A DNA stretch of 63,106 nt, filler included, from Klebsormidium nitens (taxonomy: Eukaryota > Plantae > Klebsormidiophyceae), in NCBI GenBank assembly GCA_000708835.1. It is 5 parts of 5 records of this genome, joined end to end, with 100 filler letters (N's around TTAATTAATTAA, not from the genome) between each part and the next. Parts side by side here need not be neighbours in the genome. Positions count along the whole stretch, not along the records: positions 8,909 to 28,543 come from DF237870.1; 4 more parts are not named here. One strand, given 5' to 3'. The notes under the pieces are model-generated. The model did not search any database. It worked only from the letters and a program-made list of their open reading frames with translations, and had not been told where the DNA came from. Position numbers and translations under genes: made by a program. Of this stretch, positions 1 to 63,106 are shown piece after piece; positions within the stretch are counted from its first letter, which is position 1, and every line of letters begins with the position of its first letter.

Positions 1-517
1 GAGAGTGCTGATCTCCCGACCTGTTCCCAACCAAGATGATTGGTGTGCAAAAGTAACCTCGAAGACACCGATATTGCTTGCGCCAAAAGATGCTCCTTGT
101 ATGACAAAAGACTCATAGACGGGACAGGTGCTGGGACTCTCTGACTAGTACTTAGCAGGACAACAGGAGAGACAGGGCGAACAGTAGTTCTGGTGTCCGG
201 TCCATCCCCTTCATGCTCAAGCACCCCTTCATGGAGAAAGTCAACAGGACGACAGGACAGACCTCAATCTGACCCATATCATGTAGAATGTTCAAATATT
301 TACAAACAGTGCGAGTCGACAAGAAGGACAGGACGGACAGGTGAATCGTGTGTCCAAGTGCCCGCTTATGTGTTGACCATACCACCCGATATATGTGATA
401 TTTGTGATTGACTGCATGAATCGACAGGAGGACACGAAAAACGGGTTAGACGGGTGATCCTTGCGTCCTGGTCACGGCATATACCTGCCAAACTGGACAA
501 TACGTGACGGGCGGCGA

Positions 518-935
518 TCCTTAGATACATACATATCACCAAACTCGGCTGAGGTCTGAAAAGTTCATACTACAATCTGTTATAATTTCTTTCTTCTCCA
601 GGGAAGGAAATATAACAGAATAGTAGTACAGAGTTTTCCCTTTGGTTCCCAATTGGCGATATGTATGTATGTTAGGCCATACCTGAAAAAGATGCAATAT
701 TACAATTCACTCTCTGGAGAAGAGAATATAACAGATTAGTAGTACAGAGTTTTACCCCTCGGATCCAATTGCCAATATGTATGTACATATGGCCTTACCC
801 GAAAAAGATGCACATTTGTGAATGACTTTTTGGAGAAGAAATGTTCTCTCTAAGTAACCTACTTAGGGTACCTTGCTTCTGAGTGCCCGGTAAACGGATT
901 GGTACCACTTGGGTCCGTACCGGCTCCGACTTCAG
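518..935 (+). repeat. Repeat-family element (copy 1) built from ~118-bp subrepeats; second copy inverted at 48612-49145
   Basis: Units ATAACAGA(A/T)TAGTAGTACAGAG...ATATGTATGTA...GGCC(A/T)TACC.GAAAAAGATGCA recur at ~612 and ~729, with one inverted unit at ~520-590. It ends in CTAAGTAACCTACTTAG (hairpin) ... GTCCGTACCGGCTCCGACTTCAGGTTTCGACCC, which matches the reverse complement of 48612-48710. Confidence 0.85.
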
Positions 936-1384
936 GTTTCGACCCGTCCCCGCACAACATCAGACATTTGGGTTTCCGGGGGGATGACGTGGCTGCCTGT
1001 GAATGGCTTGAATTTAACACCGAACTTCATTTGGCTTGCTGTGTTCCCGGGCCGGGTGGTAAAGGCGAAAGCATCCCGGTCGTGGAATGTGGAATCCAAA
1101 GGAAAGTGGAAAGGGACAACTATCACGAAAGCAGACTTGAAGTTGAAAGGGAAGGCAAGACGATCTGGACGCCAGGATGGTGGCCGCCCTTTATCAATGA
1201 TATCAGGCTTAGGAGTTGTGTCTCGTACAATTCTCGTGTCAGGACAGTAGCAAGATATGCAGCATTGTTGATCATTAAGAAGCTGCCAGCAGGGGAAGGC
1301 TTGTGTTGTCGTGTAGGAGGGCCACAGGGAGGCCGCACATCCCTCATTTCTCCTCCAGTGGTTGTATACGATATTGGCATCACA

Positions 1385-4300
1385 ATGGCAGCTCCACACG
1401 AAACATGCTCCAATCCCGGGTGCAAGCATCAGGCGGGCCAGATTTGCAGCTCGTGTAAGAGTCTCCGATACTGCAGCAAGGTATGTGAGGCCAAGACATT
1501 GAAATATCAGTTGCGAGGCTCTAAAGCTCTGGCTCTCATGTTTTCCTGCTCGGTTGAGGCAGGGGCCCCCCTTTTCCAGCTCGTGATCAATTCTGGTGAT
1601 GCTGGGGACCAAAGCCTCTGACCTTGATGGTGAATTGCCTCCCACAATCACACAATGCACCTCCTTATGAAAAAGCAAATGGAAAGTTTTGATGGAATAT
1701 GAGTCCAGCTGCCAGATAATTTGCATTGTTTCTTTGCTTCAAACGAGTCTGTCATGTCCTGCAAACAAACGCTATAGAAGCCATTAAATATTGCTCACAA
1801 AGCGTTCATACTTCTTGCGTAAGTTTTGTTTGGGGCAGTCCAGCTTGGACATAATGAACACCGACATAATTTTCTGATATTGAGTGTCCGAAAATTGGAT
1901 CCACTTTCCACATTGGATAGAGCGTGCTTTTTTTGTGGCTCCAGGACTGCCAGGCGCAGCACTGGAAGGTGGGGCATAAAAGGGAGTGTAAGCTGGCGGC
2001 AGCTGAGCTGGCCGTTGTTGAAGGGTAAGCAGCCCCCTTTTGTTGATCAAAGGAGTTGCATCAAGCTATCAACAGTCGTGATTGCTAGAGCAAGTGGCAA
2101 TCAGGGTTGGAGGTCACCTCTTCATTGAGCTCTCTGTACCAGCCAGCTCCCAGCTCAAGGGACAAACCACCGGTGGCTTTCAAACGTTCTCAGAGTGGTT
2201 CTATGCAGTGTTCATAGTCTCATTGCACAACAAGGAATTGCAGACTTCTTTGAAGCTTTCACACTTCTGATCTGGCAAATGATTGGCAAATGATTGGCAA
2301 ATGATTGACACTGGCAGTTGCGCTGATCCTCATGTTGATCATTGGGCCACTAGAATCCTGCAAAAGCATCACGGTATTTTTGGGAATTGGTAAAAGATCA
2401 CACTTTGCCATGTTTTCTTTGCATCTTCACTGTATAGCTCCAGGCAACTGATAACATCTTAGTGCAGTGGGGCATCAAAGATTGAGACAAAATTGGCATC
2501 GTCCTTGGACCAGCTTGTTGAGATCTTCTGACCCGAGCCCGAAAGACTTAACGAACCAGCTGGATGCATCCTTGCAGGCGATGGAAGCAGGCGGAGGACT
2601 TATGCGCGCATGTGCTTAAAACCACTCTCCCCAAGATGGAAGCAGGGCCAGCCAAACAGAAGCTTCAGGTTCGAGTTCTGAAGTGCCGCTGCCGAGTCCG
2701 GATGCGCTCCGACGACTTCAGGTAATCAGAACCACCCTTTGAGGAAACTCAAAGCCCAAAGGCTTGAGTCAGATTTTGTTGTCTTTCTTATTACGTTTAT
2801 GGACCTACCGGATGGTTTTCGAAGGAAAAGATAAGCGTTTGACGTCGCAAGCAGAAAGAAGTACTTGACATCTGAACGACTTAGTGTAAACATAGGAACT
2901 GAGGTTGCCCTTGTGGACACCAGTTTACTTTCTGATCTATTCTACTTCTTTCGAGGTCAGATTGCTTGGTGAATTGGCGCATCTTGCATCAACGAAACCG
3001 AGCTACAACAGAAGAGAAGACTGGACTCTTGTGCAGGTAACTTCAACGGTTCGTTCGTGATTCTTGCCATTTCGAAAATGGAAGTAATGCAAGATCAAGA
3101 GACAGATCATCTCTCCGAGGTCTGGGCATGAACTGAAGTGTGACTGCTTTTGTCTCAGCGGCGCCGTCGAGGACGCCCGGGCAGCTTTCGAGGAGAGCGG
3201 AAAGACTGACGGGCGGGCGTCCCTCNNNNNNNNNNNNNNNNNNNNNNNNNNNNNNNNNNNNNNNNNNNNNNNNNNNNNNNNNNNNNNNNNNNNNNNNNNN
3301 NNNNNNNNNNNNNNNNNNNNNNNNNNNNNNNNNNNNNNNNNNNNNNNNNNNNNNNNNNNNNNNNNNNNNNNNNNNNNNNNNNNNNNNNNNNNNNNNNNNN
3401 NNNNNNNNNNNNNNNNNNNNNNNNNNNNNNNNNNNNNNNNNNNNNNNNNNNNNNNNNNNNNNNNNNNNNNNNNNNNNNNNNNNNNNNNNNNNNNNNNNNN
3501 NNNNNNNNNNNNNNNNNNNNNNNNNNNNNNNNNNNNNNNNNNNNNNNNNNNNNNNNNNNNNNNNNNNNNNNNNNNNNNNNNNNNNNNNNNNNNNNNNNNN
3601 NNNNNNNNNNNNNNNNNNNNNNNNNNNNNNNNNNNNNNNNNNNNNNNNNNNNNNNNNNNNNNNNNNNNNNNNNNNNNNNNNNNNNNNNNNNNNNNNNNNN
3701 NNNNNNNNNNNNNNNNNNNNNNNNNNNNNNNNNNNNNNNNNNNNNNNNNNNNNNNNNNNNNNNNNNNNNNNNNNNNNNNNNNNNNNNNNNNNNNNNNNNN
3801 NNNNNNNNNNNNNNNNNNNNNNNNNNNNNNNNNNNNNNNNNNTTGCTCGTCGAAGCCCTGTTCAAACATAGGAAGGAACGGACCGGTGGCGGGACTAAAT
3901 GCGAGATAGACCTCCCCACTGCGTCTTTGATAAACCACCACCTCCGAGAGTCCACGCGCTTGGACCCCTCTCTGGCGGATGAGAGAAAAGCTGCTGCGCG
4001 CATGGTTGCGGAGAATCTGTATGTGCTGCCTAGCACCTCCGACGAGAATGCCAACAAGGACGTGATCCGAACCAGGCTCGAAAGGGATCGGCGGCGGCTG
4101 GCCCAGCTGAAACTGCCAAGCTGCCCAGGAAGAGTGAGCAGTGACACAAGTTGTTTCGTTCCTTTTGAACATTTACAAGAGACAAGGCCTGCCTCGGTTG
4201 CTCAAAGTGGCGCTTTCTGATTATCCGAGAAAATCTCTGTTGCGCTTCAGGTTGATTAATGCTTCGTCAGTAGTTGCTTAGAGCGGCCTATGAAGCGCCC

Positions 4301-5075
4301 TGTTTACGTAGACCTCATAAAAATTTACGTTTCGCTTTTCCTTCAAGCCGTTTGCTTCCATCAATCACGAGAACAGCACGAAGTCACGACCTTTCAAGGG
4401 CTATACGTTTGTAACTTTGTAACTTCCAGCAATGTCAGTGTGGGAGCCTGCATCGTTGATTGTACCTCGAAAGTTTGCCTCATTGCCTCTTTTATGAGCA
4501 GCTTGCAACGATTCCTACAAGCTAGGCGTTCACCCTCGTACATTCAAAGCCATTGTCGTGAAGCTCATGCTGCGATTCTGACCTGCTCGACTTAGGTATT
4601 GACTCGTCATCCTCCTCCTTTTACACAGGACATCCTCGAGTACCACATGGCGGTGTTTGCGGACCAGCGAGATGGCTCCGAGCTTGCAGGAGCCGAGGGA
4701 CAAAATACCCTTCAGATCCTCAAGATTCGGACCTTGCAAGCCAAGGCTGTCGTCCTCCATGTGATCAACAAGGTCGACGTCTTAGACGGCTGTAGGCGTT
4801 TGAAAGAAGAGTTGTTACGCATCGAGCGAGCACCAGGTTGGCTGAGCGGAGAGAGGTTGGTCGTGCAGAACGTGATCAGTTTGCAGCAAGACGTTAAGCG
4901 ATTAGCCAAGAAGTTGAAAGGTCTACCGCTGGATGTCGAGCAGGGAAGAGAAGTCAAGGCTTTAGAAAAGAGGGTGGGGTCCTCGCTCTTGGGTGCGCTA
5001 CAAGAGGCAATGACGATTGTGTTAGGGAAAGGGGTACTTGAACGACTGAGGCTGATGGACGTTATGGGGCCTTGA
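1385..5075 (+). CDS. Multi-exon zf-MYND protein
   Basis: Exon 1385-1480 (CSNPGC...CSSCKSLRYCSK|gtatgt) splices in phase to 1945-2024 (DCQAQHWKVGHKREC), completing a MYND finger. Further in-strand coding-like exons occur at ~3152-3225, 3843-~4132 and 4631-5075 (TGA); their linkage to the MYND exons is inferred and interrupted by an N gap. Confidence 0.6.
2273..2305. repeat. (TGGCAAATGAT)x3 short tandem repeat
   Basis: Read directly from the sequence. Confidence 0.9.
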
Positions 5076-6326
5076 ATGGAGGGTGAGACGTAATTTCATA
5101 CTGTACAATATTACCGCTTTTGTGTAAGCTTGTTGCAGTCAGCCACAGGCCCACATGTTTACGAAGGGCCCCATTCCGACTCATGTATGTACGCGTCCAG
5201 AAAGAGAAATAGTTTTTCTTCCAATGGACGTATATTGATCGTTGACTTGATTCTGAACGCATGGCCACAACGTACTAAACGTTCATGCGTGGTGACCAAT
5301 ATCCAAGTTCATGCATGCATTATATGTGTATACGTGCCTGGCTCAAAACTGTTGTTTAAATTGTTGATCGAATGCAAACGTTGGCCTTAAAGCTGATTGG
5401 TTGCTCAATCTGCGATCGCCATGTAGTCTCGCGGCCGGCCCGGCTCAGGCCGCGCAACTGGTGTATATGTGCTAGAACTTGCATGTACGCTATAACATGC
5501 CAGTGCACTGCAATCACATGTGTATACGTGTTGATTCACTTGCATGCATGTGTCTGACTTATTCGTCCTAGACAGAATCATTCTTGCTATCTTGGGGACC
5601 GCAAGTGGTGAGCCTGAATGTTTTTGGCTGCGGCTCCTATTCGTAATGATTCCCTATAGTGCATGTGCAAATTTTGCATGGCGGTGTTGACATGACTTGG
5701 CCAGGCCGGACGTACCAGCGCTATACCGGTAACTTTAAGTGACATGCGTTCGATAATTATATGTAAAGCTCTAACTGTCTATATATAGCTCAGGCTCAAA
5801 CCGATTAAACAAATTGCCCTCAAAATCTGCATTCGAACCTGATATGCGCATATGATCCGGCCGCGGTCGGACGCGGGAAAGAAAATCTTCAACTTAGCAA
5901 TTGAACTAGGTTTAGAAATAGTCAGGTAACCAGCCTGGGACGGGTAGTATTAGTTTGGGGGTTTGGGCCGGTGTGGAGCAAGTGGTCTGTGTGTTGGGTT
6001 TTAGAGTTAGTGCAAGAGCTCATGCTATTGCTAGAGCTTAATTGCTAAATTGAAGAACAGGACGGGAGGCCTACCATACGGTAGTCCAATATGGTTCAAT
6101 GTAACTGGGCCTCAAACTTAGTTCGACAAACAAGGTCAATGACGTGAAGTGAAGCTTCATAAACGAACCTTTTGCATTCAATTGAGCGATCTCTGATCTC
6201 GGCTGTTGTCTCACAAAGTCAAGATAGATTCTTCTCGACATTGTCGATGAAACCCACAATTGATGTAGATAAGCAATTTTCATGCCTACAATTGTACGTC
6301 AACTTTAATTTTCTGCGACAACTTAA

Positions 6327-8295
6327 TCAGTATTCAACTTCTTCTATTCTTACCCATGGCATCTCCCTGATTAGTTCCTTGAGCAAAGCATTGAAAGCAT
6401 TCGCGCATATGCTTTTCCTAGCCCCCGCCGCCGAATATTGCAACAACCGCAACTTTGGGCTCATCTTGACCAATTGCATGCAGAAGTTAGCTTCCTTCTT
6501 ACTTCGTACATGGACCTCTAGATTGACAAGGTGTTCAAGAGGTGGAACTTGAAAACTTTGGCCTTCCCCATCATCAAAGNNNNNNNNNNNNNNNNNNNNN
6601 NNNNNNNNNNNNNNNNNNNNNNNNNNNNNNNNNNNNNNNNNNNNNNNNNNNNNNNNNNNNNNNNNNNNNNNNNNNNNNNNNNNNNNNNNNNNNNNNNNNN
6701 NNNNNNNNNNNNNNNNNNNNNNNNNNNNNNNNNNNNNNNNNNNNNNNNNNNNNNNNNNNNNNNNNNNNNNNNNNNNNNNNNNNNNNNNNNNNNNNNNNNN
6801 NNNNNNNNNNNNNNNNNNNNNNNNNNNNNNNNNNNNNNNNNNNNNNNNNNNNNNNNNNNNNNNNNNNNNNNNNNNNNNNNNNNNNNNNNNNNNNNNNNNN
6901 NNNNNNNNNNNNNNNNNNNNNNNNNNNNNNNNNNNNNNNNNNNNNNNNNNNNNNNNNNNNNNNNNNNNNNNNNNNNNNNNNNNNNNNNNNNNNNNNNNNN
7001 NNNNNNNNNNNNNNNNNNNNNNNNNNNNNNNNNNNNNNNNNNNNNNNNNNNNNNNNNNNNNNNNNNNNNNNNNNNNNNNNNNNNNNNNNNNNNNNNNNNN
7101 NNNNNNNNNNNNNNNNNNNNNNNNNNNNNNNNNNNNNNNNNNNNNNNNNNNNNNNNNNNNNNNNNNNNNNNNNNNNNNNNNNNNNNNNNNNNNNNNNNNN
7201 NNCAAAGAGCACATTCGCGCTAGTCTTCAATTCCTTGACATTCTGAAGACATGCAAGAATGGAAGAGTTTCTCCTTGTCTCCCCTTGCAATAACATGTGC
7301 CTAAAGTTAACCACCTCCAAGTTGCCACAAATTTCTAGCAAGTTAAGCAAGTCGGTTGCATCCATGCAGCCACTGACATCCAACGTTTTCAACTTCCAAG
7401 GACGAGGTACCAGAAAGGGCCCTGGATAATTTGTTCCAACTTCAAGGCTGGTCAAGTTGGGCGCATCTATTTTCAATACCCTCTTTCCGTCGGGATGCAA
7501 GTGCAAAGACTTCAGATGGGGAGTGTTCATCTCAATGCAACCTAGCGGTTGCGCTCTATCCTCCGAGTCTGATTCATCGTCAGAGTCCAAAAAATAGCTA
7601 TAGTCCAGAGTGAGTTGCTCTAGCGTGCTAGAAGAGACTTTGGTCACGAGAGTCCAACAGAGTCCACCATCCAGGTGCAACGAAAGTCGTCTTAGTTTGG
7701 GAGCAACTTCCACAAGGCTGATCAAAGAACTCTCATTGATTGATTGTATCTTTGAGAGATGAAGCTCGGTCAAGTTGTTGAATGACTGGTGTATGGGCTT
7801 GCTAATTGTCAGATGGCAGTCTTCGAGAACCAGCGACTCAAGTTTAGAACACTTAGTTAGCAACTGCCCCAAAACTTCATCCTTTTCATGGAGAGTCGCC
7901 AGGTTTGCTCGACTCATACGAAAATGTTTGAGCATTGGTGCCAGACAGAAGACCCCTGCCATGAAGCCGCTCAAGACCGCTTGCTCATCCAGAGGCTCCT
8001 CACAGACAAGGTGCAGCGTCTTGATATGAACCGCGTCGTGAAGAAACCAAATCACCCGTGCATCTCGTGCAGCCTCGCTATCTAGCTTACAGAAGATTGC
8101 GTCTACTTCGCACAACAAGCCGTTGAACCTTGAACACACGGGCCTGAGCCTTACAAGAGCTTTTAGATCTGCTGCGCAAGCCCAGGCTTCAGCTTCTGGC
8201 GATGAGAACCTGGAAAGTGGCAGTACTCGACGTGCGGCCCTCGCTAAAATGCAGACAAGCACGCTGTCGGGCAAGAGGTCAAAAAGTGAAGCCAT
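6327..8295 (-). CDS. F-box/LRR (RNI-like) protein, interrupted by an N gap
   Basis: N-terminal F-box-like LFDLLPDSVLVCIL...VCSRF, then LxxLxL repeats (LESLVLEDC, LTELHLS, LRRLSL, LKSLHL). The C-terminal part continues after the gap to TGA at 6327. Confidence 0.85.
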
Positions 8296-8808
8296 GAAGT
8301 CAACGAATCAGACTTGCAAGTTGCTGTACCGTTGAATGCAATGGATGTGCCCCCAAATTCCAATGCGCTTTGCTGCCGTTGCTGTGTCCTTGTCACTGTG
8401 TACCCTCAATGGGCGTCAGGCTGTTGCGCCACAGAAGTGCCCATTGCGGCAAAGGAAGTGCTGGACAGGGTCGGGTTCACATTGGACTTTCTCAAAACTT
8501 TTATCGTGATTCGATAGCTAGACCTGCGTCACTCGGCGTCAGCCCGCCAGGGTCGGGTTCACATTGGACTTTCTGCCCTAATTCGGTCTGCCATGATTCG
8601 CAATTGGAAGTACCCATGCTGACGTTATAGCAGTTTCGGATTACAATAGCCAAACTGGGTTCACATTGCAATTTGGTCCGTCGAAATACGGGTCGTAATT
8701 CAAAACTCTCGACCGGAGCCATGTGACCGACCACGTGAATCAGATTGAGTACACTAAGTACACAAAACCGTCAGCAAAGGCGGAGGCGTGACGATATCAA
8801 ACCTGTAC

Positions 8809-8908
8809 NNNNNNNNNNNNNNNNNNNNNNNNNNNNNNNNNNNNNNNNNNNNTTAATTAATTAANNNNNNNNNNNNNNNNNNNNNNNNNNNNNNNNNNNN
8901 NNNNNNNN
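8809..8908. other. Assembly linker 44N-TTAATTAATTAA-44N
   Basis: Exact 100-bp structure with stops in all six frames, repeated four times in the window. Confidence 0.95.
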
Positions 8909-11900
8909 GGAGCCCGTGGTTTGCGTGTTCTGGGGAGAGAAGGCGCACTGCAGCAATGGCGACTGCTCGGGTTCAGAGCGGTGCCGGCACCTTTCGGGGG
9001 TGCTCTCGAAGCAAACCTTGCCCCTAATTGAGCACGTCGCAAATGGAGGTGAGGGTGAGGCAAAGCGGACCGTTGCTGAGAGGAGGGCAGAGAGGGTTGA
9101 GCAGCGAGAAGCGGGGGCGAAGAAGCTCTTGGTCTGCAACGACCCCGTTTGCCGTCGGCCGTACTCAAAGGTCCTCTGCACGCATGGAGCCACGCTGGAG
9201 GCTTGGGAGTGTCTTCCAGCTGCAGCTCTCGACATGGGCCACAGCCGCAAGCCGATTGATACGGTCATGAGCCGTGGGGGAAGAAGCCTTTCGAGTCTGT
9301 GCGAGCGGTGGGGGGACGAGGGGGTCAGGCGGCGGGACAATACAAAGCACTTTTGTGCTCCACGACCCGTCGACTTGCTTTCTCCATGCGGACGGCCATG
9401 GCAGCTGGAGAGCAGGAAGGCGGCTCTAACAACGGCGGGGGCGCGCTACAATATCACGACTTACCGGAGGGTCTGTCGGCTAGCACCCGGCCACGAGGCA
9501 GCATGCTGCGCAGTAGCTTTTGACGGCCAGGTGAACATGTGCTTCTCATACTTTTGTTTCAGACGATTTTTTCCCAGGAGATTCGGCATCCAAAGTCGGT
9601 AAACTGTTGTGTCCGTTGACGACAGATGAGGTGCTTTCAAAAATCAAGTCGTGCGTAGGGATTGCCTGTGTATCAAAGCTCCAAATTCCTGATCTCGTCA
9701 GCAGCCATCTCGCTCAAGTGTCTTGCACCCATCGACATAGCAAAGACAGCTGCAAATCAGCTTCCTCTTCAAAGATCCGTTCGTCCCTCGCTTCAGAGCT
9801 CTCGAGAGTTGGCCGGAGGTCGATGCAGTCTGCAAGACTCAGGCCGGCCAAAAACGCTTGCATCTCAAAGTTCATCCTCAAAGGTTCGAGTTCTCTGTAA
9901 TGCTCGATGAGATGATTTCTTCTTTGAGCCACCACTCTGTTTCGCCAAGCATCACGAGCCGTTTTGAAGCCCTGTAGCCCATCATTTTCCCGGACGGCTT
10001 GAAAAAGCACATCCGACTCGCGATAGTATCGTACGCGCAGTCGACATTGACTCCGGAATGGATAAGGGACCCAAGGCAGACATGTCGGGTCCTTGAGGTG
10101 GTACTTTCGGCGAGCTTCTGTGGCCGTTAAACAACCCAGCATGTCATAATAAACGCAAATGCATATTCGACAAACTATTTTTCCTCTGTGCGGAGAAAGA
10201 GGCCAGTGGAAGCACTCACGATCCCATCCACAAATCATGCACATTGGAAAAGGCTCCTTGCTTTTGATGCACCGATGTGGTCCTGGCTCGGATCCTGGGG
10301 ATAAAAGTGGATACTCATGCATTTTGGTTTGAACATAAGCTTGTGCATCTTTGCAGGTGCATGCAGAAGCAGCCAAGTCTTCAAGACCGAGCTTTCCATT
10401 CTCTCCTACAATGCTGAGTACGGATGCAAACTTTGCGTTGATGTCCATGCCGTTGATGTCAGTCTCTAAAAGAAAAGGTATGATTTAAACGCGGCACTTA
10501 AACGACCTTTTAATTTTGCGTTTGCAGGAAGACGGCATCTTCAACTTTTCCGGCACCAACCTCATCTCGCACGGCCTCCTCTTGCGCAACCACTTTGCGG
10601 CGGCCCTGGGGGCGGCCCACAGCCTCAACTTTNNNNNNNNNNNNNNNNNNNNNNNNNNNNNNNNNNNNNNNNNNNNNNNNNNNNNNNNNNNNNNNNNNNN
10701 NNNNNNNNNNNNNNNNNNNNNNNNNNNNNNNNNNNNNNNNNNNNNNNNNNNNNNNNNNNNNNNNNNNNNNNNNNNNNNNNNNNNNNNNNNNNNNNNNNNN
10801 NNNNNNNNNNNNNNNNNNNNNNNNNNNNNNNNNNNNNNNNNNNNNNNNNNNNNNNNNNNNNNNNNNNNNNNNNNNNNNNNNNNNNNNNNNNNNNNNNNNN
10901 NNNNNNNNNNNNNNNNNNNNNNNNNNNNNNNNNNNNNNNNNNNNNNNNNNNNNNNNNNNNNNNNNNNNNNNNNNNNNNNNNNNNNNNNNNNNNNNNNNNN
11001 NNNNNNNNNNNNNNNNNNNNNNNNNNNNNNNNNNNNNNNNNNNNNNNNNNNNNNNNNNNNNNNNNNNNNNNNNNNNNNNNNNNNNNNNNNNNNNNNNNNN
11101 NNNNNNNNNNNNNNNNNNNNNNNNNNNNNNNNNNNNNNNNNNNNNNNNNNNNNNNNNNNNNNNNNNNNNNNNNNNNNNNNNNNNNNNNNNNNNNNNNNNN
11201 NNNNNNNNNNNNNNNNNNNCATGGCCTCCTCTTGCGCAACCACTTTGCGGCGGCCCTGGGGGCGGCCCACAGCCTCAACTTTGAGGCGGAGGACATGGCT
11301 ACGAGGTGCTTGGAGGGGCCGAACGTCCCTAGGCTGGACGACCGGGTGTTCGATTCGGCCATGCAGGCCTTCAACGACCTCGCCGCCCGGTCTCGAATCC
11401 AGCACGTGTGCTCGCGCGTCGATTGCGCGCATCTCTACACGGGCGAGGTGGAGGCGGCTGAGGCGAAGGCCCGGAGGGCTGGCAACCCCCTGAGGCCGGA
11501 GCGAACGGAAGGGCCGAGCTCCGAGCTGGCCACGTACGCTTTTGGACGGGACAAGGTTATCACCTTTGATGGGACCTTCTTTGCCAACTCGAGCGCGATG
11601 CGAGACTCCGGCACGGAAGCGTCCTTGCACGGCATCTGCGAACCGGACCCGAAAGCGCCGAGGGTCTCCGGGGGCTTCACTCCTTTGAGCGTGGGAGGGG
11701 TGCGCCCCTCCGACGTGCCACTGGAGGGGATCGACTGCCCCTGGAAGTATCGCAACGGGCTGTCCGAGTTGCGGCCGGCCGTGCGTGCTCTTGCGCAGAG
11801 GTGGTGCAACTTTCGCAAAGCTCCGGCCTAAGGGAGCAATGCGCCTCTGAAGCCGGAGGAGTTTGTCGCCATGCGGGAGGGGCTTCCGGCAAATGTCGCC

Positions 11901-13166
11901 GCTCTGATCGACCTCGTGATCGAGTCGGGAGCTTGTCACGATCCTGCCACGTGTGCGATTTGCAAGGCGGTGCCGCGGCGGCCCTGGATGGCAGGGTTCC
12001 TCAAAGACGGGCCCGTGGGATCGACCGGCTGGTGCCTGACTCACTTCCAGCCGTACGGAGCCCTCCTCCACGCCCTGCTCATCCCTCGCTACTCGTGGGT
12101 GTTCGGGCACGTGGTCACCTTGAAGCTGCTGAGACACGTGTTGCTGGAGGGGCCGCTCGACGAGCGCGGGTTGGCGTACCTCTCCAACGACGGCCCCATG
12201 CTAGCGGCCGTCCTGCGCCTCCATCCAGTTGCCGGCGGACAGTACGCATTTTCAGCAACGCTGCGGCCACTCGTGCGTGACATCTATGCCACGAACCTCC
12301 TCTGCTTCGAGCCCAGCGCAAACCGGCCGGGTCCAGCCTTGCGATCGCCACTGGCCGCACTCCATGATGCAACCGAGCACCTCTGGGCAATCGAAGGCGA
12401 GAAGCTGAGGCTTGCGGGTCGGCTAGAGGGGGCGGCCATGGAGTATGCCGAGCAACGTGGGGCGGCATTGAAGGGGGCTGCCAACTCGCTTCTGTTCGAG
12501 CTCGAGGTCCGCGAGCCCTCGTGCTACAAGGAAGGTGGCTTCCTTCGAGCGCCATCGGCCGCTTATGAGGAGCGGGTCGGCGCCGTCTCGACCTACTCTT
12601 TTCACCCCCTGCTGTACGGCCGGCCTCGGTTTGTCGATGGGGAAGACGAAGCCGGTCGGGGGAAGAGGGGTTCGGAGGAGCGGCTCACCCAACATTGTAG
12701 CGCCCCAAATCCTCGATCCTCCAAGGGGCGCGCCGGGATGTTTATCGCGTCCTGCCAGGATCGGGCGCCCCTTGGGTACCACTGGCTTAAGGGGGGCGAA
12801 TCCGTCTCCGATCTTGGCACCGTGCTACTCACGCGGTTCCCACTGGCATTTAAGACGCTGCGGGGGCTCACAATCGTAGAGGATGCCGCTTGCAACGCAC
12901 AGGAGTGGTTTCTCAATCGAGTGCCCCAGCTGGCCAAGTTCATGCTTTTTGTGGTGGATCGCTTTCACTCGGGGCCCGTGAGCTGCGCACCAACGGGGGC
13001 AAAGCGCTATGCCACGCACACTTGTGCGCCGACGCTGTTCATCGACTCCTTCTCGCAACACGGCCACACGATTACGACGGCTTCAGAGGGCATCAATTCG
13101 GGGTTAAAGCCTGAGATGTGCGGCCAGCCTCCAGCAGATCACGAGCATCAAGCGGCTGTTGAGTAG
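8909..13166 (+). mobile_element. CxC-domain KDZ (Kyakuja-Dileera-Zisupton)-type transposase gene with one in-frame stop; 5' end cut by the linker
   Basis: A Cys-rich exon (FCAPRP..SPCG..W..TYRRVC..FDGQ|gt, 9530) splices in phase 0 to 10528 (EDGIFNFSGTNLISHGLL). KDZ-like catalytic motifs follow: ITFDGTF, GYHWLKGGES..TVLLTRFP, IVEDAAC, VVDRFH..HTC, TASEGINSGLK. ORFs 11232-11831 and 11871-13166 share a frame and are separated by a TAA at 11829-11831. Confidence 0.8.
9714..10448 (-). CDS. Intronless protein with a C4 zinc finger and XPA-C-like DNA-binding segment, nested antisense in the transposase intron
   Basis: CMIC..CRIC followed by LTATEARRKYHLKD..LP..Y(R)ESDV..A..DGLQG resembles the XPA minimal DNA-binding domain pattern. 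The 244-aa ORF lies wholly within intron 9531-10527. Confidence 0.6.
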   Translation of the reverse strand: MDINAKFASVLSIVGENGKLGLEDLAASACTCKDAQAYVQTKMHEYPLLSPGSEPGPHRCIKSKEPFPMCMICGWDRECFHWPLSPHRGKIVCRICICVYYDMLGCLTATEARRKYHLKDPTCLPWVPYPFRSQCRLRVRYYRESDVLFQAVRENDGLQGFKTARDAWRNRVVAQRRNHLIEHYRELEPLRMNFEMQAFLAGLSLADCIDLRPTLESSEARDERIFEEEADLQLSLLCRWVQDT

Positions 13167-13525
13167 GGTTACAACGATCCTCGACACGTTGTTTGAGCGG
13201 TCAAAGTACGCAGTGTATTGGAGCAATACTAGCAATCCGTTGAGGGAGTCGATCAAGAGGGGGCGGCGTTGAGATTCTTCTGTATTACCCTATTACTCAT
13301 TACCCACCGCCTCAGGTTCCATTTTGGTATTTACATTTGTCATGTGGTGATGGATGCATTGAAGGGGGTTCATATTCTAAAAAGCAATGCACCGATTTCG
13401 TCTTTCTTGCCTTTTTCGGGCCTTCTCAATCCTACTCCATGACCGTACAGACGGCAAGCATTGTAAGGAGACTATTGCTAGGGTAGAATTACTAATTCAC
13501 TGTACTTTTGGATCGTCTCAACTGT

Positions 13526-14004
13526 GATACAAACACTGATGCGCATTTTAGTACCGTATCATGCGTCAAAAGGATAAAGATGTATCTTTGTTTGACGTAA
13601 ACGAACAACCCGCAATGGATTTTTTTGCTGCAAAAAAGAAGTGATTTTCACTTTTGTACGCGGATCATGTCGCAATGAAGCATTTTTTGCCTGATACAAG
13701 AGATACAGATGATACGCGAAATTGCTATATGCGGCGCCGTATATACTAAGCAATTGTTGTTGTTTTTCAAACTTACTATAGTAATCTTTATATATGTATC
13801 TTGTATCACATGTATCAGCCTCAAAAAAGCACACCTCGCGAGGCGAGGCAAAGAATCTGCTTTTTTGAGCCTTCAGCATGACATAATGCGACGCACAACA
13901 GAGTCCAAATTTGCCGTCAAAAGGCACGGTATGGAAAGGGAGTCCGATTTTTGATGTTGATACACATCCGTCTTAAACGACCACATTTATGTATCATCTG
14001 TATC
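13526..14004. promoter_or_regulatory. Cluster of 12 WGATAC(A/G) motifs in both orientations (candidate iteron/origin region)
   Basis: GATAC/GTATC at 13526, 13556, 13582, 13693, 13702, 13711, 13796, 13803, 13812, 13959, 13991 and 14000. The function is inferred only. Confidence 0.45.
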
Positions 14005-14023
14005 AGTTACCAATTGCTCAACT

Positions 14024-16633
14024 TCAGTGCTCTTCGGCCTGAAGTTCATCATCGGTCTTCAGGCGAATGCCAAAAAAACCTCTGCCTCTTGATCTACCAT
14101 CATTCGTTCTGACCATGAGGGCTTTCCCACCATTAGGCGGTTGTTGCAAGTATCCCTTTAAGCGCATTGCCCTCGCCAATCCATCACCCGCCAAACCCAC
14201 GTCGTGCCCACCAGCATACAAGAAATCCTTAAAGGCTTCAACGAAATCGGATTTGGCGATCTTCGCAGTGGGGTCTTGTGTAAAGCAAGCCTCGTCTATG
14301 AAAGCTTGAAGCCTGTCATTCTCCTCAGCGTACTCATCTGCAGCTGCCTTGAATATTGCGGGGATTGGAGATAGAACTTTTGCAGCAGGTGCGAGTGCTT
14401 TTTTTTCATAGTACATCATCGCACCTCGAACGCAAAAATCCAGAGTGTCTGCGGCTCCCTCGTCTGACTCAAAGTAAGGCTTCACACTCAAGTCGATGGG
14501 CTTGTGCCATTTGTTGGTTGCGTCCAGCTCGTTGGGGTTCTTGAATGTGTAGTTGAACATGATGAGCACGATCCGTCGGATCAATGCGGCATCGTCGCTT
14601 GGAAAATGGGGCCTGAAGTTGGTGAAGAGACAGAGCTTATATTGGGGAACGTAGCTTTGCGGTTTGCAAAAGAGCTCTCGAGCATTGAGTTTGCCGCCTC
14701 CACTTGCCTCCTTTAAAAACGGTCCATTGAGCTCCTCAACCCCGTCGGATTCGTCATTGGTGACAAATCTCTTGGTACGAATCTGCATGAGGTGGGTCGA
14801 AGCCGCGGTTGCATTTGCTTTGAACGTTGGCTTGATGAATATGGCCTTGTTCTCGGCACAAATATAGCTCCCAAATGCTCTCTCAAGCGCTTGCTTTAAC
14901 GCGGACTTCCCATTCGCGCCCGAAAAGCCGTTTGCTATGACGAGAAGCTCCTCCGATGTCTCACCGGTGAGGCAATATCCCAGAAACATCTGGAGCCAGT
15001 CGATTGCCTCCGATGGGAGGATTTCCATCAGAAACGTTCTGAATCTGGACGTGGGCCGCAGTGAAGCGCCGGAAACGTATACGCTCGTCTGATTATTGCA
15101 GAGGTTTTGAGGATGATGCGGCAAAAGCGCCCCCGTCTGAAGATCGATCAAACCATTGGGCGCATTTGCGACCGCGTGATCCTGATCAAATATGTCGAGC
15201 AACCCCGGCACGTGCAAATCGTTGACAACAGAGTGCATGCACTTGCGCACGTCGACAATATCCTGCACGTTGATCTTGCCGAAGCTGGGCATGCTCTCAT
15301 CTAGTTCCTTCATGCACGCTTCTGTGGCCATCTTGATTTCCTTCAGCACCTTGGAGTTGACCTCTTCGATGTCGAGATGCTTGAGATTGCCATCCACCAC
15401 GTAGCCCTCCAAGTCCCGGTGCTTCGAGTACAGAGTGCCCAAAAATCTCTCTCGCTGCCATTCGTACCATGCCAGCAAACAGCCCATCTGACTTGTGAAG
15501 ACGCTCGTAACCATATTGCAGGTGTCTTGGATCCACGAAGAACCGTTCCAGACAAAAAAGTGCGATTCGCGGCTCTTTTCTGCATTCGTTGGTGGTCGCC
15601 AGAATGCGGCCCTCGATCATATACATGTACGCAAAGAGGCGTCCTAGGTTGGCGTACGCCTTCGGAGCCGCATGCTCAACAACGATCTTAAGCAGCAGGT
15701 CTTGGACCTCTTGAGTCCCTCTCGTGTACTGAGTTATCACTTGCATGTCGTCATGGGGGTCCACGGGCTCAGTGGTTGCATCTTGCAGAGCGGCCTTGAG
15801 GTCGTCCAGAACCCCGAGCTTTTTGGCCGGCTTGTGGGAGCAGTCGACACCGTGACAGCGATAGTAGACGTTTCGGCCTCTCTTGAGCAGGTTGAAATTG
15901 TTGCTTCCCGAGTGCATGTGGCCAAAGAGGCACCTTCGAGGCCCGTGTGTCCGATAGCAATAGTACGTCACGTACAAACCGTGCGGCAAAGTACCCGCGT
16001 ACGTGCTGGTCAAGTCGCCGGCCTCCCTCAGCATCTTTGCAAGTTCCGCCCGCAAGAGCTCTTTGCCGTGTGGCGACTCAGAGCTCGTGGCCGGCCGCCG
16101 ACTCTCGGGCTCGACTTCAATACTCTCCAATCCTTCGGATGATTCGATGAACGCTGCCGATGGTTCGATCCGTGGCACACCTTCGTCTTTGCTCGTCGTT
16201 GCGGCGGCGTTGACCGTTGCGATTGTTTACGAGCTCGACCAGCCAAGGATCCATCTCCTTGCACGCATCAAAGCTTGGGGGGCCGTTCAACCACTGGTAC
16301 TTTGCGACTTTGCCTTCGCCATTAATGTAGCTTGCCGGGGGGGCGTACACCAGGCCCCCGAGTCCACGTCCATCAACAGCATAGACTTTGCCATCAACCT
16401 TGATGGTCTCAAAGTTCAATGGATTTGCGCCATGAGTCGGGGTTCTTCATACGATTCCATTTTGGATGCTGAGCTTGCTTCCTCTGTCCATCCCAATAGA
16501 GTCGTACAGGGATTGCATAGAGGCCAGCGGCGGCTAGCCTTTCGATCTCGTGTCTAATAGCTAGAGGCCCCATGGCCTTGGAATCTCTGATGGCCTGAGG
16601 CCCAAGAGCGCTGGCTTGCTTACTATCAGACAT
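14024..16633 (-). pseudogene. Prim-Pol + Zn finger + D5-like SF3 helicase (primase-helicase), disrupted
   Basis: Prim-Pol ends GLYAIPV..KQAQHPKW and VDGRGLGGLVYAPP..YQW..PWL; Zn finger RRC..GHMH.GSNNF..YYRC..C; D5_N FFVWNGSSWIQD and NAPNGLIDLQTG; Walker A GANGKS, Walker B FVTNDE, motif C LFTNFRP. Frame breaks near 16415, ~16180 and ~15600. Confidence 0.88.
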
Positions 16634-16685
16634 CTTCTATTGCTTCACTAGAGAAAAAAGGGGCCTGTATGAACGTGCTTGAAAT

Positions 16686-17087
16686 TTGGACCGCGGTCAC
16701 GGGATGGAGTCAAATATAATCTCATGCAACATCAGGGCTCTCAATATGGACCATCAAAGCAATGACGGCTCTCAAAATAATTCGAACAATACTCTGTCCA
16801 TGAGTTCATGCCAGTGTCGCGCTTGCTGCACTCATAGGCAATATGCAAAGCTGCATCCGAGGAAGCACGCCGAAAACATGCGAGCATACTACCACAAACA
16901 CCAAGAATCCATATTGCTACGCCAAGCGTACAAAAGATATTTGAGGGGTCAAACAAAGAGACTACAGAAACAAACGTTGATCCGTTTGGCCAACGCGGGT
17001 TATGACGTGCCTCAAACGGCCTCTTTAAATGATGCCAAAGTACCAAGTCTTTCTTTAGGCGCCTTCACAAGCATAGAAGTCTCCTAG
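16686..17087 (+). CDS. Small basic protein of virus/PLV-like type (true start probably downstream)
   Basis: Basic helical segment NMRAYYHKHQESILLRQAYKRYLRGQTKRLQKQTLIRL lies between the D5 gene and the recombinase. The family is not established. Confidence 0.4.
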   Translation: MDRGHGMESNIISCNIRALNMDHQSNDGSQNNSNNTLSMSSCQCRACCTHRQYAKLHPRKHAENMRAYYHKHQESILLRQAYKRYLRGQTKRLQKQTLIRLANAGYDVPQTASLNDAKVPSLSLGAFTSIEVS

Positions 17088-17144
17088 AAAGCATCCGCCA
17101 GGACAGCCAAACAGCTCCGAAAGCCAATTATGACTATGTCAAAA

Positions 17145-18201
17145 TTAAATTTTTGAACCGTCCGGGTTGTACTTTTTCTCGTAGATTTTTTGAGCAATAG
17201 ATGCCGTGTGGAGCATTTGCCGTGCCAACTCCTCCCTCTCTCGCAAGCTGGGGGCGTCTTTCATTGCGTTCGAGACACAAATCTTCCGTAAAAGGCAACT
17301 TCCAACGGCTGCGTCCTTGAAAAGTCCGGTCGAGCGGAATTTTGTCATGTAGTTTCGACTCATTGGCTGATCAGGTGATCTCATGCGGGACAAAAGATGT
17401 TTGCGTGGAAAGACCTGAAGACTTTCAGCAATCACATTGTTGGACCGCGTGGACATATCAATGCTTGTCACGCCATGGTGTTTGACTGTCTTGAAGTCCT
17501 TTAGAACGAGACGAAATTGGTCCTTCTCGAATTCTACCATGTAGTTCTCAGATGATGATATGAGCTTGCGCGCCTCAGCGGTCCCGATGTCCTCAAATCG
17601 GACAATCGGGCACTCTGAATAATCATTACGTACGGCTGGTTGATACGTGAAGAGGCATAAAATGAGGTGGCGGATTAGGATGATCCTATCTTCGATTGAC
17701 AACTCCTCTGGCATTTTATGCAAAATCTTGCGATTCACGTATTTGCTGGAGCTCTACCCGGCGCTCATTGATCTGATCCAAATTCTTCCAGTTGGCCGCC
17801 TCACGCTCGGTGAGCTGTTGGGGCGGGGGCCGGGTTTCGTCCATGAGTTTGCGGACCGCCGTGAATCGTTGGTAGTACGCATCGTAGAGTCGTTTGTCAT
17901 TTGAGAATGCTTTTCTGCACACGACCAGAAGCGGATTAATGCTGGTTGCCTGCATACTTAGCTTTACGGGGTACGTCTCCTGAAAGTATTTGATGATTGT
18001 GTCGGAATCCTTGATCCATTCCAAATTGTTAAAGTTGCTCTGTTTGTGCAAACCCTGAAACAAGCGCATGACGTGCTTCACATATTGCGCAATTGTGTTT
18101 TGATTTCGATCGCCATCGTCGAATACTTGGCGTAGCAGATGTTCACCGTTGGTTACGGTGGTTACGCATTTTGTGCTTACGCTAGACTCTTCCATCTTCA
18201 A
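17145..18201 (-). pseudogene. Tyrosine recombinase of virophage/Polinton-like-virus (OLV11-like) type, one frameshift
   Basis: Motifs LTEREAANW, YQPAVRNDY (Arg), DFKTVKHHG (Lys), LLRKICVS (Arg) and MLHT..QKIYEK (His, Tyr). The two ORFs 17716-18201 and 17145-17738 overlap out of frame. Confidence 0.82.
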
Positions 18202-18461
18202 GTTTGCTGGGATAATGATGGAAATTTTTTCGACAAGCTGAACGCTCGTCTTCTCAGAAAACGTGATTATTCACGTTCTAAAATGTGTCAAACGAATTTA
18301 ACATGTAGAGTCGCTTTTGTCGATTTTCTGGTTACAAAAGCTTGTATAAGCCGGCTTCATAGCCAGACGGGCCGTATATTTTCGATCGAAAAGTTACTAA
18401 CTCAGATAATGTGACTGGCGGCATACAAAATTCAAAGATGGGGACTTTTGGCCGATTCATA

Positions 18462-19013
18462 TTATCTGGGCGACATGATTTCAGAGACTTCGTGAGCCAC
18501 TCGAGCCTTCTCCGGATTCGCAAGCATCTCAAGGCCCAAAAGCGGCTCATTGTTGTCCCACACAACGCTCGGAGCACGACAGGCAGATGACGGGAAGACC
18601 GCTCTTGGTTCCATGCAATTTGTGGGAGATAACACTCCTTTTTTATGCACGTCTGCATGGGTCGTAGAGATTTGCAACTTTCGTGCCCGACGTCGTGCTT
18701 GAGAGGCGTGTTTTAGGGCGACTCGCCAGCTTACCTTTATTGCATATGGGCCATGCAAACCGGATTTGTCCCAAAAGGCGCTGAACCCGTCAGCAACTAG
18801 CGACCGCACGAGCTGTCTGGTTATATGACGAAGGTCAAAGGGGTCAGCCAGCGCTCGAATGCCACCCAGAGCTGCGGCATCCAAGGTGGTCTCGAGCAAG
18901 CCAAATTCTTGATAAGATCGTATGATAGCTAATCGAGCACTCTCAAGAACGGACTTGTCCATCTCAATGATTGCAAAGGGCGATTGAGGACGATAGCCAA
19001 GAATTGCGTCCAT
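18462..19013 (-). CDS. Unknown protein; possibly the frameshifted C-terminus of the HIRAN gene
   Basis: The 183-aa ORF overlaps the end of 18929-19624 on the same strand. No domain recognised. Confidence 0.35.
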   Translation of the reverse strand: MDAILGYRPQSPFAIIEMDKSVLESARLAIIRSYQEFGLLETTLDAAALGGIRALADPFDLRHITRQLVRSLVADGFSAFWDKSGLHGPYAIKVSWRVALKHASQARRRARKLQISTTHADVHKKGVLSPTNCMEPRAVFPSSACRAPSVVWDNNEPLLGLEMLANPEKARVAHEVSEIMSPR

Positions 19014-19624
19014 TCAAACGGTTGATGTACCGTACACACAAAAAAATCACAAAGATACCATTGCACACGAGCAATCATTTTTCCAAGTACGTCTACGTCC
19101 ACCCCAGATTTGGGCAAGGTTGAAATGATTTCGTCTTTGATAGTCTCATGCACAGCAGCGCCGCATCGCGATATATGAGTGTCGATTAGGTTTGACGCTT
19201 TGAGCAGAATTTGGCAAACTGTATCATCAGAAGCGGTATCCGAGCATGCACCAGAGCTCGTCCCATAATCTATTCGAAGATCATTGATCTCCACCACAAA
19301 GCCCCACGGCCCATGGTAGCCCCTGCCCCAATTGATGCGGTAAACCCGTGCGGGCATCTCTATCCCTTTGCGGTCTGGATCATAAACTTTATGATCTTTG
19401 ATGTCGCGCCCAACAAACCCTGAAGGATTCTCACGATCCACCGAGTCGAAGATCCCAATGGCGTAGGTGTCATACCCGTTCCCAGAATGCTTGCAAAGCA
19501 TTAGCTCTTGGCCGGGTCGAAGCTTGCGAACGCGTTGTGGACGGCCTTCACAGCTGACCCCGACGGCTCGACATAACATGCGTCCATCCGGAAGTTGCTC
19601 CATTGTTGGTATATCCGCCACCAA
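18929..19624 (-). CDS. HIRAN-domain protein
   Basis: AVGVSCEGRPQRVRKLRPGQELMLCKHSGNGYDTYAIGI..SGFVGRD fits the HIRAN pattern (VvG..R....L..G..l.L.r.p.N.yD..AI.v..GYv). Confidence 0.7.
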   Translation of the reverse strand: MVADIPTMEQLPDGRMLCRAVGVSCEGRPQRVRKLRPGQELMLCKHSGNGYDTYAIGIFDSVDRENPSGFVGRDIKDHKVYDPDRKGIEMPARVYRINWGRGYHGPWGFVVEINDLRIDYGTSSGACSDTASDDTVCQILLKASNLIDTHISRCGAAVHETIKDEIISTLPKSGVDVDVLGKMIARVQWYLCDFFVCTVHQPFEWTQFLAIVLNRPLQSLRWTSPFLRVLD

Positions 19625-19669
19625 ACTCTCACCCTAAGTATACACCCGCGAGCTTGACAAACGAACTTG

Positions 19670-20460
19670 ATCGTGCAGATTGACGAGCTTCTGTACCATG
19701 AACTACAACGTTGCTGAAGAAAGTGTCTGGCAAGGGGGCCGTCAATTTGCACCGCGTGCTATACAAAGAAGCTCTTGAAACAGTGCAGATTGACGAGCTT
19801 CTGTACCATGAACTACAACGTTGCTGGAGAAAGTGTGCGGCATGGGGGCTGACAATTTGCACCGCGTGCTATACAAAGAAGCTCTTGAATCAGTGCAGAT
19901 TGACGAGCTTTGTACCACAGTGAACTACAACGTTGCTCAAGAAAGTGTGCGGCATGGGGGCTGACAATTTGCACCGCGTGCTATACAAAGAAGCTCTGGA
20001 AACGGTGCAGATTGACGAGCTTCTGTACCATGAACTACAACGTTGCTGAAGAAAGTGTCCGGCATGGGGGCTGACAATTTGCACCGCGTGCCATACAAAG
20101 AAGCTTTTGAAATAGTGCAGATTGACGAGCTTCTGTACCATGAACTACAACGTTGCTCAAGAAAGTGTCCGGCACTGTGGGGTCGTCAATTTGCACCGCG
20201 TGCTATACAGATAAGCTTTTGAAACGGTGCAGATTGACGAGCTTTGTACTATGAACTACAACGTTGCTCAAGAAAGTGTTCGGCATGGGGCCGTCAATCT
20301 GCACCCTGATGCTTAACAAGAAAGGCCTCACAAATGGTGCAGATTGACGACCTCGCTCTATCTCTTACAACATCGTTTGAATAAGTGACCAGCATGGGCT
20401 TGTCAATTTGCACCACCATGCTATACAAAGAAGCCTTTACAACCGTGCATATTGACAGCT
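19670..20460. repeat. Tandem array of ~7 units of 108-112 bp, each with inverted 12-bp boxes G(T/A)CAATTTGCAC-N30-GTGCAGATTGAC
   Basis: Left boxes at 19741, 19851, 19963, 20073, 20185, 20293 and 20402. The unit length is mostly not a multiple of 3, so it is non-coding. Confidence 0.92.
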
Positions 20461-20729
20461 TAGCTCATACTTTCTAACATGATGCATCTCACGAGCAGAG
20501 CACGGCGTGCTTTTAGGCGGTATCAAGTGAGCATAGGCTGAGCGACCGGTCTCGTTGCAACCGCTCTTAATGTTATTCGAACAATATGTCTGTCTGATCA
20601 CTGCAGCAAACCACAAAGACCAATGATAAACATGGCCTTCTAAGACGCTATGCACGCTCAAAGGCATTGCACCTTGATCAACTCCTGACCTGCACCACAA
20701 CGTCTATGAACCACTACCCCTCGGCACGA

Positions 20730-23700
20730 TCATGCACTCAGGACTAGTCCCGTCTCCGGAGTAAACCAACCGTACCGCTCATGCAGGCCCAACCAAATGG
20801 CGGGCGTCAACACGTGGGGATTCTTGAATTTGCCGGCGCTCCTTGAGCCCATACGTAGCTCAATCCCAAGGCCCGCCCTGAGCACGTTGCCCACTGCATT
20901 CCGCTTCTGAGCCCTCTTTTCTCTCACTTTCCCTTCGGCAGCCTTCGACGGCCTGGTGGTCTGCTGCACAAAGCCGTACAGGTTAAAGATGGTCTTCAAA
21001 CGGGTCTGGTTGGGCCCGATGTGCTCCGCATAGGCAGCCTGCACGCGCTCGTCCGAGACCTCCCACCGCTCCGCCTTATGATTCAGCTCCCCCTCCTCGC
21101 AACCCACGAGGAAGGCGAGGACGCGCACCGCAAACGGCACACGATTGACAGGGTCGCGCATTTCCTGGACGTACTCCTAAATCACGCCCTCCTCGTTGGC
21201 CTGCCCAAGTGCTCTGTTCAGGTCCGCGGCGAGGGCGTCGAAGCGGTGCTCCCGAAACCTGCAGGTCACGACAAGCGTCAGAGGGGCAGCAATATGAGAC
21301 TTTGGACGTACGATTTGCAGCCGAAGAAGGAAACAAAATTGAGCGGAACCTTTGGCTCTGGGCACATGCTGCAGACTTGAAGTTCACCGATCGTTCACTT
21401 CAGGTGGAAGTCGAAGGCAGCAGGAGGGCATCAATTTTTGCTCAAGAGACGAGCACGACTGAAATGAGGCGCTGACCTGAGATAGTTCGCGTGGGCCTCT
21501 CTTGTCCTCTTTGCATCGTCCTCGTCAGCGCAAAAGCGGGTGTAGAAGTCGTGATCAACCCGACTGGGGTCGACCTTGTACTCCTTCTTGACCATCTCGA
21601 ACAAGAACTCCTGGAACCTTGAAAGAGCTGAACGATCTACACCACCTTTTAGGCTTGAATGTAAAGAGCGACCAGTCAGATTGACTGCTGAGCCGTGCCG
21701 GGCAATCAGATCTCAGCTCACTACTGGGGCGCCTTACCTGCAGCTGTTTGCAAAGCACTGGTAGCGCGCAATGCGTGGCTCGTCCCGCTTGTATATCAGG
21801 TACGGGTTTTGGTTGCCTGGGGACGTGTGGCGCCTCCCCGCAATGCAGCACGTGGGCTCCGGCGTGCAAAAGTGGATGAAGAACACCCCCGGCCGCTCCT
21901 GCACCACCCGGTCGATCTGGGCCCCTGCGTGATCCTCCTGGTAGCGGGCGATGAGGATGGCCCGCTCCTGCTCGGTGAGATCCTCGCCGAGCCCCTCCGA
22001 GGTGCTCGCCTCGTCGAGGGCTAGCGCCCTCTGCCGGAAGGCCCCCACACGAGCGGGGGCAGGGGGGCCGCGCTGCGCGGTTGCCCACTGCCCAAGAAGG
22101 TCGGCGCTAATCTCGGTGGAGTCGGCCAGCTCTGCTTCCGAGTAAAGGCAGACCAGGTGGTCAGCGATCGCCTCAGAGCTGCCATCGCAGGGGACGAGGG
22201 AGCGAAGACGGTCCCCGAACTTGGAGGACCTCAAGATTCGGAAGCAGCGGTAGCGCCCATAGACGGACCCGTCCCACATGTAGGCGGATCCATTCTCCTT
22301 CCGCAAGAGCTCGATGCTCGCCTTCAGGTCGTCCGGGGGGCTCTCCAAGAAGCACCCAAAGGCCTTCCCGAACGCCCTCCTGGCTTCCAGGCCCCTCAGG
22401 TAAAACCCCTCCAGCACCTCGTGCACACTGTACTTGAACTCTTGCTTCGGGGGGCGCGCCGGACCGTGCGCCTTGCAAGCTTGGAAATGGAGCGCGCCCT
22501 CGGGGATGTTCAGCACCGAGGTTAAGAAACGGTCCCTGACCAGGTGGAAAGCCCCCAGGCGCCGTTCAAAGTCGCTTGAATCCTCGGTGGGGAGCGAAAA
22601 GTCCAGGTCGAAGTAGACGCGCCAGCAAGCATCGTCCTGGATGAGCTCGTACAGATGCGCAAACGGCCCAAGCGACCTTCGGTGCGCCACCAAGGCCGCG
22701 ACATTCTCGAAGCTGCCGTAGCGCTTTGCCCCCCCCTGGTGCACATCCTCCGCTACCATGATTGCACGCCCGTTTGCCCGCCTTTGCTGCAGCGCCTCCT
22801 CTAGCTTCTTGCACCAGCTGGGCCCACCATCTCCGACCGACGCAGCCTGCGGGGGCTCCCCAAGCAGCTGAGCGGGTGGCTCCAAGGGCGGAATTGCAGT
22901 TGACGGCTCAGCTGACGGCTCAGTTCCAGTGGGCTGACTTGTGTCCACTGCCGGGGGCTGGTTTGGCAGGTCGGGCGAAAGCGCCTGGTCGACGGGCGCC
23001 TGCTCCTGGTGGATAGGGGAAGGGAAGGGGCCGACTGTTGGGGGCTGACCGGGGACCACCTCGGGCTGTGCGCTTTGGATGGGGGGCGGGGCTGTGACCG
23101 GGGGCTTAGGGCGCTTGACTTGCTGAGCAGCAGCAAGCTCCTCAGCGAGGAAGCGAGAGGGTGGATCTTGGGCAGGGTGCCCGGCCGAGGAGGGGGGTTC
23201 ACGAGGATGCGAGAAGAAGGGAGGGGTTGGCTGCTGGGTGGCGGGTGCATCGTCGGCTGCGAGGGGCTGATTGCTTGGAAGCGGCGCCATCGGCGCCTGC
23301 TCCTCTTCTGCAAAAGGGGGCTCGGAGGGGGCTGCTGGTGGGGGCTGCTCAGCGCTCAGGGCAAGGCTGAAGCCATCTTGAGGAGGGGGGGCGACACGGG
23401 GCGAGGGAGGGGCAGCGGCGAGAGCGCCCGGGTCCTGGATGGTGCGGGCCGGGGGGTCATCCGCCGAGGTTGGCACGCCAAGAGGACGCACACGCCCGTA
23501 GCGTTTCAGGCGCCCCCCGCGTGCGGTCGCTTCCTCGGCGTCCCGCTTGGCTTGGAGGCGCTCTGCCAAGGCTCCAACGTTTGAGATGGGAGCGTCGGTC
23601 ACAAGTGCCTGCGTCAAAGAAACAATGAACAGGGGTTTTGATTCATCTGCGAAAGGAAGCCGGATCAAATACGCAGGATCATGTTTGCAACCATACAACG

Positions 23701-23743
23701 CCCCCCCTATTACAAGCAAGGCCACAGACATGTCTAACAGCAC
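20730..23743 (-). pseudogene. PrimPol/herpes-UL52-like archaeo-eukaryotic primase with Zn finger, two introns and one in-frame TAG
   Basis: AEP motifs HLYELIQ..WRVYFDLDF, KYSVH and DGSVYGRYRCFRILRSSK; Zn finger CCIAGRRH..GNQN..YQCFANSC; Pro-rich N-terminal linker. Phase-2 GT-AG introns at ~21738-21620 and ~21477-21258 restore the frame, and a TAG at 21177-21179 separates two in-frame segments. Confidence 0.82.
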
Positions 23744-23789
23744 TTGGAAACTCTAGGACAAAGCGCGCAGTACACTTGGCTGCCTGCCA

Positions 23790-24190
23790 AACCTAACCAT
23801 GGCACAAGGCAAGCCTGACCACGCTTCCGAATAAACTTGAGCACGGCCCCAAAACCAGGCCCAGAGCAAATTAGCAAACCCCGAATTAGCCATGTGACCA
23901 CGGCACAAGACAAGCCTGACCGCACCCTTAAGATCATTTGACCGCAGGCCCAACCCAGCCCCAAAACCAGCCCAAAACCGGGACCAGAGTAGACCCAAAA
24001 CCAGCCTAAGCGCGGCGCAAACACCAGCCTGACTGCGCTCCCTAGACTAGCTTGTTTTTGGCCCCGAACCAGCCTTAGAAACAGGCCCGCAGCATTCTCA
24101 AACCCAACCTACCACGCCCCCAAAACAGCCTGCCTGCGCCCTCTGACCAGCTTGACCACGGATCCGAAAGCAACCCAAACCAAGCCCAGA
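23790..24190. repeat. Strand-biased C/A-rich repeat region with recurrent CCCAAAACCAG
   Basis: About 6 variants of CCC(C)AAAACC(A/G)G, plus a 100-bp-spaced duplicate CCA(T/C)GGCACAAG(G/A)CAAGCCTGACC at ~23798 and ~23898. Confidence 0.7.
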
Positions 24191-24429
24191 GCAGAACTGC
24201 ACACCCCTAGAGACAATCTAGGTAGGTCTGGTGGAAGTGCACGCGCCTCAGCTTTTTAAACGACGTCAGGAACCGCAACCACAGATGCACGCAGAACTCT
24301 ACCGGACGGCTTTAGGGAGAGTGTAATCTCTGCGGCAACTTACGACGGGGGGTGCATGAGCCGGGCCTCCAAAATCGCCCAGCTCCGTTTGATGTATGGC
24401 TTGCCCCTCGCGCTGCAGTCTGGGGGCCC

Positions 24430-25134
24430 TTAGGGCCCCAAGTGTTTGGTGATGAGCTTCAACAGCCGCTCGACCGGCCGCTCGAGCCAACTCGTCCACT
24501 CGGACAGGGTTCGGCTTTGCCCGTTTGCTGTAGATGCGCAAGAGAGCGGATCAGGAACGACAATCATGCAGACCACTGTTGGCAGTACCCAAGGACTCAG
24601 CAACGGTATGCTGTAGCAGCGATCCAGGAAAGCTCTGCAGATAAAGTGGAACCCACAAGGTTGCTCTTCTTGTTGGCAGTACCCAAGGAAGCAATTGACG
24701 GCATACAACACACCAGAGTCGCCTTTGTGTTGGGGATGCAAAGATACGCGATAAGTACTGGCCAACGAGCTTACTGTCGCTTTTTTGACGTCGGCCGACC
24801 AGTCTTTGGAGCCACTGGCGTTGATGGCCTTGCTTCGCTGTCCTGGCTGCGTACCTGAACGGCCAACGGGTTGCGAATGGGTGAGCTTTGAGCAAGCATT
24901 TGGCAACTGCGGCGGTCAGGATCACAGGATGTATGTGCGCGGTAGGCTGGGCTCCCGAAAAGCGAAGCCAGTTCGCTGCCCACTCCGGCTGGCCGCCGTA
25001 AGAAAAGTGGATGCAACAACAACCCCACAGACATTCAAGCATTGAAGCATTGCTGAGCAGTAGAGTACCCTGTCAGAAGTCCGCTTTGAACTAAGCGCGC
25101 CACGATCGTGGCAGGCCCCATCTTGCGCGTACAA
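24430..25134 (-). pseudogene. Cys-containing ORF of unknown family split by an in-frame TGA
   Basis: ORFs 24922-25134 and 24430-24906 share a frame. No domain recognised. Confidence 0.25.
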
Positions 25135-26507
25135 GCCTGCAAGTCAAAGATCCAAACACATCCTGCTTTCCAGTGAACTAAAGAGACGAGGTTCAAAGAG
25201 ATCCGTACTCATTGAGAGGCTGCGCTGGGCTCACCAGGTCGGGCGCTGTAGGTGCTGAACTATGCCTTCCAAGCGGCTCCTGCTCGCCGGCCTCGGCACC
25301 ATTGCTGCAGCAGTAAGAAGCAGTCAGTCTCTGACGACCCACTCTATGATTCTGAAAGCACACGCAGAGCCAAATATGCACACTTTGAGACCAAGTCTAC
25401 TTTTGGGACTGGGGCCGGATTCAAAATCTCAAAGCAAAGCATCTGACTCGGGTCGAGATCGGGACCCACTTCTTCATCATGCTGAAAGCCTTCATAAAGT
25501 GCATCGCCTTCGGAAGAGGCAGTGGAGTAAGGCGACACTTAGCAGGGTCTCACGTTTCTAGCCCCCCCAGCTCCTCAGGAGCGTGTTGCTCTGACGAGGA
25601 GGGAGGGCCGTACATCGTCTCCTCTCTGGCCACCCAAGCCTCTCGCCGCTGTCTGCTCTCTGCAAAGAAGTCAGCAACCGCTCGCTCCTTGGACCTGCGC
25701 CCATTGCGGTCGCTGTCACTAAGGTCCTCCTCAAGCTCCTCCTCAAGCTCTCTGGCGTCCCTGATATCCAGAAGAGGGAGGGGAGGATTAGAGGGCTCGT
25801 TACACATGCTTATGACTTATTGCGCACGTAATCATTGTAGCAGTTCTACTGTGACGTGCGCACAACTTCCGTCAAGACAATCAACAAAGCCTGATGCACG
25901 ACTGTTAAAGGCAATGCGTGTCACAAGAATCTTGGCGCAGGTGCTCACTGTGTGAGAGCGCTAGTAGCCAGTTCGATCACGTTGCCAGCAGCAAGGTCTG
26001 GAGGGGCTCTGCTGGCAAGTTCGGAGAGCTTGACGAGTCTCCCCCTCTTTCTCCTCCTCAACGGTTCTGCTCCTGATGGCACCTACACACCGTGCCACTC
26101 CAGTAAGCCGGCTGACTCATGAAAGCAGTCACGCGCTGACCATTTTATCTAAGCAACGACCGGAATCTGGCAGCATGGTCGTGAAACGCAGCTTCTAAAG
26201 CTCTCCAATTTGGAGAGAAGTACGTCGAACTTGTGGGGGCTCTTACATGCTTCGGCGGCCTCTTTGTGCCGACACCGGATCCCGAACGCTGCAGTTGGTC
26301 CGCGCTGGCGTGTTGCCAATCCTCAGGGCCGTCTCTTGCCTGCGAAATGGAAATGCACATACAGTTTGTAGAACTTTCAAACCCAGCTGAGGCGTTTGAC
26401 GTTTCTAAAACGGCACACAGTGTTGTTGGGAATCGGTTTATGTGGGCAGGCGGGCAATCACTTGTGCGCTGCCTGATCTAGAGGAGTGGAGAGTCAGATA
26501 CATGGTT

Positions 26508-26750
26508 GACAATTTGCACCTCGGGTTCTATACAATCGCTTCTTCAGGCCAGTGCAGATTGTCTGGACCTGATCCAACCAAGAATACTGCCCGACCGCTG
26601 CCGTCAAATTGCACCTTGGCTTCTTTACTGTCGCTCCTTCAAGCCAGTGCAGATTGTTAGTGGCCTGAACCAACAACACTACCAACCGCTGCCGTCAATC
26701 TGCACCTTGGCTTCTATGCAGTCGCTTCTTCAAGCCAATGCAGATTGTCA
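26508..26750. repeat. Second array (3 units, 91-95 bp) of the inverted 12-bp box
   Basis: GACAATTTGCAC-N32-GTGCAGATTGTC, GTCAAATTGCAC...GTGCAGATTGTT and GTCAATCTGCAC...ATGCAGATTGTC, with left boxes at 26508, 26603 and 26694. Confidence 0.88.
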
Positions 26751-27724
26751 GAGGCTTAATCGAACAACAACAATCACTCTGAAAACCTCCCGGACGGGTG
26801 CTTGCTCACATTGTGAAGAGGCGGCAGAGCGACTACTCTGGCCGCGCCGACGTCGTCCACTGGCGTGTCTCCTCCTGATGCTAGGGGACGGTCCCCTTCT
26901 ATCGATGAGGGTCCCGGATTGCTCTCGACCCCACCGATAATCAAGAGCTTTTCTGCAAAGGGTCAATGGACATATCAACTTTGACGTCCGGGCTCCATGA
27001 GCCTTTGGAGACCCTAGTCCGCTCAGACGACCATCAAAGGAGAGCGGCTAAGCAAGACTCAGCAGGCTGCTTTCACCGGGAGTTTCTCCAATTCAACAAG
27101 CTGCATCTGTCTCCAATTGAGTGTCCTGCTACCAAGTTGAGCAGATTTAAGGACCTGACCTGGGCTCTCTTGACTGAATGACCTGGCACCCGCTAGACTT
27201 TGTGCCAAGGCTTGACCTCTTGTTCATGGATCAGACTCGGATCAGCTGTTATTCGTCCGATGAATGACTTACCAATTAGGTCTCTGCTCCTGGGAGTTGG
27301 ATCCCACCAGTATTGGTTTTGCTGCCAGTCGTTGCAACCTATGGAGAAGAGAGAAGGTGATTTTGAGTTGCGCATGACACAGGGAAAACTCGCAGCAGAT
27401 TCGACACCAAGCTCAAAAGGTTTCAAGCTTAACGAGCTTTCTCAAGGTCAACGGGATGCAGCACAGGGAGAGAGCCTGGCAGACTGCCCGTAGTTGCGCT
27501 GGCAGCAAGATTTAAGCTCGACCGAATCAAGGGTCATTGAAAAGCAAAAGGCACAAATCTTCCAAGGCACTAGAGGCTTAGGAACCCTCACTGTGTGGAA
27601 CTGGAAGGAAAAGCACAAAGAATTCAAGATCAGGGTTGGAAAACGCGTGCATCCATGGCTGACTCATGTGGGCGTAGAGGCTCGCATTCTCGTCTCCCTG
27701 GCCCCAGGATACGAGACACACAAG

Positions 27725-28375
27725 TTACAGTTGCAAATTTGGGGACCCTAAAGCACGAGTGGCCCCAAGGCCTAAACCTGGCTCCCGCAAAGGCCCGATC
27801 AACCTGTGCTTCGACCAAGTTGGCTCGATCAAGGTGCTGTTCTCACCTTTGTCCCCAAAGAGGTAGCTGGCCGGTTCCTCCCTCGCTCTCCTCGCTCTCC
27901 TGGATGCGCCACCAGCTGGCTGCCAGGCCTCATTCGTGGCAGCTGGGCTCGCGGGCGCGGGCGCTGGGCTCGCAGCAGTCCTGTGAGCTCCAGGGGAGGG
28001 GCTCGCTGGTCGCCGCAGCCCCTCCCTGAGGTGGGCCTGCTTGATACAAGTCAAGACCTTTTCAAAGCCCTGTTGCAGGCCCTCGTCTGCAGTGCCCGCG
28101 TGCACCTTGAGCCCCGCCATCGCTGCATGGATGCTCCCATTCCAGGCAGCCTTCGACCAGAGAAGGCCTGCGGACCCGAGTTCCTCTCGAGCGCGCTGGC
28201 ACAGCGTACCCGCCACCTTCCGAAAGATGCAGTGGCCTCTCTTTGAACCGGTGAGAAAGCCTCTGGACGCGCTCGCCACGAGCACTTTGACAGCTGGGGT
28301 TGGGAGAGCATCATTGCAAGATGTGCCGAATGTGGCCTGCAGGGAAACAGCTCTGTGCCTTAGTGAAACAGACAT
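27725..28375 (-). CDS. First exon of an unknown multi-exon gene
   Basis: ATG at 28375, GC-rich coding-like ORF and a good donor GACAAAG|gtgaga near 27845. No domain recognised. Confidence 0.35.
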   Translation of the reverse strand: MSVSLRHRAVSLQATFGTSCNDALPTPAVKVLVASASRGFLTGSKRGHCIFRKVAGTLCQRAREELGSAGLLWSKAAWNGSIHAAMAGLKVHAGTADEGLQQGFEKVLTCIKQAHLREGLRRPASPSPGAHRTAASPAPAPASPAATNEAWQPAGGASRRARRAREEPASYLFGDKGENSTLIEPTWSKHRLIGPLREPGLGLGATRALGSPNLQL

Positions 28376-28427
28376 TCATGTCAGCAGGAGGAAAGCAAGC
28401 TAGCCAGAAAGAGCATGGCGTGCGGCC

Positions 28428-28543
28428 GACAATCTGCACCCACTGGTCTATGCATTGAAGCTTCTAAGCTAATGCAATTTGTCGATCCTTGCTGCATGGA
28501 CCACAGAAAGACCCGAGAGCGCCCGGCATGGGGCCTGACAATC
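28428..28543. repeat. Third inverted-box array, truncated by the contig end
   Basis: CGACAATCTGCAC-N32-ATGCAATTTGTCG, then GGCATGGGGCCTGACAATC running into the linker; this matches the array-1 unit. Confidence 0.8.
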
Positions 28544-28643
28544 NNNNNNNNNNNNNNNNNNNNNNNNNNNNNNNNNNNNNNNNNNNNTTAATTAATTAAN
28601 NNNNNNNNNNNNNNNNNNNNNNNNNNNNNNNNNNNNNNNNNNN
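28544..28643. other. Assembly linker 44N-TTAATTAATTAA-44N
   Basis: Same 100-bp structure. Confidence 0.95.
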
Positions 28644-29978
28644 GATCTTTGATGGGCCCAACCATTTCGAAAAGACAGAACTTGATTCCGTGAACTCTAG
28701 CTCAAGATATCCCATCTCAAACATGCTCCCACTGTTGAATACCGTCTTACCACCTTAACTAGTAACTAGAGGGCCATGCAACGACGAAACGACAAGGAAA
28801 CGACCAAGGTCCGGTCCGATCCTGGTGTGGTGTGGCCTGATACTGATACAAGGTACCTTCTAGGCTAAGTAGGCTGAAGTTCTACCCAATGACGAGTCAC
28901 GACTCACGACTCTATGAGAATCCCGCCTTTCGCGCTTAACCCAACATTCTGAGCTCCGATTGGTTGCCGGGTTTCAGGCTGAAACTTTGTTTGTACGTGC
29001 GGCGGGATGATTGTTCCGCGCCCGCGCGCATTTTGCCATCATTTCAATCTCCGCTGCTCACAGCACATAATATAATTGTCGTGAGAGGCAGACACCCATA
29101 GCGAAACGCGGTGCACGGGGCAATCTATCCGTTGGACAATTCCTCGGCAAGACTCGGCCACTACCTGGCTTACATTGCGCTAGAAACCAACCTATCATTG
29201 AAGAGGATTGTCGAACGTGCCCTCAGGCGTTACACTTACTGAGCAAGCAGGGTTCGACGTGGAACATCGAAGCTCCGCGGCTTCCTTTCTCGTCGACCGG
29301 CCGGATTCTCGACACGTGAAACGCTAGTTGGTTTTATGCCCTTCACGTTACCTCCTCCTTAAAAATCACGTCTTCGCCAAGCTTGGCATTTGCCCGCGGT
29401 CAAGATGGGTCAAGCGGAATAGAGGGAAATCCAGCTGCCAGCCTCATGCGAGGAAAGAAATCAGTGACAGACTGACGTGATGCACTGATTGCTTCTGCCA
29501 AGATCTGTGGAGGCTCCCTCATGGGTGCCGGACTGGGATTGTAGTCCTAGGACGAGGCGGCCTCCTTCCAAGCAAAGCAATGCGGCTGCCCAGTGGAGAA
29601 CGTGCAGGATGCATCTCGATGAGGTCTGAAACAAGCAGAGCAAAAGAGATCAAAGCTGGCTGTCAACGGAGCTACCGTACCCACATTGCTGTTTCGTCCA
29701 GTCTAAGACATTTGAACTTGAAGCGTGTCGTGTCGAAGCTTCTGCAGCAACGCATAGCCATTGCATGATTTCTTCAGCCGCCGAGAGGGCAAGAAGACCA
29801 ATCAGCATCTCATTTTTTGTCGGCCAGCATTGCCGCGAACTTTCTTTGTTGATCGGCGCAGGTTATTGAAACCCCTGCAAATGCAAGGGAGCATGCGTGG
29901 TGCTCTAGCCAGGGTCGCGTGTAACACCTGGCGACAGGTGGCGGAGTGACAGCAGGCAGGGACTGGGGGCGGCGCACG

Positions 29979-32900
29979 ATGTCGGCGCTGTGGCACCATG
30001 AGCAGCACCGGCTGGGTTTGGCTGCGGTTGGGTTTGAGCACGAGGGGGTCAGGATGTCGAAGTCTGCGCCTTGCTCCCCGATGAAAGCACAGAGCCGACC
30101 TCACGATTCTTTGGGGGGGTTGCTGGCAGGGTTTGAGGCGAACGGGGGTGCTGTGAGGGAGACAAACGACTTTCACGTCATGCATAAGGTGCCAATGGGG
30201 GATTCGCCTTATGTCAGAGCGAAGCATGTGCAGGTAAGGTTTGGTCTGGTTTGAAAACCGGACAGTAATGGTGCTCTTTCTTTGTTGCAATGCAGTCTTT
30301 TTATTGCAGGTACTGGGCGGAGGTTTCTTGCGGGTTCCCGCTCTGCTTGTTTACCAAGTTGTCAAGAGAAATGCTTGGGGATATAGGTTTAGGTCAAGGT
30401 GCGGACATGCAACCAATGGGTTCCAAATTCAAGAACATGTTAGCAGTTGGCATAGTCTGTAGGCAATGGGAAATGCCGCTGGATTGGTTAGTGTCATGGT
30501 AACTTCAATTTGAGCAGCATACGCAGGTTGAGACGACTGTTAAGCATCTGTCACTCAACGTATTGTTCTCCTCTGGGTCTCTTCCTTGCCTCTTTGTGTG
30601 TTTCGTCAGTTGTCCCTGAGACGCTGATCACCTCCAAAGTTACGGGGAGTTTGCAGAGGAAGTTTGGGAAGGAAGATACCCAAGCATGAACTTCTGGAAA
30701 GGCCTCACTTGAAACGCTCTCAATGCAAAGGTTTGATCTGTGAACGTGTTCGTCAGCTAGGTCTGTGCATGCTCAAACGGCAACTTGTCAGTTTCAGATG
30801 CTTATATTCCAAGCATTATAGAGTCTATCAGAGAGAAGGAACCCTTTTGGGCGCGACTATGTTCTGGTACAGCAAGGACCAACCAGCCGCGTTCCATTTT
30901 AGCTTTCTCCAGCATGTGGAACCTATCGTTGCTGCTTCTTCTTTCAGGTTGATAATCAGTGTCTCGTTGTTGGAAGATGTATCATAACGACGGACAGACA
31001 GGTTCCCAGAAGAAATAGCGTCAACCCCTCAGACTCTTGGCGCTTAGCAAACCTAATAAAGTCTGCATTTTAACATGATGGAGTGTACCTACCTCTTTAC
31101 CAACCCGTCACGCAGATTTTGTTTCATAAGCTCGCACCTTCTCAAAGAGAATCTCAAATGGGAAGGAACTCTCCTTTATTGGGCACCCAACCCCTTGTCA
31201 TCCATCTCTCAACCTTCTCAAGAACTAATCACATAGGGTGACAGTTTCCTCTGAATGTCAATCCATCCTTTTAGTGCTCTGTTTTCAAGTACTACTTCAA
31301 CTTTCCTTCCACTGGGCCCCAGATGCCGCCACAACCTTCCCTCTCTTTTATCGCTTCTCTTTAGGTTTCAGTCTCATCTGGGTTCCTTGTCTTTCTGCGG
31401 CTGGTGGAAAAGGTGATATTGCTCGACTCCACTAGGATACGATCAAACTGGACTTACTCTCTCTGAACTATTTGCGTCTTATCCCTACAGCTGGTCGACA
31501 AGGACCCCGAGAAAGCGATCGCCCTCTTTTGGAAGGCAATCAACGCCAACGATCGCGTCGACTCCGCGCTCAAGGACATGGCCATTGTGATGAAGCAGCA
31601 GGGGCGCTCCGAGGAGGCCATCGAGGCGATCAAGTCGCTGCGCATTAAGTGCTCCGAGGCCGCGCAAGAGTCGCTCGACAACGTCCTCTTGGACCTGTAC
31701 AAGGTGAGTAGTGTAGTATACTGCCTTATTTATTTGCTTACTCTATGAGTTTGTGGCTCCATTTGCCTCAGGTTCTATGTCACCTTTGCGCACGTCCTGG
31801 TTGTTTGGTTAGAGCAATGATAAGCGCTTGTCATCAGCAGTGTGTGAAAGCTTGTTCTGATCTCTACTCTGTTTATGCTTTCCATCTTTCAAAGGAAGTG
31901 CGCCGCTTTCTCTCTGCCTTACTGTACTTCGGCAGTTGGGTTAAGTCTTTCTCCCTCCTGTGCATATCTGGTTGTTTCTTGTTCTGTAACAGTTCGCTCC
32001 TCAGAGTTGGACCACTCATGGCAGTGCTTCCAAACATTACCGTACAAACAAGGACATGCGAATCTGCAGAATACGGAAGAAGCGGAAAAGTGCATCTCTG
32101 AACAATGCAGCTTGACGTTTTCGCAGCGATGCGGCCGCTTGGACGACCAGATCGAGCTGCTGAAGCACAAGCTGAACCTGATTCACCAGGGGCTTGCCTT
32201 CAATGGTAAGCGCACCAAGACCGCGCGCAGCCAGGGCAAGAAGTTCCAGGTGTCGATCGAACAGGAGGCCACGCGTCTGCTGGTGAGTGCATATTTCAGT
32301 CCCTTCTTATTGTGCTTCTGACCAGTTTGCTTTGGCTGGTAAGGCCTTATCTCTTTCCCTCTGCCTCTTTTGGATGTGTGCTGATTTGTGGGCTGTTACT
32401 TTTGTCGGATATTTTTCTACTGATTTCAGTCGAGCGGGCAGTCTTTCTCGCCATCATTGCATGTGTTACTTTAGAAGCTTTTCCATGCTGCGTGAAAGCT
32501 GCCCTCCACTGACAGCTTTGGGACGCTTCTCGCAAACCCCCTGTTTTGGCCCGGAACTATGGCTTAACTGAGATGTTTGCCTTTTGGTTTGCAGGGAAAC
32601 CTGGGCTGGGCTTACATGCAGCAGAACAACTTCCTCGCAGCTGAGGCGGTGTACAGGTCAGTGGGCTCTACTAAAATTGCTCTGTCAGCTTCTTAGAGTC
32701 TTGTTTGACATGCACCGTTAGTGTGACAGGTGTCACTGGTAGCTTCAGCGTTGCATACTCAAACCAAGCAAGGGCGCATAGGAATGGATTGGAAGCTGTG
32801 GCGGTTAATAACGACCAACTTGAAATGCATGCGACTTTCAAATGTGAGGAACTGAGGAAGGTCCCGCTTTGAAGATCCACAACTGTCAGACTGCTTTGAT

Positions 32901-35147
32901 ATGGAGCGGGTTCGTCTATGTTGATTCAAGTTGAAGTCATGTATACTTGTCGAAGAAGAGCCAGCCCTTAAAGGCCCAGACTCTTGTGACTGCCGCCTTT
33001 TCTTGACCAGCTTTGCTTCTTGTCCTGAGCTGCATTCCGTGCACATTGGATAAGTCAGCAGTTCGAGAATCAGGTAACTAAATGTCTGTTAATCTGAAAA
33101 CCATTGAATTCAAAGATCAAAACATGAAACAATTAGAGCCCACAAAAGCTTCTCTAACCCCTCCCTTTGTCCAATATCCTGCAGGAAAGCCCTGAGCATT
33201 GAGCCCGACAACAACAAGATGTGCAACCTCGGGATCTGCCTCATGAAGCAAGCCCGCATCGACGAGGCGCGCGCGATCCTGAACAACGTGACCCCCGCCG
33301 GCGAGGGCAAGTGGGGCAGCGAGAGCCACCAGAAGAGCTTCGAGCGGGCCCAGGAGATGCTGCGCGAGATCGAGGCGACTCAGGCGGGGCAGTCTGCCAA
33401 CGACGCCGAGGCCAAGAACAGGGCCTCCTGGTTTGCGGCGCGCGCGCCCACTCTAGTTCAACTCCAGCAGCGCAAGAACGCGCAGCCCGAGCTGCAGAGC
33501 GTGGCCGACGCGCTGCGGGCAATCCTCTCGGACCCCGGGTTTGCGGGTGGGTTAAGCGCCAAACCGGTAGCGTACTCCCAGTCTGGGCTTAACCCTCAAC
33601 CCGGGTTCAACCCCAAACCGGTGGATGTTGAGGAAGAACTCCTGAGCCTGCTGCCCCCCTCGCGGACCGTCACCCCCCCGGTGTTCGCCCTTCCCGAAGA
33701 CTTGACTTCGCCCCCCGAGGGGGAGCGCCCGGCGTCAGGTGGCGAGCACCCGTTCGCCGCCCCGGTGCCACGTCAGCCGGGCCTGAGCCACCGCCAGGTG
33801 GCGCCGCAACAGCAGCCGGGTTTCCAGGCCCGGCCAATGAGCGCCCCTCTGCAGCGTCAGAACCAGCCCTGGCGTCAGTCCGTGGCAAACCCCCCGCAGA
33901 AACCGAAGCCGAACTCGGGTTTCTCCTACGCTGCCCCGCCGTTTGTTCCTCACCAGAAGGCGGGGGGGCCCATGTCATGGGGGCCGGAGAGGCAGCCTTT
34001 GCTACCCCCCCCGAACGAGCACCGGTGCTTTAACGGCCCGCATCCAATGGGCCCGCCACCCCCGCAGAAGCCCCTCAACCGGGCGGCTGTTCACACCAGC
34101 CCGTTGCGCCCGCCCACCTCCAATGTAAACGCGCCCCCAAACCTCTCCGGACAGACCGCATTCCCACAGACTGCCCACCGCTATGCGCAGAACGTGAACA
34201 GGCCACAGGCTCAAGGGATAAACGGCCCCCAGCTGCACAGTGTGAACAGGTCCCAGGGTGTAAATGGGCCCCAGGTTCAGAACGCGAACCGACCCCCCCA
34301 TGAGAAGAGCCCGGCCGCGAAGGCGCTATTCGCACAGCCCCCAAGCAACCAGCGCTACGGCCCACCGACAGCAGGTGTGAAAACCCCCCAGCCAGCAGTA
34401 GACAGGTACGGCCCTCCCCCAAAACAAACCGAGACCGTCCAACCGAAACCAGCACAGCCAGAACGGGCAATTTCCGCGCCAGTTCACGTTAACGGGGGGT
34501 CCGGTACGGAGGAAAATCTTCTGCGGGCGACGTCAGCCCCCGAGCAGACTATTGAGCCATTGTCTATGCCGCAGCCGATCCGCAGCGTGTTGGGGCCCCG
34601 GTTCTCCCGGGAGGGCTCGCGCGAGCACCTCGGGGGGGTGACACGTGTCAGCTCCCCGTCGAAGGTCAACTCTCCGCGGCGCAGCTTCGAGCGGCTGCCG
34701 AGTTCTCAGCCGGAGAGGGCAGCAGGGACTCGCTCGGCCCTGTACCATTCGACGAGCCTTCCCAGCGAGATCGACGAAAGGCCCTGGGAATCGGACCACG
34801 AGAACGAAAACATCCCACAGGACGCGCCGAACCCGGTGCAACAGGGCCCCGCGGCAGCGGGGGTCAAGCGGAACCGGGTCCTGACCCCGGTTAAGGATAA
34901 CCAGAAGCAGCCCGAGAGCGAGAACAACGCGTGGCAGTCGCTCGGGTTCAGCGCGAGTCCGCTGAGCTTCCCGAAGGAAGGACCCCCCCGCGGGAAGGGG
35001 ATGTTCATGGCAGTGCTCGAGGCGGCTGCCGCAAAGGAGAGCGGGAAGGGATCCCCCGTTAAGGGGGGAAGCCCCCAAATGAAAGTCGAGCCGAAACGGC
35101 AGCGGAGGCTGCGCGTGTTTGAGGAAATCGCGCAGGAAGGGATGTAA
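29979..35147 (+). CDS. MS5/POLLENLESS3/SDI1-like TPR protein with a long Pro/Gln-rich C-terminus (5 exons)
   Basis: Exons 29979-30233 (FHVMHKVPMGDSPYVRAKHVQ), 31491-31703 (LVDKDPEKAIALFWKAIN..DSALKDMAIVMKQ), 32127-32282, 32595-32656 (GNLGWAYMQQ) and 33185-35147 (EPDNNKMCNLGICL..RRLRVFEEI). All junctions are GT-AG and in phase; the start codon is uncertain. Confidence 0.92.
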
Positions 35148-36243
35148 ATGGAGGGTTTCCTACGGGGCGAGAATCGCCCCCCGGAAAAGGGGAGGGGGCG
35201 GAAGAGTGACCCCCAACATTATGGTGGTTAGAAAGTCCGAGAGGAGAGACGGAGTTGACGTTGTCGGGGCTCCAGCAAAACACGGAATTGTTCGGATTGT
35301 AGGCTGCTCCTTTTGTAAAACTGTCGCTTCGAACGGGTGTCGTAGGGTCGCAAGACTGCCTAGAGTATAGGGACCGGACCGCTTGAGGTTTAGGACGGTC
35401 GCGTCGTTGCGCACCTTTTTTGGTTCCTTCCTAGTTACTTCGTACTGTCTAGACTGAGCATAGCAAAAACGGACTGCCTTTGCGCGCGACTGTCTCAGTC
35501 GCGTAATCTGCTAGCAATCGGTATCCTGAGGGCAAATCATTTTTCGGGTATAGGAACACTGACACTGCTGAGAAACGCTATCATGTAGAGTTGACGGTCC
35601 ACCGACATTCCTTGCTTTGCGTGTAGAAATCGAACAGAACATCCTTGGTGGTCATTGATCACGCCTTACTCGTCATTGTTTGATCATCGGTTTGCAATGG
35701 TCTAAGACGCAAGAGTCTACAGGCTTTTCACTCATTAGATGTGTTGCTGCAACATTCAACGCAAGTGTCGCCAGGGAAAATTGTGAAGGCAAAGCTTCTA
35801 TACAAGTAATTGCATCGATGCGCGACCGTGAGTCACAATTAAATGACACATTGCAAGTCGGTTATATATATGGCGCGCCATGCATGTGCTTGACATGTCT
35901 GTCATTGCATTGCACATCATGTGATTGGAAGCAATGATGACCGACTCAGTGATTTGCAGGCTGCCCGAGGTATACCGTATACCCCGGCCCACATGTGCTG
36001 TACAGATCTACTCAACATCTGTAATTACGAATAGTGTTAAGGATTATACAACAATTAGTAGTTCACAACAGTATATGACCATGTCCGGGAATCCAAGTGA
36101 TTGAGGTGAAAGCCCGGGGTTTGACGAGGTTCTCTGGCCACCTGTCTTGCGCATACATGCTTGGCTTGACACGTCTTGAACATCCGATTACGCAGCGCCG
36201 TCCGTGATATTGCAAATCGTTGCGAAGCAGCTGCAAGCATCGC

Positions 36244-39200
36244 TTACAGGCGGCCCCCGAAAACGGTAGCGTGGAAGGCAAACGCTAGCACGACTCCCGC
36301 TACCCCCCCCACCGCAACTTCCAACTTGGAGTGCCCAACCGCTTCCTTTAGCGGAACGTGCCGCCACGCTTTTGGGTACCCCTCTGCCAAACCTCGCCCC
36401 TCCGAGAAGCTCTCACCCCGTCTAGCAACGTCCCCGGCCCCGTTACTTTCTCGAACATCTTTCGATCGGTAAGCTGGGCTGTACGACCATTCCTCTTCCT
36501 TCGAAACCCCCTCTCCCCCTTCCACGTTCATCCTCTTAATCCAGGCAGCCCCCTCAGGGGCAGACAGTGCTTCTTCCAGCTTGTCCGTTACACTCCTCGT
36601 GGCACGGTCCGATTGAGACGCTCGACCGCTCGATTCGCGCCACGTGTCCCTTTCCGAACCAGGCCTCCCGGCGGCTGTTTCGACCCACCTTCCAGAAGGC
36701 CCTGTTTGCGAGGTGCTTGCATGTTTACTAGTGTTCGCAACCAACATTTTCTCTGCCTGCGGGGCCTCCCTTTGCTCCGCTTCGTCGAGCAACTTTGCGG
36801 GGGGCTCAGATATCTGGGGGATGACTAAAGAGTTGAGGACCTCCGCTTGTTTGCCGACAGCGTATCGCACCCCCTGGAACCGGAAACAGACGGTTGAGTG
36901 CGGATGGAAAACAGTCAGGTTTCGAGCGGTCACGCACGCCAGGGTTTTTCTGCGGACAGCAGAAGGGCGGTCGATGACGGTAGAGTATATCGGCAAAGAA
37001 TTCAGATCAAGTTTCCTCATCCGATCGTTGGACGCTCAAAGTGTTCAGAACAAAGTGCGAAGTTGACACGACTGGACAAACGAGAAGGGCATTGGGCAGT
37101 CTGCAAGGTTTGGATCTTGTGACGAGCTGAGGGAGATTGCAGATAGATCCTGGCGTTCCCGTTGTAGTCACGTCACAGCCTTTGCATAGCCGGAAACATT
37201 GTTCGAGACGAAGAACATGACGTACCTGTGCGTCATACATGACGATGCAAGCCAGTACCACGCAGATTGCGAAGAGATCATCGTCGAGCCCCCTGCAAAG
37301 AAGCAGAGTAGGAGGGTTCGTACACGGTTTGCTCAATTCTCCTCTTGCTTTCCCCGCAGGTAGGTTTTACGACAGAGCGCTGTGCGGCTGCTTTCAAGCA
37401 AAGCCTGGCCGCAGTTTCAACACACTCGAAGCGTCTGGTAGGAGGTTGCGCTAAGGAAGCGGACCCAAAAGTTCCTGGACGAGGGAATCCAAAAGCTTAA
37501 TTCTCGTTCATCAACTTTTAATCAAGTACAGCAAGGTGAAGTTTTGGTGGCTCAATTGACCCACATCATCACACCACCCTTCAAAGTCTGGTCATCGAGG
37601 GCCAATAGACGTCGACAGCACGCCAAAGGAATTTACCCCTAGCGCATGCTTCTCAAGAACAGACGTCAGTGACTTGATTTGAAGTGAAGAAGCCCGTCTG
37701 TAAGCCGGCTATACAGTCGCTGTTACTACCAGGCGACATCCTCTAGCGGATTGCCCCTCGGAACGACCAAAAGAAACGACTGCAACAAGATCTTTCAGAA
37801 TGTAAATAGGCATTTGGAAAGGTTTCAAGCGAGCGATTTTCTCTAGAGTTTGTGCTTACCTTTCGAGGCCAACAGCCGTTGCCAAGGCAGTGACACTGGA
37901 GGTGTGAGATGAAGGCATGCCTCCCGACTTGTACACCAATCGCCAGTTGAGGGGCTTGCCCTCAGCCAGGGCGGCAAACGGCTTCAACCCCTGGCACAGG
38001 ACGCATGCGGCTGCGGTGGTAACCAAGACCTGGAAGGAGGCAAGAACTTGTGTAAGAGAAAGCACTGAAAGAAAGACTCTGACCGGTGTCAATCGGTAGG
38101 CTTGGGGCCTAGAAGGTGACTGATTACTTCATTGACACCATCCCTGAGACTTGGCTAGAAAGCTTACCCTTAAAGAGACGGCTGAAGAGATGCCTTGCTC
38201 ACAGACACTCTCAGTCTCTGCGCCGACTATATGAGCGAACTGCTTAATGACCACCAATCAAGTCCTTGCGTTATAATGTGGTGAAATTGTTAGTGTTACC
38301 GACGTGGTCCATTGCTTGTTAACCTCCAATATGATGGTCAGCTTTATCTTCTAGGCTCTTGCCACTTAGCTGGCTCTTCCGTGCTCAAGAGAGAATCTAC
38401 CAGTCTCTCAGTTCAAGAAAACTTGTTGTTCAAGCATAGAAGAGCCTCGGATAAGTTTTCCCAATGCTGAGGAGCTTGTGACAAAAGTGCAGAAGTGGTC
38501 ATGTCATAGGTCCTATGCAAAATTCTAGCGACAGTCGCAGCCAACATCAATGAAAAAGTCGAACAAAACCCAGATGCAACGACCACGATCTTTCCTCACC
38601 AGGCAATTTATAATAAAGATGGATCAAAGGGCAGGGGGGCGACAAGGTCAGAGCCTGGGGAAACAGGTGCCACATGCTCAAAGGCTATTCAAGGACCATG
38701 GAAGCAGACAACCGACGCCCTTGGAAGTTCTACAGGAAGTCTTCTCCATCAGTACAGGACGAGACTGGCCTTTGGTGACGAATGCTCATAAGCTTTCTAG
38801 AGACGTTCAACAGATACCTCAGATTCACAGAAATAGGACATGGACAAAGGTTCTCCATGGCACTCAAACACGCGTGTCACAGCTGCCTGAAACTTTCGAT
38901 GCACTTTTTGACTGTTCTTTGTTGACGCCCTTCAGTTCCTCTTCTGTCCTAGTCATAAACTATTGCGTGACTTCAGGGCTTTGCTGGCTGCCCAACCTAC
39001 TTCTGCAAGAAACCCTGCTTCCTCTATTCTTGGTCCACATAAACGATTTGACTCTTGGATGCACAGCCACTGTACTGACCCACTAAAAGTATTGACTTCT
39101 TCAACACATCTCAAATGACCTGTGGGAGCAGAAGATAGAGAATAGATTGCGATGATCTTGTTAGCCTACTGTGCGCTCTCTTTCATCTATCCAACAGCAC

Positions 39201-39592
39201 TTAGTCTATGCTGTTGCACGCAGTATAGTTGGAGAAGAAGGCGACTGTGTCAGTCTCCTTACCTCATTGTGGAGAATGCCAGACAAGGCCGCACGCACCC
39301 CTGACGCCCTTCTTTCCTTTGCCTCTTCTGGCAATGCCCTTCTTGCACACAGATCTCTAGATGGAGTTGTCCCTGCCAACCAGCTGCTGCTGAAAGACCG
39401 ACTTTGCCAGATGCACTTCCTTTTGACTGCTGAGTTTGTGATGAGTGGGTGGCAGAAAGGAGAAGCTCGAGCAGGTGCTTTCGACGCTGTCTGAGCCAGA
39501 GTGACTCGCTGTGAAAATCGTCTGCGAGTGTCTGTTCGGAGAGAGGCAAGGGAATCGACTATGGAGAGCTGGTCTGCCACCACCAGAGCCAT
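36244..39592 (-). CDS. DUF212 acid phosphatase/vanadium-dependent haloperoxidase-related protein (4 exons), probable transit peptide
   Basis: SGGMPSSHTSSVTALATAVG, LFAICVVLACIVMYDAQ|GVRYAVGKQAEVLN and GHSKLEVAVG, with in-phase GT-AG junctions. The N-terminus is Ser/Ala/Arg-rich. Confidence 0.9.
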
Positions 39593-40884
39593 TGTAGTTC
39601 AGAAGCTGAACACCTTCATCTTTTAACCATTTTGTCACGCTCGAACAAAAACACGAGCAGAAAGAGTCATATGGCCTTTATGCTATGACGCCAGTAGGTC
39701 TCCCACAAATGAACATGCCTTGCATTTCAATTGCATGGCATTTTGACGCAGCTATGCGATCGAGTAAAACCGTCGCCATTGCTCAACCTTGGAATACTAA
39801 TAGCGCCATTGTAGGCGCCCCCTGGAGATTCAGCTGATGTTGACAGTGCTCCCGAGGGTACGTTGGTTGTTCACCGTTGATTTTCTGGCTCAATGCGGTT
39901 GGACGGTGCTAAACGCCCGGTTGAAACGTGCTGGGGTAGGCGGCCGCACCTGGTTCACTCATGTGGATTCCAGAAGATTCCAACTAGAGCAGGGCGAGTA
40001 TCGTACACCCGGAAGTCCGAGGGGCCAGTTACGGCCGCGGCGAGCGCCTGCCGCGCGGCCGGGCCGCCTGCGGACGTCTAAGTTAGCTCACACAGACGGG
40101 CAGGCTCCGCGTGACCGTGCATGCACAGCAGGGCATGGTTTCCCCAAGGACACCAACTTCTTATGAATGATCTGGCAACACGTCTGCCTGCACGCAGCAA
40201 AATTGAATTGGATAACACGACAGCCTGCGGCAAAAATCAGTCAGCAATCTTATTCGATCTTAGTAAGTCCGGCAGTGATGTCTTTGCATCGCTGTCTTTC
40301 AGGCTCGACCTGGTCGATCTGTTTATCATGTAAAATGCCAATTCAGACTGAGAAAGCTGTTCCTAATATTGGGCGCACCCACTAATTGGCCTTCATCATT
40401 GTATCTAGTGTAGTGTCTGATTATCTTGCCCTCGTGCAACCACTACGACTAATGTTGAGGCCCTAGTATCTTTCGAAAGTCCAGCCAAACATTGCTTTAA
40501 TCCAATCGGATGTCTTTACATCCATTTCAACTATTCGTTTATACTTATCTACCTGAGCACTCAGGTCAGAAGCACATCCAGGACTCCACCAGCCCAGTAT
40601 CCCCTTGGAAACCTCCGTATTTCCATGGGGTTTCCGCAATCAAGCTTGCTTTCGATACACCTAATACGTCCCCAGTCCTCCCGCCTTCTAAGTTAGCTGG
40701 AGAAAGACAGTTCATTCTAACAGTGCCCCATGAGGCGCTATCTGAGACCAAAGCGTCAAACGTGCCTTCTCCTATGTAAAACAGTCTGTACAAGCAGCAG
40801 TGCCTCGGCTGCCGCTACAAGCTACTTGGATCAATCTCCTGCTTGTCATTCCTATTCGTATGAGTATGTTAAAAAGGAACAATA

Positions 40885-42975
40885 TTACAAAGCGTCATCA
40901 ATCTGCAGGCCGTGCTTCAGAGCGCGGTCCGCCGCCGACATGGCGGTCACGCTGCACTCGACGACGCCGCTGCACGGCTCCGACAGAAACGAGGGAGTGT
41001 CCTGGTGGGGGGAGATGAGCGCGCCTGCACGATAAGCCAATGTGGGGATGAGGTTCAGGCGTGAATGACTTGAAATCCAAAGGGAGATGTCTGAATCATC
41101 GGAAAATGTTTCGCTGCTTTGCTTCTTGACTTACACGTGGCAGCACCTCGGACGCTCGGTGCCAGCAACTGAGTCTTGCTTGTTTGCTTTCAACGCAAAG
41201 TTTACGAAGTCCGACGTCGACGAAGCTGTCCGGAGTCTGCTTTCGGACTTCGATGGACGTCTCGATCCGTTTACATATGATTCCAGATGTAGACTGGTAG
41301 CAGAAGCTGGCGACTGCTTAGTACCGTCCAATGATGGAGGTTTTGAAAACCGGGATTGAAATTCTTGCTCCACCCCTGAACCCTAACTGCAAACGTCTTT
41401 ATGGCGGAGCTTCTAAGGGAATCGTTTTGACAGAGGCCTTTCATCCGTTAAGCAGGGTGTCCAGAAAATGAACGCTCCGAATGAGAGTTTGGGAACATGT
41501 GACGGCTTATCTGCAGTCTGGCAGGCCCGCATGGTCTTGCAGTGCTCAGCCTCGTCGTTCCTGATGTTGATAAACACGTCGTACAGGTTCTCTGCACAAC
41601 AAACCACCCGTCAGAATCATCGTCCTTTTCTTTGTTGTAAAGAGGTGCTTTGCAAAGAGGTGCTTCGATCCTGGCCGAAACCTGGGTGCTGCAAGCTAGC
41701 CGCTGAGATGGGCGGCACATTGCGTGTGAGGATCTCGGTGCTGCTAAAACCTTTCTTGTTGATGCAACTGAAGCTTTCGCGATCGGTGCGCAGTACATTC
41801 TTCGAGAGCCGGACTTTGTTCCGCCGCTAAGCCGCTCCGCTCACCAATCTTTGGTCGCCTTTCTCCGGGCACCTGTGCCGTTTAGAACTCATCTGCGCGG
41901 AGCGAAAGGGAACGGAATCTTCAGTTTGGTTCAATAAGTGTTCGCGCTCCTGCTCGGAAACGGAAGGAATGCCTCCGTTCGATACTATCAGGCACGGATC
42001 CATTTCGAGCAACACTGTTCGCAGTCTGCTAAGCGAATCGCCCCCACATTGCTCACGGGAGTTTCAATCTCCAAGACCCGCCAATTCGAAGGCGGTGCAC
42101 CGACCACAAAGCAAGATTGGAAACAGACGGCTCTGTTCAAGTTCGATTCTACGCCAATTTGGAGCCGGCTTATAGCCTCACCAAACATGTACAGGTCTCC
42201 TTCGGTGTAGTACCGGACGGCGACCTCCGGCGGCGGCTTGAGCTTGAGCTTGTCGCCGAACTCCTTGACGAACTTGTCGTACGTATGATAGGCGTGCTTC
42301 TCCACGCACTCGTTCAGATGGTCTGCAAGCGGACGTGCACGGAGTCAGCTCTCCCGTGATACTTGTGTGGCAGGCAGACGGAAAGGAGAGACGAGGACTC
42401 GGTGCAAGGCAATGACTAAAGAAGAACCGCGCCTTTCCACCGTCACGCCTAAGCTGACGGGAGAGCTGACACCGTGCAGCTCTCCCGTGACGCTTGTGTG
42501 TCGGCAAACGGAAAGGAGAGACGGGACTCGGTGCAAGGTAATGACTAGAACGACCCGCGCGTTCTTACCATCACGCCTAAGCTTTTAGCGCACGCAGTGT
42601 TCCGCCTCAGAAGCAGCCGATGCGGAAAGAGGAAGAGGCAAGAGAACGGAAGAAGAAAGCAACGACAGGATCGTTTTAGTATCACTCAAAACGGCCACGT
42701 CCAAGCACTGGCCGCCACGTGTGACACAGAAACAAGCCTTTGACACTCACAGGACATCCTGGGACTGACAATGTACATGAGCGCCGCGACGGTGTAATAC
42801 GCGACTGCCACGTGTTGCGCCAGGAAACGGTCGAGCCAGCGCTTGTCGCCCCCGAGCGCCTCCATGATTAGCAAGTGGTGCAGCTCGTTCCACGACTCGG
42901 CGAAGTGGACTTTGAGGTAGTCCGCGCGGCGCCACCAGCCGAAGCTTTCGTACACGTGGAGGACGGACAGGTAGG
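40885..42975 (-). pseudogene. PTOX: Plastid terminal oxidase (IMMUTANS-like), 3' five exons, with two inactivating lesions; 5' exons not visible
   Basis: SVLHVYESFGWWRRADYLKVHFAESWNELHHLLIMEALGG, ECVEKHAY, DEF*T..RRPKI, ENLYDVFINIRNDEAEHCKTMRACQ and LISPH..CSGVVEC. TAA at 41882-41884 replaces the conserved Gln, and the donor reads ATAAGC instead of GTAAGC at 41510. Confidence 0.9.
42340..42590. repeat. Two ~128-bp direct repeats with a junctional hairpin inside a PTOX intron
   Basis: CAGCTCTCCCGTGA...GGAAAGGAGAGACG..GACTCGGTGCAAGG..CACGCCTAAGCT occurs twice. CGGGAGAGCTG-acaccgtg-CAGCTCTCCCG hairpin at ~42458-42490. Confidence 0.85.
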
Positions 42976-43952
42976 CTGCGTAAAAGGAGTTGGATTCTGG
43001 ATTTAGAGCTTGCGATCTCAAGGGTTTCAGGACTTGTTATTGTTGGACGGTATCAATCTATTCCTGCCGAGGTGGACTTTTGAGACCTTCCTATTCCAGA
43101 ATGCATTAGGGNNNNNNNNNNNNNNNNNNNNNNNNNNNNNNNNNNNNNNNNNNNNNNNNNNNNNNNNNNNNNNNNNNNNNNNNNNNNNNNNNNNNNNNNN
43201 NNNNNNNNNNNNNNNNNNNNNNNNNNNNNNNNNNNNNNNNNNNNNNNNNNNNNNNNNNNNNNNNNNNNNNNNNNNNNNNNNNNNNNNNNNNNNNNNNNNN
43301 NNNNNNNNNNNNNNNNNNNNNNNNNNNNNNNNNNNNNNNNNNNNNNNNNNNNNNNNNNNNNNNNNNNNNNNNNNNNNNNNNNNNNNNNNNNNNNNNNNNN
43401 NNNNNNNNNNNNNNNNNNNNNNNNNNNNNNNNNNNNNNNNNNNNNNNNNNNNNNNNNNNNNNNNNNNNNNNNNNNNNNNNNNNNNNNNNNNNNNNNNNNN
43501 NNNNNNNNNNNNNNNNNNNNNNNNNNNNNNNNNNNNNNNNNNNNNNNNNNNNNNNNNNNNNNNNNNNNNNNNNNNNNNNNNNNNNNNNNNNNNNNNNNNN
43601 NNNNNNNNNNNNNNNNNNNNNNNNNNNNNNNNNNNNNNNNNNNNNNNNNNNNNNNNNNNNNNNNNNNNNNNNNNNNNNNNNNNNNNNNNNNNNNNNNNNN
43701 NNNNNNNNNNNNNNNNNNNNNNNNNNNNNNNNNNNNNNNNNNNNNNNNNNNNNNNNNNNNNNNNNNNNNNNNNNNNNNNNNNNNNNNNNNNNNNNNNNNN
43801 NNNNNNNNNNNNNNNNNNNNNNNNNNNNNNNNNNNNNNNNNNNNNNNNNNNNNNNNNNNNNNNNNNNNNNNNNNNNNNNNNNNNNNNNNNNNNNNNNNNN
43901 NNNNNNNNNNNNNNNNNNNNNNNNNNNNNNNNNNNNNNNNNNNNNNNNNNNN

Positions 43953-46417
43953 GCTGCTCCAGAACATGGTTTTCGTCTACAGGCTTGTGGTTCAGATGGC
44001 GCGTACTGTGCCTCAGATGTCGGGCAGACTCCCATTGTTTGAGAAGCTGGAACGCCACTCAGGTAGGCAATCTGCTGCATCTGCGCTTTCCCACCATCTG
44101 CTTGAGCTTCAGACCTTTCTCAAAGCTTGTTTTACAATCTGCAAGCCCCCTCCTATCGTGGCGGGTCACTTGCACTTTTTGTGTAATAGAGCAGATTAAG
44201 GTTGAGTGCCTCCAAATTAAGGCGAGTCTTCTTGAAGAGGAGCAGACCAAGGTCAGGATCCTCCAGAGTATTTAAATGTGTGACCTTGTGTTTGATGCGT
44301 GGCAGGCGGGACAGTGGTGATCTTGGATGACGGCGTGCGCAAAAGCATTCCAGACTTCGAAAGGTACAGCAAGGACTACGAGACCAGCTTTGACGCTGTC
44401 AAGCGTGCATATGCGGCAGCAAAAGCAGCGGCCAAGGAGGCGGCCGCTCAAGGCCGGCAGCCCTTCATGATAAGTGCAACGACAGGCCCGCAGCTGGAAG
44501 GCCGTCGAAAAACTTACCTGGTGGAGACGACACCCCTGGGCTACTACAAGGAACCATCTACTGTGCGGGTGAGTCTTTTGTGGTTGATCAGGCAGTATTT
44601 ATCACTACGTGTTTGAGCATCCTGTAGATATTTGGGCAAACCGAGGCAACGTTTTCTGGTGCTTCGATACGACCTTTAGCGCTGTGCATACCTGAAAGAT
44701 GGAAAAGCCTCCTTTCGAGAGTTTTGTCACCAGCACTTTTCGAGTTTCCATCGCCCACTGTAAGTGGTACCTGAGCCCTTTTGAGAGCGCTTTCTCAACC
44801 AGGTGCCTAATGTTCGGAAGGAACTCTGAAGTGCATATTCCATGCGCATACATACTGGAGCTTTCTGTCGAAAAGGAGCTCTTCATAAATACGGAGAGCT
44901 GAAGNNNNNNNNNNNNNNNNNNNNNNNNNNNNNNNNNNNNNNNNNNNNNNNNNNNNNNNNNNNNNNNNNNNNNNNNNNNNNNNNNNNNNNNNNNNNNNNN
45001 NNNNNNNNNNNNNNNNNNNNNNNNNNNNNNNNNNNNNNNNNNNNNNNNNNNNNNNNNNNNNNNNNNNNNNNNNNNNNNNNNNNNNNNNNNNNNNNNNNNN
45101 NNNNNNNNNNNNNNNNNNNNNNNNNNNNNNNNNNNNNNNNNNNNNNNNNNNNNNNNNNNNNNNNNNNNNNNNNNNNNNNNNNNNNNNNNNNNNNNNNNNN
45201 NNNNNNNNNNNNNNNNNNNNNNNNNNNNNNNNNNNNNNNNNNNNNNNNNNNNNNNNNNNNNNNNNNNNNNNNNNNNNNNNNNNNNNNNNNNNNNNNNNNN
45301 NNNNNNNNNNNNNNNNNNNNNNNNNNNNNNNNNNNNNNNNNNNNNNNNNNNNNNNNNNNNNNNNNNNNNNNNNNNNNNNNNNNNNNNNNNNNNNNNNNNN
45401 NNNNNNNNNNNNNNNNNNNNNNNNNNNNNNNNNNNNNNNNNNNNNNNNNNNNNNNNNNNNNNNNNNNNNNNNNNNNNNNNNNNNNNNNNNNNNNNNNNNN
45501 NNNNNNNNNNNNNNNNNNNNNNNNNNNNNNNNNNNNNNNNNNNNNNNNNNNNNNNNNNNNNNNNNNNNNNNNNNNNNNNNNNNNNNNNNNNNNNNNNNNN
45601 NNNNNNNNNNNNNNNNNNNNNNNNNNNNNNNNNNNNNNNNNNNNNNNNNNNNNNNNNNNNNNNNNNNNNNNNNNNNNNNNNNNNNNNNNNNNNNNNNNNN
45701 NNNNNNNNNTCAAACTTGCGTTATTTGCACAGTCGATCAACCTGCAATATGCGGCCTTCCCCAGCTCTGTGTGTCAACATCCGGCGCACTTGGCAGCATG
45801 GTTCGAAAGTTGCAGCAGGGCCAACACTAACGTTCTGGGAAAGAAGGCACAGCGGACATTTCTGCAATTGTCTGTTTCTGCAGTATCTTGCTTGTAGAGG
45901 AGGCATCATTCTCTGGGCCTTTCAGCATCCAGGTTTACCGTTCCCTGCATTCTGGTTGCAGGAAGCAAGGGCACTGGCCCTTGCATGCTGTGAGACAGCC
46001 CGGGTGCTCCATGCGGAAGGCGTTGTGCACAGGGATTTTCGATTACCGAATGTTGTGTGTTTGGGGCCGCGCACAAGCGACGAAGACAGTTTGGGGACGG
46101 AGGTCGGGACTTCCGGAGGGAACGATGAGGACTTGGCATTTCTGGTAATAGATCTGGAGGGAGCCGCTGAAGAGGGGGCGGAAGTGAGCCCAGATTGTGG
46201 TCTTGCGCTTGCCAGCAGGGATGGGGTTCTGGACGAGAACGGGACATTCACTGCGGCTAGCGATATGTTTGAGATCGGCATGGTGCTGCAGTCCATCCTA
46301 CGCCAGCTTGGAGCGTACCACGGTGAATCCAAGGCGTTTGTTCGGGCCCTCAAACGGAAAGAACTGAGTGCCCTAGAAGCCCTTGATCATCCTTGGTTGA
46401 GGGGACTCGGGAATTGA
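43953..46417 (+). CDS. Crinkler-like/atypical protein kinase, multi-exon, two N gaps
   Basis: The last exon 45962-46417 has VVHRDFRLPNVV, LVIDLE, ASDMFEIG and ALEALDHPWL. Upstream exons at 43953-44061 and ~44307-44567 splice in phase (LERHS|GGTVVILDDGVRKSI). Confidence 0.75.
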
Positions 46418-47365
46418 GAACTCGCATGAGAAGCAGCTTCAGGTCCAAGTGGAGCTTCCAAGGCCGACGAACGAGCAAGTCGAATGCCCTGAGATCATTA
46501 GATGCAATCCCTTCTTTTAGAAAATTGTTGGAGTGAGGATGTTTACTGAATCAAGACGACCCTTCTCCTTGTCCTTGTCCGTGTCCTTGTCCATGCGGAA
46601 GTAAATCTGATGGTCCTTGTCGGATTCATTCGATTGGCTAATATATGCTAGAACCAGTTCCAGCATCCTGTTTGTGACCTTTGTAATACAAATGCTATCA
46701 TACGTATTGCAATATTTTGAACGGTGACACAAATAAGGAGTTGACATCAAACACTGCCAAACGTAAACAAATGCCGTGCATGCGAATGAAGGCCGACCAT
46801 TGCAAATTGGAGATGTGCAAAAAGAGCATGCCTGTTGCACAAGTGTTTGCAAGTCAATCGCAATCTGGTCACTTTTGCAAGTGAACTTCGTGGTCACTTT
46901 TGCAAGTGAACCAAAGTTCGGTCAGTTAGTGCATCACAGCTGCTGCTATGTACCAAGTTCACCCTTCCACTTTAGCAACGCAAGCATGAAGTTTGGTGCA
47001 AGTTAGATTTGGACCGATAAGATGCTGCCATGTCATACCCTAGAGTACGATACATCTGCGAAAAACGAGGCGTTGCAGCCAATTCAATGTCGTGACTTGA
47101 GTGCCACGGCACCTCATCTCAATGATGCAACTGAAAGCAGTAGCCGTGAGAAGATCTCCAAGAAAGACAATCACAACAGCAACATTATCACACGTACTAG
47201 ACTTGGCGCCAACAACAACAACATGAATATCAGATAAAGTTCGTTGGCCAAGCCAACTCAATGTTAGATGGTGAGCGCCTCAGCACCTCAGATGTCAATC
47301 ACGATCAAGAGCAGCAGCCGTGAAGAGGTCGCCACGGCCTACAAAACCTGACAACGCCGGGCAAC

Positions 47366-48610
47366 CAATAACAATAACAATAACAATAACAATAACAATA
47401 ACAATAACAACAAAGTGCGCTGGCCAAGCCAACTCAAAGTAGCATGTGAGTGCCACGGCACCTCAGAAGTCACTCCTCACTGATACGGCCTACTCCAGCA
47501 ATCATGTAGAGATCACCTCGACCAACAAAGCCGGACATCGCAAGGAGCCTCGCTCCTAACGTGCTCTGCACAGCTCGTGCCGACCGATGGTGGATAGCTT
47601 TGGCCTGACTGCGCTGAAGGCTAACAGAGATACGCTGACGATAATACGTCAGCAATCTAGACGCCTCCTCTCCAACCTGCCCCTCGTCTGCAACTCTCAG
47701 GGCGGCCGTTCGCCGGGCACACGTGCGCAGAAGGCGATCAAAGGGGCCACCGAAGCAGCCGAAGGTCTCCACGGCCGCCGGGATGAGGGTGTCGTCAGGC
47801 GAATGGTCCGCGTACTTGGCTGCCTTGGCAGCCTCAGCAACGCGTGCAGCATGTCCCCGCTCCACCGCCGACTCCGCTGCTGACCGAATGGGGTCCGCCA
47901 CTGTGACTTCAACCAGAAGGCGCGGCCCCCCCCTGAGGATCCGCTGCCACAAGATCCATCACTCTCCCCTCCGTCTCACCCTCTCTCAGTGGAAAGATGC
48001 CCCTCGCCTCTCGCCGCACGCTGTAGCCCGAGTCCCGAAGGATGAAGTACAGAGCATCCCGGATGCCATCATGTGTGAGCGTGCGCTCCCCACCCCGAGA
48101 ACAGCGCAGAAGGTGCTGCCCCGCTGCAATCCCCTCCGGCAGCTCCTCACCGCAGTCACATCGTCGGATCCCCGCAAGGGCCGGATGAGGCAAACCCAGC
48201 CGAATGCGCAGTGCGGTGGTGAAGCACTCGTGCGTGAAACGCAAAGACTGCATGCACGGCACCGCTCCAAGGAAAGCCCCAGCACCCACTCCCGACTCCG
48301 AAAGCAGCCTCGCTCGCCCCATGGAGTCCTCCAGGCTCTCTCTCAAACTCTCAGCAGCCCCCGTCTCGATCGCCCTCGTAAGCTGCTCCTGGATGTCCGG
48401 CACTGCTCCAAGCCCAAGCTGGTGGAAAGGTGGTAGTAGCTGTCGGGCTGAAGCAGGCAGCGCATCCCGGGCTGCTCGAAGAGTGGACTGGAAGTGGAGA
48501 CCCCCAGTCTCGACGCCTGTGGTCACTGCGTCGGGAAGAGAGGGGATCCGAGACCTGACAGGCCGGGCACCTACTCAGATCCCCCTCGGCCGTCCAACAA
48601 TAGCCGCGCG
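47366..48610 (-). mobile_element. 5'-truncated non-LTR retrotransposon of the RLE type (CRE/R2-like), frameshifted, with a (TTGTTA)n tail
   Basis: Post-RT linker ALRIRLG, Zn knuckle CDC..HLLRC, RLE motifs THDGIRD, MDLV, LVEVTV, AKAAKY and IPAAVETFG. Frameshift near 47930-47950, stop at 47470, short 3'UTR, then (AATAAC)n on the plus strand at 47366-47413. No RT domain is present. Confidence 0.88.
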
Positions 48611-48611
48611 C

Positions 48612-49145
48612 ACTAGGGGTCGAAACCTGAAGTCGGAGCCGGTACGGACCCATATAGTACCAATGCAATCACCGGGTACTTCCTAAGTAGGTTACTTAGG
48701 GAGAATTTCTTCTTCCCCAACAGTTGATTACAAAGTTGCATCTTTTCCAGGTATGGCCTTATATACATACATATTGGCTATTAGATCCGAGATTGAGAAC
48801 TCTGTACTACTAATCTGTTATATTCTCTTCCCCAAAAAGTCAATTACAATATTGCATCTTTTCTCAGGTATGGCCTTACATACATACATATTGGCAATTT
48901 GATCCGAGAGGGAAAACTCTCTACTACTAATCTGTTATATTATCTTCTCCAAAAAGTCAATTACAATATTACATCTTTTTCAGGTATGGCCTTACATATA
49001 TATATATCGCCAAATGAGAACCGAAGGGAAACCTCTGTACTGCTAATCTGTTATAATTTCTTCCCCGGAGAAGAAACAAAAAAAATAACAGATTGTAGTA
49101 TAAGAGTTTGGATCCTTTCGGGAGCTTGCTAATATGTATGTATGC
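48612..49145 (-). repeat. Repeat-family element (copy 2), with one more subrepeat than copy 1
   Basis: The reverse complement aligns by eye with 518-935, including the inverted unit and the TTCTTCTCC.GGGAAG centre. Confidence 0.85.
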
Positions 49146-49589
49146 AAGGTCCCCTCCGAGGCAAAATCGTGCGAGGGTTCCCGGCCTATACCAAGGTCAC
49201 CCTTCACCTTCTCCCTAAGTGCTTGCCGGATCTCGCGATGTGCTACTTGTGGAAATGAGGTGCGACAACTTCGAAAAATGCCTTATATATTGATCTGACG
49301 GTGGCGACCTCCGGCATAATCTGGCAAAAATTGGCCATATAATGCCATTGAACGCCATGGCAGTCTACCGCTTTTTGCGGCATACTGCGGCCAAAGCTGG
49401 CCGCATCATCCGCAACAAAGTTGCGCTATCCAGAGCGGTGCGGAGCTGTGAGTCACCGTGCGGTGCCGTGCGGTGCTGCACAGTGCGGTGCGGTTTGGTG
49501 TGGTGAGGTGCTGTGCATACTACTGCCAGTACTGGCGCCCTCCTTGTGTCCGACCTGTCCTCCTGTCCAGTCGCTCAACAGATTACAAG

Positions 49590-50464
49590 CCTGCCTGATC
49601 GAACATACCTTCAGGAGCTCCATCACGGAGCGTCAATTGATTTCCTTTGACCACAGTGGAGTTGCGCACAGCATTCAAGCTTTCAGTTGAGTGTGCCAGC
49701 TGCCAAGGGCAGGGAATGGCTGGACGTTGCCACGTTGGGTGGCGGCTGCAACTCACGGTGTCCACTGCTTTCTGGGTCAGCAACTTGGCAATGGCGCATT
49801 GTGGCAGTTGTGGAAGACTGCAAATCAGGTTGCAGGTGCCCCAAATCCCAATATCTCTTCAAACAGCAGAGGAGCATTTTGGGGAGTGGTCCATGAGAAG
49901 CTTACAAGTGGGCAATTCAGAGAGAAGAGTAGCTCGGCTAAGCGCCACAGCCGCATGCAAGGGGCAGTTTGAAAACTGGCAGATTGGAGGTGAGTTTCCA
50001 AAGTGCCCTCGCTTCTCTCTGTTTGCTGATTGCCCCCGCTAATGTTCTGATTGTTTGCTTGCTATTGGGCTGATCGGAACTTGCTGTGGAGCTCAATGAG
50101 AGCTTGCTCAGGCTGATCTGGGGCCAGCTGACTGGGTGAGCTGAATTGGGGCTTTCAGTTGGAGCTTTTGGAGCCCGCTGACTGCTGTCGGGCTGACGTG
50201 CGGGTTGCTTTGCAGGTCTGCTGCGCGGCTTGTTAGCGGGCTCGTGGAGCTGCTTGGGGGGCTGATTGCTCTCTTGCTGTCTAGGCCACTCACAGGAACG
50301 ACGCACCACTCTTGTGTGAGGCTGCTGGGGGCTGATTGCGGACGCGCTGCAGAGCTGATCGCGCCCCTGGTGGGGGCTGATTGCAGGTATGCTACAGGGT
50401 AACTGTGGGCCCGCTGCGAGTTAACTTTGGGCCCACTTTGAGATTCGACGTTTGCCAGGCCCAA
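49590..50464 (-). pseudogene. Possible highly degenerate gag-knuckle/protease remnant
   Basis: CLKRYWDLGHLQPD resembles a decayed CCHC knuckle and VVKGNQLTLRDGA..FD a decayed retropepsin motif. Key residues are missing. Confidence 0.2.
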
Positions 50465-50698
50465 ATGTGACGTTTGGGCTATGGTTAAGTCTAACCACTC
50501 AAACCCACAGATCTAAACGACGCTCACCCATTCAATGGGTACGCGACGCGTGTCAATCTAAGTCCACTGTCTATTAGTGACACGTGGCATAGTATTAATT
50601 AGTCGAAGTAATGTTCGATATTAGTCATTATTGGATATGTCGACTAATGTTAGTATGTAGAGCTACGAGATAAGTATGTCTTTTGCGTGACCATGATT

Positions 50699-50798
50699 NN
50701 NNNNNNNNNNNNNNNNNNNNNNNNNNNNNNNNNNNNNNNNNNTTAATTAATTAANNNNNNNNNNNNNNNNNNNNNNNNNNNNNNNNNNNNNNNNNNNN
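50699..50798. other. Assembly linker 44N-TTAATTAATTAA-44N
   Basis: Same 100-bp structure. Confidence 0.95.
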
Positions 50799-52054
50799 GA
50801 TTAGCAAGCATTGTCGGTTTTGATCCTCTCTTTGCATGCCTCCACAGACGAGAATTCCCAAAAAGATTGTGTTCAAGGTGCCGGGCTGGTTTGTGACTAC
50901 TAGGGGCTAGGATTTTTAGGCCAGGCGCCCCCCCCCCCCTTGGAGGCTGGTTCCGGATACTTGCTGTTCCTAGCATCACCCCCTTGGTAGCCGTTTCGTT
51001 TCTCGAGGATCACTACTGCACACATGTTTCGACATGATGCCCTTTGTTCGTAGTACTGAGATGGAGAGACGCTTGTGTCTGTAGCTGATTGACTGTCAGC
51101 TCGTGTAGGGAGAAGTTGTTGGGCACCCAGCAACCTTACGTGCCGAGAACTTAGAAGACGCTGTAAACACTCAACGTGAACCCTCTTGGGAGGTACGCTT
51201 ATTCAGCACATTCTGGCTTTGATTGACGACGCGGCCTGGGCCAGACACAGGTTGATTCAAATGAAGATGATATGTACAATGGCATGTGCAACACCGCCAT
51301 CAATAGGTCTTGCTTTGGGTTGTTTCCTTACGTATCGGGCCGAGCATGTGTGCCCGGCCTTTATAGGTTAGCTAGAGTGGTATGCGACACTCCCTTGCAT
51401 TATGCTTAGCTATTATTGTTTAAGGTGGAACTTGTTCGGCTAGCGCCACGCGCCACTGAGCTTCCAATCTGCCTGCAAATTCGAGTTGGTGTGTCGGTAG
51501 CTCTACTTATTGGAAAGACTATGTGGTGGCTGCCGCCTTGGGTGATATGCGATGATTCCGCAATCATTAGGATACAGACCGCGGTTAAGAGGCAATGCAA
51601 TGGGGGTGACAACCATTAGCCATTGGGCCGAGTAAATCTTGTGCAGCATAGCAGATGCATGGCGTGGCTCCAATTTTCAAATGCCGAGTTCAAAGTTGAA
51701 GGCAGCGGCTAGGTTTGAGAGACCGGCCTGCGATTTTCAGGTTGACTATATGTTCTATCATAGGGATATTCTTCCATTCCTCTTGTCTTCTTAAGTTTCT
51801 AGGTTTGTAGCATCCTGCTTGCTTTTGTATCTGACACACTGAATTGGCAGAATCATGGCAGAATCATGGCAATCATCAAATGCATATGTAATTAAGCACA
51901 TTGATGCGATCAATGTGTCATTGGAAGTGTACTTATCAGGTAGCCTCCAGGCAGGTGACAATAGCGACAGAGCGTGTAGTCAAAGCTAGCCCGGCCCTTC
52001 CACTGCCTGGTACCGACTGCTGCCGTTCTACCTTTACTGATGCCTGATGCATCA

Positions 52055-53179
52055 TCATGCCAGACGCTTCACATTTATGAAAGCCCATTCAACCCCATTT
52101 GGCCACCAACGCCAATTTGGCTCCACATGAAAAAGCCTAAGTCCTGCGTCTTCATACTCTTGGAGCAACCTACTGACCTGCGAGAAGTCATTTCCGTCGG
52201 GCCCCATTTCTCTGTATCTGCTATGTGTTTCCACCAGAAATTGCCCTACAGGTACTTCCGCATTGGGCTGGAACAGATTCCTAAAGCTGGCAAACTCGCA
52301 ACCCTCACAGTCCACCTTGAGAATGTCCACAAAGCTGTGCCCGAGCCGTGTCATCACATCCTGCACAGACAGGAACTCTCTGTCCTGCTTGTCCATGTGG
52401 GATTCGGGAGCAATGCAGATTGGATAAAACTGAAAAACATGGGATAAGGATTCCACATGCCGCGTTCGCTGTTCATCTAAAGTGCAGTCAAAAACGTGGA
52501 TCTCAGCCCCCGTCTGATTGAAAATATCTTCCTCAAAATCAGTCGCCCCATTGCTGCCCACACTGTAGATGACACTTTGGCTACTTAGTCTTTGACCGTT
52601 GCAAATCCACTTGCCCCCTTCTCCAACCTTTCCGTATCTGATCTCCCAATAGCAAGGGTAGATGGGGGCCCAGTACTCCATGAGCTCCACAATACCCACC
52701 ACATGCATATCTTTAAATGGCAGGCCCGTGCGGCGACCTCTATATGCCTCTCTTTTGACAATGTTGCTCTCTGTCACTCGAAGTGCTTCGTCCATTAGGA
52801 ACTTATGCTGCGATTCTGCGGCCCCTTCCTGGGCAGTAAGGTCTCTCAGGTGGGAGGCTGCATGTCCCAGCCCCTCTTCCAACCTAGGGATCACGGTCAT
52901 TTCGTCGCTGAACGTCTGGAAGACGCCCGGCAAGATGGCCAATCCAAGGACTAGAGTCAGGGCCACAAAGATTGCAGCTCCTGCATGGCGTTGACATTCA
53001 GCCAGAAAGCCCAAGTGTTGCGCCATCTGGATACTGGTATGACCCGTCCAGCTTGATCTTGATAGGGATACGTTCTCGCAGTCGCAAAATCCCGCAGTCG
53101 CAAAACCCCGCAGAGAGTCTGCATGAGGGTCGGAAACAGAATTTGTACTAAGGTTGCAGATTGGCTTGCCTCTTTTCAC
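52055..53179 (-). CDS. Intronless Methyltransf_22/METTL24-like SAM-dependent methyltransferase with an N-terminal membrane anchor (start probably the Met near 53029)
   Basis: Hydrophobic AAIFVALTLVLGLAIL; YPC..RYGKVGEGGKWIC, VIYSVGSNG..FEEDI, EIHVFDCT, DILKVDCEGCEF, QFLVETH and RLFHVEPN. Confidence 0.85.
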   Translation of the reverse strand: MKRGKPICNLSTNSVSDPHADSLRGFATAGFCDCENVSLSRSSWTGHTSIQMAQHLGFLAECQRHAGAAIFVALTLVLGLAILPGVFQTFSDEMTVIPRLEEGLGHAASHLRDLTAQEGAAESQHKFLMDEALRVTESNIVKREAYRGRRTGLPFKDMHVVGIVELMEYWAPIYPCYWEIRYGKVGEGGKWICNGQRLSSQSVIYSVGSNGATDFEEDIFNQTGAEIHVFDCTLDEQRTRHVESLSHVFQFYPICIAPESHMDKQDREFLSVQDVMTRLGHSFVDILKVDCEGCEFASFRNLFQPNAEVPVGQFLVETHSRYREMGPDGNDFSQVSRLLQEYEDAGLRLFHVEPNWRWWPNGVEWAFINVKRLA

Positions 53180-53190
53180 CTTTTCACCTT

Positions 53191-53999
53191 AACACCTTCG
53201 AAGTTATATCCCGGTTTCCGGTCCTACTACCGTACTGCTATTTGATTTCGGCACCTTCGACGCCAAAAATTTAATTATGAAACTTTCTATCCTTTCGGCA
53301 GACCTAGTGTTACCAGCTAAAAATCACCGTTATCGACCATTATCGCTCCAGAATACTTTCCAGCGAAATTCGGCACGGCACATAATTATTTATTTTTTGC
53401 CGAAATTACGTAGCAGTACGGTAAAAACGCGAAAGACGAGACGGTGTCGAAGGGTGTGAAAACTACACTTTCTAAATTCTAAAATTACTGTGTGATACTC
53501 CCTGAGAGACTATACATTATTGTCGAAGGTATCGAATACGACGTCAACATTTTACGAGATTCAATTTTAACCGTAGATGAGGTAACTCCGCCCACAAGAA
53601 TGCCCAAATCCCCGCCAAAGGTTATATTGGGCTCAAAACTGGAGGGGTGTAGGTCGGCCCAGCGGGTAATGGGGCATTTAAGGTGAGGGACGGGTGAGGG
53701 ACGGGTGAGGGACGGGTCACGGTCCACGGACCCCCTTTTGCATGGGTGGGTCGGTCGGTCGGGAAAAAATAATAAATATATCATAGACACGTTTGATTCT
53801 GATAAGGCGGAAGAATCTGAAAATCCTGGGGCAAAAGCCAAAAAGTACTCCCGATATTCTGGATTCCACATTGAAGACTTGATCTCAGAATCGAAGGGTC
53901 CAAAACTGGAAGTACGGATAACAACTGTTATTTTTCTCGAACATTCTTCCGATCTTTTGTCGGTCGGGGACGGGTATTAAACCGGGATTTAACTTCGAA
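53191..53999. mobile_element. Candidate MITE/non-autonomous element with nested inverted repeats
   Basis: TTCGAAGTTATATCCCGGTTT (53197-53217) versus its reverse complement at 53979-53999 (1 mismatch). Inner IRs CCGTACTGCTA (53230/53411) and ACACC(C)TTCGA (53192/53447). (GAGGGACGGGT)x3 near 53685-53717. No TSD identified. Confidence 0.5.
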
Positions 54000-55602
54000 C
54001 GGCCTTACTCTGATTTAGTATAAATCGGCAATAATACAAGTCAAAGTTTTACTGCATTTTCCGCTGTGTACGACGTCGTGCGCGGCTACTGTGCTGCGCT
54101 AGAAAGACAACAGGATCACGGCTACGGCGAGAACGAAAAGAGACCATCACCAGGCCCACCGGGTAATTACTAATTATGACACTCAAAGCCTACAGGTAGA
54201 ATGCCGCAGTGCGGAAGGGTCCATCGATCTGTCCCCCATCTGTATTTAGCGATCAGTCGGACCCTCCGCGACTCAGCGCGCGGATGGGACCGTCGACATG
54301 TTCGGGGGGTTTTTTAACGGCTCCAGTGTAGTCTATATATTAGACTCTGCTTTGGTGTAGAACCGTCGATAGGAAGTTCCATTTGAGGCTATTGCTGTTG
54401 TATAAGCCTACGGAAACACTCATAAGCGTTGCCTTTAACGAGCTCTAATGTATAAGAATATAAGACAAGTTGCCTCTAGATGTACAATTCGGCATATATG
54501 CCTCGAGCTGCTTCCGGTAGTCCTATATGCTCTTTTGGGGACCTGTAGGAGCATAGGATAAGAACCGTACCAATTATGATCGACACAACCCCTACCCGGT
54601 AAAACGGTCGGATCGTATATTATAACACCATGTTCAGGAGTTCTCGGTAGGCGTGCGTTGTATTGTTCGAGGTATCGACGGCGCCTCCTAATCCAGTGTA
54701 GACTGGAAGCATTCTAAAACATCCAGCCAATGCCAACACGGCTCACACGTGCTCTGCTATTTGAAGATCCGGTGTTCTGCCTGTCATGTAACGCCCACAC
54801 AGTGACGCTTACCCGCTACCCGTATCCTAATGGGGGCCTAACGGAATCAAACTTATACTAACCCGAGACGACCGAGACGGTCACCGCTAGGGTAGCTCCT
54901 CGGTAGGTGGAGCTACGGATGCATTGACTCGGACTAGCAGGCAGCATAATAGAAGCTTTCTAGCGCGTGGTGTTTGCCGGACGAGCACAACATTAATTAG
55001 AACATCATGCAAGGGAGTGTCCCATACCACTCCAGCTAATCAGTCAGACTACTACACTTCGCCCGACACACAGTCAATACAACGCGCGACAAGCCTGGCT
55101 TACCACCGGTTCTGCATTACATAAGTCACCGCACCGCCTTCATGTGCAATATGTTGCTGCCGCGACCGGCACTGACTGGAGTCAGGAAGGGGCGAATAAG
55201 CCTCCCGCAAGGGTGCAAGTCCGAGATAATCTTGTCTTCTCGGCACAAGGCTGCCGAGCGCTGGCAACTTATGCATATAAAATGTTGAGGGGCTCAGCCA
55301 AACGGTACGGAGATAAGCGTCTCGATACTAGGTGAAGGGAGCTAGAAGCAAGCGCCTCTGAAAACAAGCCACGATCCTAAGTGAACAACGTCAAGTTAGA
55401 ATGTCTTAATGAATCGTGAGTCGCTACATCACACCATGTCGGTCGTCTATGCGAGGGAGCCTACCCAGCCATACTGGCCATATATAAGTAATACTAATCA
55501 GACCATCGAGTCTGCTCGACGGTTGTGCATGTACCAATCACGAGATTTCCGGAACCCCACATGCAACCTGAGCCAATCACACGAGAAAACCTATATTACC
55601 CA

Positions 55603-56191
55603 GGCGCTTCCGCACAAGCCTGTTATATGAGGTCGCGGCCGTCTAGACGATTGGAGGGTGGTGTCTCGACGACTGTCCAGACGCTGACCGGAGGATCGAC
55701 ATAAGTTTTTTCCGCGTGTCTGGTCGGAAATTGAATTTCCGAGTCGAAATATAAAACGGCGATTTTACGCGTTAGGCTTGTCCGAGACTGCGGCGGCGAA
55801 TTAAGCAGAGATAAATAACGAAACTTGGCGATGTTTTTGCGGCTCAAACAGGATGGTGAACACCTAACCCTTTTGGCCTTGAGCAGAGGGATATTAGGTG
55901 TGCTGAAGGCCAGAAGGGTTAGGTATTCCCCATCCTCTTTAGGCCGCAAAAAATCGCCAAGTTTCGTTATTTATTTCTGCTTAATTCGCCGCCGCAATCT
56001 CGGGCAAGATAACGCGTAAAATCGCCGTTTTTGATTTTGACTGGAAAATTCAAGTTCCGACCAGACTCTGACCGGACGTGCGGCAAAGTTCTGTCGATCC
56101 TCCAATCAGCGTCTGATCAATCGTCAGGACACCACCCTCCGATCGTCCGGATGGCCGCAACCTCATATAAAGGGCATGTGCGATTGGCGCC
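55603..56191. repeat. ~590-bp imperfect palindrome (two ~285-bp arms, ~15-nt loop)
   Basis: The arms pair from GGCGC..TTATATGAGG through GAGGATCGAC, AAAACGGCGATTTTACGCG and ACCTAACCCTTTTGGCCTT to a loop at ~55886-55900. Confidence 0.92.
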
Positions 56192-57389
56192 CGCCGGCCA
56201 CGTGAGCACCGGCGGTCCCGATTACACAGATCCTCCCAGTGGGCCCCATCCCAACCGTGAAGCGGAGGCCCACACACCCGCAAAACTAGCTGAAACCCTC
56301 GCGCCCCGGCCGGTACGTCGCCTTTTTCGCTCGCTCGCCTGCTCGTGCGGTCGGTTACGTCAGGGGGTCTCGGCCCGCCGGATGGGGGTTCCCAAGCAAT
56401 ACACTACCTGACTGTCAGGACTGGACCGACTCGGATCGATTTCCCTAGTGTCGATGCTGTGAAACCGCTGAAGTCTGCCCTCACCTACTGTATTTGATAT
56501 ATTAAGGGGAAGGTCACTCTGAAAAAAATACCCGCCCTCTTTATTTGCGAGGGGTTTGCGAGTTGGAAGAGAACAAGGTCCCCCCCTGAGATTAGAGGGA
56601 CGCTAATCCGGGCCTTGGGGATTCTGGAGGAATTCGGGAGCGTAGTTTGTAGCATAATTACATTTGTTAACCCCTTGAGCACAACCGACGACCCTTTGAA
56701 CGCTTTTTTCCATCTTCCATCTTGTACGCTGTTATTCCAAGCATTTTCTGCCTATGACGGTTTGTACACAATGTAGCTTGAATTACTATAGTTGGCGTGA
56801 TCCCTGGACTTCAAACCTTTGTTGAACACATTGCTGTACACATAGTGTGCAAAAGAAAAGTACGCTAGCTGACTATGATTTCATCTTTACTTAGCTAATT
56901 CGAGTAGTTCCGCTAATTGCACCTCTCACAGTTGCTTGAATTAGCGAAATTAGCCAATTACAAGGGGCTAGTGCGCTGTGTAAGCACTAAGACATTCTGT
57001 GTGGCTTAAGGCAGGACGCCTTGTTATATCTCAAATATTGTTGCCCCTCATTGCATGAGTGCTGCGTGACTACTGTCACTCTGCAAGGTCTCCGCAGGAA
57101 GAATGCTCATGGCCATAATCAGGGAACTACCCCTGTGATGGTATGACATGAGATGTGCCTCCCCGAGCACAAGTCTGTGAGTGCATTGCTTGTGTGAATG
57201 AATGAATGAATGAATGATGGAAGAAAGCTTGGCATATGTAATTGCAGTTTAAAAGGTGCTAAAAACTAGTGGTATGGGACACTTGTGCGTTCGCTGAGAG
57301 CTACCAGGTTCCGGAGAGCTGTGGCCTGAAATGCACGCTACGCACACAAAAGTTTCCGTTGCGCATGCGACTTGCGGCGGCTGAGCGAT

Positions 57390-57485
57390 TCATTTAAAGA
57401 CTTTGCCCCGTTGGCGGCACCTCTGACTGACTTAACACGTGCTAAACATTTGTGGGCGTGGACTGAACGGTGTGAACAAGCGTTT
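57390..57485 (+). pseudogene. Ty3/gypsy pol fragment (RT-RNaseH connection)
   Basis: FKDFAPLAAPLTDLTRAKHLWAWTERCEQAF matches the gypsy FI.dFs.iAaPLt.L....f.W...c..AF pattern. Confidence 0.7.
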
Positions 57486-57489
57486 CTGT

Positions 57490-58424
57490 GCCGAGCGGTA
57501 TCGTCTCCTCTGCCGGCTGGCATCGGGAACGGCCACGTGGCCTAATCCTACCCGTCTATCCCTGCCGGCACAGACTATGCATGGCCTACTCGACCCTTGA
57601 CTCCTCGCGACATGATGAAAATGAACAAAACGAGCCTATTCAAACGGGCCTATCCATTGATGACGTGCCAATTCCCTTGCACGCAAAACACATTGGGGGC
57701 GTGGAGGCGCTGCAAGTGCCGTAGATCTCCTTCTGCTCTCTTCATGCAGCATGCACATCACCAATCATGCAATGCTCATGGCCATTGTGACTTCTCCCTT
57801 TCTCGAGGCTTCGGCTCCGATCATGCACAACACATGAGCTGATAGCGCGTCTTCCCACACTCACTTGAAAGGAGGAGAACCTCCGCCACAGTTCACGATC
57901 CCTGCTGCCAATAGCTCGCTGCACTATGCAATGAACACTAGCGCCCTATGCTCGATGCGCCTAGCTGTGGAGACTTGCCTAAGAGAAGTGAAGGGAGCAC
58001 CTCTCCTCGGCCCTATGGGTTCGGCCGGCACGAGTCTCAATCATGGGCTAAGGTCTCGTACCCAAGACTCGGCCGGTATTCTCGGCGGTCTACCGCTAGC
58101 AATACACTAGTGGACTAACCCTGGACTCTACCTGCGGCGCGCGCGCCAGGCTCGCAAGCCGGCCGCGGCTCGCCCTATCGCTGCAACGTGGCACGTCTGC
58201 GCCACGTGTCGCTATCTGGACACTACCCGGCACGGACCGCTCTTGGCATGGCAGCTGCCGTGCGGTATCGTCTCCTCTGCCGGCTGGCATCGGGAACGGC
58301 CACGTGGCCTAATCCTACCCGTCTATCCCTGCCGGCACAGACTATGCATAGCCTACTCAACCCTTGACTCCTCGCGACATGATGAAAATGAACAAACAGA
58401 CCCTATTCAACCGGGCCTATCCAT
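57490..58424 (+). repeat. ~165-bp direct repeat pair (57490-57657 and 58256-58424)
   Basis: GCGGTATCGTCTCCTCTGCCGGCTGGCATCGGGAACGG...GGCCTATCCATT occurs twice, near-identical. Confidence 0.9.
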
Positions 58425-58829
58425 TTCCCCCCCACTCGCTGGCTCCGGTCCCCGCGGCCAAAGCGAGTCACACNNNNNNNNNNNNNNNNNNNNNNNNNNN
58501 NNNNNNNNNNNNNNNNNNNNNNNNNNNNNNNNNNNNNNNNNNNNNNNNNNNNNNNNNNNNNNNNNNNNNNNNNNNNNNNNNNNNNNNNNNNNNNNNNNNN
58601 NNNNNNNNNNNNNNNNNNNNNNNNNNNNNNNNNNNNNACTGGTGATCCCCCACAACCCGCTTGTCCCGTTTACTAAAGCATCGGTCTGCAAAACGTATCT
58701 GGACCCTGACGTGTGCGCACCACCCATCAACCTGGCTATATACGTAGAGGAAACCCACCTACAAACCCCTTCTAGTAGTCATTCAAGCGTCTCTTAAAGT
58801 GTACGTCAAGTGAAAAAGGAAGTATAGCA

Positions 58830-60370
58830 ATGGAGTATTCAGGTGAGATGCAACTCCCTACCTACCGACTGTTCACCAAAGATCTGAGTCCCAAAGAAGC
58901 AGGCGTTTGACTCGATGGTTTGATTGTCCTTAAACGTACCTATCGCGGTCTTAGTCGAAAGCACCTTTTGAAGGTTGCCCAGAATAGTTTTGCGGAACCA
59001 CTGACCACGTGGCCATTCCAGCCACCACAAAATAGAGACTGGCAGCAGTTCTATAAAGAGTTCAAACGTTGCTTTGTCAACCTTGTTCCGTCACCAGAAA
59101 GCACACAAAAACACCTCAGCCAGGCAGCCCACAACCGAAGTTGCCATCAAGTTGTCAGATCCACGACACACCTGACCGACACCCATCACACAAAAGAACC
59201 TGAAGCTCGAACCGGACCTGCCATATGTGCACCTTTGACGCCAACCAACTCAAGCGACGACCAGCTCTCCGTTCCAGCTCGACCAACCGCTGCAATAGGT
59301 GAGTCTGGGCACACCACTTCATCTTACTTGGATACCTTTGAACTTTTTGATTCGGACCTGAGCCAGCCGCTCACAACTACGACCAAAANNNNNNNNNNNN
59401 NNNNNNNNNNNNNNNNNNNNNNNNNNNNNNNNNNNNNNNNNNNNNAAAGATCTGAGTCCCAAAGAAGCAGGCGTTTGGCTCGATGGTTTGATTGTCCTTA
59501 AACGTACCTATCGCGGTCTTAGTCGAAAGCACCTTTTGAAGGTTGCCCAGAATAGTTTTGCGGAACCACTGACCACGTGGCCATTCCAGCCACCACAAAA
59601 TAGAGACTGGCAGCAGTTCTATAAAGAGTTCAAACGTTGCTTTGTCAACCTTGTTCCGTCACCAGAAAGCACACAAAAACACCTCGGCCAGGCAGCCCAC
59701 AACCCAAGTTGCCATCAAGTTGTCAGATCCACGACACACCTGACCGACACCCATCACACAAAAGAACCTGAAGCTCGAACCGGACCTGCCATATGTGCAC
59801 CTGTGACGCCAGCCAACTCAAGCGACGACCAGCTCTCCGTTCCAGCTCGACCTGCCGCTGCAACAGGTGAGTCTGGGCACACCACTTCATCTTACTTGGA
59901 TACCTCTAAACTTTCTGATTCGGACCTGAGCCAGCCGCTCACAACTACGACCAAAACACACCTCGACTCGCTTGCACACATCGAAACTCCAGTCAGAAAC
60001 CAGCCTGAGACTCATGACAAATATACACAGAGTGACACCAATTTGAAAACTTCGACATTTCGGCAGACCCAAAATTCGAACACGCAAACCGATCCGCTTT
60101 CCTCACTCAGTCTGACCAAACCCAAAAGCTTCTGGCTGATTGAAATACATCGCTTTGACTATTCAAATGGTTTTGTGCTCATAACCAGAGAGACCAACAC
60201 AGTACTCAACCTCGGTGGTCACTTTCTGACGGACTTGTATTGTATCCCACTCAACCAATATCATGAATATAAAGTTCCCTCCGGTGTTCACCTCACCGAC
60301 ATAAGACAAATCCAGATCGGCTCAAAGAGCGAAATCAATCAGGATCCACAGCCCCAAACCTTGCATCCGT
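58830..60370 (+). mobile_element. Retrotransposon gag-like ORF present as two ~96%-similar tandem copies
   Basis: MQLPTYRLF..PKEAGVWLDGL..LLKVAQ..LTTW..RDWQQFYKEFKRCF fits a Retrotrans_gag-like pattern. Copy 1 has TGA at 58908-58910 where copy 2 has TGG (59476-59478). The identity figure is an estimate by eye. Confidence 0.5.
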
Positions 60371-60470
60371 NNNNNNNNNNNNNNNNNNNNNNNNNNNNNN
60401 NNNNNNNNNNNNNNTTAATTAATTAANNNNNNNNNNNNNNNNNNNNNNNNNNNNNNNNNNNNNNNNNNNN
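60371..60470. other. Assembly linker 44N-TTAATTAATTAA-44N
   Basis: Same 100-bp structure. Confidence 0.95.
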
Positions 60471-60569
60471 GATCTGTCGATGGTTCACGACAGGCAAGAA
60501 CATAGGGAATTGACACGTGTCACAAAGCGATTGCAAAAAATTCAACAATTATCAATCAAATTCCATAAA

Positions 60570-61697
60570 AGTATCTGGCGGCAGTCCCTCACAGTTGCAA
60601 GTTACCCTATCGTGAAGGTTCCACCTAGAAACTTCATCGAAATAGCAACCCGGCCGAGTCGACCCCGCTGGCTTAAAGCTATGGAGCGGTCGGCTACCCT
60701 GCAGCCTAGAATTAACCAAACTCTGAAATATCTGGTTTGTTCCGACTTTTCATAAAACAAAACTTTCTGCAAATCTACCGTGCCGAATCCCTGTTTACTG
60801 GCCCCGCACATGACTTGTCACAAAGACTCGGCCCTCTCCTCGTTCATACCCTCTTGGGACTTGGTCACACCCAGTCGGCGCTCAGAAAATAATTCCCGGT
60901 CCTGAGCGTTTTTGCGACAACCTGAATAAAAGGCGGTATAAAATACCGCGCCACACTATGGCTGTAAAGCCAAAAAATAAATGCTCGCTCAAAAATGTTC
61001 TCTCGGGTTAGGCAAACCTTCTCCTTGAAAATCCTTATTTCCTAACAATGCATAAATCTCCTTCCCCCTTTCCAACATCTCATCCGTAACCTCCTTCCGA
61101 ATCTCGTCAAAATGCTCTTTCCCCATGTCTTTCGAGCAATAACCCAGCATGCCAAGACGTATGCAAATCAGTGTTATGAGTCAGAGCCTTAACCTTAATA
61201 TGAGTTTTCCCCTGTGGCTCTAACCAACCCAGATAAACCTTGATTTTCTTATTCAAAACACTCGCGTTTATGTCCTCTTTTGTGATGACGACTCCCTGCC
61301 AATGCAAAAATTCGCGAGAACTACCACGCTCCAATCCAAAATATGCACATTTACAAAACTCCTCCACGAACTTTTTTAACCTTGGTTTCGTCTCCCCCTT
61401 ATCTATGTCCTTCCCGGGGGTGCCTACAGTGACCGAAAATTCTGAGAATTTAACAGAAACATTTACTTTATTTTTGCGCGGCCGCGGCTGCTCTTCCCGA
61501 CCCAGTGCGATGAAGTCGTCGATCAAATCCTCCTCATCATCCTTACGCCCAGCTCGTCCCCCTGCCACAAAGAAACGCATAAATTAATTGAGAAAAATGA
61601 CAATCCTGATAGCCAAAAAGATTCTGTCTGCGCAGCATATTGCAGACTCAATCACAAAGAACGAACGATATAGCTGCGCAGGATGATGCAGAGTCAT
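60570..61697 (-). pseudogene. Replitron-like HUH Rep, copy A (frameshifted, lacks the upstream exon)
   Basis: Near-identical to 61748-62765 but with small indels near 61150, 60870 and 60725 that break the frame. It retains the apparent natural C-terminal coding sequence. Confidence 0.8.
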
Positions 61698-61735
61698 TGA
61701 AGCGGCGCTGAACAGNNNNNNNNNNNNNNNNNNNN

Positions 61736-63106
61736 TTGACCCGGGTGTATGGAGCGGTCGGCTCCCCTGCAGCCTAGAATCAACCAAACTCTGAAAATAT
61801 CCGGTTTGTTCCGACTTTTCATAAAACAAAACTTTCTGCAAATCTACCGTGCTGAATCCCTGTTTACTGGCCCCGCACATGACCTGCCACAAAGACTCGG
61901 CCCTCTCCTCGTTCATACCCTCTTGGGACTTGGTTACCCAGTTGGCGCTCAGAAAATAATTCCCGGTCCTGAGCATTTTTGCGACAATCTGAATAAAAGG
62001 CGGTATAAAATACCGCGCCACACTATGGCTGTAAAGCCAAAAAATAAATGATCGCTCAAAAATGTTCTCTCGGGTTAGGCAAACCTTCTCCTTGAAATCC
62101 TTATTTCCTAACAATGCATAAATCTCCTTCCCCCTTTCCAACATCTCATCCGTAACCTCCTTCCGAATCTCGTCAAAATGCTCTTTCCCCATGTCTTTCG
62201 AGCAATAACCCAGCATGCCTATCGACGTATGCAAATCAGTGTTATGAGTCAGAGCCTTAACCTTAATATGAGTTTTCCCCTGTGGCTCTAACCAACCCAG
62301 ATAAACCTTGATTTTCTTATTCAAAACACTCGCGTTTATGTCCTCTTTTGTGATGACGACTCCCTGCCAATGCAAAAATTCTCGAGAACTACCACGCTCC
62401 AATCCAAAATATGCACACTTACAAAACTCCTCCACGAACTTTTCTAACCTTGGTTTCGTCTCCCCCTTATCTATGTCCTTCCCGGGGGTGCCTACAGTGA
62501 CCGAAAATTCTGAGAATTTAACAGAAACATTTACTTTATTTTTGCGCGGCCGCGGCTGCTCTTTCCGACCCAGTGCGATGAAGTCGTCGACCAAATCCTC
62601 CTCATCATCCTTACGCCCAGCTCGTCCCCCTGCCACAAAGAAACGCATAAATTAATTGAGAAAAATGACGATCCTGGTAGCCAAAAAGATTCTGTCTGCG
62701 CAGCATATTGCAGACTCAATCACAAAGAACGAACGATGTAGCTGCGCAGGATGATGCAGAGTCATCATATTGCAATGTGACAGAAACAGCTGGTGACGCA
62801 GATAAATGCAATGACGCAGATACGGAACATGCGATCACTCAAAAGTCGCGCTTCCTGTCCGGTCCATGCACCGTTTCTGCCCGCACTCATCATGTCCAAT
62901 TTCTAATGCAAACTTGATTACGCAGGCACTGTTGAATGCAGTCATTTCAAAATCAATGCATTTACTTACTTGGATTCTTTCTGCGTCGATTCGCCCCCTG
63001 TCTCCCCAGTGGCTGCGTCATTTGACGCAGGCTCGGCCGGCTCGCCGCCCTCTGCTGACGCAGGGTCTCCATTCTCGCTCTCCGTGCCTCCTGCGCAGCC
63101 CGGATT
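61736..63106 (-). mobile_element. Replitron-like HUH endonuclease (Rep) gene, copy B, with a phase-1 intron 62630-62969; 5' end beyond the window
   Basis: Rep motif I FSVTV, motif II ERGSSREFLHWQG and motif III GMLGYCSKD.G..HF; no SF3 or PIF1 helicase follows. Donor CCAA|gtaagt and acceptor tttgtggcag|GG join an acidic upstream exon in frame. Confidence 0.82.

What the first reader, a model, noticed from the sequence alone, without database searches (positions are those of the whole stretch)
8909..28543. Capsid-less composite element: KDZ transposase + PLV-type recombinase + two primases + HIRAN + XPA-like gene
Seen: within one ~19.6-kb contig lie a CxC/KDZ transposase, a Prim-Pol/D5 primase-helicase, an OLV11-like tyrosine recombinase, a HIRAN protein, a PrimPol-like primase and an XPA-like protein. 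Nearly all genes from 14.0 to 28.4 kb are on the minus strand, and no typical host gene is present. Known: D5 primase-helicase plus this recombinase type is typical of virophages/Polinton-like viruses; HIRAN binds 3'-OH ends at stalled forks; PrimPol reprimes; XPA recognises lesions. Inference: a large self-replicating, non-encapsidated mobile element carrying a replication-restart/damage-tolerance kit. I know no described element with this combination. It could instead be several unrelated insertions in a TE-rich zone.
Basis: partly seen in the sequence, partly recalled or inferred. Interest (0 to 1): 0.82.

Follow-up and report, generated by a model that had tools for sequence, protein, structure and literature searches.

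The report
Decayed multi-copy replicative element, Klebsormidium
The whole piece is one worn-out copy of a large, multi-copy mobile element of the green alga Klebsormidium nitens that carries virus-type DNA-replication genes together with a KDZ-type transposase; no element with this gene combination turned up in the searches made here.

Summary
The piece is Klebsormidium nitens scaffold DF237870.1 (record 5756-25390). It is not a patchwork of insertions. Its gene order recurs in five other K. nitens scaffolds and four metagenome contigs, and non-synonymous change is far below synonymous change in every conserved gene.

- **KDZ transposase:** confirmed, through a profile search.
- **Prim-Pol/D5 primase-helicase:** confirmed.
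- **PrimPol-like primase:** confirmed, but it is the N-terminal domain of a primase fused to a UL9-like SF2 helicase. The helicase half is missing in this copy.
- **HIRAN:** moderately supported.
- **Tyrosine recombinase:** catalytic signature only; no significant match.
- **XPA-like:** not supported.

The assembly gap is spurious: its flanks overlap by 63 nt and the reading frame continues.

New here: arrays of about 110-nt units with 12-nt inverted arms lie just upstream of element genes in all but two of the copies examined (the two shortest stretches). The arms differ between sub-lineages.

This copy is decayed: four genes are broken. No capsid or packaging gene was detected in about 44 kb of a better-preserved copy, but many conserved ORFs stay unidentified and no element end is defined. 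"Capsid-less" is therefore unproven.

Most likely this is a new variant of virus-like integrative replicons. A damage-tolerance kit is unlikely.

The parts
8910..9599 (+). Gene A, C-terminal third. The gene is about 640-660 aa in intact copies; the rest lies beyond the 1210-N gap left of the piece. Function unknown.
   Evidence: 63% aa identity to the L002 ORF of 637 aa and 54% to P0225. dN/dS about 0.2. No Pfam, PHROG or PDB match.
9714..10448 (-). Gene B, a small Cys-rich (CxxC...CxxC) protein. Its reading frame is open.
   Evidence: 44-50% aa identity to L002 and L007 copies, with pN 0.29-0.33 against pS 0.74-0.76. No XPA or other match in Pfam, PHROGs or a PDB profile search.
10522..13266 (+). 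Gene C, a KDZ-superfamily transposase. It is broken (1 in-frame stop and 1 frame change) and runs across the spurious N gap.
   Evidence: 88-90% identity to P0035 and P0037. Profile search: 861 relatives; 29 of 40 distant ones carry Pfam KDZ and 20 of 40 carry CxC4. Weak direct KDZ and CxC4 hits in family members.
10633..11219 (.). Assembly gap (N run), spurious. Its flanks are 63-nt duplicates of each other.
14024..16633 (-). Prim-Pol (AEP) + Zn finger + D5_N + SF3 helicase gene, broken by 3 frame changes.
   Evidence: D5_N at E 5e-10. 70% identity over 82% of the intact 1026-aa ORF of L002, which has Prim-Pol, D5_N and DUF5906. PDB match to ASFV C962R at E 5e-8. Twelve K. nitens paralogues.
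16683..17084 (+). Small conserved ORF on the opposite strand. Function unknown.
   Evidence: Conserved in six copies, with pN 0.27-0.42 against pS 0.74-0.97.
17148..18270 (-). Tyrosine-recombinase-like gene, broken by 1 frame change.
   Evidence: Intact 379-aa ORF in L002. The R..K..[H/L]xxR..H-9-Y signature is conserved in every copy in which that stretch can be read. Weak Phage_int_SAM_1 hit at E 0.053. All significance tests failed.
18465..19013 (-). ORFx, a conserved 183-aa protein of unknown function. Its reading frame is open.
   Evidence: 40-56% identity in seven copies; dN/dS about 0.2. No family or PDB match.
19199..19603 (-). HIRAN-like protein. Its reading frame is open.
   Evidence: Pfam HIRAN at E 0.025. 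Precomputed weak HIRAN hit on the L005 homologue. Profile hit to PDB 3k2y at E 0.0024. Copies in L004, L005/L010, L015 and L016. The AlphaFold2 model was poor.
19589..20460 (.). Array of about 7-8 units of 110 nt. Each unit has 12-nt inverted arms (GTCAATYTGCAC and its complement) 30 nt apart. The array lies directly upstream of the HIRAN start codon.
   Evidence: (20 motif matches against 0.24 expected). Arrays sit at the same position in L006, L005/L007, L004 and L002.
20733..23752 (-). Remnant of an AEP (PrimPol/UL52-type, with Zn finger) - UL9-like SF2 helicase gene. The AEP domain and the C-terminal tail are present. The helicase part of about 500 aa is absent (1 large deletion), and there are 1-2 in-frame stops.
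   Evidence: Relatives P0060, P0061 and P0064 carry Herpes_ori_bp at E 1e-13 to 1e-16. P0061 residues 406-926 have no match in the piece. PDB matches: PrimPol and herpesvirus origin-binding protein.
24320..24544 (-). Short block conserved in other copies. Gene content unresolved.
   Evidence: 64-69% aa identity to L006 and L016.
26496..26769 (.). Second array, three units of about 93 nt of the same type.
   Evidence: The ORF 26482-26937(+) that overlaps it has a dN/dS of about 0.55 and is a doubtful gene.
27728..28375 (-). Conserved 216-aa ORF of unknown function.
   Evidence: 70% identity to L006 and 49% to L005/L010; dN/dS about 0.3.
28406..28535 (.). Start of a third array, 30 nt upstream of the ATG at 28375. 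It is cut by the scaffold end.
   Evidence: The L006 counterpart array lies at 3072-4387.

Best explanation
The piece is one decayed copy of a family of large integrated elements of Klebsormidium. The family is at least about 25 kb long, and about 34 kb in the best-preserved contig.

Shown:
- The gene order is conserved across copies: array; 216-aa ORF; AEP-UL9-like SF2 helicase; array; HIRAN; ORFx; recombinase-like gene; small antisense ORF; Prim-Pol-D5 SF3 primase-helicase; then, convergent to it, the KDZ transposase with genes B and A; array.
- There are several divergent sub-lineages.
- All genes are under purifying selection.
- This copy is broken.

Inferred:
- The element replicates as its own replicon. 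The AEP-SF2 helicase would act as origin-binding primase-helicase and the D5-type protein as fork primase-helicase, with host polymerases doing the synthesis.
- HIRAN serves that module by binding 3' DNA ends. It is not part of a host repair pathway.
- The KDZ DDE transposase inserts or excises the element. The recombinase-like protein, if it is a tyrosine recombinase, resolves or integrates circular forms.
- The upstream arrays, with their lineage-specific inverted arms, are binding sites for an element protein: promoter or enhancer arrays, possibly also origins.
For: - Collinearity with L002, L003, L006, L015 and L016 (K. nitens) and with L004, L005/L007/L010, L008 and L009 (metagenomes).
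- pN far below pS in all conserved genes.
- Domain calls.
- The AEP-SF2 helicase architecture is known from mimivirus R8, ASFV F1055L, OsHV-1 and Yaraviridae (preprint 10.1101/2024.02.29.582850).
- Arrays lie at equivalent sites, 30-250 nt upstream of start codons, and are oriented with the gene. Their arms differ between lineages while the core is shared.
- Host-like genes (Myb; weak RtcB; weak Kdo) flank copies within 25-35 kb.
- Similarity between L009 and L004 ends sharply on the KDZ side.
- No capsid or ATPase Pfam hit in any called gene over contig positions 1313-45562 of Ga0590115_0002795.
Against: - Neither end of any copy is defined. No TIR, TSD or att-like repeat was found.
- The recombinase call rests on motifs only.
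- Genes A, B and ORFx, the 216-aa ORF and the distal genes of the long contig have no assignable fold, so a capsid module cannot be excluded.
- No DNA polymerase was seen.
- There is no evidence of present-day activity. The window copy has four broken genes.
- The function of the arrays is untested.
Confidence: 0.6

Rival explanations
1. It is an endogenous virus: Polinton-like, mriyavirus-like or another small relative of Nucleocytoviricota. Its capsid and packaging genes are either among the unidentified conserved ORFs or lie in parts of the element not sampled here. On this reading the KDZ gene is the integration module of a virus, as piggyBac is in Teratorn.
For: - Both primase-helicase types are typical of Nucleocytoviricota, PLVs and virophages.
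- K. flaccidum/nitens holds Phycodnaviridae-like DNAP, MCP, ATPase and VLTF3 genes elsewhere in its genome (PMC5294986).
- The size of 25-35 kb fits PLVs (14-40 kb; PMC12220804).
- Many ORFs are unidentified.
- PLV capsid proteins are hard to detect with Pfam (own knowledge).
Against: - No capsid, ATPase or protease family hit in the window or in about 44 kb of the long contig.
- No relatives of the D5, AEP or recombinase-like proteins in IMG/VR pattern scans.
- Host-like genes flank copies closely.
Confidence: 0.3
2. The genes are several unrelated insertions in a TE-rich zone.
For: - Retroelement fragments occur near some copies (RVT_1 in L009).
- Modules are swapped between copies: a divergent D5 type in L006 and L007, two KDZ subtypes, and genes A and B missing in L015.
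Against: - The same order and orientation of 10 or more genes recurs in ten loci at 30-90% protein identity.
- A shared set of upstream arrays occurs in most copies.
Confidence: 0.04
3. It is a host gene cluster for replication restart or damage tolerance (HIRAN + PrimPol + XPA).
For: HIRAN-like and PrimPol-like domains are present.
Against: - It is multi-copy and variable between copies, and this copy is broken.
- The PrimPol-like domain belongs to a viral-type primase-helicase.
- The XPA likeness fails.
- It is linked to a transposase.
Confidence: 0.02

Closest known systems
Teratorn (piggyBac-herpesvirus fusion elements of teleosts; PMC5822658, listed)
   Same: A cut-and-paste DDE transposase travels with a virus-type DNA replication module in a large multi-copy integrated element. 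A UL9-like origin-binding helicase and a UL52/PrimPol-type primase are part of the picture.
   Different: - Teratorn is a complete alloherpesvirus of about 180 kb with capsid genes and a piggyBac transposase.
- Here the transposase is KDZ-type and the unit is about 25-35 kb.
- No polymerase or capsid gene was detected.
- The host is a streptophyte alga.
Polinton-like viruses and virophages with an OLV11-like tyrosine recombinase and a primase-S3H (PMC4642659)
   Same: The size range matches. Both have an AEP/primase-SF3 helicase, a tyrosine-recombinase-type gene next to it, integration in algal genomes and multiple copies.
   Different: - The defining PLV trio (MCP, minor capsid protein, packaging ATPase) was not found.
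- Kinship of the recombinase-like gene to OLV11 is not shown.
- PLVs are not known to carry a KDZ transposase or an AEP-SF2 helicase.
- No TIRs were found.
KDZ (Kyakuja-Dileera-Zisupton) transposons carrying cargo such as TET/JBP genes in fungi (PMC12730594)
   Same: Transposase family. Relatives of gene C carry the KDZ and CxC4 domains. Both are multi-copy and carry passenger genes.
   Different: - The cargo here is a complete replication module with two primase-helicases.
- A recombinase-like gene is also present.
- The transposase is very divergent: direct Pfam hits are sub-threshold.
- TIRs and TSDs were not found.
AEP-SF2 (UL9-like) primase-helicases of mimivirus (R8), ASFV (F1055L), OsHV-1 and some Yaraviridae (preprint 10.1101/2024.02.29.582850)
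   Same: Domain architecture of the full-length relatives P0060, P0061 and P0064: an N-terminal PrimPol-type AEP followed by a Herpes_ori_bp helicase.
   Different: - Those are genes of free viruses, whereas these sit in an integrated algal element.
- The window copy has lost the helicase half.
- No phylogeny was made.

Membership tests
KDZ transposase superfamily | Sequence homology to the KDZ catalytic domain (Pfam PF18758). | tested here: met
   Direct hits are only E 0.04-0.07. The family profile reaches 861 proteins, and of 40 distant hits (E 1e-23 to 1e-10) 29 carry KDZ, the best at E 5e-9.
KDZ transposase superfamily | N-terminal CxC zinc cluster. | tested here: inconclusive
   CxC4 in 20 of 40 distant relatives and in one close relative (E 2.5e-4). 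Not detected in the window copy itself.
KDZ transposase superfamily | Terminal inverted repeats and target-site duplication. | tested here: inconclusive
   No TIR found between the sampled ends. No complete element end is available.
Tyrosine recombinases (including the OLV11-like group) | Significant similarity to the catalytic domain. | tested here: not met
   - Pfam: only Phage_int_SAM_1 at E 0.053 in 1 of 12 pieces.
- PHROGs: none.
- PDB profile: none.
- hhalign against two phage integrases: E 0.17, probability 0.35%, though in the right register.
Tyrosine recombinases (including the OLV11-like group) | Catalytic signature R-K-H-R-H/W-Y in order, with His-to-Tyr spacing of 9. | tested here: met
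   Alignment of the copies. All six positions are present in the L002/L007 type. In the window type the first His is Leu. The His-to-Tyr spacing is 9 in every copy in which that stretch is readable. The canonical spacing is from my own knowledge.
Tyrosine recombinases (including the OLV11-like group) | Recombinase fold. | tested here: inconclusive
   AlphaFold2 with a 3-row alignment gave pLDDT 51. The Foldseek matches were meaningless.
Tyrosine recombinases (including the OLV11-like group) | Specific kinship to OLV11 of the Organic Lake virophage. | not tested
   No comparator came back from any search. The IMG/VR pattern scan found nothing. I had the OLV11 protein in mind and wrote out no letters.
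Polinton-like viruses / virophages | [quoted passage not shown] | tested here: inconclusive
   No such Pfam hit in the window or in the called genes of Ga0590115_0002795 positions 1313-45562. The unidentified ORFs could hide them.
D5/P4-type primase-helicases | AEP (Prim-Pol) + D5_N + SF3 helicase. | tested here: met
   In the window copy the gene has 3 frame changes.
AEP-SF2 (UL9-like) primase-helicases | PrimPol-type AEP fused to a Herpes_ori_bp helicase. | tested here: not met
   Met in the relatives P0060, P0061 and P0064. In the window only the AEP domain and the C-terminal tail remain.
HIRAN domain | Match to the HIRAN profile or structure. | tested here: inconclusive
   - Pfam: E 0.025, 14.8 bits against a cut-off of 24.7.
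- Precomputed weak hit on the L005 homologue.
- PDB 3k2y at E 0.0024; that this chain is a HIRAN domain is from my own recollection, as the entry is named only 'uncharacterized protein lp_0118'.
- AlphaFold2 model poor.
XPA | XPA zinc finger plus DNA-binding domain. | tested here: not met
   No XPA hit in Pfam at E<=10, in PHROGs, or in a PDB profile search at E<=10.

The most novel reading that the evidence does not exclude
This is a new class of eukaryotic mobile element: a capsid-less, self-replicating integrative replicon. It combines a KDZ DDE transposase and a tyrosine-recombinase-like enzyme with two virus-type primase-helicases, a HIRAN protein and lineage-specific iteron-like arrays. 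It would be evolving as several lineages in streptophyte algae.
Probability: 0.3. Interest if true: 0.8.

Novelty: new variant of a known kind. Interest (0 to 1): 0.62.

Why it matters
- **Evolutionary link.** If the family is a transposase-borne replicon without a capsid, it would be a link between cut-and-paste transposons and virus-like replicons, in the algal lineage sister to land plants. It would parallel Teratorn in fish but use different parts.
- **Origin of the replication genes.** It would show where Nucleocytoviricota-type replication genes (AEP-SF2 and AEP-SF3 primase-helicases) reside outside viruses.
- **Annotation.** The orphan 'SF3 helicase' and 'replication origin-binding protein' genes annotated in K. 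nitens, for instance the 12 K. nitens D5-like proteins, would be explained as copies of this family. The NCBI gene models here join separate ORFs or skip a stop.
- **A tractable question.** The arrays, with arms that change between lineages, offer a sequence-level case of protein-site co-evolution.

Tried and rejected
- **Pfam.** A scan of 20 stop-to-stop ORFs gave only D5_N.
- **PHROGs.** Nothing useful.
- **Recombinase-like gene.** These all failed to reach significance: a PDB profile search; AlphaFold2 with a 3-row alignment (pLDDT 51) followed by Foldseek; Pfam on 12 pieces; and hhalign against two phage integrases fetched through primase hits.
- **HIRAN.** The AlphaFold2 model was poor (pLDDT 42), so I did not search with it.
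- **Gene B ('XPA-like'), gene A and ORFx.** PDB profile searches were empty.
- **Pattern scans.** IMG/VR scans for D5, AEP and the recombinase-like protein, and one metagenome scan, found no relatives. One alignment was too diverse to scan with.
- **RNA.** Rfam and tRNA scans were empty, so the arrays are not known RNA genes.
- **Element ends.** A TIR search between sampled ends was negative.
- **Literature.** Four of the seven full-text searches were aimed at this gene combination or host. None found a description.
- **Rejected readings.** A host repair cluster, and unrelated insertions.
- **Limit.** Locus-derived proteins could not be handed to the fold or profile tools, which kept the alignments shallow.

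Full report
**Source and gap**

The D5 ORF is identical to KFL_009210020 of Klebsormidium nitens. The piece is GCA_000708835.1 scaffold DF237870.1, record positions 5756-25390. Its right edge is the scaffold end. To its left lie a 1210-N gap and then about 3.7 kb that continue gene A.

I tested the N run at 10633-11219 first, as asked. The 63 nt on its left recur on its right with one mismatch. The intact copy L002 has that stretch once, and the two window alignments overlap on it by about 62 nt. When the flanks are overlapped, the reading frame of the gene is continuous, and close full-length relatives align across the join. The gap is therefore an assembly artefact and no sequence is missing.

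**The piece is one recurring element**

ORF-by-ORF tblastn shows the same genes in the same order and orientation in ten loci:
- K. nitens scaffolds DF237777 (L002), DF237765 (L003), DF237105 (L006), DF237273 (L015) and DF237250 (L016);
- JGI metagenome contigs L004, L005/L007/L010 (one 54-kb contig), L008 and L009.

L006 is collinear with the window from 28.3 kb down to 14.3 kb. The 54-kb contig is collinear from gene A, left of the piece, through to 28.3 kb.

Between copies, non-synonymous differences are far below synonymous ones, which are largely saturated, in every conserved gene. Where it could be estimated, dN/dS is 0.05-0.37. The copies therefore diverged as functional lineages.

The family is multi-copy. 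The word searches returned 12 K. nitens D5-type proteins, 5 KDZ-type and 4 AEP-type.

**Gene by gene**

- **KDZ transposase.** Direct Pfam matches are sub-threshold. A profile of 20 family members searched against 1.84 billion representatives gave 861 hits. Of 40 distant hits, 29 carry Pfam KDZ and 20 carry the KDZ-associated CxC4 cluster. Two subtypes exist, and both always sit convergent to the D5-type gene.
- **Primase-helicase.** The domains are Prim-Pol, a Zn finger, D5_N and an SF3 helicase. The nearest named relatives are phage and plasmid P4-type primases and ASFV C962R.
- **PrimPol-like gene.** A family profile hits human PrimPol. Full-length relatives continue into a Herpes_ori_bp (UL9-like) SF2 helicase, at E 1e-13 to 1e-16, and they match solved herpesvirus origin-binding proteins. 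This AEP-SF2 architecture is described for mimivirus R8, ASFV F1055L, OsHV-1 and some Yaraviridae. In the window the helicase half is absent.
- **HIRAN.** There are three weak but concordant signals, and the gene recurs in five copies.
- **Recombinase-like gene.** L002 has an intact 379-aa ORF. The copies keep an R..K..xxR..H-9-Y signature. No search or model reached significance. I rate it a probable tyrosine recombinase. Kinship to OLV11 is untested.
- **'XPA-like' gene B.** It is a conserved Cys-rich protein with no XPA match.
- **Unknown function.** Gene A, ORFx, a small antisense ORF and a 216-aa ORF are conserved, but their function is unknown.

**State of this copy**

| Gene | Breaks |
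|---|---|
| Prim-Pol-D5 primase-helicase | 3 frame changes |
| Recombinase-like gene | 1 frame change |
| KDZ gene | 1 stop and 1 frame change |
| AEP-helicase gene | 1 large deletion and 1-2 stops |

The reading frames of B, ORFx, HIRAN, the small ORF and the 216-aa ORF are open. Gene A is cut only by the assembly gap.

**Arrays (new observation)**

Units of about 110 nt hold 12-nt inverted arms 30 nt apart. The window has 20 motif matches, where 0.24 are expected by chance. They form arrays at 19589-20460, 26496-26769 and from 28406. A fourth array lies left of the piece, about 1 kb upstream of gene A's start.

Equivalent arrays occur in all but two of the other copies that were checked. TRF found none in L008 or in L009, the two shortest stretches. 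The arrays lie 30-250 nt upstream of start codons and are oriented with the gene. Between lineages a core is shared while the arms differ. They are not known RNA genes.

I infer that they are binding sites for an element protein, acting as promoters or enhancers and possibly as origins. This is untested.

**What the element is**

The best reading is a virus-like integrative replicon that carries its own initiation and priming machinery, a KDZ transposase and probably a recombinase. I give this a confidence of 0.6. The damage-tolerance idea is not needed, because HIRAN and the AEP domain fit the replication module.

'Capsid-less' is unproven:
- No capsid or packaging family was seen in the window or in about 44 kb of the long contig.
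- Host-like genes flank copies within 25-35 kb.
- Against that, many ORFs are unidentified, no end is defined and no TIR was found.
- K. nitens is also known to hold Phycodnaviridae-like core genes elsewhere in its genome (PMC5294986), and its virus-derived genes are preferentially methylated (PMC12344493).

The closest known systems are Teratorn, Polinton-like viruses with an OLV11-like recombinase, cargo-bearing KDZ transposons, and viral AEP-SF2 primase-helicases. Of the seven full-text searches made, the four aimed at this gene combination or host found no description of it.

My notes and several script tables (and notes 1-4) give ORF-piece and HSP bounds of broken genes that I used as query references. 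These bounds bracket the frame changes.

Noticed in passing
window 21180-28120; window 11295-13163: The NCBI gene models look chimeric or forced. KFL_009210030 (1114 aa) joins 11 matched pieces over 7 kb that other copies show as separate conserved blocks and arrays. KFL_009210010 skips an in-frame stop.
   Followed up: partly
L006 20086-21885; L007 11974-13035: Module swapping between copies. These copies carry a D5-type helicase only 23-27% identical to the window's, while the neighbouring genes are 50-75% identical. Two KDZ subtypes also exist.
   Followed up: partly
L015 1510-2500 (DF237273.1): This copy lacks genes A and B. A small conserved ORF, which on the window's scaffold lies left of gene A (L001 19652-20257), abuts the KDZ gene directly here.
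   Followed up: no
L003 1-4032; L004 1917-2708: A second, divergent Prim-Pol/D5 primase-helicase lies upstream in these copies. It could be a tandem element or an extra module.
   Followed up: no
window 16683-17084 (+): A small ORF antisense to its neighbours is conserved in six copies, with pN 0.27-0.42 against pS 0.74-0.97. The ORF on the opposite strand of the same stretch found no match.
   Followed up: partly
window 13804-13885: A 28-nt imperfect inverted repeat lies in the AT-richer spacer between the convergent KDZ and primase-helicase genes.
   Followed up: no
L009 18741 / L004 17573: DNA similarity between two type-2 copies from different metagenome samples stops abruptly at the same point, after which the flanks are unrelated. 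This is a candidate element terminus on the KDZ side.
   Followed up: partly
L009 6584-6769; L016 17729-18441: An RVT_1 (retroelement) fragment lies near one copy. L016 is a rearranged copy with the D5-type gene in the opposite orientation and an assembly gap.
   Followed up: no
L002 3527-6314: A gene with Pfam DUF8368 sits where other copies have HIRAN and the array. Its role is unknown.
   Followed up: no
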